From positions 1 to 64,000 of the forward strand of contig CAUYUJ010000111.1 of assembly GCA_963575745.1 (NCBI GenBank): a stretch of DNA of 64,000 nucleotides, written 5' to 3'. Made by a program: the position numbers and the translations under genes. Each line of letters begins with the position of its first letter. Positions within the stretch are counted from its first letter, which is position 1. The notes under the pieces are model-generated. The model made no database searches, was not told the DNA's origin, and saw only the letters and a program-made list of their open reading frames with translations. Below, in pieces: positions 1 to 64,000 of the stretch. The DNA is from Prorocentrum cordatum. Lineage: Eukaryota.

Positions 1-3000
1 TAACTCGTAGAGCTTCCCTTAGCAAGTTATTGCTGGAAGCTTAAGAGTAATTCCGGGGAGCTGGAGAGCTAGTTGGCAAGAAAAATCTCGACGGACTTTT
101 TGCTGACTTTTGGTCGGTTGAAAATTTTGTTCTCGAAATTTGACCATTCGTTAGAGCTCTAGTATTTTTCCCATGATATTCGATCTTATTCCCGCTCGCC
201 ATCTTGATCTCAGCTCGATCGGGTAACTTTGAAGGCCAAAAAGCAGGGGGGCGGGAACGGCCGTTTCGAGTCATCTTGATACGCGCTGTCGGTTTTCTCA
301 AGATTACCCGAGCTTCAGGACAACTACAGAGCTGGTCAGCACAGCTAATGCATTCAGAATGATCAGGCGCGTTCGCCTGTTGAATCCAGAGGTCTGAACT
401 CGGTCTGCTAGCCGAGCTAGGGTCGCAAACCTATTCGTATTATTTGAGTCATTGTAGCAGACGCTCTCGGTTTTTTCGTACTTAACTCGATCTGTAGGGC
501 AGCCACAGAGCTGATAATCACAGAAATCGATTGAGAATTATCAGGCTTGTATTGTTCGAGTCATCTTGAGAAGTGCTCTCGGTTTCTGTACTTGAATCGT
601 GCTGGGGGAGGGCTACAGTGCTGCTGGTCACAGGAATCGATTTCGAGACATCAGGCGCGTCCGTTCGTCGAACCGAGAGCTCGGAACTCGGTCTGCTGCT
701 CGAACGAGATCCGCGAAACTGTTGTATTATTCGAGTCATCCTAAAGCTACTCTCGGTTTTCTGCACTTAACTCTGGCTGTATGGGGGGCTGCAGAGCTGG
801 TAATCACAGGAATCGATCCGCAGACATCAGACGCGTCCGCCTGTCGCATTCAGAGGTCTGAACTCGGTTTCATACTCGAGCTCGATTGGAAAACTGTTCG
901 TTTGTTTTGTTAGAGTCATCTTGAGAGGTCTATAATCGCTTGGGCTGAAAAACTAGTCGTTCTCTGAAATTCTTTTCCACATTATATATTGTCAGGAAGC
1001 TCTACGAGTCCCCCGGCGGTAAGAAAGGTTGACGGTTTACCGCCGGCGCCCAGTTTTGCTGACTTTTGGTCGGTTGAAAATTTCGTTCTCGAAATTTGAC
1101 CATTCGTTAGAGCTCTAGTATTTTTTCCCATGATATTCGATCTTATTCCCGCTCGCCATCTTGATCTCAGCTCGATCGGGTAACTTTGAAGGCCAAAAAG
1201 CAGGCAGGCGGGAACGGCCGTTTCGAGTCATCTTGATACGCGCTGTCGGTTTTCTCAAGATAACTCGAGCTTCAGGACAACTACAGAGCTGGTCAGCACA
1301 GCTAATGCATTCAGAATGATCAGGCGCGTTCGCCTGTTGAATCCAGAGGTCTGAACTCGGTCTGCTAGCCGAGCTAGGGTCGCAAACCTATTCGTATTAT
1401 TCGAGTCATTGTAGCAGACGCTCTCGGTTTTTCGTACTTAACTCGATCTGTAGGGCAGCCACAGAGCTGATAATCACAGAAATCGATTGAGAATTATCAG
1501 GCGCGTTCGTCTGTTGAATCAAGAGCTCTGAACTCGGCCTGCTCCCCGAGCTAGGTTCGCGAACCTATTGGTATTGTTCGAGTCATCTTGAGAAGTGCTC
1601 TCGGTTTTCTGTACTTGAATCGTTCTGGGCTACAGCTGGTCACAGGAATCGATTTCGAGACACCAGGCGAACCGAGAGCTCGGAACTCGGTCTGCTGCTC
1701 GAACGAGATCCGCGAAACTGTTGTATTATTCGAGTCATCCTGAGAGCTACTCTCGGTTTTCTGCACTTAACTCAGGCTGTATGGGGGGCTGCAGAGCTGG
1801 TAATCACAGGAATCGATCCGCAGACATCAGACGCGTCCGCCTGTCGCATTCAGAGGTCTGAACTCGGTTTCATACTCGAGCTCGATTGGAAAACTGTTCG
1901 TTTGTTTTGTTAGAGTCATCTTGAGAGGTCTATAATCGCTTGGGCTGAAAAACTAGTCGTTCTCTGAAATTCTTTTCCACATTATATATTGTCAGGAAGC
2001 TCTACGAGTCCCCCGGCGGTAAGAAAGGTTGACGGTTTACCGCCGGCGCCCAGTTGGCCCACCCGGCCAGAACGGACAATGTGACAACTTTTGGGTGGTT
2101 TTGCGATTTTTTGAAAGATATTTGACCATTTATTTTGAGAAAGCAGATTTTTCGCACCTGTAGACGACTATGAGGGACTCTTCGTCTTAATGTGAGCTCT
2201 CTACATGCAGTTTTACTATCAAAACACTTGGCGGAACCAGCTTCATGTCGACATGAAAAACATCATGTTTTTTTATTTCCGAGAAATTCTTGCAGAAGCC
2301 CTCTCTTTTCGTAGTGAGCGCTCTCACGCGTGTTAGAAGCTCTACGAGGTTCCCGGCGGTGACCAGGTTGACGGTTCACCGCCGGCGCCAGTTAATAGGC
2401 GAACGCGCATGATAATTCTGAGTGCGATAGCTGTGCTTACCAGCTCTGTAGCTGCCCTAAAGCTCGAGTTAAGTACAGAAAACCGAGAGCTGCTATCAAG
2501 ATGACTCGAATAATACGAATAGGTTTGCGGACCTAGCTCAAAGAGCTAAGAGGAATTCGGGCGCAGGGTGAAGCTAGTTGGCCGCCCCCGACGAAAAGAG
2601 AGAATGTGGCAACCTGGGGTCGGTGTTTTTCACTTTATGCAAAATAACTCGTAGAGCTTCCCTTAGCAAGTTATTGCTGGAAGCTTAAGAGTAATAACTC
2701 GTAGAGCTTCCCTTAGCTAATTATAGCTGGAAGCTAAGAGTAATTCCGAGCTATCTGTAGCTGCCCTAGAGCTCGAGTTATCTTCAGAAAACCGACAGCA
2801 CGTATCAAGATGACTCAAAACGGTCGTTCCCGCCGGGACGCTTTTCGCCTTCAAAGTTACCCGATCGAGCTGAGATCAAGATGGCGAGCGGGAATTAGAT
2901 CGAATATCACAGGAAAAATACTAGCGCTCTAACGAATGGTCAAATTTCGAGAATAAAATTTTCAACCGACCAAAAGTCAGCAAAAGGTCCGTCGAGATTT

Positions 3001-5219
3001 TTCTTGCCAACAGCTCTCCAGCGCTTCAGAACTGGACGCGGGCGGTGAACTGTCAACCTTGGTTACCGCCGGGACCCGTAGAGCTTCCAGCTCGACGAAG
3101 TTGAGAACACCGAGGACCTACCAACATTCCGACTCATAGTAAATATTTTGTGCCCTCTCAATGCGACATGCGGACGCGTCTGACGTCTGTGAGTCGACTT
3201 CTATCATTGCCAGCCCTGCAGCCCCCCTACAGCCCGAGTTGAGTGCAGAAAAATGACTCCAACAATACAGTAGTTTCGCAGACCTAATTCAGGCAGCAGA
3301 CGAGTTTCGAGCTCTGGTCTCCGCAGGCGGATGCGCCTGATGTCTCTGAATCGATTGCTGTCCCCAGCAGCACTGTAGCCTTCCCGAGCACGAAATACCG
3401 ACAGCACTTCTCAGGATGACTCGAGCAATACGAATAGTTTTGCGAACCTAGCTCGGGCAACAGGCCAAGTTCAGTGCTCTCGAGTCAACGAACAAAAGCG
3501 CCTGAAGATTTTCAATAGATGTCTGTGACTACGAGCTCTGTTGCTGCCCTACGACTCGAGTTAAGTACAGAAAACCGAGGGTGTCTATCAAGATGATCCA
3601 AATAATACGAATAGGTTTAGGGACCTAGCTCGGCTAGCAGACCGAGTTCAGACCTCTAGATTTAACAGGCGAACGCGCCTAATGATTCTGACTGCGATAG
3701 ATGTGCTTGCCAGCTCTGTAGCTGTCTTACAGCTCGAGTTAAGACCAGAAAGCCGAGAGTTTCTGTCAAGATGACTCGAATAATACGAACAGGTTTCCGG
3801 ACCTAGCTACCCACAGACGGAGTTCAGACCTCTGGGTTCAACAGGCGAACGCGCCTAATTATTCTGCATGCATGAGCTGCTTAACAGCTCTGTAGCTGCC
3901 CTAGAGCTCGAGTTATCTTCAGAAAACCGACAGCGCGTGTCAAGATGACTCGAAACGGCCGTTCCCGCCACAGTGCTTTTTGGCCTTCAAAGTTACCCGA
4001 TCGAGCTGAGATCAAGATGGCGAGCGGGAATAAGATCGAATATCACAGGAAAAAATTCTAGAGCTCTAACGAATGGTCAAATTTCGAGAACAAAATTTTG
4101 AACCAAGCAAAAGTCACCAAAAGTTCCGTCGAGATTTTCCTTGCCAACTAGCTCTGGGGCGCGCCGGAATTACTCTTAGCTTCCAGCTATAATTAGCTAA
4201 GGGAAGCTCTACGAGTTATTACTCTTAAGCTTCCAGCAATAACTTGCTAAGGGAAGCTCTACGAGTTATTTTGCATAAAGTGAAAAACACCGACCCCAGG
4301 TTGCCACATTCTCTCTTTTCGTCGGGGGCGGCCAACTAGCTTCACCCTGCGCCCGAATTCCTCTTAGCTCTTTGAGCTAGGTCCGCAAACCTATTCGTAT
4401 TATTCGAGTCATCTTGATAGCAGCTCTCGGTTTTCTGTACTTAACTCGAGCTTTAGGGCAGCTACAGTGCTGGTAAGCACACCTATCGCACTCAGAATCA
4501 TCACGCGCGTTCGCCTGTTAAATCCAGAAGTCTGAACTCGGTCTGCTAGCTGAGCTAGGTCCGCAAACCTATTCGTATTATTCGAGTCATCTTGATAAAC
4601 GCTCTCGGTTTTCTGTACTTAACTCGAGCTGTAGGGCAGCTACAGGGCTCATTGTGACAGACATCGATGGGGAATCATCAGTCTCGTTCGTCTATTGAAC
4701 CGGGAGCTCTGAACTCGGCCTGCTGCCCGAGCTAGGTTCGCGTAACTGTTCGTATTGTCCGAATAATCTTGAGACGTGCTCTCAATTTTCTGCACTGAAC
4801 TCGTGCTGGGGGAGGGCTACAGTGCTGCAGGTCACATTTATCGATTTGCACACATCAGGCGCGTCTTTCGGTCGATTCCAGAGCTCGGAACTCGGTCTGC
4901 TGCTCGAATTAGGTTCGCAAAACTATTATATTATTCGAGTCGATTGTCGGTTTTCTGCACTTCACTCGGGCTGTAGGGGGGCTTCAGGGTTGGGAATCAC
5001 ATGAGTGGATTCGCAGACATCAGACGCGCCCGCCTGTCGCATTCAGAGGTCTGAACTCGGTTTTATACTCGAACTGGGTTGCGAAACTGTTTGTTTTTGT
5101 TAGCGTTATCTTGAGAGGTCTGAAATCGCTTGGGCTGAAAAATAGTCGTTCTTCCGAGTTTTTTTTCCACAGTATATATTGTCAGGAAGCTCTACGAGTC
5201 CCCCGGCGGTAAGAAAGGT
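1..5219. repeat. Complex satellite block: ~177-178 bp monomers in ~1 kb higher-order units, with an internal inverted segment (~2390-4165)
   Basis: The motif TTCGAGTCATCTTGA...TCGGTTTTCTG recurs at 1225, 1403 and 1580 (spacing 178, 177). 100-1055 is nearly duplicated at 1058-2055. Confidence 0.9.
1013..1046 (+). other. Satellite stem-loop, an empty retrotransposon target site (representative copy)
   Basis: CCGGCGGTAA-GAAAGGTTGACGGT-TTACCGCCGG. Variants lie near 2013, 2354, 3040 (rc), 7425, 39066, 39386, 39819, 40237, 40966, 41998, 48326, 49458, 50564, 50907 and 51307. Confidence 0.9.
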
Positions 5220-5220
5220 C

Positions 5221-7098
5221 GAAGCAGTCCCTTTTTCGGCCAAGTGTAGGAGTTATATCACTCGGGTTCAGAGCATTCTCACTTATGGAAGTCAAGGTAT
5301 TAGTTGGGACAGGGACTCTTTGCATAGCCTGAATGTCTTTGAGGGAAATTGCCTTTACCAGATGACGTCACCCCAAAAGCCAGCCTCCGAAAGTTGGGTA
5401 GTTTGGAAGCCAGCTCGACTCAGAATTGCTAGACGGATGTTCTTTGAAGCCAAGTGCCAGAGCGCAGTACAGAGAGTCCTTTATTCCTTGTGGCAGCTTG
5501 GAGCGGACATAGCATCATATTTCGGAGCCAATGCCGATAGCGGATATCAGATTCCTGAGTCGGAGCTGAGCCCAGGGATGGTCGCGGTCTCTTCAGTTAC
5601 CAATGGGATGGTGGAGGTCTCTTCAGTTACCAATGGGATGGGTGCGGTCTCTTCAGTTACTAATGGGATGGGTGCGGTCTCTTCAGATACGAATGGGATG
5701 GGTGTGGTCTCTTCTGATATGCATGGGATGGTCTCTTCAGTTACCAATGGGATGGGTGCGGTCTCTTCAGTTACTAATGGGATGGGCGCGGTCTCTTCAG
5801 ATACGAATGGGATGGGCGTGGTCTCCTCAGATATGCATGGGATGGTCTCTTCTGCTATGCCCTCTGATAGGGCCTCTTCTTCTCGAGATATTGAAGTTCC
5901 CTGTGAGCGGGGGGGGCCTAGGGACCCCCCCAGGCCCCCCCCGAAGCGTCGGAGGGTGGCAGTTCCTGGACCTGGACAACAGACGGTGTTTCCTCGAGCG
6001 CATCGAGACGCACGTCGGCTTCTGATGTGTTGTACCCCGAGGTGGGAGGAGAAAAGGACACTTGAGTCAGAATGTTTGCGTTCCCAGTGGAAGTGGAAGG
6101 AGGCCTCGAAACTGACACGATTAGGCAGTGCTAAGGGGCAGGCGACGGGTGAACATCCTTGGTGTTTCATGTTCCAGACGATATTTCCCTCGTTTGTGAA
6201 TCTGGAGGATCGGTGGTGGAGGGCGTGCTCTTTCTCTTACTCTGACTTCGTTCAGTATTGCAGGCAGTTCCTGGAAGCTTGTACTTTGGGTTCTCTGTTT
6301 GACTTGTTTGTTGTCCGTGGAGGAACTGGAGGACGAGGAAACTACATAAAGGAGAGGGGGGAGGAGATGATGGCCCGTCCGTTGTCGGTGAAGGAGTCTG
6401 AGAAGCTGGCCCAGAGATTGGCCTCGAACAATGAACAGGAGCCGACTTGGGATCTGAGTGATGATGGGATCGGTCTGGAGCTGACGGGCGATTCGCTTCT
6501 TATCTGTAATTGGATCAACGGTCTCTGGAAGGTTGAAGGAGGAGAAGGAGGAGATGGGGCTTCTTATCGTAGGCGGGTTGCAAATATTATTTCTCTTTTG
6601 GAAGAATTGGAGGAGGAAGGAGTACGACCCCCCTCATGGGGCAATGACTTTATTCGACACATATATCGGGAGAGTAATACAGTAGCTGATGAACTTACCC
6701 ATCTAGCACGGGAAGGCCAGATATTCAGAGAGCTGTTCCACCACCATATCTTCCGTCCTGATGTTCAAGACAACTTTCGAGTTATCGGCCTCCGCGGATC
6801 CTTCGATGGCGGAGTGTGTGCCCAAGGTGTGGGCGTTGGTTGGTTTCTGCAGATTGGATATATCCCTCGCTTTCATGATCCGTACCCTGACCCTGACCAT
6901 AGAGATAAGAGAGCTCGTGTAGTCTCCCTCTTCCCCCAAGCCTCCTCTCCTTGTCCAATCATATGGGAAGTAGTAGGGCGTTGTGCACAGGCACTCCCCT
7001 CCCATAGCAGTATCACTGACGCTGAGCTTTCGGGTCTCGAGGGCCTCTTGCGGGCCGCAGCCCAGGTGGCCCAAGACCTCCAGCTGCAGAGAGACTAG
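5221..7098 (+). pseudogene. Truncated ORF2 C-terminus (post-RT region plus permuted RNase H)
   Basis: YITRVQSILTYGSQG aligns with YAQRVQSIVLYAAEG of family D. Also GDSLLICNWINGLW, HIYRESNTVADELT, GSFDGG and ITDAELSG. The track start at 5179 lies in flanking satellite. Confidence 0.85.
5575..5850 (+). repeat. In-frame 30 bp coding minisatellite (GMGAVSSVTN)n
   Basis: About 9 copies of GGGATGGGTGCGGTCTCTTCAGTTACYAAT; reading frame preserved. Confidence 0.9.
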
Positions 7099-7159
7099 GT
7101 AGGCACTTAACGGGCGCTGGGGCGCTCGGTGCCTGGTCAGCCTCCCCCCCCAAAAAAAA

Positions 7160-7593
7160 GAAAGGTTGACGGTTTACCGCCGGCGCCCAGTTTTGAAGTT
7201 CGTTTTTAGAAGTGAGATTTTTATTCCCTGTAGTAAGCTATGGCGCACCGGCTGGTAAATTTCCTATGGCTCTAGGTCCAGTATTACTATCAAAACACTT
7301 GGAGGAACCCACTGTATGAAAACCGAAAAATCGTATTTTTTTCGATTTTTTCGGCTCTCGCTTCAGAAGCTTCCTTCACGTGTTCGGAGGAGCGCTGTGT
7401 GAGAAGAGAGCTCTATGAGGTGCCCGGCGGTAACTTGGTTGACGGTTTACCGCCGGTTCCCAGTGCCTCGTAGAGCTCTTCGGCATCGATGAGCTAGAGG
7501 AATTCGGGCGCGGGGTGCAGCTACTTGGCCGACCCAGCCCCGACGGACGATGTGCGAACTTTGGGTCGGTTGGACTAACTTTCTGAGATATTT
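7160..7593. repeat. Satellite segment between retroelement A and the giant transposon
   Basis: Contains the stem-loop at ~7410-7477 and the GAATTCGGGCGCGGGGTG module also seen at 39505, 41095 and 50982. Confidence 0.8.
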
Positions 7594-7650
7594 CTGAGAC
7601 TACGATTTCTTATGGGCCATGATCATATTTTTAGCAGCAAATGTGTCGAT
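7594..7650 (+). repeat. Left TIR (16 bp perfect, imperfect to ~60 bp)
   Basis: 16 bp exact match, then CATG..ATATTTTTAGCAG..TGTCGAT resembles the reverse complement of 38761-38793. Confidence 0.9.
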
Positions 7651-8805
7651 CTTATGATCGCGCAACCTATAGAACATATTCATAATCACCATCAAAAGTG
7701 TAGCAAAACCTATAGGACCCTTTAAACAGACCCCCAGAAGTGTCAGCAAACCTATTGAGTTCACAAGGCCGCGGCGCAGAAGAGTAGGACGAGGATGACA
7801 ATGAAGGGGATGATTGCGAAGAGAAAGAGGGGAGGATAAAATTGAGGAGTGTGGTGATAATGGTGAGGGAAACGATGAGAAAAGGGGGTAGAGGGATACG
7901 ACGGATACGAGGAACATAAGGAGAGGACTCAGGAGGGAGATGCGTTTAACAAAACAGCAGGACCTGATTATGATAGGGGATAGGGGAGCAGGAAAGAGGA
8001 GGACAGGATACCGAGGGGGTGACGATGATACATGCAATGACAAGGGAAAGGATGATGATGATCAAGAAGGGGAGGGGTAGGGAAAGGGGAAAACGGGAGG
8101 TGAGGAGACGAAGATGAAACGCGCGGTAAGAAGAGAAAGAGTGGGGGAGGGGGAGGAGGGCGGGGGAATGAAGCCACGAGGCCGTAGGATGCCGTAGGAG
8201 CAAGAGGAAACTTGGAGGAGGAATGAAATGAGGATTGGGTGGGGAAGCAGCAGGGGGAGGGTGGGCAGCAGGAATTGCAGGAGGAACGGAGGAGGAGGAG
8301 GAATTGATGTGGGATTGTAGGTCCTGGTGGAATTTTTGGCGCGCGTTCGATTCAATTATCCTCCCTCCTCCCTCCTTTTTTCCCCGCCGTCTTTCCATCC
8401 CTTTCCTTTTCGATCCTCCCCTCCTCCTTTTCCTCCCCCTCATCCTCCTCCGCCTCCTCCCTCGCCAATATCTCTCTCTTTATGGCTCTTTCTGTCGCTG
8501 TCACTGTCTCTGACTCTGTCTCTCTCTCTCTCTCTGTTTCTCTCTCTCTTTTCTCTCTCTCTCTCTGGCGCCTCTCTCTTTCTCCCTCACTTGCTTGTTT
8601 CTCCTCCCTAGCCCTATCTCTCTCCTGCATCTCTCTTTCTCTGTCTCTCTCTCTCTCTCTATCCTCTATCCGTCTTCAGTCGACTTGTCTGTATGTTGTC
8701 TGCCTGTCTGTTTCCATTTCCCTCTCTCTCTCTCTCTCTCCACCCTCCCCTGCACCTTCCTCTCCTCCGCCCTCGGGTGGGGGAGAGACTGCAGCCATTT
8801 TGGCC

Positions 8806-11800
8806 ATGCAGGAGGAGGGGCAACTGCCCCTTGTGGCCCTGGGGGGGTCGCCAGATCCGGAGCCCAAGAAGAGAAAGCCAGGGCGCCCCCCAGGGTCCAG
8901 AAATAAGGTACCAAAAGTCTTGAAAGACTTGGCCGCCAGGGCCAAGGCCAAGGCGGCCCCAGCCGCAGCCCGGGCCCCGGGCCCTCAGAGGGGTGCGGAT
9001 GGCCGCTATGTCGCGCAGCTGCCAGCTGCTGGGCCGCCCCTCGCCGTGGCCCTCCCGAGCTGCCAGGCGCTGGCCCAGATCGAGTTGGCCCTCGCCAGGG
9101 TTTCCTGGGGGATGAAGGCTTAAGGCTTAAGGTTCAAGGCTGAAAACGTCGGCCCCGCGTCGAATGGCAGTTCGGGGCGGTGGGGTGCCAGTGAACGATT
9201 CGATTGCCCACGGAGGCAAACGAATCGTTCACTGACAATCGAGGGGCCTTGACGGGCCATGACGTGCCACGCAAGCAACCGATCGACGTTCAGCATCACG
9301 CGCGCGATAGGCCCAAATGCTGACGGGGCCGTTGCTGCATCGCGGTGATCAATGGCTCTGAAAGCAGACGCGTCCACCGCCCCGAATGGCCATTCCACAT
9401 GAGAGCCCCCGCCAAACCTGGTCGTGAACAGGCCCACGTCATCCCCGACCCAGACACCCGAACGGCTCTCCCCTGAGAGGTGTCTGGCGGCCCCTCCTGG
9501 TCCTGGTCCTGGTCCGTCCTAGTCCTAGTCCTAGCCCCTAGCCCCTAGCCATCGCGCCCGGGAGTGCGGCTTTATAGAAGCCAGTTCGGATGCCCTGATC
9601 CCTCGACCCCGCTTGGCAAGCTTTACGCTTTCAGCCCAGGCACATCATCCAGAATCTGATGAGTATAAGTGTGGGCTGGCATGTTTCGATGGCTACCATA
9701 CTTACTGTGGACGCTCGGCCGTGTCGGAATCATTGTTTTTGAACCCGTGGAAGAAGATGCCGAACGCTAATGACACAGTGGGCGCGGCCATGTATGATAC
9801 ACCGGCAGAGAGGATTAAAAGAACTCGGTCTGGCGCAGCGGCGGCATTGGTCAAGGCCGAGCGTGCACAGTTTGAGTCTGCGATTCGAGTAGTGAGCTCT
9901 TTGATTCGGTCGAAAGAGGTCCAGCCCCTAGTATACGTCGAGCGCGTGATGTTCGACGAATCTCCTATGCGCGTGAGGGTCCCAGGGGCTCGAAATCCAG
10001 CGAGAGAGATGGGGGGGGAGGAGGAGGCGGAGGAGGAAGGCGAGGTGGTGGTGGTGGACGAGGGGGAGGGGGGAGGAGAGGGCAGGGGGGAAGAAGGAGG
10101 GGGCTGAGGATCAGGGCGAATAGGAAAGATGCGGAGGATGAGGGATGGGGGAAGGTGAGGGGACCGCCCTGACGCCTCCCATCATCCTTCTCTTGCCACT
10201 CTTCCTCCCAATCCTCCTCCAGTCTTGCTCCAAGGCCCTTCCTCGCTCTGCGGTTTCACACTGCTGCGATCCCCCCCTCGAGGTTTCCGAGCTGGACAAT
10301 CCCGATATTCCCGGCGTGGCCAAGCTCCTTCAGTCAGAGTTCGAGGTCGGATTTTTGGTGAAGAGGGTTGCGACCCAAACTATTGAATTGATTCGCGCCG
10401 AGTTCTCCACATGGCTCCAGGCAGTTGATCGCACCACGGGAGAGAACTTCAAGGCGGCCCTCAATGAGATCAGCTATTTGCCGACAATCGTCGGAGAGAC
10501 ATTCCCCCGGAAAATTCGCCTGGCCTCGACAGACGACGGTTCGTCAAACGACCGTTGGTTCCGAGATTGGGAAAGATGTAACCCAAAGTGGTCGGCGTTC
10601 CGAACATCGTGCCAGGTACATAAGTGTGCGAACGTATCAAAGAGGACCGTGGAATTGACCGACGCATCAATAACTGGAGTACTGCATTGCCTCCTCTGGC
10701 TCAGCCACACAGGCAACATGAGAGGTTTCAGGAGCACGTTCTATGAGGTCGCAACGGAGCAGCTCGACATCGACTATGGCCCCCCGCCCCAGCCTGGGAC
10801 TGACATGCACGAGCACCAGCGATCTCTATTCGACAACCTGCTGAAAGTTGGCAGTACTTCTACTTTCCATGACAGGTGGATGCGGTTCGTCGTGGAGTCA
10901 TTGCTCAATGGGGATTGGTCCATCAGGGGTCGCGTGATCCACCACTGTTCCGGTTGCTGCAGAGACAAGGCCCACACCGAGAGAAAGTTGCGCAATAATC
11001 TAGGCGTGCTTTTTTCCAAGTTGAAGGTTTTCAGCCGCTCCAAATGGATAGATGCCGAGGAGGTGTGCGGCCAGATATGCGTCTTAGAGTGCGTCCACAA
11101 ACTTTTCAGCACGACCTTCCTGAGATACGCTTCGTCCCATCTCAAGCCCGATCCGAAGTCCGAGCCGCAGCAGGATCCGTCCGCAATGGCCATCGATGAC
11201 GACGCTGGAGAGGATGACAAGGCCGGGCGCGATGAGAAGGAGGACCAGGGTGACCAGGGCGACCAGAGCAAAGATAAGGGCAGTCAGAGTGCCCGGGAGA
11301 AGGGTGCAACGGAGGCTGTAACGAAAGAGATCGACTGGAAGAAGTTGGTGGCATCTTGGCTGAAATCTGGGGTCGAGTGGGCAGAGGGCACGTTCTTGCA
11401 GAACCTGGTGGCGCTTCGTTTGGTGATGTCTGCCCGGCGGGCATGCTTGTCAAGGATGCTCGGTACTTGTACTATGGCTTGGGAGCGGAAGCAACAGCGC
11501 CGTGAGCGCACAGAGGGCACGCGCGACTACAAGGCCGCGCTGCGATGCCGCGGATACTATTCACAGCCTGGAGTGCAGAGGTCTATTGAATTGTGTTCTT
11601 CGTCTTCTATTTGGGCCGCAATGCCTACAGATTGCCGTTCGTCATCTCTGAGGTGTTTGGCATTCCGGTTGCTGGCGCGGAGCACGGCCGTGCTCTTTCA
11701 GAACATCATCTTGCCAGAACGGGCGTTCCCGATCCAGTTGTTCAAGCTTGTCGACGCGTCCGAGCCGCAAGTGTTCAGAGATATCTGCGCTGAGTTCAAG

Positions 11801-14800
11801 GCGCGCCCGTGCCTGTTCGACCCCGTGTCTTGCGATTATCTGGTGAAGTACAGCGATTCCGAGAAGCTCCAGTCTGAGGAGGCGCGCGCTGAGCTCCGAC
11901 TCATCGCGGTTATGACAGAATTATGCATTGCCCAAATTGGAGTGTAAATGGGCGAAGGTACGGCTTCTGACAAAATGCCTCTCGTTGCACACATGGTCAG
12001 CCGATCTCCAGGACGTGTCGTCGCGCTTCATGTTGACCCGGAAGCGCTTCCAGCTGGAGTCGGTTGAAGTGAACCCAGACGCCGTGGCCAAGGCGGCAAA
12101 ACAGAATCGCAAGATCCGCCCATATGACGTCTTCAAACGCGGGAAGTTGATCGAGCATTGGCAGGAGCATGGCCGAAAACCGACAAAAGAAGATCTGAGT
12201 CGCATGACGTCTGAGTATTCAACATTATCACATGAGGCGTTCGAGGAGCTCTGCCGGAAGGCCAGGGCTGCCGAGGCGCGCAGGGCTGTCGGCATGCGGT
12301 CCCACGCCGACCCGATTCACAACATCCAGCTGGCGCCCGCTCAGGTGCCTGGCGTGCAAAATCATCCTCTTCCTTACCCACTTCCCCCTTCCCCCTCCGA
12401 AGCGAGAGGGAGGGGGGGGATAGGGCCAGCAGGAGGGGAAGGAGGAGGAGGAGAAGGAGGAGGAGAATCAGGGGAAGGAGGGAGCACGAGAGGAAAGGGG
12501 AGGAGAAGTAGGGATCGGATAGGAGGAGGAGGAGGAGGAGGAGGAGGAGGAGGAGGAAAGGGAGGAGGAGGAGAAGGAGGAGGAGGAGGAAGGGGAGGGG
12601 AAGATGGGGGGGAAGAGGGGGGGGATGTGGCAGGGAGGAGGAGGGGCCTGCGAGGTGGAGAGGCAGGAGCGCAACATCATCGTCAAAACGGCGATGGATG
12701 AGGCCATCACTCTCAGCGCGGCCCACGGTCCTACCCGCCTCCCCCCTCGCCTCTCTGTCCTCGCTCTTCTCCTTTCTCCCTCCTCCCCTCCTCCTCCTCC
12801 TCCAATATTTTCCTCGCTCCTCTCTCCTCCATGCGATTTCGCTACTCCTTCCTTGATCCTCGCGCCTCTCTCATCCCTTCGCCCTCCTCATCTCTTCGGC
12901 CCCTCTCTCACCTCCCCCTACCCTCTCGCTCTGCCCGAGCCTCGGGGGCCAAAGTCTTAGACTCTAGATTCTCCCCGGTGGCTTCGCCAGCTCTGGGACG
13001 GGCTCCAGGAGGAGGGATGAGGGAATCGCAACCAGGGGGGCCAAGGTCCGGCCCCCATTGGGCCCCGATGACCCGGCCCCCAGTGGGCCCCAGGAAGACC
13101 TAAGACCAAGACCCAGCCCCCATTGGGCCCCAATGACCCGTCTCCATTTGTTTCAGCATGCCTCCCAGGTCTGCCGTTGGTTGAGGTCGCGAGGTTGCCG
13201 GAGAGCGCGATCCGCATCGACGGCACTACTGGCATGGAAGAGGTCCGCTCCCGTTTCAGAGCCCTTAGCCGTGCAGCCGCCAAAAAGCAGAGAGAAATCG
13301 ATGAGAAAGATATCAATGAACATTGTATGGATATGAAGGCGAACCAGTCCAGACTTGATTTAGTTCCTATACCAGTGGTCTCATCCAAGACGGAGGCGTT
13401 TCAACATCTACCAGTGCAGTGTCTGGCAGTTCCCCACCTCGTCGCCAGGGAGTTGTCGGTCAGGGGCCCCGTCGAGGTTGCTTCCTACATAGGCGAAGGA
13501 GATGGAAGGAAAGACAGCGTCAGCCCTACAGTGAACACAGCACAAATGAACGCCACTCTGGCGCAGGGCTTCCAGAACGCGCACTCCATTTTCGTGCACC
13601 GGGACCAGCCTCCAATGGGCAAAGTCAGGATTACTCAGAAAGCATGCCAACGATTCGGAGTCTGCGTATGCAAGCCCAAAGGCGACGAGCTTCCATCACA
13701 AGGGTATAAGGCAGCTGTTTTCACGAATAGATTTGCCCGCAGAGTTTTCAGTGCAATGCCTGCTCATCTCAAGAGCCATGCCGCACATGGGTTCCTGGTC
13801 GTTGGCCTCGCGCGCTTCGACGAGGACCACTTCGTGGATCACTACCTCTGGTTGCATGTATCCGACCTCTTCCGCAACACGAATGCAACGTTTTGGGTGC
13901 TTGACGGCCCGCGAGGACCAGAGTTACCTAATAAATTCGTGTCGCTTCGCGTGCCAGCCAGAACGGGTTTTCTTGGAGGCTTGTCTTGGCGGGTTGTCCT
14001 GGTGGGTTGTCTTGGGGGGGAATCTTGGGGGGTAATCTTGGGGGCTGTCTTGGGAGGGGTCCTGGCGGGTTGTCTTGGCGGGTTATCTTGGGCGCCGTCT
14101 CCAGCTCCTGGCCAGGAAGGCTTCGCCACCAGGGCGTCCGCCACCAGGCCCCCGATCGTCGTCGTCGTCGTCGCCGTTGTCGCCGCCGCTGTCGGCGTGC
14201 TTGCAGGGTATTGCAAGGTATTGCAGGGTCGTAGGGTATCGCAGGGAATTGCAGGGTGTTGCAGGGTATTGCAGGGTTGGAAGAACGAGCTTCATGGCGT
14301 TAAACGTTAAACTGAACCAGTAAAGCTTAAACAGCCCTACGGCCTACGGTCCCTAACGGGGTGGTGGGATTCCTCGTGCACCCATTGGTGGTTGATGGGG
14401 AGCCTCATGTGCGTACATGTTTTCGGCTGGGTCTTGAGTTGGATCTCGAAAAGGAGTGGATGGCCATGTTCGCTTTGCTGGACCCGTCCACGCTGCCCAT
14501 TCCAGACGTGACTCCAAGGGTGGTCGAGGTGTCCATGGTGGCCGACGTGGAGATGTTCGACGTTTGGAAGCCGAGTGATCTACCAGGACCAGGCCCAGGC
14601 CGTGGGAAGGGCTCCGGCAGAGGCAAGAGTCGGGGGAGCGGCGATGGGCCGCCAGATCCTGGCGGGCCTGGCGGGCGCAGAGGCCGCCAGCGAGGCCGTG
14701 GTGACTGCGGCGACCTTCTTCTCGGCGATGGCGATCCGTTTGCTGCTCTGGGTAGTCTTGTTGCGCCTCAACCCCTACCCGACGCTCCAGGCGACGCGGC

Positions 14801-17286
14801 CCCGGGCGCGCCAGGGCCGCTGGCATATCCAGATGTGGTGGCAGAAGGATTGGCAGCCGACTTTGACGACGAGTTCAAGGAGCGCGCAGAGAGAGCGAAG
14901 CTGAAGGGAAAGGGCGCGGACGAGGAATATGAGGAGGACGATATCTTCGCTGCCGTGTCAGGTGGTCTTGATCTTGACGATGCGCTTCAGGAGCCTCTCG
15001 ATGCACCCGAGTTCATGGAGGTGCCTGAGTCGGACAGCGAGGGCAATGTGGGTTGCTACGTCCCGCTCAACAGCGACGAGGAGTGGGACTTGTTCGGTTG
15101 GTCTGATTCAGATGCCGATCTCGCTGATCTACTTCCACCTCCTGATCCAGCATCGGGAGCCGCGTCGAGCTCGACCTCCGGGGCAGCGCCCCCGCCCTCG
15201 GGCGCGGCGCCCGCGGCCGCGGAGTCAAGTTCAGCTTTGGGCGCAGCTTCAGGCTCTTCCACGAGCTCTGGGGTTCTACCGCCGCCTCCTCCTCCAGGGC
15301 CGCCTGCTGGTGGGCATCAGCAACATGATGGAGGTGCCGGAGGCGATGGATGCGGTGGCGGCGGTGGTGGAGGTGGTGGAGGTGGTGGTGGACATGGTGG
15401 AGGACCCAGAGTCGAGCGCTGGTACTTCCCTGGCGGCTACATTACTATCAAAGATACTGCCATGGATTATTCAATTTGTGCATACTGTACTTGCGGTCAT
15501 GGGGCAGCAGGTCGATGCAGGCGCACAAGGACGTTGAAGGTTCCGCAGCCGGGGCCGCCTTCGGACCTCGGGGGAGTTTCAGAGGCTCCGCGAGGGCCTC
15601 AGGAGGGCCCAAGAGAGCACCATGAAGGCCCCCAGTGGACCCCAAGAGGGCTCCTAGGGTGTCCTAGGTCCTAGGTCCTACTAGAGTCCTAGAGTCCTAG
15701 AGTCCTAGAGTCTAGAGTCTAGAGTCTAGAGTCCAGAGGAGGACCACAAAGCGAGATGCGGTCGCATCTCGCTTCGCATTAGTTTTTAGTTCAGGACCCT
15801 ATCGGAGCCCTCCACTCGAGGGCCCAGGAGGGGCCCCGCGAGGGCCCCGAGTGGACCGCAGGGGGGCTCCAAGAGGGCCCCCAGGCGAGATGCCGCGGCA
15901 TCTCGCTTCAAAGTAGTTTTCGGTTCCTCTTGAGCCCCTCTTGGAGCCCTCTTGGGTCTTCTCGGGGCCCTTTGGAGCCCCATCATGGGCTTCATCGGGG
16001 CCCCTCTCGGGCTCTCTCGGGCCCTCGTGTGGCCGAAGAAATGAAGCCCGTCCCCAAGAGGGCCCGCAACTGGGGCCCCAAGAGCTCCTCCAAGCTCCTC
16101 CGAACTCCTCCGAGCTCCTCGGAGAGCTCCAGGAGGGGCCCCAGGAACCAAGAGGCCCCCCGCTTCAAGAGAGGCCCTAGAGGTCCCCAGACATCGCGTT
16201 GTCTTTACATACTTCGCTCGATCATCTGCTTGATGTTACATGCAATTGTGGGTGTCCTGGCATGGCTTGGATGAGCATGATTTCTCCCCATTCCCGGCCA
16301 CCTACCGAGATCGGCCAGGAACTTTCGCCAGGCGCAATATACTTTTCAGTGCAAGTGCAGATCTGCGAATATAAAGCTACTAGCAAGCAGCCAGGGGGTC
16401 CCCGAACAGCAATTTAGTTCACATATGGGGATTTCCGAAGACAGCGCCCTAGAGCCTTGTCAGGCGGCTAAGCGGTCATTAGCGGCTAAGCGGCTAAGCG
16501 GCTAAGCGGCTAAGTTTTAAGCCCCGTCTGGGGTCGACCCCCCTTGTGATTGCCCCTCCCCTTCTGACATGCATGCATGTGGTACGCTATACTATCTACC
16601 AACATAAAATAGTAACAGTAGTAGCACGCTGATCGGCCCAGCTTCTCACCCAGCTCGACGAGGGCTGAGGGGGTGGCCAAGGGGCTCAGGGGGTCGGTAA
16701 TAGCAGATGGAATGGCCGAGCTTCTCACCTTGCGAGTCGAGGGCCGATGGGCTGGCAGAGGGGAGGGAAGGGGGGGAGCGATAGAAGACAGTATGCAGTA
16801 GACGGATGGAGGAGGAGAGAGGGCCGTGCATGGACAAGTGGAGGTGGCGCGGAGTTCTGTTTGGGAGATGTGCGGCATTGGTCTCATAGGGCTCAGCCGC
16901 CGCTACGGGGTTGTGGTCTCGACGGGCCATGGGCTTTTGGCCGATTGGCCAGGGAGCGCAGTGCATTCCCATATCGCTGAACCAAAAAGGAAACAAAGCA
17001 CGGATTTGGGCTTTTCAGCGTCCTTGCTGCTGCGGCCACCAAGGTGGGGCCGAGGCCGGGCCAAGGCTTTCCGCTTGGTCATCTGGTGGCTTGGTTGCAA
17101 CAGGGTTTGACATGCTCGGCAGCCGAGCACGGCGACCGATACGACGTGCCGTCTCGCGCGGCCCGGAGGGCCGCCAGGGACCTGGTGACGGCCAACCCCG
17201 CCAATGCCATTCTGTTGCAAGCAGAGGGTCGCGGCGCGCCCGCAGACATGCCTCGTCCAGTCCAGGAGCCCGACGACGTCCTCTAG
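8806..17286 (+). CDS. Multi-exon putative DDE transposase (hAT-like CxxH type) with AT-hook, HMG-box-like and Cys/His-rich domains; one frameshift near 11939
   Basis: Approximate exons: 8806-9099 (KRKPGRPPGSRNK), 9640-9984 (VMFDESP), 10283-12345 (STDDGSSN..CQVH, SRSKW, IAQI/ECKWA, then RPYDVF..EYSTLSHEAFEELCRKA), 13169-13960, 14370-15539 and 17055-17286. Exon boundaries inferred by eye. Confidence 0.6.
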
Positions 17287-17591
17287 CAGCTAGCAGTTAG
17301 GAATGCGACTTGATTATTGTGCGTATGCGTCCCCAGGCCCAGGCGGTTCCCATCCAACAGCCCCCCATCAATGCTTTAATTTCCAATTCCTCTCCCACTC
17401 CTTCTTCGCCGCCTTTTTTTTGCAGCAACGGCCTGGGCCTGGGCGACCAGCCTCGGGGGAGTCCGGAGACCCCGCCTCAGAAACTCAAAGGAGACCATTA
17501 TTCCCTCAGCATTACCCCGCAATGCAGCACACTGGCCAGCCCCAGGGTCACTTCTTCATTGGTTTCCCTCTCCCTCTTTCTCTCTCCCTCT

Positions 17592-17627
<36 letters not shown>

Positions 17628-19961
17628 CTCCCTCTCTCTCTCTATTCTTTATCTCTCTATCTCTCTATCTCTCCCTCACCGTCTCTCCCTCCTCTCTACT
17701 CAATGCGATTCGCAGGGTCCGGGCGTCTCTTGACTCTCTTGCCTCTGAAGAGGACGAGGCTCCCTTGGTGCAAGCTGCTGGGCAGAGTACTGGAAACGAT
17801 GAGTGACTAAAGTTTAAAGTGACTACTAAAGGTCGGGTGTCTCCACCACGCCTGGGCCGAGGCCAGGCCGAGCCACCGTCCTGTTCTGCGTACGCGTGCA
17901 CTCGCGCGCTGTGCAAGCACGCGTATCAGGCACCCCGCCTCAGGGCCTCAGGGGGAAGGTGCATGCGTACTCTTTCGGTTCAGGTCCATCAGACCTGGCT
18001 CCGTGCGGCAAAGGCCGCATGGATAGCGTTTCGCCCGAGTAAATTGTGGATCTGGTTCGGTCACCCGCCGAGGGCCTTGGATCGCCCCTAGCCATGTGGG
18101 GCGAGGCGTTGCCTCAGGCAACGCTTGAAGCCGGTTCATGGGGACCACTCGTACTCGGTTTGCAAGCGCGGGGATGCTGCTCCTGAGGCGGTCCCAGAAA
18201 ACCGTTCATCGCGCCGGCACGCAGGCGCACGATAATATTAGCATCGCACGTGGGAGACCGCGCGGTGCCAGGCCCAGGGCCCAGGTAAGGGCCCGAGAGA
18301 CAGACGGAACGTGCTACCCCTGAAAGCACCTCCCAGTGGAGTAGCATCCATGGAGCAGCACCCTTGCAAGGACGGCTCTTTGTTCCCCCACGTGGGGCTC
18401 AAGATTTCCTGTTTCATGAACTGTGTCATGGTAGGGTCTGGCGCGGGGGTTCATAGAACCCCGACCGCGGCCTTCCCTTCTCTGTCTCGTCTGCCTGCTA
18501 GTCTGTGTCCCTTTCGTTGGAGCGGAAGGCGGCGGGTCCCTGGAGGCCCTGGAGGGCCCGCCATGGGGGCACTGGCTCAGGGAGCGAGTCGGGCCCACAC
18601 CTGGGGCAGACCAGGGGCCGTCCAGGCGTCCGCCCACAGGGTTAGGTACACCTGGGGATTCTTGGCTGTCGTCCTGGCGTCGCCCTGTATTTGTTTCAGT
18701 ATGTATATGGCCCGATGGGACTGACCCCCAGTGCAGATTTCAGTCTGGGGCGAGGCATGCCGTCGTCCTGGCGCTCGTTGCACCTGGGGCGGCAGGTCTC
18801 GCCGTCCGGCGGTCGATCTTGGCTTTCTTTGCGTTTCTCGTCCTGACTGGCGGTGCAGGTTACGGCGTACGGCACCGCATTTTTGTCGTGGTGTGCATGG
18901 TGTCAGGCACCCCGCCTCAGGGCCTCAGGGGGCAGCAGCGCCGCACACATCTTTTTCCCTCCTCTCGGCGGTTGGAGGGACATCGGAGTACTCAGTGTAC
19001 TCGAGCACGGGGGTGGACGCAGGCCCGCCCCGACCGTGGCTCACCTTTCTCGGTGCTGTGGCAGCGCACTGGCTGCCCCGTTCCCCCGCTCGATTGCACA
19101 GTGTCGTGCGGGGTGACGCCTTACCCCCTGCGCTTTCGCGCTCTCCAGTAAAAAAAGCTGTCTTGGCCCTCCGGGTCCGCCTGATTGGATCTCCGCCACC
19201 CCCGAGATCCAATCACTCTGGGGGCCCTCTTGGGCCCTTGGAGGGGGCTCCGGGGCCCGAGAGGGCCCCAAGACGGCTCCAAGAGGCCCCAAAGAGGGTC
19301 CCAAGAAGGCCCCAAGAGGGCCCCAAGACGCCCCCATGATCATGTAACCTTCCTGGGGCCCTCTTGGGGGCCTCTTGGAGCCGTCTCGGGGCCCTCTCGG
19401 GCACCTCTGAAGGCTCTAGACTCTAGACTCTAGACTGACACTGACTCTAGACTCTACTCTATATGCCGCCAACAGGGCCCCGAGGAGGCTCCAAGATGCC
19501 CCAAAGATATCTCCAGGAATTGCTCCATGATCATGGAGGCTCCTGGGGCCCTCTTGGAGCCTTCCTGGGGCTTTCTTGGGGCCCTCTTGGAGCCCTCCCA
19601 AGCAGTCGGGCCCTCTTTGGGCCCTCTGAGTTGTGTTGTGTTTGTGTTGTCTTGTGTTGTTGAGTGTTGTGTTTCCTTATTCCTTTTATGTGTCATAGGG
19701 CCGATGGGTTGCTGGCGGGTCGCGAGGCGGGCGGGTCGCAGGTGGGTCGCAGGCGCTGCGCCCGCCCGCCCGCGCACTCACTCCTGTCTTATCTGCAATT
19801 GCGGGATGCATTGCTTAGCTTTGGCAACTCCTCATGTATCATTTATCATGGGCCCAGAGTGCTCGAGCGATTCAGAGTATTCAGCATGCGAAATGCTCTC
19901 CAACAATACGCGTCTAAGGTTTTTGCTGTACCAGGCCACCTGCCTGTCAGTTGCGATCAGG

Positions 19962-22900
19962 ATGGGCGCAGTGTCGGCAGCGGCAGCGGCATGCGCTTAT
20001 GAAAGTCGCACATGGAACCACTTGGTGAGTGACGTCCTTCCTCACCGTGGCCGTCAGTTGAGGGACTTGCAGATCATGTCTTTGTGCTCTGGCATGGGGC
20101 CCGAGATATATGCCTTACACAAGCTCGGCTACAGTTGCCAGACCATCGCTTGCGATATGAAGAACGATTCCAAGTTGACCTTGAATCTCTTTCCAACCCG
20201 TGGGCTGGGGCCCGCACCCCGGCACATGTTCGGCGACGTGTTTGAAATGATGGACGGTCTGGAGGGGGCTCCGGGTTCCAAGAGGGCGATGTGTTCCAAG
20301 TGCGGTGGGCCTTGCAATCCAATAGAAGGGGACATGATCGTAGACATTCTCGTCGCCGGCTTCCCCTGCCAGCCCTACACAGCTGCCAGGAGAAAGCGGT
20401 TTGCGAATGATGATGACGTCGCCGCCCACAAGAAATACGACGTCTCAATTGAGATGGTCCGATCAGTGAAGATTGTTATGCCAGCATCGTTCATCTTCGA
20501 GAACGTCGTGGGCTTCGCCCGCCGGGGCGTGAACGACATTCGGCCCACCCCCCTGGACCACTTCATGGAGCAGCTCAGGGCCATCGAGAAGTACCACGTG
20601 GAAGCGTTCCAGTTGCAGCTGGGCGATTGGGTCAACCACGATCGCGACAGGAGAGAATTTTCTTCAAATGTCCAGATGGAAGGGGAGCGAATAGACCTTA
20701 CGCATATAGTTTTTTTTCCAAAAAGTGCTTGCACTGAATGGGTCCTAGCGGAAATATAGATAGGTGTTGCGAAAGTGCCTTGCCGATTTCGGTCAGCGGC
20801 CGACTTCGGTCCTCGGGGGAGCCTCAGGAAAGTTCCAAGAGGGCCCCAAGAGGGCTCCACGAGGGCCACAAGAGGACACAAGAGGGCCCCAAGCAGGCCC
20901 GAAAGAAGTCTCAACATGTGGGGGCCAAAGGGGGCTTAACATGAGTTTCTGAAACATTTCCCAAGAGGAGTCCAAGAGGACCCAACAGGAGCACAAAGAT
21001 GGCCACAGGAGGGCCTCAAGGAGACCCCAAGATGGCCCCAAAGCGAGATGCCGCGGCATCTCGTTGCAAAGTAGTTTTCGGTATCTCTTGGACCCCTCTT
21101 GGATGACACTTGGAGCCTTCTTGGGTCTTCTTGGAGCCCGCTCGGGGCCCCTCTTGAATCCTCTTTGTGCCCCTCTTGGGCCCTCGCGGGGCTTAACAAG
21201 GCCCCTGGCAGGGCCCTCATAATGCCCTGGAAGGGCCCAAGACGGTCGCAACACGGCTCCAAGAGGGGCCTCGGGAGGGCCCAAGAGGGTCCCAAAACGG
21301 CTCCAAGCGGGTTCCAGAACGATGTGCCAAAATTGCCCAAAGTGGCTTGCAGGATCCCCCTTCAGTCTTAGGGTCTTAGGGGCCCTCTTGGGCCCTTCCA
21401 GGGCCCTATGGCCTATGGCCTTATGAGGGCCCTGGCATAGCGGTAGCGTCGATTGCTATAATATTTCAATCCTCGGCTTTCAGGCTAAGGCTAAGGCTTA
21501 AGCGCGCGAGCTGCAAGAATCTAGAAGACTTTAGAATTCTAGACTCTAGACTCTAGATTTCTAGATTCTAGATTCTGACCCTGTAATTCAGGACGAAAGT
21601 TTGAGCGCCTGGGGGTCTTCAAGATTCAGGGCCCCCGAAGCCCTCGAGCAGTCCAGAGCGCCCAGGGCCTGCGTCAGTCCTAGGTCCTCGGTATCAGGGC
21701 CCTTGGGTTCGGATCGAAGTCATGAGACTGAAAGCGTAGCCCGTCCCTGATACCTCTTCCAATTATACCGCCCTCTCTCCCTCCATCTCCCGTGCTTTTA
21801 TTTCGTTACTCCATCGTCTCACCTTTCGGCCTCTCCTCCCTTTCATATTTCTTTCTTCCTCCTGTGCTGCCTCGCTCCCCTCGCTCGCTCCACCTCCTTC
21901 TCCCCCCTCGCCTCCCCCGCCCCCTTCCGGCTCTCTCCCTCCCTTCCCTCGTCCGCCGCCTCCCCGCCCAGGGTGTTCATCGTGGGCATGCGCCAGGACC
22001 TCCACGTCGCGGCAGATATGAGGGCGGTCATTCGCAACGTGAATTCCGTCATCCGGGAGCGCCGCAAGAAGTTGCCCACGCCCTGGCAGGCAGTGGTCTT
22101 GCCGCAGGCCGCGTTGGTCCAGCAGCTTGCCCAGGACCGACTTTTGGGGCCAAGGTTTGGGGCCGACGATTTGTTAGTCGTGTTAGTTAGTCGATGGGTT
22201 TCGCAGCTCGCCGGGTGAATGTAGCCACAGCTGTCGATGGGGTTCGCCAGACATCCAATTTCGTTCGACAGGTTGCGCAACGCGTCGAGTCGCATTTCGA
22301 CAGGTTGCGCAGTGGGTCGAGTCGCTTTTCGACACCTTTGCATGTGATCCAGTCGCGTTCGACTGGTTGCGCAACGTGTCTGGCAACTTTCCGGGAGCTG
22401 CAGCCTGGGGCCCACAGCATTCCGGGAGCATTTCGGGAGCATTCCGGGAGCAGCATTCGGGGGGGTGCAATTCAGGGGGGCAGGCGTCGCGTGCGCTAAG
22501 TACCCCCCCCCCCAAAAAAAAAAAAAGCTACCATCTGCCCCCCTTCGTCCTGCGTCGCCTCCTTGCTCTTGGCGCCCCTTGCTCCTCGTCAGGGGTCTGT
22601 CAGGGCAGGGGCCCCGAGGCTCCCCAAGGGCCCTAGGATGGGCCCCAGGGGGCCACCCAGACGCCTGCGGCGTCTAAAACCCAGACGCCAGCGGCGGCTG
22701 GATGGGCCCCAGAAAGACCCCGTGAGAGCCTCAGGACCTCGGGAGAGCCCCAGGAAAGTTCCAGAGCCTCAGGACCTCGGGAGAGCCTCAGGACCTCGGG
22801 AGAGCCTCAGGACCTCGGGAGAGCCTCAGGACCTCGCGAGATCTTCAGGCCCTCGGTAGGCGGCCTGCTTCGGACCTCGAGTAGGCCTCAGGAAAGTTCC

Positions 22901-25612
22901 ACGAGGGTCCCAAGAGGGCTCCACGAGGTCATCAAGAGGGCCCCACGACGGCACAGGCCCAGGCCCAGGCCCGAGCAGACTTCAATATGGGGTGGCCAAA
23001 AGCTTGAATTAGGGGGGACGTAGAGCCTTCAGGCCGCCAAGGCCCCAAAAGAACCACTTCCCAAGAGGAGTCCAAGTGGGCCCGAGAGGGGCCCGAAGAG
23101 AGCCACAAGAGGGCCCCAATTAGTGGGTCCCAAGAGGGCCCCAGGAGGCGAGATGCCGCGACATCTCGCTTCAAAGATGTCACGCGTTCCACTCGGGCCC
23201 CTCTTGGAGCCCCCTTGGAGCCTTCTTGGGCTCAGCGCTTCGGCGCGCTTAGCGGCTTAGAGCTTAGAGGCTCATTACTTGGGGCCTTCTCGGGGCCCCT
23301 CTTGGGCCCTCCTGGGGCCCCTCTTGGGTCCTCGTGGGGCTTGACGACTCCCCCCGAGAGGGCCCGCACTGGGGCCCACAAGAGCTACGAGCTGCTCCGA
23401 ACGCATCCGAGCTACTACTCGGAGGGCCCCCACTTCATGAGGGGCCCGAGAGGGCCCCAGACATCGCGTCGTGCTTCAATGTCTCGATCGAAAATCTGGT
23501 AGTTGTTCCTGGGTCCTAAGGCCTAAGCCCCTGGGATGTAATTAAAAAAAAACTCGTTCATTCGGCGCTGGGGTTCTCTGGGGGGCCCTCTAGGGTTGTC
23601 CTGGCATTTGGGGCCAAAGGCTTCGGGGCCAGGCCCAGTATTCGAAAATTGTAGAGGGCCTCGCGCGCAGCGCCAGCCAGCTGGACGTGGGAAGGTCGGG
23701 GCCTGAGGTCCAGATTCAAGCGGGGCCTGGGGCTGCTGGAGCTCCCCCGAGGGGTTGCATCTGAGGGCGATCCGTAAGCGTTTTGTTCAGGAGCAGAGGC
23801 TGGCAGAGGCCCGCCATGGACGTCTCCGCGAGGCCGTCTTTGTTTCATTCGCCTCCTCCACGGGGGCGGCCCGCGCCCGATCCGACGCCTCCTCCCCCGC
23901 GGGCCGGCGACTTGAACCAGGACCTCCACGGCGCTGGCGGCGGCGACGACAATATATTATTCGATGAACCAGCAGAGTCAGCAGAGTCCCGGCCCCAACC
24001 CCAGCCCAAGAAGAAGTTCCGGAAGGGGGCCTTGTGCAAGAACAACACGTGGCTCCCAAAGATCCGAGAGCGAGCGCCCGACGATGTAGAGGAGTATCGG
24101 TTGCATCACTCTAACAATCGCGTCGCAAGGTCCGCCTTAGATCATGAGATTTTGACTTGGGCCCGAGCACGCTTAGGCTCAGTCCCTGTCTCTGATGCGC
24201 CGCCCGCGGAGCCCGTCTCCAGCTCCTTAGTGATTGACCTGACGGCCTAAGGCCTAAGGCTGCAGGCTTTAAGATTTAAGAGGACGCTTCCAGTGGGGAT
24301 TCCTGGCAGCTGAACTGAATTCATGTTTGCTGTCTCCGTCGCTATCCATATCGCCACATCGGTGACATAAAGGGGGCACCCTGGAGGTGCCGAGAAGCGC
24401 CGAGTGAGGCCCGAGTGGGTTCCAAGAGAGACCCCATCCGAGATAGTATCCAGATCTTTGTGGCGACCTCTTGGGCACGCTTGGGCCCCTCATCGGCCTG
24501 GGCCCTTTCGGGGCCTTCTCGAAATCTCCTCGGCGCCCTCTTGGGCCACTCCGCGGGCCTGGGTCCCGGGTCTTCCTGGAGGGCTTGGGCTGGGATTGGG
24601 TTGTCTTGGCTTTTCAGGCTTACGGCGCACGGTGGACTGCGGAGAGCTGCGTGCGCGTGTGTGGGGATCGATTGAAAGACGACGGGGGTCCACCAGATGG
24701 ACGGGCCGATCGGGCGGACGCGGGAGGGGGGAGGAGGGACGGGGGGGTGCGAGTGGAGGAGAAGGGAGGAGGAGTGAGGAGAGACGGCTGGGAGGGAGAA
24801 AATCTAACGCATCTCAGATGTCCGGATCTGGAGAGCGGCGAGGTCGTGGCCCAGGTAAGACGGGTCTCCAACCAAAGGTGTGGGAGACGGAGAACGTTGT
24901 GGCGCGCGCTGATTTGGGCATCGATGTGGGAGCAACTCCATGGACGCAGACCGCTCGGCTCGCTGGCGTGACTCCGCATCCTCGTGACATCTCCATCATC
25001 GACTGTGTCTACGTCAGGCGGTGCAAGGAACTGGGCTTGAACGACTATGAGAGCGAGGCGGCCCGCCACCAGGCCGCGCAGGGCTTGATCGCCGACACCA
25101 GCCAGAACGTGACCAGGCGCGGGCGCCAACCAAGTGGCCGATCCTGGGGGGCCGTCGCTTTCGCGGTTTGAATCTGGGGATCGTGGCTCTCCTGGGCCCT
25201 GGGCCAACGTGCGCGATGGGATGGCCCGCCGGATCGGCTTTTTGGCAGGGCGGCCAACCCAATCAATCGGATCAGCGCCACGCTACAGAACTCCAAGAAG
25301 TACTCATACGAGCTGGACCGCTTGATCACTACACCCGATCTACTGGCCACCCTTGGCTGGCCGCATGATGTCTTGGATCACCTGCCCGTGCAGGATGGCA
25401 GGAAGATGGTGGGGGAGGCTCTGGCAGTCCAACAGGTGGGAACGATTCTGGCATCTATCCTCAACGTCTTGAAATCGCCCGGTGCTTTCGACGATGTTCA
25501 CGCGCAGAGGCCCCCTCAGCCACCTGATGATGCGCCTGATGATCACGTGCGGGGGCCCCCTCATCCTGGTCCTGGACGCGGGGACCAATTTCGTGATATA
25601 GAAGCCTGCTAG
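19962..25612 (+). CDS. Multi-exon C5 cytosine DNA methyltransferase
   Basis: Motif I SLCSGMG, IV DILVAGFPCQ and VI FIFENVVGF. Motif VIII DRDR|VFIVG spans a GA-AG intron at 20651-21971. DTSQNVTR|AANP spans a GC-AG intron at 25117-25248. IX/X-like LGWP..MVGEALAV. The middle exon joins are uncertain. Confidence 0.85.
22725..22860 (+). repeat. 19 bp tandem repeat GAGAGCCTCAGGACCTCGG (intronic)
   Basis: About 5-6 copies visible. Confidence 0.8.
23817..24250 (+). CDS. Possible small protein or orphan exon nested in a methyltransferase intron
   Basis: Non-repetitive, protein-like translation with a KKKFRK basic patch, ending VIDLTA*. No family recognised. Confidence 0.3.
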
Positions 25613-28490
25613 CTAGCCGCTAGCCGCTTGCAGGTGCCGATCCCCCGGTTGAGCTCTCGCCTCTGGCCGCCGACCCCGAGTGTTTTGCGCGTTGCGGCCG
25701 CGGGCGCCACGCGGGCTGGAGAGGGCCCGACAAGGGCCCCAACCCAAGAGGGCGTTGAGAGGGCCCAGCGCCTTGTCACCACCTCCGCCCAGAGGGCTGG
25801 TGGATTCCGCGGAAAGAGGCGAACGAAGACGAGTGGTTGGTGAGAAGGAGGAGAAATTTCAGGAGGATGAGGACCAGGAAAGAAATTGCAGGGTCTTTGC
25901 AGAGCACTGCAGGGTTAGATGATTTTCAGGGTATCGCAGGGTCGTTGCAGTGTATTGCAGGGTCTGATTTGCAGGATATCGCTTAGCAGTGCATTGCAGG
26001 AACTGGGTATCGCAGTGGTCTGCGCCTGGGCCCCGGCCCCGGCCTGGTCTTTGAAGGCGGACGGTGCAGGGTAATGCAGGGGGGTCCAAGGGGGAAAGGG
26101 GAGGGTAAAGTTTACGGGATGTTGGGGGGGCGAGCTCTCTCAACCACCCTTGCCCAGAGGGCCAGTGGGGCTCGGGGGCTCGGGAGGGCGCAAAATAACG
26201 TAGCACGCCGCAATTGCTGATAAGAGCGAGGGCGCGGGCGGGCGGGCGCACCGTCTGTGACCCACTCGCGACCCACCCGCCTCGCGACCCGCCCGCGACC
26301 CATCGGCCCCTGACAAAAAAGAACAAGGAAACACAACACTCAACAACACAAGACAACACAAGCACAATGCAACTCAGAGGGCCCGACGGCTTGGGAAGGC
26401 ACCCTCAAGAAAGCCCCGGGAGGGCTCCAAGGGCCCCAAAGAGCCTCCATGATCATGGGGAATTCCTGGGGCCCTCTTGGGGGCCTCTTGGAGCCTTCTT
26501 GAGGCCCTCTAGGGTGCATTGAATCTTCTTAGAATCGGGTTTGAGGCCCTCTTCGGCCCCTCTGAAGGCCCTGGGGAGGGCCTGAGAGGGCCCTCTTGGA
26601 GCCGTCTTGGGCCCCCGGGTCCGCGATTGGATCTCCGCCCCCCCCGAGATCCACTCACCCCCCTCTGGGGGCCCTCTATTGGGCTCTCTTGGGGCCCTCG
26701 TGGAGCCCTCTGGGGAGCTTGTTGGGGGCCCTCTTGGAGCCGTCTTGGGCCCTCGGGTCAGCCTGATTGGATCCCCGCCCCCCCCGAGATCCAATCACCC
26801 CCTACTGCGGGACCTCTTGGGCCCTCTTGGGGCCCTCTTGGAGCCCTCTGGGGGGAGCCCTCTTGAGCCCGTCTTGGGACCCCGGGTCCGCCCGATTGGA
26901 TCTCCGCACCCCCGAGACCCAATCGCCCCCCTCTGGGGGCCCTCTTGGGCCCTCTTGGAGGGGGCTCTGGGGTCCGAGAGGGCCCCAAGAAGGCTCCAAG
27001 AGGCCCCCAAGAGGGCCCCAAGGCGCCTCCACGATCATGGAACCTTCCTGGGGCCCTCTTCGGGGCCTCTTGAAGCCGTCTTGGGGCCTTCTCGGGCCCC
27101 TCTGAGGGCCCTAGGAATGGCCCAAGACGTCATGATCCTCACAGCGGATCCCCACTGCAGCCGCGCACCCAGGGACACTGTAAGATCGTTCGGCCCCCTC
27201 ACTCTGATTTACAGGGGAGAAGAGCTTCACGCGCTTGCATGGCGGCGCTTCTGACCCAGTTCACTGATTCATATCAATTCATATCTGAATGACTTGGCAG
27301 GTGGCTCCTCGGACCCGGGGTGGGCGCCGTTGTCGCCAGAGGAGTCGTCGGCAACAGGGCTCGGGGAGCCAGACAAGTCATTGACAACGGGGTCCGAGGA
27401 GCCATTCGACGAGTCACTGTCTACGCAGGGGTGACCAGCACCGCGCAGCTCGCGCGGGCCGCCAGCGACAGTCGCACGCCCAGAGCGGTGTGAGAGAGTT
27501 AAACTTCCTATTCCTATACCTCTTCCTCTTCCCCGTCAATCTGCCCCGCCTCCTCCACCTGCGTTTCTTCCGCCCTCCCCTCGTCCTCATCCTCCCCTCC
27601 CTTCCCTTTCCACCTCGCCCCGCCCCCCGGCACCTCCTCCTCCTCCTTCTCCTCTTCTCCCCCCATCCTCTTCCCCCCCTCGCCTCCCCCTCTCCTTCTG
27701 GAGATGTCAAAGGGGCGGGCGCCGCGGCCCTCGACGGCCTCGGGCGCGCCGCGCCGAAGGCGGCTGCCGGTCTCAGGAGCTTTCAGGAATTTGCTCCCTT
27801 CCTCCTGCATTTCGGCTTCGTCTGCCCTCCCCGCCCTCCCTGCTCGCATTTGCTGCTGGCCCCCTGGGCCCTGGGCCCCGGGGCATCGAACTCATCGGTG
27901 GCCAGTCCTTGAGCCCCAGAGGCTACGGCTACGGCTGCGGCTACGTCTACGTTTACGTTTACTTTGCATCGATCTTCAATGCTTGCACTGAAGGACCCCC
28001 CTAGCGGACATGGGAGTTTTGCTCGAACATTTGATTGGGTTGTCTCTCAATACATTCGTATTAAAATTTGCTCAAGCTCGGGGCCAGGACCGCGCATAGT
28101 CACTGCCGCAGTCGCCCTGTCATGGCTTAATGATGCTTAAGCCTTAAATGCTTAAGTCTTAAGTCTCGATGCGTTTCGAAGCCCCCGCCTTGGCCCCGAG
28201 CCCCGTGCTGGACGCGCATATGGCCGCGCGTCTTTCCAGTGTTCGGCCCTCGTGTGGCTGGGCCCCCATGGGGGCCCTCGGCGCGCGGATGCGTCCTCTG
28301 CGGGTGGATCCAGCCGAGCGCGTGCGTGCGCGTGCATTGAGTTGCCGAAAGGCATAATCAGCGCCCCGGGTCCCAGAGAGCCATTTTAGCTCTGCAGTGA
28401 GGTAAGTCGCATTTTCGTGCGACCCGCCAACTACCAGGTACCGACGTTCCCTTGGCATTTCATTGTCAACAGATCGACTGCCGGCCAGAG

Positions 28491-31400
28491 ATGGCCGACA
28501 GCAACAACGTCGTGAATGGTGAGACGAAGATGGACGTGGATTCTTTTGAGGTCCCTGTCTTGGCGTGCTTCTCGTGTCACCGGAAGAGTTCGAATACCCA
28601 GTGGAATTGCTATGACGTGTACAAGCGCTCGACGGGCGATGTGCGCGTGCCGGTGAAGGACATCTGCGCCCCTTGCGCGTTGGGCGCGACCCTCGGTCAG
28701 TTCGGCACCTTCGCGCAGGTCAGGGAGAAGTGCTCTGCGGACAAAGGGTTTGGTGAGCAGCTCTGGGCCGCTGGGGCGATGGCCAAGGCTCGCGGCATCA
28801 CAGAGCGCGAGAAGTTCCCGCAGGAAGCAACCGACGGGGTGACCTCCACCAAGGTCCGCGTACAACAATTTGCCAGGATGACGGACGAGGCGGGCGTCAA
28901 GGAGCACTTCGGCAAGACGCCCGAGCAGCTCGGGATTTCAAAGTGGGAGTTCGATGGCCAGTTTGGGAAGAAGGTCGGCTACGTCATCGAGGACACGTCC
29001 AAGGAGCCGGTGATCACCTTCGAGATCGAGATAGGCTCGGAGCTCAGGGTCGCCAAGATGAGCCCCTCCAGGCAGATACGCGCTGGCCAAGGTACCGACG
29101 CCTTCAACAATGGGGTGCTCACCGATCGCAACACCTTCCCCGCCTACAGCGCCGCGCACCTCGAGAACAAGGTCTCGGAGATCAACAAGCAGGAGCTCGA
29201 GGCGCAAGTGGCTAGAGCGGAGGCTGGTGCTGCGCCGCCCATCGCAACAGGCAACACTGGAGTGGCCGAAGCTGCCGAGAGGGTCGTGGAGGTCGGCATG
29301 AGCCTGGACGAGGACGAAGGCTGGGACGCCGATGCGCCCAGCAAGAAGAGGGCCAAGAAGGGAGAAGGCAAGGGGGCTGGCCGCAACAAGGGCGGCAAGG
29401 CCAAGGGGGGTGGTCGCGGCAAGGCCCCGGCAAGTTCTGCTGCCGCACGCGCGGCCCCGGCAAGTTCTGGCGCCGCTGCTGCCTTGGCCATCCCCAAGAT
29501 GATGTCGCCGATGAAGCTGCCGCCAGCGTCGATCGGGGGAGGACCTGCTGGGACCCCTGAGAAAGCGGAGTCGGCCCCTGGTGACGATGCGAGCCAGTTC
29601 GGCGACGTCATCACCCCTGTTGGCAAGCGCAGGACCAGGGCACCAGACGACTACATCTCGCAGTTGGGCCAGTACGAGTCGATCCTCAATGGGTCGTACA
29701 AGACCGTGCTCAAGGACACCTACCAAGTGACCCGCCTCATGAACTCCCTTGTGGACGACTCCAGCGGGAAGGTGTCCAACCCGAAGTTGTGCACGAAGCT
29801 CAAGCAAGCGAGGGAGAATGCAGTCGTGTGCAAGGAGTTGACGCCTGACAACATTGCCATCGCAGATGCGGAGGTCTTGCGGACCAACACCAAGGCCGTG
29901 ATCAAGTTCGTCTCACCGCTCCCCGTGATCACCCGGGTGGCTTTCTGGCACCGCGCTATCAAGATGGCCGTTGTGGAGTGCAGGTGGGCGGACTTGATGA
30001 TTCTACTGAGCGCGCAGCCGTCGGAGGACCGAAGGGCGTCCAACTTTTTCTCAGCACTTACCTCTCTACCTCTTCTCGTCTTCTCCTCGTCACCGCCCTT
30101 CTCTGCTCCCAGGTCTTCGCCTTCCTCGCCTCCGTCTTCGCCCTCGCCATCCCTTTCCTCCTTGCCCGGAGTCGATCGCCTCGGACAAGGGGGATGGGGG
30201 CGGGAGAGGACGACGACGAGGACATGGGCGAAGGAGCGGTCAAACATAGGGGCGATGACGAGGAAGGGAGGTGGATGAGGAGAAGGGTTGCGGCCGCTCG
30301 GCCCTCCGACATTACAGAGGGAGTAACTGCGCGGCACAGCGTTGCCGACGCCTTCGCCGAGATCGGAGAGGAGCGGGGGGTGGACAGGGGGAAGCAGGGG
30401 TTTGCTCAGCTCAGATTTCTCGCGCTTGACGCTGCCGAAACATCAAATTATCTGGTGGTGAGGTCTTGTGAAATCCAGGCGCTATGCCGCTAATCCATTG
30501 GGCTAGCTAGCAGCTATCTGCTCGCCACGTTCGAGCTTCGCAAGTTCGATCCAACGGGTCGTTTGCTGGGTCGTGCAGGGTATTTCAGGGTCGTTTCCAG
30601 TCGTGTTTTGCAGGGGTCTGTACAGGGTCTTTCGAATGGATGGTTGCAGGCTCTTAGCTTGTCATTGCAGGGGTCTTCGCAGGGGTGTTTCTTGCAAGGT
30701 TTATTCCAGAAGGGGGTCCAGGGGTGATGGTGGTGACTAGGAGGTCATGAGAAGTTGGAATAATGAGCAGGGCTGGTGGGACTTCGGGGCCCTGGGCCCC
30801 CCGGCCAGGCCCTTAGTTTCTATCCCTGGTTTGGGGGTGGGGCCCAGCCCGGTGCGGGAACATCCCTCGCGTGAAGCTGCTCGCTCGCTCGCTCTCCCTG
30901 AGAATGTGCTCGCGTCGGTTGGCCTCGGGTTTTTTTCCCAACCATCCTGTGGTGTTGGGTCCTCGTTTTGAAGAGACGGTGCCCGCGTCCTCTCCTCTCC
31001 TCCTCTTCCCCCTCCTCCCTCCTCCCCCTCCTTGCCTCTGCTCTCGGCACACCTCTCACGCGTTTCGTAGCCCCATAGGGAGCTCCACCGAAGGCCCCAG
31101 TGGGGGTGTCCACATGCGGTTCCCCCACCCAGGGCAGCGTTTCGTGGCCCCATAGGGAGCTCCACCGAAGGCCCCAGTGGGGGTGTTCCACATGCGGTTC
31201 CCCCACCCAGGGCAGCGTTTCGTAGCCCCATAGGGAGCTCCACCGAAGGCCCCAGTGGGGGTGTCCACATGCGGTTCCCCCACCCAGGGCAGCGTTTCGT
31301 GGCCCCATAGGGAGCTCCACCGAAGGCCCCAGTGGGGGTGTCGCATGCGGTTCCCCCACCCAGGGCAGCGTTTCGTGGCCCCATAGGGAGCTCCACCGAA

Positions 31401-34400
31401 GGCCCCAGTGGGGGTGTTCGCATGCGGTTCCCCCACCCAGGGCAGCGTTTCGTGGCCCCATAGGGAGCTCCACCGAAGGCCCCAGTGGGGGTGTTCGCAT
31501 GCGGTTCCCCCACCCAGGGCAGCGTTTCGTAGCCCCATAGGGAGCTCCACCGAAGGCCCCAGTGGGGGTGTTCGCATGCGGTTCCCCCACCCAGGGCAGC
31601 GTTTCGTGGCCCCATAGGGAGCTCCACCGAAGGCCCCAGTGGGGGTGTCCGCATGCGGTTCCCCCACCCAGGGCAGCGTTTCGTGGCCCCATAGGGAGCT
31701 CCACCGAAGGCCCCAGTGGGGGTGTTCGCATGCGGTTCCCCCACCCAGGGCAGCGTTTCGTGGCCCCATAGGGAGCTCCACCGAAGGCCCCAGTGGGGGT
31801 GTTCGCATGCGGTTCCCCCACCCAGGGCAGCGTTTCGTAGCATAGGGAGCTCCACCGAAGGCCCCAGTGGGGGTGTTGCGCGGTTCCCCCACCCAGGGCA
31901 GCGTTTCGTGGCCCCATAGGGAGCTCCACCGAAGGCCCCAGTGGGGGTGTCCACATGCGGTTCCCCCACCCAGGGCAGCGTTTCGTGGCCCCATAGGGAG
32001 CTCCACCGAAGGCCCCAGTGGGGGTGTCCACATGCGGTTCCCCCACCCAGGGCAGCGTTTCGTGGCCCCATAGGGAGCTCCACCGAAGGCCCCAGTGGGG
32101 GTGTCCACATGCGGTTCCCCCACCCAGGGCAGCGTTTCGTGGCCCCATAGGGAGCTCCACCGAAGGCCCCAGTGGGGGTGTTCGCATGCGGTTCCCCCAC
32201 CCAGGGCAGCGTTTCGTAGCCCCATAGGGAGCTCCACCGAAGGCCCCAGTGGGGGTGTTCGCATGCGGTTCCCCCACCCAGGGCAGCGTTTCGTGGCCCC
32301 ATAGGGAGCTCCACCGAAGGCCCCAGTGGGGGTGTCCACATGCGGTTCCCCCACCCAGGGCAGCGTTTCGTAGCCCCATAGGGAGCTCCACCGAAGGCCC
32401 CAGTGGGGGTGTCCACATGCGGTTCCCCCACCCAGGGCAGCGTTTCGTAGCCCCATAGGGAGCTCCACCGAAGGCCCCAGTGGGGGTGTCGCATGCGGTT
32501 CCCCCACCCAGGGCAGCGTTTCGTGGCCCCATAGGGAGCTCCACCGAAGGCCCCAGTGGGGGTGTCCGCATGCGGTTCCCCCACCCAGGGCAGCGTTTCG
32601 TAGCCCCATAGGGAGCTCCACCGAAGGCCCCAGTGGGGGTGTTCGCATGCGTCTCCACTACCCAGAGGTAGCGCCGCCGAAAACGATATTCACACTTGCG
32701 GTATTCACAGTTGCATATGGTTGGGTCCTTCGCCAGGCTAATTGTTTTTCAGGAGCTGGCGGTCCGGCCACGGACTATGGCCGTGCAGGGTCTGTCGTGC
32801 ACCCTGCCAGGCCTGTCGTAGACTCTTCGTAGACTTTGGCGGGCCTGGCTTGGGCCTTTCCTGGCCCGAGGGGGAGGCCCGCAAAACTTACCAACTGCCC
32901 CCATGCACCATTGTAAGCTCTGCCGGGTAACGGCCATCCTGGCGCCCAGACCAGCACCCAGAGGATATCGAGACGACTTTCCAGGGTGACCCGATCGTGT
33001 TCTGCTTCAGCCAGATCTACCCCGACTTGCAGGGCCTGGACGCGAAGGTCGATTGTTTCTTGGATGTGGTAGTCGAGCGCATATTGATGCCCATGGTGGT
33101 GTCAACGTCTATGGCCGATCGGCACTGTTGCATGTTGAATGCGGCTAAAACAGTCGTCAACGCAATGCAGGCGTTCAAAGACGTCGAGACACAGAAGCTG
33201 CCTGTCGTATGGACTGAGGCGGCATCCATCATCCGAGGGATGGTCGGCCTCTTGAACCCCATGCCGGGTGCCATGGGCTGCACCGAGGAGGACATCGATT
33301 TCGCCGTCTCTGCTGGGTCGGCAGAGGGCCGCGCCATTACGGGAAGCCTCCGCGACGTTGGCGACCCCGAGAAGGTGACGGAGTCTGGCGCCAGCTTGGA
33401 GATTCTCCAGAATACCATTGCCACGGATCCCCTGTTCTGTCAGAAGTACGCAGAGTGCGAGACGGTGTTGCTCACTGAGGGCGGCGCTGCGACACTGATG
33501 GAGAACTGCATGGACATCTTGACTGGGGAGCTCAAGTTCTTCGACGACCTTCCTACCGAGGGGGATTTCCAGCTCAGCGAAGACGAGGGCGACGCCGCTC
33601 AAGCTCTGTGCGCTGTGAAGTCTTTGACGAAGGTCGTGGTTGCCCTCCCCCAGGTGGTCTCTGGTCTCCGCGCAGGTGCGACGCTCAAGATGGAGACGGC
33701 CTTGTTGGCGAAACTTGACGTGGCTATTCGCGTGGTCTTGGGCTCCCCCCAGCTGGTCCAGGCAGCGATGCTGCTCGAGTTCTACGCAGCGTTGGAGGAA
33801 GCTGTCAACACTTGCAAAGACGTGGAGTTGAAGATGAAGTTGAAACTCAATCTCAGCAAACTTTCGGACGCCCAGCATGCCAGTGCATCGTTCCAGAAGC
33901 TATGCAAGCTCACGCAGGCCGTCGAGGGTGCCAAGAGCGGTGACTGGGACGCGTTGACTTCGCAGTTGCCTGGGTGCAAGGGCTTGTTGTTCAGCATCGG
34001 CGACAGGAATCGAGAGATCGTGGATGCGTTCTTGAATGAGAGGGTTTCTTACGTGGCTACCCAGCCCCTGACTGAGTGGGCCAATGCGATGACGGTGAAG
34101 ACTCTTGTCGCGCTCCAATGCTTGTGTCGCATTGCGGCGCCCGTGCCGGCAGCTTACGACGGCCTCCTCAAGACAGCGATCAGTTTGATCCATCTCCATG
34201 GCAAGATCGCGTCCTTCCCTGGCGCTGAGGAGCGCCTGAACAAGTTCTTCGGGAAAAAGGGTGACGATACGCAGGAGAGATGTCTTTGCGTCTCCGTTTT
34301 TTCTTGCTGTCGCCTCCGCCCGGGGGTGGGGGAGGAGGAGTAGGCGGGGTGGGAATGAGGAGGATGAGCGAGGAGGGGGGCTCAGGGAGGAGTTTTTCTC

Positions 34401-35077
34401 TGGCACGGCTTTGGAGTGAATGCGGAACGGAGCACCGCTACCAGATCGATGAGCTCATCCAGATTTGCCAGAAGGATCGCCCGCCTGTCGTCGACACGAG
34501 CGGCGTTCCCAGCATCCGTGATCACTACAAGCTCGACGCCGAGTTCGACAGGACGGTGACTGATTGCCAGACGCTGGCCTCGGACTGCATCAAGAAAGGA
34601 GCTGAGATGATGGTAGAAAACACGAAAACACTCCTGGCTGAGTTTGAGCCGACCGCACTTGGCGGCAGTGACAACAACGAGTCATGGAAGGCCAAGGTGG
34701 ACAATGCAGCCGATGTGCATCAGGTGACCGAGGCGGCCAAGTCGACCTTGCTTACGATCAACATGCCTACGTTCACTAAGCAGTGTACGGACCTGGAGAA
34801 GTCGGTCTCCAAGACGTCCGCCTTCATCCATAAGTACAAGGATATGCCGTTCAATGGCTTTGATTTGTCGCCAGAGCTGGCCTGGTTAGAGCAGGTCGTG
34901 GAAGTGGTCCGTGCAGGCAGGATCACGATCGCAGAGTTCACGTTCCTTGATCCCGCAGTCACCCGCGAGAAGGTCTCGAAGGAGTTGAAGCTCTTGAAAT
35001 CCTGCGGGGCTTCCCCGAGCAAATTGCATCCTGCGCTTCACGCGCGCGCGCAGCAGATTTTGGCCGATCAGAAATAA
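28491..35077 (+). CDS. Large multi-exon hypothetical protein with N-terminal CxxC...CxxC Zn-finger, basic NLS-like patch and helical C-terminal region
   Basis: Long ORFs with GC-rich third codon positions at 28491-~30030, ~32950-34275 and ~34405-35077. Motifs CFSC..CAPC and KKRAKK. Confidence 0.7.
31060..32652. repeat. 77 bp minisatellite, ~21 copies, intronic
   Basis: Unit GCGTTTCGTRGCCCCATAGGGAGCTCCACCGAAGGCCCCAGTGGGGGTGTYCRCATGCGGTTCCCCCACCCAGGGCA; ORF-track starts recur every 77 bp. Confidence 0.97.
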
Positions 35078-36174
35078 TGTGCCTTGTAGCGGGGGCTCGG
35101 TGCAGCTGGCTGGTCAGCCAACCCACTCCGCGTGGGATCTGTTTTATTTTTATCTTTGCAGCAGGCTGTCAGCCTCTGGTGACCTTGATTGGAGATGCGC
35201 GGGCTGCAGTCATTATGCTTGCCCGGTGCACTGAGTTCGTTCGAGTTGTAGCTCGGTCCTTCGGTCCCTTTATCTTGTTTTTCCAAGCGAGTCGAAGCCT
35301 TGGCGGGCTCCTGGGCCCACGACTTGGGGCCTGGGCCCCAGGCCTACTCCACCTGCCCTGCTATTTGAACTTACATCGTCCTTGGGTCGCCCCGCCTGCC
35401 CGGCCCTAGCGGCCCTAGCGGCCCTAGCGGCCCTAGGCCCTAGCGGCCGTTGCTAGCTCAGGGGGCCCTGGAGCTCAAGTCCTAAGGTCCTAGGTCCTAG
35501 ACTTTGCTTGGCCCCCTGTGGCCCTCACGCGGCACAACTGCTCAGACTAGAAGCTAGACTAGACTCTAGACTCTAGACTCTAGACTCTAGACACTAGACT
35601 CAGACTAGTGACTAGACACTAGAGAGTAGAGCGACTAGGCTACTCCAGACTCTAGACTCTAGACTCTAGACTCGAGGCTAGGTCCTAGTCTCCTAGTCCT
35701 AGGTCCTAGGCTTCAAGCTCGAGGATCAGAAATCTTGAGACTCCTGCCATGAACCATCCTATCCAGCTGCGCTGCGGCTGAGCCGCTGGAGCACACTCAG
35801 ACGCCCCACACGCAGCTCACTTGCGTGTATCACGACGAAGTCTTTTCGCGCCATTCCGTCGGCAGCCCTCCATCCTCCCTCATCTCTCCTCCATCCAGTC
35901 TCCCCCGCCCTCTCCTCCCCCCATCCGCATTTCTCCCTCCTCCCGCCATCCCCTCCGCATGCTCCCTCCGACCCTCTCCTCCCTCCTCTCGCGGGCCGAC
36001 CAGGTGCTGATGACGCCATATTTTTCTCCGGCTTGACATGTGATTCCTCGCCCCTGCACCCCCCTCCAGCGCGTTTCGATATCCGATATCCTTCCATTCC
36101 TTTTTGGCCTGAGCTTCGCAGTGCAGCCGCACGTGCCAGAGTAGAGAGTAGAGAGAGAGAGAGAGAGAACAAAC

Positions 36175-36227
<53 letters not shown>

Positions 36228-37499
36228 AGGGGGGCCACGACGACGACGATGACGACGACGATTGGGACCTTACAGACTCCAAGAGAGAGAGAGAGACACA
36301 CACAGAGAAAACGATATAGAGGCGACAGAGAGAAGCACAAGTTCCGGAAATCGAGAGCGAGAGGGATAAATATATGGATAGAATTGGATAGATAGAGTCC
36401 TAGAGTCCTAGAGTCCTAGAGTTAGAGTCTAGAGTCTAGAGTCGAGTCTAGAGTCTAGAGTGAGAGCGAGAGGGATAGAGTCTAGAGAGACAGAGCGAGA
36501 GAGAGAGAGAGAGATACAGCAAGTGCAGCGGCAATTCCTGTGCACGGGGCCTTTCGTGCCAAGGTGGAGGTACATGCCACCGTTTACTTTTCTTCCCCGC
36601 CGTCGTGGGCTTCCGGGGCGATGGTCTCAGGGAGCTGCGGTGGCGCGTCCTGCTGTGCGCGTGTCTTAACTTAAATTATTATTGAAGACCTAGCGTTTCG
36701 AGATGAGAAAAACAAGGAACCAAAGGGCTCGGCAAGGAGCCGAAGGGAGTCGCAAGCGGCTGGGCCCCGGCCCGATCTGAGTAGGACCGGAGGAGGAGGA
36801 GCAGGAGGAGGAGGATGGGGAGGGGGAGGCCCGGTGGTGGAGGGGGCCCGGGGGAAGAGGACACATGGTTTAACTTAAGTTGCAGTTGCATGTCACGCGT
36901 GACATTGCGACCTACAATTTCAGGTTGTGTTTTGGCCATGGCTTTTCGGGGTCTGGTAACAATGACACCGCAGAAAACCCCGAACAGACGTCCGAGCGAG
37001 GCGACCCCCTCTTGAAGCGGGGGCCCTCTGAGGGCCTGTCTTGGGACGCTCCGAGGAGCTCGGAGTTCGGAGGAGCTCGGAAGGGCTCTTGGGGTCCCAA
37101 TTGCGGGCCCTCTTGGACCCTATGGGGCTCTAATTGGCACAAGGCGACTTTTGAGGGGGATTGCCCAAGAGTGGCCCCGAGAGAGTCCCCCTAAGGCCCA
37201 ATGCGGCTCCAAGAGGGGCCCAAGGGGAACCAAAAACTACGTTGAAGCGAGATGCCGCGGCATCTCGCTTTGTGGCCCACTGGCCGAGAAATGGCGGCAG
37301 ACCTGGAAGACCCCCTTTCCCTCAAGACACTTCTGGCTCACGGCAGGCCCGCGCCGGTGTCGACCTCGGCGTGCCGCCCAGCCCGAGCTGCGAGGGACCG
37401 CTCTCTGACTTCTGCCCGCGGCGGCCCAAACTCCCGACGGGCGCTCCCTGACCCCCCCCCGCCCGAGCCGCTCCAGGAGGCCCGTCTGGAGTGCCGACT

Positions 37500-37508
37500 C
37501 CGTCGTCG

Positions 37509-37546
<38 letters not shown>

Positions 37547-37547
37547 T

Positions 37548-37581
<34 letters not shown>

Positions 37582-37990
37582 TCGGCGTCGGCGTCGGCGT
37601 CGTCGTCGTCGTCGGGGGTGGGGGTCCTGGGCAATTTAGGTAGAAGAACACCTTGTACGATACATCGGGGAACATCCAGCAGAATATTTCATGCGACAGC
37701 GAAGTCCGCGAGTTAATATTAATCATTATGCTCAGGGCCTGGCAACCACCAGATAGGCTCGAAAATGAGAACGTGTCACCCCTCGGTCTCCACCTCGGTC
37801 TCACACGCCCCTTTCAAGCGGTTACTTCCGAGCGTATCTGGTGGTTGCCAGGCCCTCTGCATAATATTGACTCGCGGACTTCGCTGTCGGATGAAGTATT
37901 CTGCTGGATGTTCCCCGATGTATCGTACAAGGTGTTCTTCTACCTCAATTGCCCGCGACCCCCACCCCCGACGACGACGACGACGACGAA

Positions 37991-38021
<31 letters not shown>

Positions 38022-38036
38022 ACGACGACCGACGAC
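37500..38036. repeat. Long foldback (MITE-like) inverted repeat
   Basis: ~37575-37770 is the reverse complement of ~37822-38036, e.g. GTAGAAGAACACCTTGTACGATACATCGGGGAACATCCAGCAGAATA versus its complement at ~37897-37943. Arms end in (CGT)n/(ACG)n tracts. Confidence 0.9.
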
Positions 38037-38760
38037 AAATTAGGATTGGAAACAGATGGCGCGCGTAAACCACATGTTCGGAGACTGCGTCCCCCTGGCG
38101 ATGGTAGTTGGGCGGTCTCCTACTCGAACTCCTCCTCCTCCTCCTCCTCCTCCTCCTCCTCCTCCTCCTCCTCCTCTTCCTCCTCCCCTTCCTCCGTCCC
38201 CGCGAGCGCTCCTTCTCCGTAGGCACTGCTACTGGAACCCGCCCGAGGATTGCTTACTTTCGAGAGGGGGGCAGGCCGCGGGGGCGAAACGCTGGGGCGC
38301 TCGAGCGAGAAGATTTTATCCTACTCGCATCCTCCTCCTCTTCCAACCTCTCACGCCCTCTCCGCCCATCTCTCTTAAGGCCCCCAGAGGTCCTCCTCCT
38401 TCTCCTCCCCCTCCTCTTCCTCCTCCTCCTCCTGTCCCTCCTTCCCCTCTCGAGGACGACGAAGGCGAGGGCGGCGAGGATTAATGATTATGAGGCGGAA
38501 GTCAACGGCGCATGGAGGAGGAGGAGGAGGAGGAGGAGGAAGAGGAATGGGAGGAGGAGGGTTGAATTGTTGACAACATGCGGCATGGATTTGGGTCGAT
38601 CAATTCCAAGGGCGCATGGGCGCGACGATAGGTGATTTATAATCAAAAAGGGCATCCTGAAACGCGCGCCTCTGAAATCGATAGGTTCAAAAGACAGCGT
38701 GCGTAGTTCGATAGGCGCTCGCGACCGCTGGCGTGCATCCAAACATTGCCCCCTGGCGAA

Positions 38761-38828
38761 ATCAACAGAATGTCTGCTAAATATATTCACATGGTATGTT
38801 GGCATCCATTAGGAAATCGTAGTCTCAG
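38761..38828 (-). repeat. Right TIR
   Basis: GAAATCGTAGTCTCAG at 38813-38828, followed by TSD AGATATTT. Confidence 0.9.
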
Positions 38829-41800
38829 AGATATTTGAACATTCGTTTTAAGAATCCGTATTTTTCGCACCTGTAGTGGGTTATTACGCGCCGAGCAATG
38901 ACTTCTGAGGTCTGTAGGTGCAGTATTACTATCAAAACACTTGGCGAAACCGTCTTCGGATGGAATCATAAATCGTGATTTTTCGAATTTGTTGGGTCTT
39001 CCTCCCGACTCTCCCTGCATGTGTACTGAGAAGCGCCGTGCGAGAAAAAAGCTCTACGAGGACCCCGGTGGTAACCTGGTTGACGGTTTATCGCCGGTGC
39101 CCCGCCGGAGAATGTGCGAACTTTGGGTCGGTTGGACAAACTTCGTGAGAGATTTGAACATTCGTTTGAGGATCTGGTATTTTTCGCACCTGTAGTGGGT
39201 TATTTCGCGTTCGCCAATGAATTCTGAGGTCTGTAGGGGTAGTATTACTTTCAAAACACTTGGCGAAACTGTCTTCAGATGAAAACGTAAAAACGTGTTT
39301 TTTTGAGTGTTTGGGGATTTTCTTCCAGACTCTACCTGCATATGTACGGAGCAGGGGTCGTGCGAGAAAAGAGCTCTACGAGGGTCCCGGCGGTAATCTG
39401 GTTGACGGTTTACCGCCGGTTCCAGTTCGGGTTTTGGACGCTTACAAGTCGTTTTGAGAACGGGTATTTACCTCGTGGAGCTCTTCGGCGAGAGAGTCGA
39501 GGAATTCCGGCGCGGGGTGGAGCTAGTTGGCCGACCCGGCCTTAAGAGACAAAGTGGTGACTTTGGGTCGGTTTTAAGATTTGAAAGATATTTTACACTT
39601 CATTTTGAGAAACCAGATTTTTCTCACGTGTAGTGGTTATGACGCGCCCGCCAGTAAATTTTTTAGGTTCGTAGCTGCAATATTACTATCGAAAGATTTG
39701 TAGGAACCGATGTTCGATCGAAACTAAAAAAATCATGTTTTTTCGCATTTTTCGGCTCTCGCTTGAGAAGCTTTCTGATGTGTTCCGAGAAGCGCTGCAA
39801 CAAAAGAGCTCTGAGGTGCCCGGCGGTAACCTGGTTGACGGTTTACCGCCGGTTCCCATTTCTGACGTGTAGTAGGTTATGCCGCGACTGCAAGTTAAAT
39901 TCTCAGGTCCGTAGCTGCATTATCTCAAAACGCTTGCTGGAACCGACGGCCGTTTCGAGTCATGTTGACACGCATTTACTGCTTCTGTACTTATCTCGGT
40001 TGGACCGATGCAGAGCTGATGCTTACAGAAACGAAGTGGGAATCATGAGGCGCGTTCATCTGTTTGATCTACAGCTCTGAACTGGGTCTGCTGCTCGAGC
40101 TGGGTCCGAAAACTTATTTGTATTCTAATTAATTTTGACAAGTGTTGTCCGTTTTCTGTACTGAACTCGAGATATCTAAAAAATAAAATCTCAATGTGTA
40201 GTGGGCAGCGCCGCAGGAGAAAGCTCTACGAGGCTCCCGGTGGTAATCTGGTTGACGGTTTACCGACGGCTCCCAGTACCTCGTAGAGCTCTTTGGCAAG
40301 ATGAGCTGAGAGGAATTCGGGCGCAGGTAGGGCTAGTTGGCCGACCCGACCAAGAGACAATGTAGAGACTTGGGGTCGGTTATTCGACATGTGTGCAAAA
40401 TTTGAAAGTTCGTTTATAAACAGATATTTTTTCCAACCGTAGCGGGTAATGTCGCGTCTGCCAGTTAAATTCCCAGGTCTGTAGCTGTAATATTACTATC
40501 AAAAGACTCGAGGGAACCGTCGGCCGTTTCGAGTCATCTTGACACGCGTTGACGTACTTAACTCGAGATTTAGGACAGCTGCAGAGCTGATACTTACATA
40601 AACCGATTCAGAATGCTGAAGTGCGTTCGTCTGTGCCATCGAGAGGTCTCAACTCGGTCTGCGAGCTAGGCCCGCACAACTACTTGTAATATACGATCAT
40701 TTTGACGAGCGTTGTCGGTTTCCCTTAACTGAAGATTTGGAAGAGCTACAGAGCTGGCACGTACATAAACCCACCCAGTATGACCTGGCGCGATTTTTCT
40801 TGCATCGAAAGGTCCGATTTCGGTCTGGCAGCTAGGTCGACGAAGCGAAGATGCAAGATTAAAATAAAAAAAAACATATTTTCCGATATTTCGTCTTCAC
40901 GCTTGAGAAAGCTTCTTTCGTGTGCTTCGAGCAGCGCCGCGCCAGAATTGAGCTCTATGAGGCTCCCGGCGGTTACCTGGTCGACGGTTTACCGCCGGAT
41001 CCCAGCTCTCTCTGTGATCTCCGGGTTTTGGACGACGCCCAAGTGGACGCTACGAAGTATCTCGTAGAGCTCTTCGGCATCGATGAGCTAGAGAAATTCC
41101 GGCGCGGGGTGGAGCTAGTTGGCCAAATCGGTTCCGACGGACAATATGCAAACTTTGGGTCGGTTGGACGAGCTTTGTGAGAGATTTGAAAATTCGTTTC
41201 AAAAACCAGTATTTTTCGCACCTCTAGTGAGTTGTGTCGCGTCTGCCAATGAGTTCTGAGCTCGATAGCTGCATTATTACTATTAAAACAGCTCTCAGTT
41301 TTCTGTGCTTATCTTGAGCTATAGGTCAGCTACCAACCTGTTACGTACATAATCTGATTGAGAATCATCAGTGGCCGTTGTCTGTTCAATCCGCACTTGG
41401 TCTGTTGCCTAATCTAGAATCGCAAAACTATTCGTATTGTTCGAATGATCTAGAGAGATGCTGTCGGTTCTCTGCACTTATCTCGGGCTGTAGGGGGCTG
41501 CATGGCTGGTAATGATTGGAATCAATTCAGAGACATCAGGCGCGTCCGCCTTTCGAATCCAGAGCTCCGAACTCTGTCTGCTGCTCGAACTAGGTCCGCG
41601 AAGCTATTCGTATTGTTCGAGTCATCCTGAGAGGTGCTGTCCGTTTGCTGCACTTTACTCAGGCTGTAGGGGGGCTGTTCGGCTGGTAATCACAGGAATC
41701 GATTCAGAGACATGAGACGCGTCCGCCTGTCGCATGCAGAAGTCTGAACTCGGTCTGATACTCGAGCTAGATTTGCAAAACTATTCGTATTGTTCGAGTG

Positions 41801-43230
41801 ATCTTGAGTTGTGTTGTTGATTTACACACGTAAGTCGGGCTGTAGGAGAGCTACAGAGCTCGTGCAGAAGACAATTCAGACGCATCCGGAACGTCGGCTG
41901 TTGCATCGGAGAGGTTTGAAATTGCTTGGGCTGAAAAACTTTTTTTTCGGTGTAATTTTTTCGACATTATTTGTTGTCAGGAAGCTCTACGAGTCCCCCG
42001 GCGGTAACAAAGGTTGAGGGTTTACCGCCGGCGCCCAGTTTGAAAATTCGTTTCAAGAACCAGTATTTTTTGCACCTCTGGTGAGTTGTGTCGCGTCTGC
42101 CAATGAATTCTAAGCTCGATAGCTGCATTATTACTATTAAAACACTTGGCGGAACCGTCGCTTGGAAAAAACCTACTTTTTCGTAGCGTAAAAACTTCTC
42201 TCACGTGTTCGAAGCAGCGCCGTGCGAGAAAAGAGCTCTACGAGGCTCGCGGTGGTAACCTGGTTGACGGTTCGCTGCCGGCTTCCAGTGGACGCTACCA
42301 AGTTGGCAAGAAAAATCGACGGAACTTTTGCTCACTTTTGGTGGGCGGGATCAGCAATTTCGAGTCATCTTGATACGCGTTGTCGGTTTTCTCAAGATAA
42401 CTCGAGCTTTAGGACAGATACAGAGCTGGTAACACAGCCAGTCGATTCAGAATGATCAGGCGTATTCGCCTGTTGAACCCAGAGGTCTGAACTCGGCATG
42501 CTGTGCGCAAACCTAATCGTACTGTTTAAGTCATACGCTTGGTTTTCTGTACTTAACTCGAGATATAGGACAGCTACAGAGCTGATAATTACATAAACCG
42601 ATTCAGAATCATCAGTGGCCGTTGTTTGTTGAATCCACAGCTCTGAACTTGGTCTGCTGCCCAATCTAGAATCGCGAAACTATTCGTATTGTTCGAGTGA
42701 TCTAGAGAGATGCTGTCGGTTCTCTGCACTTATCTCGGGCTGTAGGGGGCTGCATGGCTGGTAATGACTGGAATCGATTCAGAGACATCAGGCGCGTCCG
42801 CCTTTCGAATCCAGAGCTCCGAACTCTGTCTGCTGCCCGAACTAGGTCCGCGAAACCATTTGTATTGTTCGAGTTATCCTGAGAGGTGCTGTCGGTTTTC
42901 TGCACTTAACTCGGGCTCTGGGGGGCTGCAGGGCTGGTAATCACAGGAATCGATTCAGAGACTCAGACACGTCCGCCTGTCGCATGTAAAGGTCTGAACT
43001 CGGTGTCATCAGATACTGTCGATTTACGCGCGTAACTCGGGCTGTAGAAGAGCTACAGAGCTCATACAGAAGACAGTCCAGAAGCATCGGAGGCGTTCGG
43101 CTGTTGCATCCGAGAGGTTTGAAATTGCTTGGGAAGAAACATAATTTTTCAGTGTTTTTTTTGGACATTATATGTTGTCAGGAAGCTGTGCGAGTCCCCC
43201 GGCGGTAACAAAGGTTGACGGTTTACCGCC
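38829..43230. repeat. Satellite block, more diverged and rich in stem-loop modules
   Basis: At least 7 stem-loop copies plus runs of ~177 bp monomers at ~41300-41950 and ~42360-43150. Confidence 0.85.
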
Positions 43231-43448
43231 TCCTCTCCTTGTCCAATCATATGGGAAGTAGTAGGGCGTTGTGCACAGGCACTCCCCTCCCATAGCAGTA
43301 TCACTGACGCTGAGCTTTCGGGTCTCGAGGGCCTCTTGCGGGCCGCAGCCCAGGTGGCCCAAGACCTCCAGCTGCAGAGAGACTAGGTAGGCACTTAACG
43401 GGCGCTGGGGCGCTCGGTGCCTGGTCAACCTCCCCCCCCAAAAAAAAA
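43231..43448 (+). mobile_element. Severely 5'-truncated (~220 bp) copy of retroelement family A
   Basis: Near-identical to 6943-7159, with a poly(A) tail. 24 bp TSD AACAAAGGTTGACGGTTTACCGCC at 43207-43230 and 43449-43472. GCC microhomology at the 5' junction. Confidence 0.92.
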
Positions 43449-44750
43449 AACAAAGGTTGACGGTTTACCGCCGGCGCCCAGTTGGCAAGACAAATCTCGA
43501 CGGAACTTTTGCTGACTTTTGGTCGGTTGAAAATTTTGTTCTCGAAATTCAACAATCGTTTGAGCTCTAGTACTTTTTCCCGTGATATTCGATCTTATCC
43601 CCGCTCGCCATCTTGATCTCAGCTCGATCGGGTGAATATGACTATCGAAAAGCACTGTGGCGGGATCGGCCGGTTTGAGTCATCTTGATACGCGCTGACG
43701 GGTTTCTGAACATAACTCGAGCTCTAGAACAGCTACAGAGCTGGTAAGCACGGCTAATCGATGTAGAATGATCAGGCGCGTTCGCCTGTTGAATCGAGAG
43801 GTCTGAACTCGGTCTGTTAGCCGAGCTAGGTCCTCAAACTTATTCGTATTATTCGAGTCCTCTTGACAGGAACTCTTGGTTTTCTGTACTCAACTCGAGC
43901 TGTAGGACAGCTACAGAGCTGATGACTCGTAGAGCTTCCCTGAGAGCGCAGCGGCGAAGCTTAAGAGTAATTCGAAAACGCTGGCAGGCTAGTTGGCTCG
44001 AAAAATCTCGACTGAACTTTTCACAACTTTGGCTCGGTTGAAAATTATGTTCTCGAAATTCAGCAACTCGTTTGAGCTCTTGTATTTTTTCCCGTGATAT
44101 TCGATCTTATTCCCGCTCGCCATCTTGATCTCAGCTCGATCGGGTGGGTATTACTATCGAAAAGCGTCATGGCGGGATCGGCCGTTTCGAGTCATCTTGA
44201 TACGCGCTGTCGATTTTATCAAGATAACTCGAGCTTCAGGACAGCTACAGAGCTGGTGAGCACAGCTAATCGATGCAGAATGATCAGGCGCGTTCGCTTG
44301 TTGAAACCAGAGGTCTGAACTCGGTCTGCTGGCCGAGCTAGGTCCGCAAACCTATTCGTATTATTCGAGTCATCTTGACATAAACTCTCGGTTTTCTGTT
44401 CTTAACTCGAGCTGCAGGACAGCTACGTAGCTGATACGTACAGAATCCGATTCCGAATCATCAGTGGCCGTTGTCTGTTGAATCCAGAGCTCTGAACTCG
44501 GTCTGCTGCCCCATCTAGAATCGCGAAACTATTCGTATTGTTTGAGTCGCTTGCGAGATGCTGTCGGTTCTCTGCACTTAACTCGGGCTGTAGGGGGGCT
44601 GCATGGCTGGTAATCACTGGAATCGATTCGGAGACATCAGGCGCGTTCGCCTGCGGAATCTAGAGCTCCGAACTCGGTCTGTTGCCCGAACTAGGTCCGC
44701 GAAGCTATTCGTATTGTTCGAGTCATCCTGAGAGGTGCTGTCGGTTTTCT
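43449..44750. repeat. Satellite block
   Basis: Head module plus ~177 bp monomers. Confidence 0.85.
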
Positions 44751-47026
44751 GGGGCAAGCATGAGAATGCTTGTGTGGGAGTTCTTGACGTTGAGTGCGCC
44801 TTCGACAACATCACGATACCGATGGCAGATAGAGCGATGCATGATATCAACGTTGACCCAGAGCTGGCGTATGCGATCCTGGAGCAGAATGCAGATGTAA
44901 CAGCGACGTTTCGATTTGGTCCAGTGGAGTCAGAGAGCTTACCGTGGAGCTCATGTATTAAAACGGGATCCCTTGAGGGCCCTGATATCTGGAATATTGT
45001 TACGATTGCTTGTCTGGGCAAGGTTCTCTTGGACTGGGAACGAAAAGGTATAGGCCTGAAGCTGTCACATGAGGCTGCTTCTATTGCTATCTCACACTTC
45101 ATTTGGGCGGATAACTTTGTTTTGATTGCTGACTCCAGACCAGCACTGAGGGAGATGATCTGGCAGCTCACTGTACCACTGCATGCATGGGGACTCAGAT
45201 GGAAGCCTACCTCGCTTGAGTATATGGATGTTGGGGCGCTGAAAAATGTGTTCGACCCGCTGGTGGTCACCTTGACACCACCAGGATTGGAGAGACTGGG
45301 AAGTTCCAGCTCAGTTGTGTCGCCATCTGAAGCTGTCAACCAGACCATTGTGGAACTCAAGCAGGTTGATGAGATCATCGTCTTGGGCACAAAGCTGAAT
45401 AGAACACTGGATGATTATCACGATATTCGATACAGACTGCAAAAAGGCATCACAGCATTTTGGCGAGACCGACGATATTATCAGAGTATGGTCATTCCTT
45501 GGCGACGTAAAATCAAAAGATATGATGCAAGAGTGAGAGTTCAAATCCTTTATGGAGTTGAGGGTTCATCTTCTGATATTGGCGTACTGAGACTTCTACA
45601 CAAAGAGGAGGGTAAGATGCTCTCTCGTATGTGCTGGCGTCAGAAGCGCAATGGAGAGAGTTTTGCGACTTTCATGACACGTATGTTTCGACGTGGGCGC
45701 TTGATGCTACACAAGGAAGGGAAACCGTCCTTGGTCCAGCTGTACCTGCACAGGCAGTTCATGTGGGCCAAGGACGTTGCCACGGAGTGCTTTGAGAATA
45801 TGGCAGGCTCGCTGCAGGACTTGTGTATCTCTGCAACGGGAGGGTCTCAGCTGATTGGGAAGAGCATGGAGGAGGAGATGATGGAGATGGAGGTGGAGGA
45901 GTCAAACACGAGGAAGAGGAAGAGTGCTCTCATCAGGGAGGTAAAACGAGCTCGTGAAGGGGAGTCCCTGAACACGTCCAGGTTGCAGGTTGGGGCCCAG
46001 GAGAAGCAGGTTCGTTTTCCAGGGAGAAAGCTCCGTTTTCGTGAAGGGGAGCATGTTGACCGAGGTGCTCAGAGTAGGCTTCTCATGCTGCATGCAGGTT
46101 TTGAATGGACTAATAGGCGGGATGACTTTATTGCGACCCTGGACACACAGAGCGCACGGGAGGTGACGAGAGCCAGGGGACAGTCTACTAATCTTCTGGG
46201 TATGTGTCCGTGGGCCAGAGTGTTCGAAGAGGTGGCGGGGAAGTACTGGATCGACGGTATTGCTTGGGATGAGGCTAGCTGGATATTCTTTGTGAGGACT
46301 GTCTTGAAGGACGCTCCTGAGATGTTGAACCTTTGCGTATTGAAAGACCCCGTGCCCTGGAAGGAATCGGAGGAGGAGGAGATGACTAAGAAGCAGGAGG
46401 ACCCAGATAAGTTGGCCAAGCGTCTCATTGCTATATTCCAGGACCATACTGAATTTGAGTTCGTGCCAGGGAAGATCTCTGTGGAACTGATGGGGGATTC
46501 GCAATGTGTGATCAGGTGGTTGGAGGGCTTGAGTAGTATCACTAATAGAAAGTATGCTAACTGTGTGATGTGGGCGCAGGACACTACAAACGACCTAGCC
46601 GACAGATGCGGACTACGAGCTGCCAATTTAGGACGGAATGTGTGGAAATGGGTATATAGGGAGGGTAATACTCGTGCCGATGAATTAACGTGGGCCGCGC
46701 GGAGAGGTGAATGTTTCGAACATTATGATACTTGTTTTCTTCAGGACGTGAAAGATTGTAAAGTTGTGATCTCGGGGATCAAAGGAGGCTTTGATGGTGG
46801 GAGATCGTGTCTTGGTGTAGGCTGTGGCTGGTATCTGGATTGTCATGTGTATAGTGCTCTCCCCTCCTCTTCTTACTATAATCTGACTGGCTGGCGCCAG
46901 AATGTAGGTCTCAAAAGCTTCCTCCTCCCAGCACAATGCACTATCACAGAGGCTGAGCTTGAAGCTGCCCGAGAGCTCCTTTTAGGAGTGGTGCATGTCC
47001 TGAGTTTGTCAGGATATCCCCTGTAG
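44750..47026 (+). pseudogene. Truncated ORF2: RT (C-terminal part) plus permuted RNase H
   Basis: LDVECAFD, IKTGSLEGP, FIWADN, VLG; GDSQCVIRW, YREGNTRADEL, GFDGG, TITEAELEAA. Confidence 0.88.
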
Positions 47027-47085
47027 GACTGGGTCTGGGGCTCCTAAGGAGCTTAACCCTGCCAGGACCCGCCCAGAAGCGCCAG
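44751..47085 (+). mobile_element. 5'-truncated non-LTR retrotransposon (family C)
   Basis: Begins inside RT (WGK..LDVECAFD). The 3' end abuts AAGAAAGGTTCACGGTTTACCGCCGG at 47086. No TSD, and the left arm of the target is missing. Confidence 0.88.
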
Positions 47086-50000
47086 AAGAAAGGTTCACGG
47101 TTTACCGCCGGCGCCCAGTATTTAGAGAACCCGATTCAGAATCATCAGTTGCGTTTGTCTGTCGAATCCAGAGCTCTGAACTCGGTATGCTGCCCGATCT
47201 AGAATCGCGAAGCTATTCGTATTGGTCGAGTTATCTTGAGAAGCGCTCTCGGTTTCCTTGACTCAACTCGCGCTGAGGCTACAGTGCTGGTGGTCGCAGG
47301 AATCGATTTGAAGACATCAGGCGCGTCTGCCTGGCGAATCCAGAGCTCGGAACTCGGTAGCTTAAGAGTATTCCGCGGCGCAGGAAGCTAGTTGGCAAGA
47401 ACAATCTCGACGGAACTTTTGGTGACTTTTGGTCGGTTGAAAATTTTGTTCTCGAAATTCAACAAGTCGTTTGAGCTCTAGTATTTTTTCCGTGATATTC
47501 GATCTTTTTCCCGCTCGCCATCTTGATCTCAGCTCGATCGGGTGAATATTACTATCGAAAAGCACTGTGGCGGGATCGGCCGGTTTGCGTCATCTTGATA
47601 CGCGCTGACGGTTTTCTGAACATAACTCGAGCTTTAGGACTGCTAAAGATCTGATAAGCACAGCTAATCGATATAGAATGATTAGGCGCGTTCGCCCGTT
47701 GAATCCAGAGGTCTGAACTCGGTCTGTTAGCCGAGCTAGGTCCGCAAACCTATTTGTATTATTCGAGTCATCTTGACAGAAACTCTCGGTTTTCTGTGCT
47801 CAACTCGAGCTGTAGGACAGCTACAGAGCTGATATTTACAGAAACCGATTCAGAATCATCAGTTGCATTTGTCTGTCGAATCCAGAGCTCTGAACTCGGT
47901 CTGCTGCCCGATCTAGAATCGCGAAACTATTCGTATTGGTCGAGTCACCTTGAGAAGTGCTCTCGGTTTTCTTCACTGAACTCGCTGAGCTGGCTACAGT
48001 GCTGGTGGTCACAGGAATCGATTTGAAGACATCAGGCGCGTCCACCTGTCGAATCCAAAGCTCGGAACTCGGTCTGCTGCCCGAATTAGGCATGCGAAAC
48101 TACTGTATTTGTTCGAGTCATCCTGAGAGGTGCTGTCGGTTTTCTGCACTTAACTTGGGCTGTAGGGGCGCTGCAGGGCTGGTAATGACAGGAGTCGATT
48201 CGCAGACATCAGACGCGTCCGTCTCTCGCATTCAGAGGTTAAAAACTATTCACTATGAGTGGGAATGTTGGTAGGTGCTGTCGGTTTTCTCAACTTAAGT
48301 CGAGCTAGGAAGCTCTACGAGTCTCCCGGCGGTAACCAAGGTTGACGGTTTACCGCCGGCGCCCAGTTCCGGCGCGGGGTGGAGCTAGTAACTCGTAGAG
48401 CTTCCCTTAGCAAGTTATTGCTGGAAGCTTAAGAGTAATTCCGGGGCGCTGGAGAGCTAGTAACTCGTAGAGCTTCCCTTAGCAAGTTATTGCTGGAAGC
48501 TAAGAGTAATTCCGGCGCGCTGGAGAGCTAGTTGGCCAGAAAAATCTCGACGGAACTTTTGCTGACTTTTGGTCGGTTGAAAATTTTGTTCTCGAAATTC
48601 AACCATTCGTTAGAGCTCTAGTATTTTTTCCCGTGATATTCGATCTTATTCCCGCTCGCCATCTCGATCTCAGCTCGATCGGGTGAATATTACTATCGAA
48701 AAGCACTGTGGCGGGATCGGCCGGTTCGAGTCATCTTGATACGCGCTGACGGTTTTCTGAACATAACTCGAGCTTCAGGACAGCTACAGAGCTGGCAAGC
48801 ACAGCTAATCGATGTAGAATGATCAGGCGCGTTCGCCTGTTGAATCCAGAGGTCTGAACTCGGTCTGTTAGCCGAGCTAGGTCCGCAAACCTATTCGTAT
48901 TATTCGAGTAATCTTGACATAAACTCTTGGTTTTCTGTTCTTAACTCGAGCTGTAGGACAGCTACAGAGCTGATAGTTACAGTAACCGATTCAGAATCAT
49001 CAGTTGCGTTTGTCTGTCGAATCCAGAGCTCTGAACTCGGTCTGCTGTCCGATCTAGAATCGCGAAACTATTCGTATTGGTCGAGTCATCTTGAGAAGTG
49101 CTCTCGGTTTTCTGCACTTAACTCGCGCTGACGGGGGCCACAGTGCTGGTGGTCACAGGAATCGATTAGAAGACATCAGGCGCGTCCGCCTTTCGCGGAA
49201 CTCGGTCTGCTGCCGAAATTAGGTCTGCGAAACTACTGTATTGTTCGAGTCATCCTGAGAGGTGCTGTCGGTTTTCTGCATTAACTTGGGCTGTAGGGGG
49301 GTTGCAGGGCTGCTAGTCACTGGAATCGATTCGGAGACATCTGACGCGTCCGCCTGTCGCATTCAGAGGTCAAAAAATGTTCATTATAATTCGGAGTGTT
49401 AATAGGTGCTGTCGGTTTTCTCAACTTAAGTCGAGCTAGGAAGCTCTACGAGTCTCCCGGCGGTAACCAAGGTTGACGGTTTACCGCCGGCGCCCAGTTG
49501 GCAAGAAAAATCTCGACGGACCTTTTGCTGACTTTTGGTCGGTTGAAAATTTTGTTCTCGAAATTCAACAATTCGTTTGAGCTCTAGTATTTTTTCCCGT
49601 GATATTCGATCTTATTCCCGCTCGCCATCTTGATCTCAGCTCGATCGGGTACCTTTTACTGTCAAAAAGCAGGCAGGCGGGATCGGCCGTTTCAAGTCAT
49701 CTTGACACGCGATGACGGTTACCTGAACATAACTCGAGCTTTAGCACAGCTACAGAGCTGGTAAGCACAGCTAATCGATTCAGAATGATCAGGCGCGTTC
49801 GCCTGTTGAATCTAGAGGTCTGAACTCGGTCTTCTAGCCGAGCTAGGTCCGCAAACCTATTCGTATTATTCGAGTCATCTTGACAGACGCTCTCGGTTTT
49901 CTGTACTTAACTCGAGCTACAGGACAGCTACAGAGCTGATACTTACAGAAACCGATTCAGAATCATCAGTCGCATTTGTCTGCTGAATCCAGAGCTCTGA

Positions 50001-51413
50001 ACTCGGTCTGCTGCCCGATCTAGAATCGCGAAACTTTTCGTATTGTTCGAGTCATCTTGAAAGTGCTCTCGGTTTTCTGCACTGAACTCGAGCTGGGGGG
50101 TGGCTACAGTGCTGGTGGTCACAGGGATCGATTTGAAGACATCAGGCGCGTCCGCCTGTCGAATCCAGAGCTCGGAAGTCGGTCTGCTGCCCGAACTAGG
50201 TCCGCGAAACTATTGTATTGTTCGAGTCATCCTGAGAGGTGCTTTCGGTTTTCTGCACTTAACTCGGGCTGTAGGGGGGCTGCAGGGCTGCTGGTGATCA
50301 CAGGAGTCGATTCGCAGGCATCAGACGCGTCCGCCTGTCGAATCCAGAGCTCGGAACTCGGTCTGCTGCCCGAACTAGGTCCGCGAAACTATTGGTTTTG
50401 TTAGAGTCATCTTGAGAGGTGCTGTCGATTTACGCACGTAACTCGGGCTGTAGGAGAGCTACAGAGCTCGCAAATAAGACAATCCAAAAGCATCGGGGGC
50501 GTTCGGCTGTTGCATTGAGAGGTCTGAAAACATTATATATTGTCAGGAAGCTCTACGAGTCCCCCGGCGGTAAGGAAGGTTGACGGTTTACCGCCGGCGC
50601 CCAGTTAGTCGACCCGGCCAGAAAAGAAGATGTGATAACTTTGGGTTGGTTTTGCGAATATTTGAAAGATATTTGACAATTCATTTTAAGAAAGCAGATT
50701 TCTACTCCGAGCATTAGTATCTTATCTTCATTCTGCGAGCAGCTCAGCTCTCTCGAGAGAATTTTATTATCCAAACATTTGGAGGAACCGACGTCACGTT
50801 GACGCCCACAAATAATGCAAATACGATGTTTTTCTAGAAATACTCTGAGAAGCGATCTGCTTTGAAGCTGAGCATTCTTACGCGTGCAAGGAGCTCTACG
50901 AGGTTCCCGGCGGTGGCCAGGTTGACGGTTCACCGCCGGCGCCAGTACCTCGTAAAGCTCTTCGCCATCGATGAGCTAGAGGAATTCCGGCGCGGGGTGG
51001 AGCTAGTTGGCCCACCCGGCCGAGGCGGACAATGTGACAACTTTTGGGTGGTTTTGCGAATATTTGAAAGATATTTGATAATCAATTTTGAGAAACCAGA
51101 TTTTTCGCACCTGTAGTGGGTTTTGCCGCGTCTGCCAGTAAAATTTTCAGGTCTGTAGGTGCAGTATTACTATCAAAAGACTTGGGGGAACCGACGTTCA
51201 GTAAAAGCAGAAAAACGTGTTTTTTTGAGTTTTTTCTTCCTCGCTCCAGAAGCTTTCTCTCCGTGTTCCGACGATCGCCGTGCAGGACTAGAGCTCTACG
51301 AGGTTCCCGGCGGTAGCCAGGTTGACGGGTACCGCCGGTTTCAGTTCCCCGCAGAAGCTCCGGCGAGCCGGACACGTGTCCGGGAGAGCTGCCGGCAGAG
51401 CTCTACGAGGTTC
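47086..51413. repeat. Satellite block (three to four higher-order units)
   Basis: Monomer anchors at 48728, 48906 and 49083 (spacing 178, 177); stem-loops at 48326, 49458, 50564, 50907 and 51307. Confidence 0.9.
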
Positions 51414-51434
51414 CCGTAGCCATTTTGGCTCAAG
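51414..51434 (+). other. Retroposed dinoflagellate spliced leader (DinoSL)
   Basis: CCGTAGCCATTTTGGCTCAAG matches the 21 invariant nt of DCCGUAGCCAUUUUGGCUCAAG and is not followed by GT. Confidence 0.95.
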
Positions 51435-51978
51435 AACGTCTCGGCTCAAGAACGTCTCTGCCTGGGGAACCTCCAGACGTTCTAGCGAGCCCTGGCCTCG
51501 GGGTGTGAGCCCGGCTTGCCTGGGTTCCCTCGAGGTTCTTGTCTGCTTACTCTACATCTCTTGTATTGTACGCTGTATTCTTCTTCGTGGTATTGAGATT
51601 CTCTGGTGTGCTGCACTGCTGTTCATTGTCTGTCTGCATTCTTTACCTCTTATTGAACGAGTGGTAGTTACTTGTGTGTGGATCGTTGTTGACATCACGT
51701 CGTACGACAGTCCTGAGGCTCAGCTGGCATTGAGGAGAGAGATAGGACTCGAGCATTGGGGTGAAAGTACTGAGGAGTGGTTTCGGCGTCAAAGGAATTT
51801 GGACATACCCACAGAAGACTACCAGGACGAGAGAGTCAACTTTGATTACCTTGAGGAATACCAGCCGTGGGATCAGAAAGATCTGCAGGCACTGGAGGCA
51901 GCATCAAACAAACGTCAACGTGAGGACGATAGGAGCTGGTTAGATAAATACGGATTGAACGGTAATATTCTTGAAGAT

Positions 51979-53082
51979 ATGACTCATGTTGCAGCAGCGG
52001 CGGATGCCGCGATGACTGGGGATGGTGAGACTCGATCCAAACGTGCACGTGGAACAGAGATTGAGGAGGAGAGGAAAGTGATGTTAGAAAAGGAGAAGGA
52101 TCCATTCAAACAGATGATGATGAAGCATGTTTGGAAAACGGAGGATGCCCATGAGGATCTCATCCATGTTGTTCAATCGACGAAGACGGACATCAAAAGA
52201 GTTGATGACACACTCAAGTTGCATACGGAGAGAATGGACAAATCAGATGCACGGACAGATATTTTGGAGAAACAGGTTAAGCAAATTTTGGCTGGATCTC
52301 CTGCAGCTTCGGTTTCGACTAGTGTGGGCCCTGGTGGCTCCTCTGGTGGTGGTGGAGGTTCGATCCCTCGCGTGCAACAGGAGCGATCGAGCCAGTTCAC
52401 ACCAACTTATCTCGAGCTGAAAGGGTGGGTTACGGATTGGTCGAATCAAGTAAATCGGGGAAATCAAATGATACCCTGGGCAGATGCGGCACAGTTAATA
52501 TCAAATATGATTGGGACACTTCAGGGGGAGGAAAGGAATGCTTACGATAAAGATAAAACTGAACGTTTAAACGGAGGAAGATATATGTACGGCAGTGTGA
52601 AGGTCGGTTTCAAAGAAGGGACACCACGGGACACTCTTTGGAGAATAAAGAAATGGATGGATATGGTCTGTAAGGAACCCGCCGACCGCATTGCCCCGCC
52701 CCCAGGTTATACGTATCCAGATGCCGATGTTCTCACTCATGATATGGACACGCCAATCGATCCCAGAAAGATTCGTACGTTAGTGGAGTGTGCACCCTGG
52801 AAGCGTGATCATGTGAAAGCGGTTGCTCGTTTCTGTGGGACTTGGCGTAGTATGACCTCGGCTCATGTTCAAATCGAGATCCGTGGGGAGGTGGGGCCAC
52901 CGAGAAGTCAGATTTGGACTCAAGCTGTTCCGAATTTCCGACCCGTCTGTTTTGCGACGTATACGAATACCACAGGGGCTTGGGTTCTTCATGCTGATGC
53001 ATGGGCTCGTATTGTTTCTTTTTATCCGGCGCTGAAGGTTCCCATGAATGATATACTTCAGGAAGTGAATCGTAGGCAGTGA
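51979..53082 (+). CDS. ORF1 of family D (coiled-coil plus conserved globular domain)
   Basis: First in-frame ATG at 51979; the frame is open further upstream. FTPTYLELKGWVTDW and VECAPWK are shared with ORF1 of family E. Confidence 0.8.
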   Translation: MTHVAAAADAAMTGDGETRSKRARGTEIEEERKVMLEKEKDPFKQMMMKHVWKTEDAHEDLIHVVQSTKTDIKRVDDTLKLHTERMDKSDARTDILEKQVKQILAGSPAASVSTSVGPGGSSGGGGGSIPRVQQERSSQFTPTYLELKGWVTDWSNQVNRGNQMIPWADAAQLISNMIGTLQGEERNAYDKDKTERLNGGRYMYGSVKVGFKEGTPRDTLWRIKKWMDMVCKEPADRIAPPPGYTYPDADVLTHDMDTPIDPRKIRTLVECAPWKRDHVKAVARFCGTWRSMTSAHVQIEIRGEVGPPRSQIWTQAVPNFRPVCFATYTNTTGAWVLHADAWARIVSFYPALKVPMNDILQEVNRRQ

Positions 53083-56000
53083 CGTTTGCGGCGCCTCGTC
53101 CGAGGCATACGCTTGGCGAGCTGGAACCTGAACAAAGCAGGGGAGGCTCATTTCAAATGTGCTGAGATTCTCCATCATATGAGGGCATGTGGTGGGCTCT
53201 TTGCATGTCAGGAAACTCAATACCTAGTGCACGGGGAATTTGAACGCTTGGGGTGGCGCATCAAAACTAGTTCGTGTAGTAAGGCAGCTCTCATCTTCGA
53301 CAGATCTTGGGCGGCTGCCGTCCGTATGTTTTTCACTTGTTTCACGAGGTTCGTTATCGGTGTCTTTGGGTCAGAGAAGTCACCACTCATTATTGTGTCA
53401 GCGTGTTTGCCAGACCCTCATGTGGAGGATTGTGTAGAGATTGCTGCGGAGGTATATGAGCAGATCGGTCGTGCTCGCAATGTTCTCCGCACTAAGTTTC
53501 CGCAGGCCAGCTTTTGTGTTCTGCTAGATGCAAACGTGGAGATTCCGCCTGGATGCAGATTTACGTATAATGGGGAGGAGTATGAGGCTACTGGAAAGGA
53601 AGGTACTCGTACGGACAGAAGGTGGGAGAGAGGAGGAGACGGTACACAGCAGATTGAAAGGAGGAGTCGGAGGAGGAGGCTGAAGGAGCTGCTGTTAGAG
53701 TTCATGGAATCGCATGGACTGAAGGCCGCCAACACTTTCTGTACTAGGAGGCATACCTGGGAGTCGTGGGGGGAGAACAAGTTTCTGACTTCGAAGAGGG
53801 TCCTGGATTACCTAATGGTCCCTCACCGTTGGGAGTTCTCGGATCTGGAGGTGAAGTGGTGTTTCAAGAGGGGTGGGAAGAAGCAGTTCAGTAGATTATC
53901 CGATCACGCAATCATCACGGCGAGTTTCACTGACCCTGGGAACGTGATTGTTCGTCGCCCTGACCCCCAGCCTGGTCAGAAGTCTAGGCCGTCTCTGGTC
54001 GGATACAAGTGTTCGACTTGGGCTGATGAGCATCAGGCTCGACAGCATGTGGATTCGTATCTAGGCGGTGCTGCCTTTTCAAGGTGTCCGTCTGTGACCT
54101 GTCCACAGGGTCTGGAGAGTACTATGCTGGAGGCGTACTTGTCACCGACGGTGGACTACTCCACCACGGGTGCGAGAAGACCGAGAGAGCCGTCCAGGCC
54201 GGTGCAGCTCACAAGAGCGGAGGAGGAGGTTAAGATGTGTCCGAAGGAGGAAGTGGAGAGGTTGAGGAGGTTAAAGAATGAGGCTAATCGTCTACGCAGA
54301 GGTTATCGACGTGATATGATTATGTGCAGATGTCCCCCAACAAAACGAAAGGTCAGATATACTATCAAACATTTAGTGGTGGATGGGAGGGAGACGGAGG
54401 ACCGTGAGGAGTGGAAGGAGGAGCTCGACAAGTTCGTTCGTTGCAAGGTGTCGTCCGAAGAGATACGCAATTCCACCAACAGTATGATGGAGGAGATCAG
54501 GATGAGGGCTGTACATGAGATACGTTCCACATCAGTTGTGGGAATTAGTATGGCGCTGCTTCTCAGAGCACGAGCTCGGCTGAAGACCCAGAGGGCTACT
54601 GGGCCAGACGGGATACCGTGCGAGATTCTAAGGAGCTTGCCGTGGTGTGCTCTCAGAGCGATCCAGAAGTTGTTCGATAAAATCATCAAGCTCACGATTC
54701 CGTATCCTCAGTCGTGGCGTGAGATTCTCGTCTCTTTTATGCCAAAAACTCCAGGGATCACTAAGTTAAAAGACGGACGTTTGCTGTGTATGCAGAATGC
54801 TGTTTCGAGATGGTTCAGTTCCTGTGTTGTTCTCTTGGTTGAGGGTCATATTGAAAGAAAAGGAGTGTTTCGTCATATTGGGTTGTATGGTTTCCAGGAA
54901 CACCGTCGTACACACGAAATCACGGCTAGCATCAAACACATAGGTCAACATGCTGCACAATGGGGAAAAGGGGAAACGGCACACTTGGCGAACGCTGATG
55001 TCCTTCAGGCGTTCGATCACTGCACGGTGGCCAATGTCAGGCGCGGGTTGGATCATGCGGATGTACCCCTTTACCTACAGTATGCTCTACTTGACCCCTT
55101 GTGCGAATGTGTAGGCACTGTCTATTATGATGGGATTGAGGTGGTGGAGGTTAGGTGGGACAAATGTATTCGGACGGGAGGGCCCGAGGGACCGTTGGCC
55201 TTCAATCTCATCGTTGCTGCTATGTGGGGCTCCACGATTCGAGAATGGGACGTACTAGGACTAGGTTATCGTATTGAGTATGTGACTGGCTCGACTAGCT
55301 GTGTTTCGATTATTAATCATTTCCTTTGGGCTGACAACTGTTATGTATTGGCTCGGAGTCGAGAGGAACTCACACGCATGTTACACGGTCTAACTACACA
55401 GTTACATGATTATGGAATGAGATGGAAGGAATCCAGCCTATTGTATATGGTGTTCGGGGTCGAGCCGCCGCGAGATGTGGAAGGGGAATTACTTCACACT
55501 GCTGATCTTGTTCTCTCGGTGGGGTCGGAGGCGTCTGGAGTGTATCGATTTAGAAGGACGACGGAGATGGAGGTGCTGGGGGCTTATATTTGTTCTGAAC
55601 TACATGTGAATGAACATCATGATTTGGACGCTCGTATTGACTGTGCTCGCAGGGCCTTCTGGGGGCAGGCGACCTTCTTCCGCTCCACGGCCATCCCGTT
55701 GAAAGATAAATATGAGAGGTATGCTCAGAGAGTTCAGAGTATTGTGCTCTACGCGGCGGAAGGATGCACGGTCGATTCAAGTTCATTGAGCGCCCTTCAT
55801 ATCTTTGAGGGCAAGTGCCTGTCTGTAATGTCTCGCTGTGTACGGAGGGAGGGGGAAAGTTACCAGGAATGGAATACGAGGAGGTATGAACGTGCGAGAC
55901 AGAAATTTCATGATGCTCACTTTGTGGGCATTGTACAGAAGTTTCTCAGAGTGCATTGGATGTGGGCAATTGACATCCAGGACTTTGCACGCAGGCTGAT

Positions 56001-57036
56001 CACAGATCGGGGGGAGTTGGAGGCGAACTCGATGAGAGCTTGGAGAGATTCTCGTTTCTCATTTCTGGCGTTTGGCCGACTGTGGGATAGAATGAGGACG
56101 GATTCAAGTGAGGCTCTCAGATGTTGGGGAAACTGGAAGGAGGCCAGCTCTATGAAAAGGCATCGGGGGGGACAAGAGAGCGTCGGACTCCGTCCGTGGT
56201 ATTATTCATTGGAATCGTTTTACGGTTTATCCTGGTGGGAGTTCTTTGCTGGAAGTTTTGAGCATTTCATGGATTTCGCTACTAATGTTTGTTCTAGTAC
56301 TATGTTGAAGTACTTCCAAAAGAAGTGTAAAGGTTTGGCGTCCTCAGGGGTGCCTGTATTCTTGAACTTGGATGAGGATGGAGGGGTTCATATCGGTCAG
56401 GATCGGGAGGATACACCAGCATATAGGGATCGCCTCAGCAAACGTATTGCGTTGCATAATATGCGTTGTACACAGTGGGACCTCGATACAGATGGGATAC
56501 CACTGGACATCCAAGGGGACTCACTGCTTGTTATTAACTGGCTCTGCGGGAAATGGAAAGTATTAGCTCAGGTATATCAGAAAAGGGTGGATACTCTGAT
56601 TAATAAGTTGGACGAAATGCAGGAAACTTACTTGGTGAGGCCTCCAGAGGCCGGCCGTGACTTCTTCTCTCATTCGTTTCGGGAATGGAACCAGAAAGCT
56701 GACTTACTGACCCATCAGGCCCGTCAGGGCCATGTGTACGCCGATTTCGTTTACCTCAACGACTTTGAATCTCAGTGTTATATTCCTTGCCTTATCAAAG
56801 CCGGCTTTGATGGGGGAGTTTGTAGCCGCGGAAGTGCCTGTGGTGCATGGATACAGATTGGTCTGCGAAACAAGTATATCTTCTCGCGGACCGACATCAT
56901 TTTCAAGGATGTGTATCTTGCGGCTTGGTGTCTACCACCGAGCGCCACTGTTGCAGATACGGAACTATCGGCGGCGGAGCGCATATGCGAGTTGCTCCCA
57001 CAGGTTGTGCAGACCTTCTTTGATCATTCGCAGTGA
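53083..57036 (+). CDS. ORF2 of family D: APE endonuclease, reverse transcriptase and permuted RNase H
   Basis: APE motifs SWNL, CQET, LDAN, NTF..HTW, LDY, SDH. RT motifs ATGPDGIP, ADVLQAFD, IRTGGPEGP, WADN, VLG. RNase H motifs at 56500-56990. Confidence 0.95.
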   Translation, partial: RLRRLVRGIRLASWNLNKAGEAHFKCAEILHHMRACGGLFACQETQYLVHGEFERLGWRIKTSSCSKAALIFDRSWAAAVRMFFTCFTRFVIGVFGSEKSPLIIVSACLPDPHVEDCVEIAAEVYEQIGRARNVLRTKFPQASFCVLLDANVEIPPGCRFTYNGEEYEATGKEGTRTDRRWERGGDGTQQIERRSRRRRLKELLLEFMESHGLKAANTFCTRRHTWESWGENKFLTSKRVLDYLMVPHRWEFSDLEVKWCFKRGGKKQFSRLSDHAIITASFTDPGNVIVRRPDPQPGQKSRPSLVGYKCSTWADEHQARQHVDSYLGGAAFSRCPSVTCPQGLESTMLEAYLSPTVDYSTTGARRPREPSRPVQLTRAEEEVKMCPKEEVERLRRLKNEANRLRRGYRRDMIMCRCPPTKRKVRYTIKHLVVDGRETEDREEWKEELDKFVRCKVSSEEIRNSTNSMMEEIRMRAVHEIRSTSVVGISMALLLRARARLKTQRATGPDGIPCEILRSLPWCALRAIQKLFDKIIKLTIPYPQSWREILVSFMPKTPGITKLKDGRLLCMQNAVSRWFSSCVVLLVEGHIERKGVFRHIGLYGFQEHRRTHEITASIKHIGQHAAQWGKGETAHLANADVLQAFDHCTVANVRRGLDHADVPLYLQYALLDPLCECVGTVYYDGIEVVEVRWDKCIRTGGPEGPLAFNLIVAAMWGSTIREWDVLGLGYRIEYVTGSTSCVSIINHFLWADNCYVLARSREELTRMLHGLTTQLHDYGMRWKESSLLYMVFGVEPPRDVEGELLHTADLVLSVGSEASGVYRFRRTTEMEVLGAYICSELHVNEHHDLDARIDCARRAFWGQATFFRSTAIPLKDKYERYAQRVQSIVLYAAEGCTVDSSSLSALHIFEGKCLSVMSRCVRREGESYQEWNTRRYERARQKFHDAHFVGIVQKFLRVHWMWAIDIQDFARRLITDRGELEANSMRAWRDSRFSFLAFGRLWDRMRTDSSEALRCWGNWKEASSMKRHRGGQESVGLRPWYYSLESFYGLSWWEFFAGSFEHFMDFATNVCSSTMLKYFQKKCKGLASSGVPVFLNLDEDGGVHIGQDREDTPAYRDRLSKRIALHNMRCTQWDLDTDGIPLDIQGDSLLVINWLCGKWKVLAQVYQKRVDTLINKLDEMQETYLVRPPEAGRDFFSHSFREWNQKADLLTHQARQGHVYADFVYLNDFESQCYIPCLIKAGFDGGVCSRGSACGAWIQIGLRNKYIFSRTDIIFKDVYLAAWCLPPSATVADTELSAAERICELLPQVVQTFFDHSQ

Positions 57037-57294
57037 TTTGACACACATTGTTTCTTCTTTTCCGTGTCTTGTATATTCCTGCAGCTTCGCTGCTCACTGA
57101 CTTCCTCGATTATCTGTGTGTTCTTTGCGTTTGATTGTGTCATTGCGGCATGTGATTCTCTTTATTCCTTCAGCTTCGCTGTGTGGTATAAGAGCTGACT
57201 GCTTGCGTGATGAATAAGAAGCTCTGTTTTGCCTGAGACTTTGTTGGACCTGGCCTCAGTGGCCAAGACGGTCCCAGCAAAGACGCAAAAAAAA

Positions 57295-58355
57295 GACCAG
57301 GTTAACGGTTCACCGCCGGCGCCAGTAACTCGTAGAGCGTTCCTTAGCAAGTTATTGCTGGAAGCTTAAGAGTAATTCTTGCGCGCTGGAGAGCTAGTTG
57401 GCAACGCAATTTCGACGGACCTTTTGGTGACTTTCCGTCGGTCGAAAATTTGGTTCTCGAAATTCAACAATTCGTTAGAGCTCTAGTATTTTTTCCCGTG
57501 ATATTCGATCTTATTTCCGCTCGCCATCTAGATCTCAGCTCGATCGGGTACCTTTTACTGCCAAAAAGCACTCCGGCGGGATCGCCCGTTTCGGGTCATC
57601 TTAATAGGCGCTGACGGTTTCCTCAAGATAACTCGAGCTTCAGAACAGCTACAGAGCTGGTAAGCACAGCTAATCGACGCAGAATGATCAGGCGCGTTCG
57701 CCTGTTGAACTCAGAGGTCTGAACTCGGTCTGCTAGCCGAGCTGGGTTCGCAAACCTATTCGTATTATTCAAGTCATCTTTGACAGACGCTCTCAGTTTT
57801 CAGTACTTAACTCGAGCGACAGGACAGCTACAGAGCTGATACGCACAGAATCTGATTCAGAATCATCAGTGGCCGTTGTCTGTTGAATTCAGAGCTCTGA
57901 ACTCGGTCTGCTGCCCGATCTAGAATCGCGAAACTATTGGTATTGTTCGAATCATCTTGAGAGATGCTGTCGCTTCTCTGTTCTTAACTCGGGCTGTGGG
58001 GGCTGCATGGCTGGTTATCATTGGAATCGATTGAATACATCAGGCGCGTCCGCCTTGCGAATCCAGAGCTCTGAATTCTGTCTGCTGCGAAGTAGCTCCG
58101 CGAAACTATTCGTATTGTTCGAGTCATCCTAAGAGGTGCTGTCGGTTTCCTGCACTCAACTGGGCTGTAGGGGGGCTGCAGGGCTGGTTATTACAGGATC
58201 AATTCAGAGGGATCAGACGGCCTGTCGCATGGAGAGGTCTGAACTCGGTCTCATACTCGAGCTAGGTTTGCCAAACTATTCATTTTTTTTCTGTGTATTT
58301 TTTTCGAGAATGTTGTCAGGAAGCTCTACGAGTCCCCGGCGGTAACAAAGGTTGA
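57295..58355. repeat. One satellite higher-order unit between elements D and E
   Basis: Head module, 4-5 monomers, then the left half of a stem-loop. Confidence 0.88.
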
Positions 58356-58869
58356 GGAAGCGGAGTTTACCTCCCGCTCTCCCTCGGTCTTGTCCCGTCG
58401 GGGGGCTCACTCGAGCTGCATCGTGTAGTCAGGCAGCCTGCCCCTGGCCCGCCGCGCGGGGGGCGCGTGGCGATCGGGCCACTTCGGCGACTTCGGCTGC
58501 CTGCACTTGTTTGCGGCATTTGTTTGCTTCCCGAGGCAAGCAGGCCGCCTGCACTTGTTTGCGGCATTTTGCCGCGTCGAGCTGGACGGGACGAGCCAGA
58601 GTCAATCGATCGATTTGGACCGCTGGGGAGCCAACTTCGGACATTGGGAGTGGGAGTATCTTGCCAGACAGGTTGGTAGAGCTCGACACGACGATAAGGA
58701 TTCTCTAGTCGACATACCATCTGGGCCACCTGATCTCTCTCCCACTTTACCTCACCATCCTGTTGCCCCATATAACTTTCATCAGTTGAGTGCACATCTC
58801 AAACGTACTCGAGAAGATCGATCGTTCTGTGCGAAGTGGAATATCCCTTGTAATATCTCAGACGGCAAG

Positions 58870-59916
58870 ATGGCTGCCTCATCAGCTGCTGCGGTCCCCG
58901 AGGTTTTCGCTATGGACGCCACTGATATGCCCGTTCCAGGAGCCAAGGAGGAGGAGGTCCCAGAGGGAAAACGGGTCAAAATTCAGACGGTTGAAGGCCT
59001 CGAGGAGGCCATGACAAAGGGGATGGACAAGATCACGACGCTTGTTGCATCTCTGGGAGGTAAGATGACGGAGGGCTTCCAATCAACACATCGAAGCATC
59101 ACGGATCTCGGCACCCAGCTCAATGCTCGTGTTGATTCGGTGGAGAAAAATGTACAGCAGGCGATGACGGACATAGATGCTATTACTAAGAAGGTTGAGG
59201 ATCAGAGGCTCCAGATAATCCAGCTCCAGCAGGCTCCTGCAGGTGGGGCCCCCAGAGCAGGCACCTCTACGACAGCGTCCTCGGCGGAAACTCGGCAGTC
59301 AGTGCAGAATTTCACCCCATCGTTCGTCGAGCTCAAGGGATGGGTGACGGACTGGAGGGATGCAGAGAAGCGTCAGGAGGAGATGTTATCACAGCAGGCG
59401 TTGAATTCACTGCTGAATGAGGTCCTGGCTGGAGAATGGTTCAGTGGTGTGAAGGAGTTTCTGGACCTGAACCAATCCAAGAGGTTCAACACAGGTAGAG
59501 AGGCGTGGGGGTATTCGCGTGCTCGGCTCTATTTCCAGAATGGGGTTACCAGTGACCAGCTGTGGGATCTTCGTCGTCGACTCGTTGCCGCGATCGCCGA
59601 CAACAAACTCCAGCACGCTCCCAGGGCCCTCAAGGTCCACGTGGAGGCCCCCCCCTGGAAGAAGCCCCATCTGGATGCCGCTGGGATCTTTCAGGCCAAG
59701 TTCAAGAGTTTCAAGAAGCATCATTCGAATCTCAGGGCTGAGACGGGACCACCGATTACGTTCATGTGGGGCTCCAGTGACCACTTACCACCTCCAGGGA
59801 AGATTGTGGCCAAGTTCTCTCTGCAGAATGGCTGGGAGATCACTCGTGCAATGAATCAGCTTGAGCCAGGGATCAACATTGATGAGTTGCGAGCGAGGAT
59901 TTCCAGTACGAACTAG
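58870..59916 (+). CDS. ORF1 of family E
   Basis: ATG at 58870; heptad-like region LNARVDSVEKNVQQAMTDIDAITKKVED; FTPSFVELKGWVTDW; VEAPPWK. Confidence 0.82.
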   Translation: MAASSAAAVPEVFAMDATDMPVPGAKEEEVPEGKRVKIQTVEGLEEAMTKGMDKITTLVASLGGKMTEGFQSTHRSITDLGTQLNARVDSVEKNVQQAMTDIDAITKKVEDQRLQIIQLQQAPAGGAPRAGTSTTASSAETRQSVQNFTPSFVELKGWVTDWRDAEKRQEEMLSQQALNSLLNEVLAGEWFSGVKEFLDLNQSKRFNTGREAWGYSRARLYFQNGVTSDQLWDLRRRLVAAIADNKLQHAPRALKVHVEAPPWKKPHLDAAGIFQAKFKSFKKHHSNLRAETGPPITFMWGSSDHLPPPGKIVAKFSLQNGWEITRAMNQLEPGINIDELRARISSTN

Positions 59917-62900
59917 AGGTGCCACGACACCATTGCGTCATGGAATGTGCGTCGGGCAGGTGCAGAGAACGGCCATGACATAATTAATTCACTACGTCGT
60001 TTAGATGTGGGACTCGCGGGGTTGTGCGAGTGTCAGTTCCTTTCAGTTCGTGATCTCAGCATGCGAGGTTACACAATTTTTCGGAGTACTTGTCGGAAGG
60101 CTGCGGTGATTATGTCTAAGTCTTGGAGAGACTCGCTCAGAGCCACATATCGTGGCAAAGGTTTTGTCATTTGTAGTTATTCTAGTGTTACGGTTATTGT
60201 TGCATATATGCCACATGAGAGTATCAATGCCCTTACGGAAGAACAGTATGAGCATGATGTGTATGAGCAGATATTGTTTGATATATCCCAAGTGCTTCGC
60301 ACACATAGGTCTAAGTTCCCGAAGCAGCCGCAGGACCTGGTCTTCTTGACAGATGCTAACGTCGAACTCGAGCCAGATTCGGAGGTCAACGGCTTTAGAG
60401 TTACTGGATCAGGGCTTCTGGAGGCGTCTGGGATTGCTGGGGAGTCTACGGAGATTGATACTGGGATGGAGGAGGGAGCGGATGACGGCAACCCGTATAT
60501 GACTCAAACAAAACGTGGTGCACGCAAAGCCAGACCTCATAGGCTTGTCTCGGGCTTCGAAATTCGACGGGCGTCTAGGTTGCAATCGATGAGGAGGGCC
60601 CTACTGGACTTCTGCGGGCTCTGGGGCATCAGGATGGAGAACACATTCGGGCAGAGGAGGGTTACTTTCAAATCAGGTACGGGGGTGGAGAAGGTGCTCG
60701 ACTATGTTGGTGTCAGCCGTCGTTTACACAGGCAGGAGCTCACCGTTGGCTGGATGCTGCCTTCGGAAGTCGGCCACGCCTGGACGGAGCACCCTTGCAG
60801 CAGATGCGAGCGTGCGCTGTCTGACCACGCCTGCATAGTTGTTCGCTTGTCTTGTGCACCGTCTGCGAAGAGACGGACCCAGCCTGCTCGAAAATTCATC
60901 CACTTGCAACCGGTGTCACAGCTGGAGTTTGCGAAGAACATGGACGATCGGGGCAGTCGTTGCCGTGCTCTGTGCCAGGAAAATGCTGACCCAGAGGATC
61001 GACAGGAGATGTTGGATACGCTGGGACCTGACCTCATAAAGGCCGCCGAGGAGACCCCCCAGAAAGATATCAATCCCAGGAATAATGTGCCAAAGAAATC
61101 CGAGATCCACTGGGCCGCCCAGGCAAGTAAACGTGAAGCTCTTCGTCGGGGGGATAGAGAGGAGGCTAAACGGTGCTCAAAGATTGTGAGGAGAGAAAGA
61201 AGGAGGCTAGAGGCAAGAGTACAGAGGTGGAGGACGGAAATGAACACGAGGAGGAGGAGGAGGGCCAAGACGGAGACGTTGATCCTTGCCAACGGGATGG
61301 AGTCTCAGAACCGCGAGGAGTGGGGGGACGAGATATTGGGGCACATGAAGTCTAAGGTGGAGGACCCCGAGGCCAGAGAGGTGACCCTGCGTGAGCTTCA
61401 GTCGCTGCGTGGTCTATGTTCGGGAAGCGGATCCTCAGAGGTGTTCTCGATGTCGCTCCTGCTGCGGGCGAGGGCGAAGCTGTCCACGGGAAAGGCCCCA
61501 GGTCCCGACAACGTGACTGTCACGATGTTGAAACAGCTCTCGTGGGCATCTGTGCGACGTGTTCTGGTGAGCTTCCAAGGTGTGTATTCCAGAAGGTTAT
61601 GTTGTCCCGACAGTTGGCGTCAACTAGCTGCCACACTCATGCCAAAAGAAATGGACATACAACATTTGACAGATACACGTATGCTATGTCTACAGTCGTG
61701 TCTTATGAAATGGTACATGACATGTATTGTGATGTTGATTGAGAAGAGGATTGAGGAGCACCGACACTATGTATGCCTGTACGGATTCAGATCGGGACGC
61801 AAAACATCGGAAATCACCAGCGTTGCCAAGAGGCTCAGCCAGCACTCCGCTGTCTGGGGCAAAGGAGACAGTTTGTGGCTTGCCAATCTTGATATCTTAC
61901 AAGCTTTCGATAATGTTACTCCGTGCCTCGCCATGCGCTGTCTTCGTGCTCTTGACATACCTGCTGATCTCATTGTGGCGTTGATTGAACCCATGATGGA
62001 TAATCAGTGCGTGGCCAGCTTCGAGGGCATCGAGGCATCGTCAGCGGTCTATTGGGACAAATCTATTCGAACGGGAGGAGTAGAGGGACCTATGATTTTT
62101 CTGGCAGTTTCTATTGTACTCTGGAGAGATGTTATCGACAGATGGAGGCAAGAAACGCAGTACGGCATCAAATTGGAAAATGATGAGCGCATGTTCAATG
62201 GTGAGCGTATGACCCACAGTTTCTGGGCAGATAATCTTTTGTTGTATGCGAAGACCCGCACTGACCTTGAGTTGATGGTGCGTGACATGAGTATCCCCCT
62301 GATGAATGCAGGAATGACCTGGAAGCCGAAATCTTTGATGTATATTTACTTTGGTGCGCCGCCTGGCATCCCGCCGTCCCCTGAGCAGGATATCCGTGTG
62401 CTGGTGCCGTCTAGTGACGCCGCTCTTGGGACCCGAGAAGTGGTCCTACCGCGTGTTCAAGCGTTTGAGATCCTGGGAGCCACTCTGGAGGAGACCTGGA
62501 AGGACCACTCGGACTCAGAGGCCATGCTCCAGAAAGCCCAGAGGATGTTCTTTGGGGAAATCGCGTATTACCGCTGTTCTGGGATTGGCTTGGCTGAAAG
62601 ATTTACTCGCTATCAAGCTAAAGTGATTGCTGCATTATTATTCAACTGTGAGGGCAGAACGCCCCAGGTATACGCAAGCGGAGAACTGAAGGCTGGTCTG
62701 AGTTTCAACGTAGGCGATACAAAGCGGGGCGACAGAGTTTTGCTGGACTTGGATTCCGAAGTGCGGTGCAGATATGGATATTTCGTTGTTGGGATTGGGC
62801 TAAGGATGTCTCAGTTGCTGCAAGTATTCGTATGAGGAGATACACAACACACACAGAGGAGGAGGAGGGAGAGACGGTACCAAATCGGCGTCAGAGGAAA

Positions 62901-64000
62901 ACTCGGGCGATGGCGGCGGCGGCGACTTCTCAAACATATCATGTATCTCAGATATCCCAGATGTCGAGTGGCTGTCGCCGGCGTACACCAGATGATCAGC
63001 CTGCCATACCTGAGGAGTCGGACATGTCACGTGAATGGATGATATCTAGGCTGGCCATGTTACATGGAAGGGGGAAGTGGACGGAACATCGTGACACATG
63101 TATTCTAGCAATGCCTGTAAAAGATAGGAAGCAGCTGACACGCATGAACATAGGCGGCCGCCCCCGTGGACATACTGCGTGGGACTGGTGCTTGTGCGAT
63201 CTCTTTGGTTGTGAGTGGTACCTCTCATTCGACAGTTCCGCTGGGTCCCGTGAGAAATACTGCAAGCATTTGCTGACTGTGATTGGTATGCAACACTTGT
63301 TCGACTTGTTTGTTCTACCCAGGCCGCCTGGTGTGAGACATGTGAAGGCAGAGGAGGAGGAGGAGAGTGAGATGAATGAGAGGATGAGCAAACGTATTGC
63401 CGCTAATTTTGAGAATGAAACGGAGTGGAGGTGTGAGAATATTGAGCGTCTTGGGATGGAGATCTTGGGAGATAGTAAGACTGTTGTAAACTGGATGTGT
63501 GGTGAGTGGCAGATTCGCAACAAGCAGTATGTACGACTGGTGGGAACACTACAAAATACGGTATCGATGCTGTCTGGATGGGGACTGACCTCACCTGCAT
63601 CGGGACAGAATCTGTATAAGCATTTCTTTCGTGAGGGTAATGAGCGTGCGGATAAATTGTCGTGGGAGGCCAGAGGTGGCCAAACTATTACTCGCTGGTT
63701 TGCATATGATAAGTTCCTCAGTACTCGTAAGACTGCTCTCCGTGGTGCATTCGATGGGGGTGTCAGTAATGAAGGATGTGGAGGTGGGTGGTGGCTTCAG
63801 ATTGGCGTTGTAGGTAGGGGTTCCAGCGTGCAGGTTGATTTTCCCATCTCCTCCTCCTCCTCCTCCTCCTCTTCCTCCTGCACCAGCTCGCACAGCTTCC
63901 ATTGGCACGATGTGGCCGAGGAGGCGATGAGCTTGCCTCCTGGTAGCACGGTAACCTGCTGTGAACTAGCTGCCTGCGCTGCCCTGACGAGAGCTGCTGC
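59917..64000 (+). pseudogene. ORF2 of family E (APE-RT-RNase H), broken by a deletion/frameshift near 62665
   Basis: SWNV, TDAN, LDY, SDH, KAPGPD, LDILQAFD, IRTGGVEGP, WADN. After 62668 homology continues in another frame (RKRRTEGWSEFQRRRY..GDSKTVVNW..FREGNERADKL..AFDGG..TVTCCELAA), open to the window end. Confidence 0.88.

What the first reader, a model, noticed from the sequence alone, without database searches (positions are those of the whole stretch)
5211..58360. Four divergent LINE families insert at the same site in a satellite stem-loop
Seen: the 3' junctions at 7158, 43449, 47086 and 57295 all resume the target exactly after CCGGCGGT^ (AAGAAAGG, AACAAAGG, AAGAAAGG, GACCAGG). The 5' junctions at 5219, 43230, 51413 and 58355 fall in or beside the same hairpin. 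All copies share one orientation, and none lies in the 31 kb insert. The 5' side varies (TSD 9 bp, TSD 24 bp, ~6 bp deletion, large deletion), as expected for TPRT with a fixed first nick. Known: site-specific APE LINEs (R1, Tx1 clades) mainly target rDNA, snRNA/tRNA genes, telomeres or simple repeats. Inference: an old clade of sequence- or structure-specific retrotransposons with a new target.
Basis: partly seen in the sequence, partly recalled or inferred. Interest (0 to 1): 0.87.

Follow-up and report, generated by a model that had tools for sequence, protein, structure and literature searches.

The report
Hairpin-targeting LINE retrotransposons in a dinoflagellate
Five copies from four very different families of one unusual LINE retrotransposon lineage have all inserted at the same base of a conserved hairpin repeat in a dinoflagellate genome, which points to a site-specific retrotransposon group with a target type not described before.

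Summary
The window is dinoflagellate nuclear DNA. One element begins with the dinoflagellate spliced leader, and a relative is named Prorocentrum cordatum.

A palindromic module (GCTCTACGAG..CCGGCGGTAA-loop-TTACCGCCGG) occurs 22 times: 17 copies are intact and 5 are split by LINE copies A to E. All four visible 3' junctions resume the target directly after CCGGCGGT. The 5' sides vary: 9-bp and 24-bp duplications, a 5-8-bp deletion and one large deletion. This is the pattern expected for target-primed reverse transcription from one fixed first nick.

- **Families:** A/B, C, D and E share no nucleotide similarity and only 25-35% protein identity. All have the same architecture: ORF1, then an AP-type endonuclease, a reverse transcriptase and an RNase H-like tail.
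- **Target:** The module is far more abundant than the LINEs. It also occurs 28 times in unrelated contigs from another genome bin, with compensatory stem changes.
- **Chance:** Coincidence is about 1e-11 or less.

Not shown: that most copies genome-wide sit in this site (no genome was available), or that the elements' own endonuclease sets the specificity.

Verdict: a real site-specific LINE lineage, a new variant of a known kind. Three possibly novel clade features were also seen: a permuted RNase H, a WADN reverse-transcriptase motif, and an in-frame stop between ORF1 and ORF2.

The parts
5203..5219 (+). Left arm of the occupied hairpin module (CCGGCGGT) plus the 5' copy of the 9-bp TSD AAGAAAGGT (5211-5219)
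5220..7157 (+). LINE copy A, 5'-truncated. It starts at the position matching ORF2 residue ~870 of D. It holds a 30-bp internal tandem repeat at 5575-5852, the RNase H-like tail with its stop at 7096-7098, and a short A tail
7158..7183 (+). 3' TSD copy (7158-7166) and the rest of the hairpin (GGTTGACGGTTTACCGCCGG)
43199..43230 (+). Hairpin module upstream of B. The 24-bp TSD copy is at 43207-43230
43231..43448 (+). LINE copy B. It is the last 218 bp of family A (99.5% identical to 6940-7157) with an A tail
43449..43474 (+). 3' TSD copy (43449-43472) and the end of the hairpin
44752..47085 (+). LINE copy C, 5'-truncated inside the RT. The open frame is 44732-47026. The 5' junction lies in a 177-bp satellite monomer, which implies a large target deletion. 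There is no clear A tail
47086..47111 (+). Target resuming after C: AAGAAAGGTTCACGGTTTACCGCCGG
51400..51413 (+). 5' flank of D, the left edge of a module (GCTCTACGAGGTTC). 5-8 bp of target (..GCGGT) are missing
51414..57294 (+). LINE copy D, full length. It holds the 21-nt dinoflagellate spliced leader (51414-51434), ORF1 (Met 51979 to TGA 53080-53082), ORF2 in the same frame (53083-57036, open for 1317 codons) and an A8 tail (57287-57294)
57295..57319 (+). Target resuming after D: GACCAGGTTAACGGTTCACCGCCGG. This gives the unambiguous nick position after CCGGCGGT
58336..58355 (+). Left arm and loop start of the module occupied by E (CCGGCGGTAACAAAGGTTGA)
58356..64000 (+). LINE copy E, which runs off the window. 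ORF1 runs from Met 58870 to TAG 59914-59916. ORF2 follows in the same frame (59917-62835) and continues in another frame at 62652-63998. Other copies in public runs carry 58 more letters at 62664/62665, so this copy has a frameshifting deletion
1013..1046 (+). Intact hairpin module
2013..2046 (+). Intact hairpin module
2353..2385 (+). Intact hairpin module, GGTGA/TCACC stem variant
3039..3072 (-). Intact hairpin module, degenerate. It is the only one in minus orientation
7424..7456 (+). Intact hairpin module inside a longer palindrome (7407-7479). DNA fold -24.1 kcal/mol, z = -6.8
39065..39097 (+). Intact hairpin module (variant)
39387..39419 (+). Intact hairpin module
39820..39852 (+). Intact hairpin module
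40237..40269 (+). Intact hairpin module (variant)
40966..40998 (+). Intact hairpin module
41998..42031 (+). Intact hairpin module
42249..42281 (+). Intact hairpin module (degenerate)
48326..48359 (+). Intact hairpin module
49457..49490 (+). Intact hairpin module
50564..50597 (+). Intact hairpin module
50907..50939 (+). Intact hairpin module, the same stem variant as D's target
51307..51338 (+). Intact hairpin module with a 1-bp deletion in the right arm
47589..48237 (+). Example of the 177-bp satellite arrays that lie between the modules. Other arrays are at 547-868, 1222-1627, 3534-3954, 4374-4808, 41414-41808, 42627-43004, 44186-44751, 48726-49360, 49691-50468 and 57629-57991

Best explanation
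A dinoflagellate lineage of LINE retrotransposons integrates by target-primed reverse transcription at one fixed nick in a conserved palindromic repeat module.

**Architecture.** The elements carry ORF1, then ORF2 with an AP-type endonuclease, a reverse transcriptase and an RNase H-like tail.

**First nick.** The nick is on the bottom strand, at 5'-...N^ACCGCCGG-3'. On the top strand this is directly after CCGGCGGT, three base pairs below the loop of the hairpin. The freed 3'-OH primes cDNA synthesis on the element's RNA, which has an A tail in families A and D.

**Second nick.** Top-strand cleavage is imprecise. It fell 9 or 24 bp downstream, or upstream with a deletion; 12 bp downstream is predicted for E.

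**What this explains.** A constant 3' junction, variable 5' junctions, one orientation, and 5' truncation in A, B and C.

**Age.** Four families that have diverged to 25-35% protein identity keep the same site. The targeting is therefore old and was probably inherited within the clade.

**Transcript.** The full-length copy D is a cDNA of a spliced-leader trans-spliced mRNA.

**Shown versus inferred.** Shown: the junction anatomy, the independence and divergence of the insertions, the domain architecture, and the conservation and foldability of the target. Inferred: that the element's own endonuclease makes the nick, and that most copies genome-wide use this site.
For: - **Junctions.** Four of four visible 3' junctions lie at the same position of the module. 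The TSDs are made of hairpin sequence.
- **Independence.** The TSDs differ and the families differ. There is no blastn similarity among A, C, D and E. BLASTP identities are D-E 30%, D-C 32% and 25% (two segments), D-A 29% and 35%, and C-A 27% and 30%.
- **No other LINE piece in the window.** tblastn found none.
- **Chance.** About 1e-11 to 3e-15.
- **Endonuclease.** The A5 profile matches ExoIII 1ako at E=9.7e-5 over profile positions 6-263. Foldseek hits are R1Bm EN, ExoIII, L1 EN and TRAS1 EN with prob 0.97-1.0, on a model with pLDDT 53. The residues D149, N151, E153, D242, D274 and H275 are invariant or nearly so.
- **Reverse transcriptase.** Pfam RVT_1 scores 46.3 bits for E, against a cut-off of 29.6. 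The profile hits L1 ORF2p at 2.9e-22 and R2 at 1.5e-10.
- **Target is host repeat DNA.** There are 17 intact modules. In two DNA runs (X1, X2) the word depth is 1e4-1e5 over the repeat bins, against 1e1-1e3 over the LINE bins.
- **Target is conserved.** 28 modules occur in 4 contigs of another genome bin. These contigs have 41-43% GC and no other similarity to the window. The stem is 85% paired, with 34 double-change cells. The main changes are CG to GC (19 vs 15) and GC to AU (17 vs 14). None of 500 shuffles reached this.
- **Spliced leader.** It matches exactly at D's 5' end and occurs only once in the window. The sequence is confirmed in the abstract of PMC2606063, as listed.
- **Orientation.** 5 of 5 copies share one orientation although the arms are palindromic.
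Against: - Only five insertions in one 64-kb window were seen. No genome is held, so copies with other flanks elsewhere cannot be excluded.
- The three related metagenome contigs end before or at the element's 3' end and show no flank.
- The junction-level rows of the read-laying output were cut off.
- For A and B the nick is placed only to within 2-3 bases, because the A tail meets target A's. C's element end is not independently defined.
- Nothing shows that the LINE endonuclease, rather than another nickase or a DNA structure, makes the first nick.
- The endonuclease model has low confidence (pLDDT 53). Pfam and a four-sequence profile did not detect the domain.
- The compensatory stem changes mostly separate two module families, so they represent few independent events.
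- In the other genome bin, no module is occupied by a LINE of this clade.
Confidence: 0.8

Rival explanations
1. The LINEs are not themselves site-specific. The hairpin is nicked again and again at that position by something else. Candidates are a host structure-specific nuclease acting on a cruciform, or the nickase of another mobile element for which the module is an end or origin. Any LINE can then use the free 3'-OH.
For: - Four families whose endonuclease domains have drifted apart (D versus E: 34% identity over the N-terminal 300 residues) still use the same phosphodiester.
- The module is a strong hairpin (z -3.3 to -6.8 for 4 of 6 sequences folded).
- It is conserved across genomes like a functional site.
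- The bases next to the nick differ between targets: TTCTT^A or TTGTT^A in A, B and C, against TGGTC^A in D.
Against: - All 5 LINE copies in the window are in modules. None lies in the other ~48 kb, which includes many T-rich sites.
- The TSDs and the variable second nick look like ordinary endonuclease-dependent TPRT.
- One orientation in 5 of 5 copies, despite palindromic arms, argues for asymmetric recognition.
- No nickase gene was found in the window, but only some ORFs were scanned.
Confidence: 0.13
2. The shared site is a by-product of duplication or gene conversion within the repeat array. One or two ancestral insertions were copied along with the repeat.
For: - The region is a repeat array, with self-matches in most 500-bp bins of the repeat domain.
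- A and B are 99.5% identical over B's length.
Against: - A and B have different TSDs (9 versus 24 bp), different truncation points and different loop variants (AAGAAAGG versus AACAAAGG).
- C, D and E share no nucleotide similarity with A or with each other.
- D sits in a different stem variant of the module.
Confidence: 0.02
3. The hairpin halves belong to the elements' own termini, so there is no target at all.
For: None beyond the co-occurrence itself.
Against: - 17 intact modules carry no LINE.
- 28 modules lie in another genome bin with no LINE of this clade.
- The hairpin sequence is duplicated as TSD on both sides of A and B.
- Related transcript-like contigs end near the D-type 3' end without any hairpin.
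Confidence: 0.01

Closest known systems
R1-clade site-specific LINEs (R1 in 28S rDNA; TRAS and SART in telomeric repeats). Recalled from knowledge, not from a call; their endonuclease structures were fold-search hits.
   Same: - An AP-type endonuclease lies N-terminal to the RT.
- Insertion occurs at one defined bond of a conserved multicopy sequence, in a fixed orientation.
- Several divergent families share one target.
- R1Bm EN (2ei9) and TRAS1 EN (1wdu) are among the fold matches.
   Different: - The target here is a palindromic hairpin module in satellite-rich DNA, not rDNA or a telomere.
- No CCHC knuckles occur in ORF1.
- The C-terminal domain is RNase H-like, with an apparently permuted order.
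- The RT motif reads WADN.
- The host is a dinoflagellate.
- No phylogeny could be made, and ExoIII scores equally well in the fold search.
Tx1L of Xenopus (L1/Tx1 group), which inserts at a specific site inside another repetitive element, Tx1D. Recalled from knowledge.
   Same: - It is an APE-type LINE whose specific target lies within another repeated, non-genic element.
- Among solved structures, human L1 ORF2p is the best sequence match of the clade profile (E=2.9e-22).
   Different: - No C-terminal CCHC motif occurs in ORF2.
- The extra RNase H-like tail is absent from Tx1L as far as I recall.
- The target is a hairpin conserved across genomes rather than a transposon-internal repeat.
- Membership was not tested by phylogeny.
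Spliced-leader-gene LINEs with a restriction-like endonuclease (CRE/SLACS/CZAR in trypanosomatids, NeSL-1 in nematodes) and R2. Recalled from knowledge; R2 structures were matched.
   Same: - They are site-specific non-LTR elements in organisms that trans-splice.
- The R2 RT is matched by the clade profile at E=1.5e-10.
   Different: - Those elements lack an AP endonuclease and carry a C-terminal restriction-like nuclease.
- The elements here have the AP type and an RNase H-like tail.
- The spliced leader here is not the target. It sits at the 5' end of copy D because the mRNA was trans-spliced.
Plant L1 elements with an archaeal-like RNase H domain. Recalled from knowledge.
   Same: The RNase H-like region is closest to archaeal or compost-metagenome type-1 RNases H (3aly, 2ehg, 3u3g; E=0.001-0.006).
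   Different: - Only the C-terminal half of the solved RNases H is matched.
- The motifs of the N-terminal half follow it instead of preceding it.

Membership tests
Non-LTR (LINE) retrotransposon, APE type | Reverse transcriptase domain of the LINE type | tested here: met
   - Pfam RVT_1 scores 46.3 bits for E, against a cut-off of 29.6. D scores 26.8 and C 21.4, both below the cut-off.
- The clade profile A5 hits human L1 ORF2p at E=2.9e-22 and R2 proteins at 1.5e-10.
Non-LTR (LINE) retrotransposon, APE type | Endonuclease/exonuclease/phosphatase (AP-type) domain N-terminal to the RT | tested here: met
   - Profile A5 hits ExoIII 1ako at E=9.7e-5 over profile positions 6-263.
- Foldseek top hits are R1Bm EN, ExoIII, L1 EN and TRAS1 EN, on a low-confidence model with pLDDT 53.
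- Pfam and the four-sequence profile A2 found nothing.
Non-LTR (LINE) retrotransposon, APE type | TPRT hallmarks: 3' A tail, target-site duplication of variable length, 5' truncation | tested here: met
   - A tails are present in A, B and D.
- TSDs are 9 and 24 bp.
- A, B and C are 5'-truncated.
- C has no clear tail.
Site-specific LINE (functional class) | Independent insertions at the same bond of the same target sequence, in one orientation | tested here: met
   Four of 4 visible 3' junctions and 5 of 5 orientations agree. Different families and TSDs show independence.
Site-specific LINE (functional class) | The great majority of genomic copies reside in the target | not testable with these tools
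   - No genome is held.
- The related metagenome contigs carry no flank.
- The read-laying tables were cut off.
Site-specific LINE (functional class) | The element's endonuclease cleaves the target at that bond | not testable with these tools
   This needs an in vitro nicking assay.
R1 clade | ORF1 with CCHC zinc knuckles (recalled feature) | tested here: not met
   No C..C...H....C pattern occurs in ORF1 of D or E, nor in any other ORF.
R1 clade | RT groups with R1 references in a phylogeny | not tested
   No reference LINE sequences were available from any tool.
L1 / Tx1 clade | Cysteine-histidine motif at the C-terminus of ORF2 (recalled feature) | tested here: not met
   No such motif was found. 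The C-terminus is RNase H-like instead.
L1 / Tx1 clade | RT groups with L1 references in a phylogeny | tested here: inconclusive
   L1 ORF2p is the best solved match. However, only L1 and R2 LINE proteins are among the solved structures.
RLE-type LINEs (R2, CRE, NeSL) | No AP endonuclease; a restriction-like endonuclease C-terminal to the RT | tested here: not met
   The AP-type domain is present at the N-terminus. The C-terminal domain matches RNase H.
Type-1 RNase H domain | The four acidic active-site residues in the order D, E, D, D within a beta1-3/alphaA/beta4/.../beta5/alphaE fold | tested here: inconclusive
   - The motifs GDS, N..AD, FDGG and T..(A)EL are invariant or nearly so, but in the order D, D, D, E.
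- Profile positions 104-174 match residues 73-131 of solved RNases H.
- VIA-align gives Z 3.7-4.1 with 21-29% identity for model residues 91-180 only.
- The second part alone gives no PDB sequence hit.
- Its predicted secondary structure is three long strands and a helix.

The most novel reading that the evidence does not exclude
A dinoflagellate-wide, ancient partnership exists between a hyper-abundant, structurally conserved hairpin repeat and a dedicated LINE clade. The clade's AP endonuclease reads the extruded hairpin or its asymmetric loop, not just a linear sequence. The clade has kept this target while its families diverged to 25-35% protein identity. It also carries three enzyme oddities that are otherwise undescribed for LINEs:
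- a circularly permuted RNase H;
- an RT active site reading W-A-D-N instead of Y/F-x-D-D;
- ORF2 made by reading through a single in-frame stop after ORF1.

Its mRNA is capped by spliced-leader trans-splicing, so new copies need no promoter of their own.
Probability: 0.3. Interest if true: 0.85.

Novelty: new variant of a known kind. Interest (0 to 1): 0.68.

Why it matters
Site-specific LINEs are the natural models for programmable, RNA-templated gene insertion, and only a handful of target classes are known (rDNA, telomeres, small RNA genes, simple repeats).

- **New target class.** A lineage that aims at a conserved DNA hairpin would add a new target type. It may also add a new recognition mode, structure rather than sequence.
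- **Source of reverse transcription in dinoflagellates.** Retroposition has shaped these genomes massively. Passages read in PMC5585692 say it is unknown what mediates the reverse transcription. A full-length LINE copy that starts with the spliced leader links the two phenomena directly.
- **Function of the module.** The module is very abundant and conserved across genomes with compensatory stem changes, which suggests it does something. The LINE insertions mark it for study.

Tried and rejected
- **Whole-genome census:** not possible, because no genome is held.
- **Cluster look-up of relatives P0006 and P0007:** the database was switched off.
- **Metagenome scan with the C-terminal profile:** 3 loci out of 568 pattern matches. 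All are short contigs that stop before or at the 3' end, so no flank was gained.
- **Viral contigs:** 0 matches to the 20-mer, no relative of the protein, and 3 chance matches to a 17-mer without a hairpin.
- **Prokaryote genome collection:** 3 loci. One is a chance match in a Clostridia MAG. Two come from one marine MAG that holds the module.
- **That MAG in detail:** no protein of this LINE clade and no clearly occupied module. One half-module at L030:632 and one internally deleted module at L030:2320 remain unexplained.
- **Laying contigs of four public runs:** this gave depths and a 58-letter indel. The rows for joints (736 hidden) and loose ends (2317 hidden) were cut, so no empty site or alternative flank could be read. 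The RNA run covered only 55380-57296 of D plus traces of E. Parts without cover mean nothing.
- **RNA families:** Rfam found no family at gathering score in the whole window, and none at E<=1 in 47087-51413.
- **tRNA scan:** none in the window or in the four MAG contigs.
- **Pfam:** nothing for ORF1 (only coiled-coil-like noise), for the endonuclease region, or for 11 of 12 ORFs of the 31-kb block.
- **PDB sequence searches:** nothing for profiles A2 and A4 or for E's ORF2 alone.
- **Foldseek on the RNase H-like model:** unrelated top hits, with RNase H only at ranks 29 and 50.
- **Literature search for the hairpin sequence:** 0 papers.
- **Earlier scan notes:** none.
- **RT phylogeny against named LINE clades:** not made, for lack of reference sequences.


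Full report
**What the window is.**
The window has two kinds of sequence. About 17 kb is a repeat domain at ~50% GC. It lies at 1-5219, 7158-~7590, ~38835-44751, 47086-51413 and 57295-58355, and self-matches fill most of its 500-bp bins. It is made of 177-bp satellite arrays separated by short palindromic modules. The second kind is a 31-kb block at ~60% GC. Five stretches without repeats interrupt the repeat domain.

The organism is a dinoflagellate.
- Copy D begins with an exact 21-base match to the dinoflagellate spliced leader, which occurs only once in the window. I recognised the leader from memory. It is printed in the abstract of PMC2606063 as shown in the search listing, and in passages I read of PMC8045281 and PMC5585692.
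- A protein 94% identical to D's C-terminus carries the source name "unnamed protein product, partial [Prorocentrum cordatum]".

No genome is held for the window.

**Check of the observation.**
CCGGCGGT occurs 35 times, against 2.17 expected. Nearly all occurrences are the two arms of a hairpin, CCGGCGGTAA - 13 or 14 bases - TTACCGCCGG. The hairpin is preceded by GCTCTACGAG and followed by ..CCCAGT. I count 22 modules: 17 intact and 5 occupied.
- **A (5220-7157):** a 9-bp duplication, AAGAAAGGT.
- **B (43231-43448):** 99.5% identical to the end of A, with a 24-bp duplication that reaches into the right arm.
- **C (44752-47085):** ends at ...GCGCCAG, directly before AAGAAAGGTTCACGG. It starts in a 177-bp monomer, so target was lost.
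- **D (51414-57294):** ends in A8 before GACCAGGTTAACGG and has lost 5-8 bp of the left arm.
- **E (58356 onward):** starts after ...GGTTGA and leaves the window.

In A and B the A tail meets target A's, so the nick is placed only to within 2-3 bases. C's element end is not independently defined. D's target variant starts with G and fixes the nick exactly after CCGGCGGT. All five copies point the same way relative to the module. tblastn with the D and E proteins found no further LINE piece anywhere in the window.

**What the elements are.**
A, C, D and E have no nucleotide similarity to each other. Their ORF2 products are 25-35% identical, so they are separate families, and A and B are one family.

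D is complete.
- It has a 565-nt leader.
- ORF1 runs from Met 51979 to TGA 53080-53082.
- ORF2 follows in the same frame and is open for 1317 codons.

E has the same layout, with a TAG between the ORFs. Its ORF2 breaks frame near 62660. Contigs of three public runs carry 58 more letters at 62664/62665, so this copy has a deletion and other copies do not.

A profile of ten clade members (A5) gave these matches among solved structures:
- human L1 ORF2p at E=2.9e-22;
- R2 proteins at 1.5e-10;
- exonuclease III at 9.7e-5, over the whole N-terminal domain;
- RNases H at 0.001, in the tail.

A low-confidence model of the N-terminal domain (pLDDT 53) finds R1Bm endonuclease, ExoIII, L1 and TRAS1 endonucleases as its best folds. 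Pfam sees only the RT, above its cut-off for E alone. ORF1 has no recognised domain and no CCHC knuckle.

The clade is diverse but small in public data. Among 1.84 billion representatives, 861 clusters match at E<=1e-3 and 31 at E<=1e-30.

**What the target is.**
The module folds as a 10-bp stem with a 13-14-base loop. In 4 of the 21 right-arm contexts listed, the stem is extended by an outer inverted repeat, AGAGCTCTACGAGG...CCTCGTAGAGCTCT.
- With DNA parameters the extended form gives -24.1 kcal/mol, z = -6.8.
- The plain forms give z = -1.6 to -3.7.

The insertion bond lies in the stem, three pairs below the loop.

The module is not part of the LINEs. There are 17 copies without any LINE. 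In two DNA runs (X1, X2) the summed word depth is 1e4-1e5 over the repeat bins, against 1e1-1e3 over the LINE bins. Depth is no copy number, but the gap is large.

Unexpectedly, the same ~55-base module occurs 28 times in four contigs of a marine MAG in the prokaryote collection. These contigs have 41-43% GC and share nothing else with the window. They are most likely stray eukaryotic contigs in that bin.

I aligned 39 modules (14 of the window's 17 intact ones, leaving out duplicates and the 1-bp-deleted one, and 25 of the 28 others) and counted the stem pairs.
- The stem is 85% paired.
- There are 34 double-change cells.
- The main changes are C-G to G-C (19 vs 15) and G-C to A-U (17 vs 14).
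- Inside the window, A-T changes to G-C in the GGTGA/TCACC variant.
- None of 500 shuffles reaches these values.

These changes mostly separate two module families, so they count as few events. The loop core GGTTGACGG is almost invariant.

No Rfam family, no tRNA and no paper match the module. Its function is unknown. The pattern of conservation says it has one, or that it is the working end of some other mobile element.

**How it most likely works.**
The anatomy is that of target-primed reverse transcription with a fixed first nick and a loose second one.
- The bottom strand is cut at 5'-...N^ACCGCCGG-3'.
- The 3'-OH primes on the RNA's A tail in families A and D. Family C has none visible.
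- The top strand is cut 9 bp downstream in A and 24 bp downstream in B. A cut 12 bp downstream is predicted for E. In D and C the cut fell upstream, with loss of target.

The arms are palindromic, so the same ACCGCCGG stands on the top strand of the right arm. Even so, 0 of 5 copies used it in the opposite orientation. Recognition must therefore include something asymmetric: the loop or the outer flanks.

D's 5' end is the spliced leader minus its first base. It is joined at a 3-base overlap (CCG) with the target, so D is a copy of a mature, trans-spliced mRNA.

A poly(A)-selected marine metatranscriptome holds contigs at 55380-57296 with few differences. The last contig runs 20 letters past 57296. 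This is compatible with a polyadenylated D-family transcript. Contigs cannot prove ends, however, and DNA carry-over is not excluded.

That the element's own endonuclease sets the site is inferred from the analogy with R1, TRAS and Tx1L (recalled) and from 5 of 5 copies lying in modules. It is not shown.

**Rivals.**
- **Recurrent nick made by something else (about 0.13).** The module may be nicked at that bond by a host structure-specific nuclease or by the nickase of another element, with LINEs using the end opportunistically. This would explain why families with very different endonuclease sequences agree, and why the bases beside the nick differ between targets. It does not explain why no copy lies elsewhere in the window. 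Only a genome census and a nicking assay can settle it.
- **Duplication or gene conversion.** This is excluded by the different families, TSDs, truncation points and module variants.
- **Hairpin as element terminus.** This is excluded by the intact modules and by the hairpin-derived TSDs.

**Comparison and novelty.**
The behaviour is that of the known site-specific APE LINEs. I recall R1 in rDNA, TRAS and SART in telomeres, the Tx1 group in small RNA genes and repeats, and Tx1L inside another transposon. None of these comes from a call.

Membership in a named clade could not be tested by phylogeny. Two recalled hallmarks are absent:
- CCHC knuckles in the ORF1 of R1;
- the Cys-His motif at the end of L1/Tx1 ORF2.

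The restriction-like endonuclease group (R2, CRE, NeSL) is excluded by the AP-type domain.

Searches of the paper library for site-specific or target-specific LINEs in dinoflagellates found nothing relevant.
- Passages of PMC8045281 describe dinoflagellate LINEs only as old, divergent remnants.
- Passages of PMC10666404 do not treat them.
- Passages of PMC12130899 concern introners.

Supplements were not opened and might hold repeat libraries. I rate this a new variant of a known kind: a known strategy, in a new lineage, with a new class of target.

**Limits.**
All of this rests on one window with five insertions. No second locus with a flank could be obtained, so genome-wide specificity, copy numbers and the age of the association remain inferences.

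Noticed in passing
window 56383-57036 (D); 6430-7098 (A); 46480-47026 (C); 63400-63998 (E): The C-terminal RNase H-like domain has its motifs in a permuted order: GDS, then N..AD, then FDGG, then T..(A)EL.
- All four residues are invariant in 6 sequences.
- All three motifs checked by regex (GDS, N..AD, FDGG) stand in this order in 10 of 16 distant relatives. The other 6 lack an exact match to at least one motif.
- Only the first part matches solved RNases H, at their residues ~70-135.
- The last part is predicted as three long strands plus a helix, but alone it has no PDB sequence match.

This looks like a circular permutation of RNase H that is conserved across the clade.
   Followed up: partly
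window 55327-55338 (D ORF2 residues 749-752); E ORF2 residue 770; C frame residue 125: The RT active-site motif reads W-A-D-N where LINE RTs have F/Y-A-D-D.
- A, D and N are invariant, and W nearly so, in 10 clade members down to 20% identity.
- It lies about 45 residues after the motif that aligns with L1's RQGCPLSPLLFN.
- Its identity as motif C rests on my knowledge of L1.
- The elements nevertheless look recently active: A and B are 99.5% identical.
   Followed up: partly
window 53080-53082 (TGA) and 59914-59916 (TAG): In both D and E, ORF1 and ORF2 lie in one frame, separated by a single stop codon. The conserved endonuclease motif A-S-W-N lies upstream of the first Met of ORF2. ORF2 is therefore probably made by stop-codon readthrough, or some other start without AUG.
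   Followed up: partly
window 51414-51470: Full-length copy D starts with the spliced leader. This is followed by a 16-base duplication, GGCTCAAGAACGTCTC, that repeats the leader's last 8 bases. The LINE mRNA is trans-spliced, so new copies bring an acceptor-bearing leader with them.
   Followed up: partly
window 7588-38834: A 31.2-kb block at ~60% GC is bounded by imperfect inverted repeats of ~33 bp (7588-7619 and 38800-38834).
- It holds a C5 cytosine methyltransferase-like ORF at 19434-20759 (Pfam E=1.2e-8).
- It holds a 77-bp x 21 tandem array at 31060-32673.
- 11 of the 12 ORFs scanned have no Pfam match.

It is possibly a large DNA transposon inserted into the repeat domain.
   Followed up: partly
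L028, L029, L030, L018 (four contigs of one marine MAG in the prokaryote collection): These contigs are dense arrays of the same hairpin module, 28 copies in ~15 kb, in otherwise unrelated AT-richer sequence. They look like eukaryotic, probably dinoflagellate-like, contigs binned into a bacterial MAG.
   Followed up: partly
L030:600-661: One module in the MAG contigs has its right arm and loop, but unrelated sequence stands where the left arm should be. The break is at or next to the position homologous to the LINE nick. No LINE protein is nearby, and its origin is unexplained.
   Followed up: partly
window 5575-5852: Copy A carries a 30-bp unit repeated about 9 times inside its open frame, coding ...GMGAVSSVTN... 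It stands where D has unrelated sequence between ORF2 residues ~970 and ~985.
   Followed up: no
window 2643-2744, 4169-4270, 48367-48532: Further short tandem and palindromic units (50 and 72 bp) contain ACTCGTAGAGCTTCC, the inverted copy of the module's left flank. Many hairpins are therefore nested in larger palindromes.
   Followed up: no

Follow-up and report, generated by a model that had tools for sequence, protein, structure and literature searches.

How does a retrotransposon come to begin with the spliced leader of dinoflagellate mRNAs? The question is raised by a LINE, here called element D, which carries the dinoflagellate spliced leader (DinoSL, or SL) at its 5' edge and lies in a stretch of 64,000 nt from Prorocentrum cordatum (contig CAUYUJ010000111.1, assembly GCA_963575745.1; hereafter the window). 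The answer that we regard as very probable, in which trans-splicing is deduced from the DNA, is that D is a young, intact APE-type LINE copied from a mature mRNA that had been SL trans-spliced and polyadenylated.

The leader and the insertion junctions

The sequence CCGTAGCCATTTTGGCTCAAG, 21 of the 22 nt of DinoSL and exon only, opens the insertion at 51414..51434 (+ strand). It is the single exact site in the window, no further SL site was found there with up to three mismatches allowed, and its chance expectation was 0.00 in 100 dinucleotide shuffles; a chance match was rejected on these grounds. An earlier note on this DNA had stated that D starts with DinoSL, which the match bears out, although the start of the interval it gave (51411..51460) lies 3 nt ahead of the SL proper. 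The SL of D is taken as exon only because AACG follows it directly, against the GTAC with which the intron starts in the SL RNA genes used for comparison. Like a DinoSL-tagged retrocopy, D is an insertion whose DNA opens with the SL exon and lacks the SL intron. An SL RNA gene at 51414 was also considered and rejected, since AACG is not a GT donor after the exon and neither an Rfam family (at gathering score) nor a tRNA gene was found in the window. The first base of DinoSL is variable (U/A/G; PMC5585692). The base preceding CCG at the 5' junction is C, so that the variable first base is either absent from D or indistinguishable.

The limits of the insertion (51414-57294, 5.9 kb, + strand) were fixed against intact copies of the palindrome that it splits, in which the target reads GAGGTTCCCGGCGG. 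This palindrome of about 70 nt, linked to a 176-bp satellite, is uninterrupted at 50891, 40221 and 7408, with an arm identical to that at 51398, and the copy at 50891-50962 folds at -21.7 kcal/mol (z = -4.7). At D, the left arm GAGCTCTACGAGGTTCCCG (51398..51416, +) has its last three bases, CCG, in common with the SL, and the right part GACCAGGTTAACGGTTCACCGCCGGCGCCAGTAACTCGTAGAGCG (57295..57339, +, compared with the intact copies) resumes at the 3' end, the right arm standing directly after A8-GA. The window has uninterrupted copies of the palindrome that the insertion divides, so the SL must have come with the element. The claim that the SL heads a full-length retrotransposon, with two ORFs and a poly(A) end, holds against these boundaries, and so does the target flank GAGGTTCCC said to adjoin it; microhomology does join target and SL, but the overlap is CCG (3 nt) and not CC. 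L1 copies, too, are known to be joined at the 5' end through microhomology. Relative to the intact copies, 5-7 bp of the palindrome loop are missing, and no target-site duplication flanks D, whose two flanks are the left and right parts of a single palindrome. Target-primed reverse transcription is known to produce small deletions at the target, and D is therefore still compatible with membership in the LINEs.

The junction of SL and element body is straddled by a perfect 16-nt tandem duplication (51427..51458, +), in which two exact copies of GGCTCAAGAACGTCTC stand head to tail (51427-51442 and 51443-51458). Pattern search and TRF (period 16, 2.0 copies, 100% matches) agree on it; the expected count of the unit was 0.07, and two matches were reached in none of 100 shuffles. 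The earlier note had reported this duplicate correctly and had read it as a relict SL end or a template jump; we do not retain the relict: the unit takes 8 nt from the end of the SL and 8 nt from the start of the body, and is a plain duplication across the boundary. Published relict SLs are CCATTTTGGCTCAAG or CTCAAG immediately 3' of the SL (PMC12014239), and such tandem relicts are the sign that a copy has passed through several cycles. Neither is present directly 3' of the SL of D, and a true relict SL array is exemplified by another locus (L011). Slippage of the reverse transcriptase and slippage of DNA both fit a single copy of this kind, and its source cannot be told.

Coding capacity, relatives and other leader-headed loci

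Counted with its SL, the 5' leader of D (51435..51978, +; 51414-51978 and 565 nt with the SL) is free of ATG in any frame, a state reached in none of 20,000 mononucleotide shuffles of the same interval, and the longest ATG-free gap of the window is found at 51032-51979. ORF1 (51979..53082, +) encodes 367 aa from its first in-frame ATG in a frame open from 51322, and has no Pfam match. It is homologous to ORF1 of a neighbouring element, element E (24% identity over 353 aa, E = 1e-20), with the homology beginning about 27 codons ahead of the first ATG. A lone in-frame TGA (53080..53082, +) separates ORF1 from ORF2, which has no ATG at its start and is translated without interruption for 1316 aa (53086..57036, +). 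The 3' UTR (57037..57294, +) ends in A8 (57287-57294). Self-BLAST of 51301-57400 found no terminal or internal repeats and revealed no second copy of D in the window, while an alignment search for relatives of its ORF2 in the genome contig collection gave 147 pattern matches, none of which was confirmed.

The reverse transcriptase of D appears to be of the LINE kind and related to LINE-1 ORF2p. RVT_1 matches aa 600-781 of ORF2 (54883-55428, +) with E = 5e-6 and 26.8 bits, under the Pfam cut-off of 29.6, which is exceeded in element E (46.4 bits) and in P0004 (33.2 bits), and a profile of six members of the ORF2 family matches human LINE-1 ORF2p at 9.2e-14, over tower and reverse transcriptase, and R2 at 3.7e-4. 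The N-terminus (about aa 1-290, 53086-53955, +) is predicted to be an APE-like endonuclease by a fold model of aa 1-300 of medium confidence (pLDDT 62.4, pTM 0.69), whose best PDB fold matches are APE1, LINE-1 EN and TRAS1 EN (E 1e-5 to 4e-5, probability 1.0, TM 0.46-0.61); residues E43, D148, D241, D273 and H274 are invariant in the four aligned endonuclease sequences (4/4). Sequence methods failed to show this domain: Pfam did not detect it at E ≤ 5, a PDB profile search with the N-terminal alignment returned chance-level matches only (E ≥ 0.18), and hhalign against the endonuclease ORF of a further leader-headed locus (L016, below) gave a probability of 0.9%. The C-terminal region of D is conserved; no Pfam family was found for this domain in D or E, and in a third relative, element C, it matches RVT_3 (RNase H-like) weakly (E = 0.14).

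Both relatives lie on the + strand of the window. Element C (44746..47090; 32% identity to D over 354 aa, 3e-50) is 5'-truncated, its 5' flank being the 176-bp satellite and its 3' end adjoining the right half of the palindrome (..AGAAGAA|AGGTTCACGGTTTACCGCCGG). Element E (58356..64000, running past the window end; 30% identity over 938 aa, 3e-97) starts inside the palindrome loop (GGTTGA|GGAAGCGG) and is laid out like D, with a leader of 514 nt without ATG, ORF1, an in-frame TAG at 59914-59916 and ORF2, which shows a frame change near 62800. No meaningful similarity was found on alignment of the D and E leaders. C and D have their 3' junctions 2-3 nt from each other, and E has its 5' junction about 7 nt further on; all three insertions fall in the palindrome loop, within about 15 nt and in the same orientation, with the palindrome-arm matches (11/11) and the LINEs (3/3) all on the + strand. 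The family formed by C, D and E is site-specific, with three insertions in one window.

The same heading of a LINE by the SL recurs elsewhere, as two unrelated loci show. The exact SL 21-mer was found in 20 stretches of the genome contig collection, representing 19 loci, 12 of which fall by our own classing in a retrocopy type, that is, SL without the SL RNA-gene intron behind it; two among them, L013 and L016, are LINE-like. In L013 the SL (117-137) precedes an ORF1 that contains a RanBP zinc finger and an ORF2 that matches Exo_endo_phos (3.8e-9) and RVT_1 (3.7e-11). In L016 it precedes an ORF1 and then an ORF2 that matches Exo_endo_phos (7.1e-8) and reaches the contig end before any reverse transcriptase. 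Neither showed likeness to D by tblastn, and hhalign of L013 against D gave E = 0.087. The two contigs are filed under bacterial MAGs, and we infer that they are mis-binned and of dinoflagellate origin. All three SL-headed LINE copies (D, L013 and L016) carry a single SL and no relict. Downstream of the SL, the retrieved sequence of SL-headed retrocopies in MAG loci held no poly(A) of at least 8 nt and no resumption of a microsatellite. In four other loci (L006, L007, L012 and L018) GTAC follows the SL; these are SL RNA genes, and their contigs also hold U1, U2, U4, U5, U6, SRP, U3, tRNA or rRNA genes.

Origin of the leader and competing explanations

In the origin that we favour, DinoSL (22 nt) would be spliced onto the precursor RNA of a parent copy at an acceptor AG just before AACGTCTC, and ribosomes would scan from the capped SL along the AUG-free leader to ORF1, with ORF2 translated past the single in-frame stop through read-through or re-initiation. 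The endonuclease would then nick the bottom strand inside the palindrome loop, where target-primed reverse transcription may begin on the short poly(A) and end 1-4 nt short of the cap; the cDNA end would join the upstream break where both share CCG, and 5-7 bp of the loop would be lost. If the RNA copied was an SL trans-spliced mRNA, the daughter copy would for that reason carry the SL in its DNA, as SL-tagged retrogenes do. Its own expression would need a further trans-splice and transcription that comes in from upstream or begins at its edge; if the terminal AG of the encoded SL served as the acceptor, an identical 5' end would result.

A wider proposal, along the lines of the earlier note, we put forward tentatively and hold to be rather doubtful as a whole: that D and its like form a superfamily of promoterless, site-specific LINEs, cut from satellite read-through transcripts and capped by SL trans-splicing, with the SL-terminal AG re-used, and serve as an enzyme source for retrogenes. 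The precursor would come from transcription through the satellite array, which has the same orientation. Under the promoterless reading, relicts would be missing from SL-headed LINEs because the encoded SL ends in AG and is re-spliced each generation. The shared + orientation of palindrome arms and LINEs, and the single, relict-free SL of the three SL-headed copies, fit these ideas circumstantially. The earlier note had named leaderless full-length copies as evidence that would count against its reading, and element E, which is apparently full-length, has neither SL nor SL fragment at its 5' junction; a short 5' truncation looks alike, however.

Element E also speaks for the supposition that D is a dead-end processed copy of a family that normally moves via unspliced or internally initiated RNA, since E occupies the same target, is apparently complete and lacks the SL, and D alone bears it among the three members in the window (1/3). 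The truncation of C makes that copy uninformative, and a few tens of bases may be missing from the 5' end of E, whose leader is unalignable with that of D. D itself, with its intact ORFs and perfect SL, does not look like a dead end, and two further LINE lineages (L013 and L016) have the same head. LINE proteins, moreover, act preferentially on the RNA that encodes them, as established for L1, which further argues against this explanation; we regard it as improbable.

Less likely still is a template-switch chimera, in which the reverse transcriptase would have jumped from unspliced LINE RNA to SL RNA or to the 5' end of another mRNA, and the SL would be uninformative on the processing of the element's RNA. 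U6/L1 chimeras are a precedent for such switching, and the 16-nt duplication across the SL/body boundary is a possible trace of slippage or jumping by the enzyme. A switch to SL RNA should, however, have left the intron part (GTAC onward) between exon and element, where it is absent, and a switch to another mRNA would have had to land exactly on the SL/body boundary; the same exact boundary is found at three of three independent LINE-like loci (D, L013 and L016).

There is very little to recommend the idea that D inserted into or next to an SL RNA gene or pseudogene, with the SL as target DNA, and the evidence contradicts it. The C/D/E family is clearly site-specific, which speaks for the idea, but D is flanked upstream by the left palindrome arm, which does not differ from the arms of SL-free copies, and the palindromes at 50891, 40221 and 7408 are intact and without SL. 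Behind the D exon the SL intron is absent, and the window has no snRNA or other RNA gene, unlike real SL gene loci. Finally, an assembly or library artefact, by which cDNA-derived reads or a chimeric join put the SL before the element, is barely credible: nothing specific speaks for it beyond our dealing with one assembled sequence, and a chimeric join would not flank the insertion precisely with the halves of one palindrome, 5.9 kb apart.

Comparison with other retroelements and significance

No description of SL-headed LINEs was found in the literature searched. LINEs that insert into SL RNA genes, by means of a restriction-like endonuclease, are SLACS, CZAR and NeSL-1 of trypanosomes and nematodes, and CRE. 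D resembles them in having the SL at the 5' edge, but their SL is the target DNA that they interrupt, whereas D brought a complete SL exon with its insertion; its target is a palindrome and its predicted endonuclease fold is APE-like. Site-specific APE-type LINEs include R1, TRAS/SART and Tx1, besides the microsatellite-specific Waldo, Mino, Kibi and Dong. With these elements, D appears to share an APE-like endonuclease combined with a reverse transcriptase, and the C/D/E family shares recurrent insertion, in one orientation, at a single short sequence within repetitive DNA; the target differs, being the loop of a palindrome of about 70 nt linked to the 176-bp satellite. The ORF2 sequences of the D family are very distant from any solved LINE. 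Like human LINE-1, D has two ORFs, a putative endonuclease and a reverse transcriptase in ORF2, and a poly(A) end; unlike it, D is site-specific, is free of a target-site duplication, has an in-frame stop between its ORFs and an ORF1 unrelated to known ORF1 families, and offers no evidence of an internal promoter.

In R2 and other co-transcribed LINEs, an HDV-like ribozyme frees the 5' end from the host transcript. D would face the same task if it is promoterless and read through, as proposed above, and SL trans-splicing would then do for palindrome-loop LINEs what the self-cleaving ribozyme does for R2, with the difference that the proposed tool also provides a cap. No ribozyme or other structured RNA of Rfam, including the HDV-like ribozyme of ribozyme-processed LINEs, was matched at the 5' end of D, nor any Rfam family in 50800-52000 at E ≤ 1.

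Slamovits and Keeling, in 2008, are said to have put forward the model of "recycled processed cDNAs". This is the model under which DinoSL-tagged retrogenes are placed in later papers (PMC3942190, PMC6050394, PMC12014239). Dinoflagellate genomes contain SL-tagged gene copies by the thousand; the enzyme behind them is given as unknown, with a leaning towards LTR/copia elements (PMC5585692, PMC6050394). D shares with these retrogenes a genomic copy that runs from SL to poly(A), and a copy that starts and ends in this way must have been made from mature mRNA; it differs in that the mRNA copied would be the retrotransposon's own, in its site-specificity, and in having no tandem relict CCATTTTGGCTCAAG. 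As read from its DNA, D would imply that trans-splicing acts on LINE mRNAs as it does on those of the host, and that reverse transcription of the LINE type is able to proceed along an SL-capped RNA nearly as far as the cap. The common signature from SL to poly(A) connects the gene copies that bear the leader with the enzymes of LINEs, and for these copies the ORF2 of D offers a concrete, apparently intact candidate enzyme and the palindrome loop a defined DNA target. An SL at the 5' edge may also serve as a simple marker for full-length, recently made LINE copies.

Spliced leader, target and structure of element D

The earlier note had placed the 22-nt dinoflagellate spliced leader (SL, or DinoSL) at the start of the retrotransposon named element D, and this was borne out: the exact 21-nt core CCGTAGCCATTTTGGCTCAAG (leader sequence as in PMC5585692) lies at 51414-51434 (+) and occurs only once in the 64-kb window. 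With up to three mismatches allowed, no second site was found in the window, nor any in shuffles. The tandem duplicate described behind the SL is present as well, as a perfect repeat of two copies of the 16-nt GGCTCAAGAACGTCTC at 51427-51458, overlapping the last 8 nt of the SL. Its proposed identity as a relict SL (a leftover SL copy directly behind an SL) did not hold, because the unit, identical in both copies, includes 8 nt of the element body and cannot stem from re-splicing. The duplication is a slippage product, of either reverse transcription or DNA replication.

The insertion splits a palindrome of about 70 nt (GAGCTCTACGAGGTTCCCGGCGGTGGCCAGGTTGACGGTTCACCGCCGGCGCCAGTACCTCGTAGAGCTC), whose left part forms the 19 nt ahead of the SL and whose right part forms the 45 nt behind the A8 tail plus GA of element D. 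The window holds 11 occurrences of its left arm, all of them on the + strand, and the palindrome as a single strand of DNA has a folding energy of -21.7 kcal/mol (z = -4.7). The uninterrupted copies at 50891, 40221 and 7408 have no SL, which must therefore have arrived together with the element. Fixed against these intact copies, the insertion starts within a CCG common to target and SL, stops at the A tail, has removed 5-7 bp of the palindrome loop, and shows no target-site duplication. The microhomology noted earlier thus exists, as CCG rather than CC, and since the base ahead of it is C, the leader's variable first base is either not represented or not distinguishable. A second recurrent palindrome breakpoint lies right after CCAGT on the 3' side (2337, 39371, 42233, 48310, 49441, and 51291), with differing sequences following in each copy and the last arm returning after 23-45 nt in two of them.

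Element D, known from one copy, spans 51414-57294 (+), 5881 bp from SL to A8 tail. Its 565-nt 5' leader, counted from the SL (51414-51978, +), contains no ATG in any frame, a condition reached by 0/20000 shuffles of the same stretch. ORF1 has its first ATG at 51979 (+), a single in-frame TGA (53080-53082, +) separates it from an uninterrupted ORF2 of 1316 aa (+), and the 3' UTR ends in A8 at 57287-57294 (+). The RVT_1 match of ORF2 is weak (5e-6, under the Pfam cut-off); its relatives score stronger, and a six-member family profile matches human LINE-1 ORF2p at 9.2e-14, versus 3.7e-4 for R2. The N-terminal 300 aa were recognised by no sequence method tried. Their predicted model, of medium confidence (pLDDT 62, pTM 0.69), has as top structural matches APE1 and the LINE-1 and TRAS1 endonucleases (E ~1e-5, probability 1.0), and the acidic and histidine positions expected for an APE-like fold are invariant in four aligned ORF2 sequences; we regard this region as a putative APE-like endonuclease, on a model of moderate confidence. 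Given the ORF layout, the ORF2 evidence and the fact that no terminal repeats were found, element D is an intact APE-type LINE, the endonuclease part of this class resting on the predicted model.

Relatives in the window and SL-headed loci elsewhere

Only three relatives of the D ORF2 were found in a protein set clustered at 90% (55, 45, and 26% identity), and an exhaustive search of representatives matched 866 clusters at E <= 0.001, falling to 204 at 1e-10 and to 31 at 1e-30; short fragments make up most of them. The window itself holds element C (44746 to ~47090, +), 5'-truncated and 32% identical to D over 354 aa, and element E (58356 to the window end, +), 30% identical over 938 aa and homologous to D in ORF1 too. 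The 3' end of C adjoins the right half of a palindrome copy, at a point 2-3 nt away from where the 3' junction of D falls, and E begins inside the loop of another palindrome copy, a few bases further on. That three lineages diverged to ~30% protein identity share the same loop and orientation indicates a LINE family that is site-specific and has a hairpin loop as its target. Counted with their palindrome flanks, they occupy 44746-47090 (C), 51398-57339 (D), and 58325-64000 (E), and the palindrome recurs through a region of 176-bp satellite.

D and E alike have ORF1 and ORF2 in one frame with a single stop between them (TGA in D, within 53080-53085; TAG in E, within 59914-59946), ORF2 starts without ATG, and the endonuclease motif ASWN lies 7-10 codons past the stop, a layout that suggests stop read-through or re-initiation. 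The leader of E is likewise ATG-free in any frame (514 nt, 58356-58869), and the two ORF1s are already homologous from ~27 codons ahead of the first ATG, which makes a non-AUG start possible. Neither an SL nor an SL fragment was found at the 5' junction of E, and its leader is not alignable with that of D. The earlier note had held that full-length copies without SL, together with transcripts starting at an internal promoter, would count against its reading; E is a copy without SL, and its 5' end may reflect a short truncation.

An exact scan for the SL 21-mer in a collection of genome contigs gave 20 stretches at 19 loci (L001-L019), against ~0.3 matches expected by chance, by arithmetic, for so large a collection. 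The contigs concerned are all filed under bacterial MAGs, and several of the loci are plainly mis-binned eukaryotic DNA. Five of the 19 loci lie on four SL RNA-gene contigs (L006, which also holds L019, L007, L012, and L018); these carry U1, U2, U4, U5, U6, SRP, U3, tRNA or rRNA genes and are presumably dinoflagellate DNA. Twelve loci were classed as retrocopy-type (L001, L003, L004, L005, L009, L010, L011, and L013-L017), and L002 and L008, in long contigs, may be chance or something else.

Two of the 12 are LINE-like. L013 (SL at 117-137, abutting a GA-rich microsatellite) has an ORF1 containing a RanBP zinc finger, followed by an ORF2 that matches Exo_endo_phos (3.8e-9) and RVT_1 (3.7e-11). 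L016 has the full 22-nt SL, a leader of 97-113 nt (by first ATGs), ORF1, and an ORF2 that matches Exo_endo_phos (7.1e-8) and reaches the contig end ahead of any RT. No resemblance of either to element D was found, and three unrelated LINE lineages thus have the same SL head; we infer a dinoflagellate origin of L013 and L016 from the SL and the sibling loci. Each of the three SL-headed LINEs has one SL, and relicts are absent in 3/3. Two classical relict SLs are present in L011, and relict-like CCAT starts in L004, L010, and L015.

The L013 ORF2 (1361-7135) exceeds 1925 aa, with ~1190 aa of unassigned sequence preceding the endonuclease domain. Microsatellites adjoin the SL-headed retrocopies L001 (TG-rich), L004 (CAT)n, L013 (GA)n/(AGAGAGAC)n, and L015 (GACA)n, which hints at an enzyme preference for simple repeats. 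In the 209-kb contig of L008, a lone 21-nt SL stands between two copies of the 19-nt TTTTGCTTGCAGGCGTGAG (6982-7040, minus strand of the locus), and the sequence downstream gave no recognisable gene family.

Origin of the leader and probable route of insertion

In L006, L007, L012, and L018 the SL runs on into GTAC, where the SL RNA intron begins, whereas AACG comes after the SL of element D and no RNA gene was found nearby, which identifies the SL of D as a spliced exon. The structure of the insertion is seen directly at the locus, and the RNA steps most likely ran as follows. A parent copy would have been transcribed and its precursor RNA trans-spliced at an AG ahead of AACGTCTC; the capped, polyadenylated mRNA would be translated after a scan through the AUG-free leader; the endonuclease would nick the palindrome loop, with reverse transcription beginning on the poly(A) and stopping a few bases from the cap; and the cDNA end would be joined through the CCG microhomology. 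That an SL-capped LINE RNA was copied in full, and that this recurs, is well supported. A promoterless element, satellite read-through and re-use of the AG ending the encoded SL, as the earlier note envisaged, are hypotheses. The common orientation of all parts (elements and palindrome arms) and the missing relicts of the SL-headed LINEs are compatible with them, and equally compatible with a master-copy model. The reading in which the reverse transcriptase jumped to a free SL RNA was rejected, since the intron would have come along and none is present, and an SL RNA gene at D fails on AACG instead of GTAC and on the lack of adjoining RNA genes.

Relation to known retroposition and possible SL remnants

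SL-tagged retrocopies and site-specific APE-type LINEs are kinds already known, and element D is a variant of these. No statement that dinoflagellate LINE copies start with the SL was found in the full-text passages covered (PMC12014239, PMC3229502, PMC3942190, PMC5585692, PMC8045281, PMC7245778, PMC11453091, PMC5890265, PMC9911081, PMC5776459, PMC6050394, PMC9651163, and 10.1101/783902); an earlier description may exist in subscription journals or in the original paper on relict SLs, which lie outside this scope. PMC5585692 reports enrichment of the GO class 'RNA-dependent DNA replication' in genes that carry DinoSL relicts, and takes it as pointing to retrotransposons as drivers of retroposition; PMC6050394 gives the responsible element type as unknown and favours Ty1/copia. 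The D locus, L013 and L016 argue for a physical link between retrotransposons and SL-tagged retroposition, and element D supplies a candidate enzyme and target for this process in dinoflagellates.

Two further stretches of the window resemble the SL. At 8793-8808 (+), AGCCATTTTGGC holds 12 nt of the SL in relict form directly ahead of an ATG in a G+C-rich gene region, and may be the relict SL of a retrogene. At 27934-27908 (-), CCGTAGCC-TCTGG-GGCTCAAG agrees with the SL at 16/21 positions, the ATTTT core being replaced; this stretch lies where a hexamer repeat of the GTAGCC type ends, and could be a degenerate SL or a coincidence.

Follow-up and report, generated by a model that had tools for sequence, protein, structure and literature searches.

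To our knowledge, a site of three aspartates is treated as a defining invariant of reverse transcriptases (RTs). In human LINE-1 (L1), mutants of D702 and D703 serve as the RT-dead controls. Right-hand polymerases that naturally function with Asn for the second Asp of motif C are found among viral RNA-dependent RNA polymerases, as GDN in those of mononegaviruses and as ADN in birnavirus VP1; these enzymes are not homologous to LINE RTs at the family level. The L1 catalytic triad consists of D600, D702, and D703, and F605 is its steric gate, the motif A aromatic that selects dNTPs over NTPs (PMC10830420).

Two RTs with an Asn at this position provide the most direct comparisons. Ty1 D211N, in which Asn replaces the second Asp of YXDD, was made by mutating an LTR element. 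The change lowers kpol 223-fold, Mn2+ becomes the preferred metal, and transposition is abolished except where the RNase H domain acquires suppressors (PMC2148107). Because the mutant still polymerises in vitro (same source), a D-D-N site can catalyse. RT domain 5 of the bacterial G2L5 group II intron-like RTs naturally reads DN instead of DD, a conserved change that Simon and Zimmerly (2008, PMC2602772) interpreted as loss of polymerase function.

Here we describe retrotransposons from the window, the whole 64-kb stretch of Prorocentrum cordatum DNA that was analysed, in which the corresponding motif reads WADN. Whereas the Asn of Ty1 D211N was engineered, here a LINE clade appears to carry it naturally and under selection. 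The DN change is also the sole trait that these RTs share with G2L5: the latter is bacterial, is not known to be mobile, and bears an N-terminal extension of ∼500 aa, whereas the window elements are LINEs of eukaryotic type with insertion hallmarks, and group II intron RTs match their fold less well than L1 and R2 do. Among the matches listed in a search of the full-text literature, with subscription journals and Repbase Reports outside its scope, we found no report of WADN, FADN, YADN, YXDN, or xADN in a eukaryotic retroelement.

The closest solved relative is human L1 ORF2p (PDB 8uw3, 8sxt, 8c8j, 9hdo), in which, likewise, an APE-type endonuclease at the N terminus precedes an RT with its motifs in identical order. 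No other solved structure matches better in sequence, across both endonuclease and RT, and L1 ORF2p matches the fold at TMq 0.65–0.68. An A-rich 3′ end, 5′ truncation, and target-site duplications are features of human LINE-1 as well. However, L1 carries FADD (D702, D703), RQG, K603 at motif A +3, and the RPI proline, where the window elements carry WADN, RTG, Q, and R-L-L. L1 also lacks RNase H and is not site-specific, whereas the window elements have an RNase H-like domain and a specific target and, unlike L1, hold ORF1 and ORF2 in one frame across a single stop codon. R2 (PDB 8gh6, 9dou) is a site-specific LINE like the window elements, and its RT matches their fold at E 1e-16, but it has a C-terminal restriction-like endonuclease, zinc fingers, and a canonical motif C, and it is without APE or RNase H domains.

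We consider it probable that the window elements belong to an old clade of autonomous LINEs, ordered endonuclease-RT-RNase H, that work with a D-D-N triad whose Asn has been kept by selection. By sequence, they look like site-specific non-LTR (LINE) retrotransposons that are selected and recently mobile, not dead copies.

Site-specific LINEs in the window

The window holds one full-length element, E3, which the first-pass annotation called family D. By tblastn mapping it spans 51339..57296 on the forward strand, as do all features below, and comprises a 5′UTR, ORF1, ORF2, and a 3′UTR that ends in an 8-nt A-run (57287–57294). Its 5′ flank is an intact palindrome whose last base is 51338, and its 3′ flank (57297–57319) repeats the loop and right arm of that palindrome, with ∼19 of 23 bases alike. 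The ORF1 frame (51322..53082) opens inside the flanking palindrome, has its first Met at about codon 221, and closes with a TGA (53080–53082); it matched no Pfam family. ORF2 (53086..57036), which encodes the endonuclease, RT, and RNase H-like domains, lies in the same frame and is reached across that single TGA. It had been described as intact, and indeed no internal stop interrupts its 1316 codons, though no Met precedes the first endonuclease motif.

The APE endonuclease domain (53086..53985) contains the motifs SWNLN, QET, DANVE, and SDHA. Pfam gave no match to the single sequence, and a profile matched the endonuclease of L1 ORF2p as well as the ExoIII-type structure 2jc5 (E 7.8e-4). The fingers, palm, and thumb of the RT (ORF2 residues 470–960; 54493..55965) were modelled by AlphaFold2 with a pLDDT of 95.6 and a pTM of 0.91, and in Foldseek the model matched R2 and human L1 ORF2p best, with E between 1e-16 and 1e-13 and TMq of 0.58–0.68. 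A profile of 14 sequences (A5) aligned over positions 11–696 to residues 29–707 of human L1 ORF2p with E 4.6e-27. Profile, model, and fold matches all indicate an RT of the LINE/group II type with its motifs in canonical order; Pfam RVT_1 scored below its cut-off on the single ORF2 sequence.

The C-terminal domain (56467..57033) appears to be RNase H-like with its halves swapped, in the order GDS, RExNxxAD, FDGG, AEL, stop. A profile of the first half matched archaeal and bacterial RNase HI within their C-terminal half (E between 6e-5 and 3e-4), and the same half fell below the cut-off against positions 62–119 of Pfam RVT_3. Its VIA-align matches to RNase H were weak and partial (Z 3.7–4.1, 21–26% identity), with unrelated alpha/beta folds scoring equal or higher Z. 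The second half has beta-beta-beta-alpha topology with invariant D and E. No match of the whole domain was found, an outcome that a permuted domain would lead one to expect. The best Foldseek hits of the C-terminal model were unrelated proteins (E 2e-4, TM 0.2).

Three further elements accompany E3. E2 (44735..47026) is 5′-truncated and retains the RT from motif A onward and the RNase H-like domain. E4 (58507..63998) has an ORF1-like frame (58507–59916) and an ORF2 (59947–62835) whose frame of homology shifts near 62661–62676, and it continues past the end of the window. E1 (5220..7168), the family A of the first-pass annotation, is 5′-truncated, runs from after motif C to the 3′ end with an A-run, and is flanked by a 7-bp duplication (gaaaggt). 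That annotation also reported near-identical family A copies with target-site duplications, and this we could reproduce: a short 5′-truncated copy at 43231..43450 has 1 mismatch to E1 over ∼212 nt, a 21-bp target-site duplication (aaaggttgacggtttaccgcc), and an A-run of a different length. Motif C of family A lies outside the window copies, and searches with the E1 protein returned no longer relative, only one 478-aa C-terminal fragment without motif C.

The window thus displays the marks of target-primed insertion, namely, A-rich 3′ ends, variable 5′ truncation, and target-site duplications. The duplications measure 7, 21, and ∼22 bp and all lie at one target position, so the window elements share one specific palindromic target. 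An Rfam search of the whole window gave no match; hence, this palindrome is not a known RNA gene. Contigs of polyA RNA metatranscriptomes (four runs, two studies) cover 55378–57200 together with a few short pieces elsewhere, stopping short of the WADN codons. They place the element in RNA libraries, which falls short of showing that the RT is transcribed, and are uninformative on the part that they leave uncovered.

Motif C and its relatives

A six-frame scan of the whole 64-kb window found four matches to [WYF]ADN, three of them at homologous RT positions: 45104–45115 in E2, 55327–55338 in E3, and 62224–62235 in E4. The fourth, FADN at 10477, adjoins a stop codon and was rejected as a chance match. 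At 55327–55338 the codons tgg gct gac aac encode WADN in the frame of the 1316-codon ORF (53086–57036). Motif A of this RT, DVLQAFD (54997..55017), supplies the catalytic D638, equivalent to L1 D600, and F643, which aligns to the steric-gate F605, so that the steric-gate aromatic is present. Motif B, IRTGGPEGP (55168..55194), has T697 at the position of Q in the RQG of L1. It reads IKTGSLEGP in E2 (44957–44983) and IRTGGVEGP in E4 (62065–62091), exactly as previously noted. In motif C, D750 corresponds to L1 D702 and N751 to L1 D703.

The last equivalence follows from a profile alignment (A2 against PDB, E 3e-11) that sets "lWadn" on LFADD 699–703 of human L1 ORF2p, the motif A Asp on D600, and "rtG" on RQG. 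This alignment came from the profile, as a single-sequence PDB search with P0003 gave no match. Both the scan and the alignment to the FADD of L1 bear out the earlier observation that WADN stands where (Y/F)ADD is expected. The three proteins had been assigned to divergent families, and at 31–34% pairwise identity they are indeed diverged, with W748, A749, D750, and N751 invariant across them; nonetheless, all three are members of one larger DN clade.

A word-indexed protein search retrieved three relatives only, and an exhaustive profile search gave a wider set of 6311 matches at E ≤ 1e-3. We examined the best 150 of these, of which 130 cover motif C. The motif was xxDN in 90, xxDD in 34, and another sequence in 6. 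These proportions are not an unbiased frequency, since they describe the best 150 of 6311 matches to a profile that was itself made from DN sequences. The canonical three-Asp site is absent, its second motif C Asp replaced by Asn, in all three window copies and in those 90 of 130 informative relatives among the best 150 of 6311. A 76-aa member among 20 clusters bears the EukProt label Pyramimonas sp. CCMP1952, which could reflect contamination.

On a tree of 77 rows built with the motif C columns left out, the DN state requires 5 changes, compared with a mean of 21.3 when states were shuffled, and 0 of 500 shuffles gave a number as low. The three WADN proteins of the window fall within an all-DN clade. 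As judged from these sequences, the clade is large and deeply diverged, with Asn replacing the third catalytic carboxylate of the RT (D703 in human L1 ORF2p). The replacement of QG by TG in motif B had been linked to the unusual active site. It holds for the window copies but proves to be a subclade trait, with TG in 25 DN rows and QG in 59 (best 150 of 6311); by this distribution, TG is not tied to the D-to-N change.

Selection and rival explanations

One rival explanation is that the WADN RTs are catalytically dead and that a DD-type LINE elsewhere in the genome mobilises the elements in trans. Both precedents lean this way: Ty1 D211N is unable to transpose (PMC2148107), and the authors of the G2L5 study took the DN change as a loss of activity (PMC2602772). 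In addition, the wider family includes WADD relatives, which make up 21 of the 34 DD rows (best 150 of 6311). The freshest insertions belong to family A, whose motif C is absent from the window. However, a dead RT is not expected to evolve as this one has. Between the window ORF2 and a metagenome homologue that also carries WADN (L001; 847 codons, 69% identical), the Nei-Gojobori dN/dS is 0.11 for the whole; taken separately, the RT has 0.04, the endonuclease 0.08, and the linker 0.30. These values are rough because dS, at 1.9 for the whole and 4.4 for the RT, is close to saturation and because L001, the only usable locus from the metagenome DNA scan, provides a single pair. The sequences nonetheless point to strong purifying selection on the RT.

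A dead RT would also lose its other catalytic residues, yet in DN rows the motif A Asp is kept in 88 of 89, the first motif C Asp in 96 of 96, and the steric-gate Phe in 86 of 89. Moreover, among the 130 informative rows (best 150 of 6311), position 4 of motif C departs from N or D just twice, once as S and once as E, and the DN state lasts over branches ∼1 substitution per site long. The four DNA sequences spell the motif with synonymous codons (Ala GCG/GCT/GCA/GCT, Asp GAT/GAC/GAT/GAC, Asn AAC/AAC/AAT/AAC). Five DN families include ten full-length ORF2 members that are 99.5–99.9% identical to their representative and all W/YADN; such members may represent one locus assembled from several samples. 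Finally, no DD-type RT was detected within the 64-kb window. On balance, we regard a dead enzyme mobilised in trans as improbable.

There is a similarly small chance that the third carboxylate has been relocated, with another acidic residue of the DN clade reaching the metal site. The candidate would be the acid that the motif B loop carries, as GGxE/D, in 80 of 92 DN rows. But this acid also occurs in 16 of 34 DD rows and so is not DN-specific, and across 400 profile columns only motif C position 4 shows a gap in acidic frequency above 0.45 between DN and DD rows. The DN clade does differ from its DD relatives at motif A, the RPI motif, and several positions near the active site. A co-evolution test of the D/N state against the motif A Lys/Arg, the RPI proline, and column 105 had 2 independent contrasts on well-supported branches and 4 on all branches, too few for statistical power. 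The motif A and RPI differences are clade-level correlations only, and in sequence terms they fit a remodelled active site.

Domestication as host genes, or a non-polymerase role as proposed for G2L5 (PMC2602772), would agree with that precedent and with strong purifying selection. It is very hard to reconcile with four copies within 64 kb that show 5′ truncation, A-runs, and target-site duplications, one of them frameshifted, with the presence of ORF1 and an endonuclease, and with numerous diverged families; we give it little credence. That WADN is misaligned, with the true YxDD elsewhere, can be dismissed: Pfam RVT_1 is weak on single sequences, but canonical LINE rows (GVRQGDPLSP with FADD) and the solved human L1 ORF2p align in the same columns, the confident RT model places WADN on the beta-hairpin that follows motif B, and none of the three window proteins has another conserved xxDD motif.

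We therefore return to a working D-D-N enzyme. The first-pass annotation had proposed a natural two-aspartate RT, not a broken copy, and our analysis supports this on five grounds: homology of the residue, its conservation (90/130) and clustered distribution, strong purifying selection, families with several intact members, and insertion hallmarks. From these we infer polymerase activity, with an active site adapted to Asn. By analogy with Ty1 D211N, fidelity or metal use may be altered as well.

Implications of a D-D-N active site

The likely mechanism would be ordinary target-primed reverse transcription. The endonuclease would nick a fixed position within the palindromic repeat, and from that nick the RT would copy the A-rich 3′ end of the RNA. 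D638 of motif A and D750 of motif C would hold the metals of the RT, while N751 would offer a neutral oxygen ligand or a hydrogen bond instead of a carboxylate.

A more complete scenario joins these features. In it, an ancient, still mobile LINE clade rebuilt its site around D-D-N, gave up Lys/Arg at positions +3 and −2 of motif A together with the proline of RPI, circularly permuted the halves of its RNase H, and fused ORF1 to ORF2 by read-through. We offer this combination tentatively and think it rather unlikely to be correct in every part. If true, it would imply metal use unlike that of every characterised RT, for example, a preference for Mn2+ or weaker binding of the catalytic metal, and speed, fidelity, or sensitivity to nucleotide analogues would differ as well. 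Suppressors of Ty1 D211N map to its RNase H domain, a hint that in these elements the unusual RNase H may be linked in function to the unusual active site.

These elements may be relevant in several respects. First, they would provide a natural system for the role of the third carboxylate in catalytic-metal binding, pyrophosphate release, and translocation. Second, they caution annotators that DN copies are not to be called dead. Finally, the clade may yield RTs with unusual metal or fidelity properties.

Identity of the WADN motif

In the 1316-codon ORF2 (53086–57036) of the full-length element E3, positions 55327–55338 (tgg gct gac aac) encode W-A-D-N in frame. A six-frame scan of the window returned four [WYF]ADN matches. 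Three of them, at 45104, 55327, and 62224, lie at equivalent places of RT-like ORFs, with IKTGSLEGP, IRTGGPEGP, and IRTGGVEGP ∼50 codons upstream of the respective WADN; the fourth, at 10477, adjoins a stop codon and was rejected as a chance match. The three RT proteins are only 31–34% identical, and W748, A749, D750, and N751 (E3 ORF2 numbering) are invariant among them. The scan and the alignment thus bear out, as written, the WADN sites and motif B readings of the first-pass annotation.

A profile of the three RTs aligns to human LINE-1 ORF2p at each catalytic motif: ‘ldvlqafd’ with IDAEKAFD (D600, F605), ‘cirtGgveGPl’ with GTRQGCPLSPL, and ‘lWadn’ with LFADD (699–703). On this alignment, N751 occupies the position of D703, D750 that of D702, D638 that of D600, and T697 that of the Q in RQG. 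The ORF2p catalytic triad is described as comprising D600, D702, and D703, with F605 as a steric gate against ribonucleotides (PMC10830420); D702 and D703 are likewise described as the metal-binding aspartates, mutated together in an RT-dead control (PMC10830416). Misalignment, in which WADN would not be motif C, was dismissed: besides human LFADD, canonical LINE database proteins (GVRQGDPLSP with FADD) occupy the same HMM columns as the WADN proteins.

LINE-type elements and their palindromic target

Searching with the intact ORF2 protein (tblastn) mapped four related + strand elements. E1 (family A, 5220–7168) and E2 (44735–47026) are 5′-truncated, beginning past motif C and at motif A, respectively. 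E3 (family D, ∼51339–57296) is a full-length copy comprising ORF1 and ORF2, and E4 (58507 to the window's end) carries both ORFs with a frame change near 62661–62676. Pfam gave only a weak RVT_1 match on single sequences. A 14-sequence profile aligns over positions 11–696 to residues 29–707 of human LINE-1 ORF2p (E 4.6e-27), matching ExoIII-type nucleases at its N terminus and, near its C terminus, RNase HI of archaea and bacteria. For an AlphaFold2 model of ORF2 residues 470–960 (pLDDT 95.6, pTM 0.91), the best solved-structure matches are R2 and LINE-1 proteins (E 1e-16 to 1e-13, TMq 0.58–0.68), with group II intron RTs ranking after them. Therefore, the elements are LINE-type retrotransposons in which an APE endonuclease is followed by an RT and then an RNase H-like domain.

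Two features of this layout deserve description. ORF1 and ORF2 share one frame and are separated by a single stop (TGA-CGT at 53080–53085, TAG-AGG at 59914–59919, and TGA-CGA at 1415–1420 of L001, a metagenome contig with a related ORF2). The endonuclease motif SWN follows 8–12 codons past that stop, with no intervening Met, in all three elements with a visible junction; an ORF1–ORF2 fusion via stop-codon read-through, or reinitiation without an AUG, is suggested. The C-terminal RNase H-like domain (56467–57033, also 46430–47023 and 20+ database relatives) appears circularly permuted. GDS and RExNxxAD, resembling the C-terminal half of RNase HI (PDB profile matches, E 6e-5 to 3e-4), precede FDGG and an AEL helix, a beta-beta-beta-alpha unit resembling the N-terminal half, directly after which the ORF stops. 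None of the four acidic residues varies across 14 sequences, one of them from a WADD relative. A literature search found no report of permuted RNase H in LINEs.

Every element terminates in a short A-run, after which comes ...AAAGGTTGACGGTTTACCGCCGG. This corresponds to the loop plus right arm of CCGGCGGTAA-loop-TTACCGCCGG, a palindrome with 21 occurrences in the window (e.g., 1032, 7169, 43218, 43460, 47097, 51317–51338, and 57297–57319), of which 20 are on the + strand; chance alone would yield 0.3. The palindrome has the form CCGGCGGTAA-(c/g)aaaggttgacgg-TTTACCGCCGG, is often extended by agctctacgag / ctcgtagagct, and has no Rfam match. All four LINEs inserted into it, with a nick just before AAAGG and duplications of 7 to ∼22 bp. 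E3 has an intact palindrome upstream, with the loop and right arm repeated downstream (∼19/23 bases alike). A 220-nt copy at 43231–43450 differs from the E1 3′ end by 1 mismatch in ∼212 nt, has an A-run of different length, and is flanked by a 21-bp duplication; for E1, the duplication at the same nick measures 7 bp. The near-identical family A copies with target-site duplications noted earlier are thus confirmed. Together, the A-runs, truncations, and duplications mark target-primed reverse transcription from a nick at one fixed site. Family A made insertions very recently; its own motif C falls outside the window and was not recovered via related sequences. No DD-type RT was detectable within the 64-kb window.

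The palindromes bound units of about 1 kb, and between them lie arrays of ∼177-bp monomers plus a ∼450 bp segment (70–5115, 41283–44832, 47105–50480, and 57395–58200). These arrays are not part of the LINEs, because the 5′ end of E3 falls past the last palindrome. Elsewhere, the GC-rich (∼60%) middle of the window contains a + strand ORF (19527–20759) partially matching C-5 cytosine DNA methylase (PF00145, E 1e-8, profile positions 62–138), and patches of 11-bp periodicity with GGCCCCAAGAG-like units (15572–23000 and 26388–27125). A tandem array of ∼21 copies of a 77-bp unit occupies 30959–32791; the three long − strand ORFs over it (530–615 aa) have no Pfam match and are probably repeat-generated frames.

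Distribution of the DN state among relatives

Searching 1.84 billion representatives exhaustively with a profile returned 6311 proteins at E ≤ 1e-3, 973 of which reach E ≤ 1e-10. Among the best 150 of the 6311, 130 cover motif C: 90 are xxDN (mostly WADN), 34 xxDD (21 WADD and 13 F/YADD), and 6 other, a biased frequency, since DN sequences made up the query profile and examination was confined to the best-scoring matches. Only two of these same 130 have a residue other than N or D at position 4. WADN therefore recurs among homologues, as the first-pass annotation had proposed to survey. Its replacement of QG by TG holds for the window copies but is not general, since DN rows among the best 150 have QG in 59 cases and TG in 25; TG is a narrower trait than DN.

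A tree of 77 rows of good coverage (motif C columns omitted, quick IQ-TREE search, LG+G4) requires 5 changes of the DN state, 3 of them forced by well-supported branches. Label shuffling gave a mean of 21.3 changes and reached as few as 5 in 0/500 trials. The window's three RTs fall within a clade of 10, all of them DN; a WADD clade sits between two DN clades, with canonical F/YADD rows outside. End branches measure ∼0.3–1.4 substitutions per site, so DN has been retained across deep divergence.

The sole organism name among 20 clusters of relatives is the EukProt label Pyramimonas sp. CCMP1952, on P0159, a 76-aa member of a cluster (P0005) ∼62% identical to the window's RT. Runs with the element are mostly marine metagenomes; freshwater, estuary, and aquatic metagenomes contribute one run each, and coded organisms account for some more. 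RNA-library contigs matching the element stop short of the WADN motif.

Proposed catalysis with two carboxylates and an amide

The best reading of these sequences is an active D-D-N RT, which would work with two carboxylates and one amide. This favors the natural two-aspartate RT originally proposed, and three lines of evidence argue for it. First, the L001 ORF2, likewise WADN, is 69% identical to the window ORF2, and this one DNA pair gives a dN/dS (Nei–Gojobori) of 0.11 over 847 codons. The RT, the region for which the ratio had been sought, has 0.04, the endonuclease 0.08, and the linker 0.30, all four being rough values because dS is close to saturation. Second, DN rows retain the motif A Asp (88/89), the first motif C Asp (96/96), and the steric-gate Phe (86/89). 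Third, position 4 of motif C is restricted to N or D. A dead RT mobilized in trans does not fit this constraint, retention, and restriction. The WADN codons of four DNA sequences also vary synonymously (Ala GCG/GCT/GCA/GCT, Asp GAT/GAC/GAT/GAC, Asn AAC/AAC/AAT/AAC). Ten further full-length ORF2s (1263–1455 aa) across five DN families, some possibly one locus in several samples, are 99.5–99.9% identical to their own representatives, and all have W/YADN.

Relocation of the third carboxylate elsewhere in the protein has no support, as no other profile column is richer in acidic residues in DN than in DD rows. Near the active site, motif A +3 is K/R in 29/34 DD rows versus only 8/89 DN rows, and motif A −2 is K/R in 22/34 DD rows and mostly S/T/N in DN rows (motif A, 54991–55017 in E3). 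The RPI proline (motif 2, ∼54780) is present in 29/32 DD rows and absent from the eight commonest residues in the 60 DN rows covering that column. Profile column 105 is mostly S in DN rows and Q in DD rows. These differences amount to a clade-level correlation only; co-evolution cannot be claimed from 2–4 independent contrasts.

GDN and ADN motifs occur in viral RdRps. Precedents for a D-D-N site among RTs cut both ways. Ty1 D211N is reported still to polymerize, though 223-fold more slowly, to prefer Mn2+, and not to transpose unless RNase H-domain suppressors arise (PMC2148107). In bacterial G2L5 RTs, a conserved DD-to-DN change was taken by its describers as activity loss (PMC2602772). Full-text literature searches found no report of a WADN, FADN, YADN, YXDN, or xADN RT variant in eukaryotic retroelements. 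The architecture and life cycle of these LINEs are ordinary, and their catalytic triad is non-canonical and yet conserved.
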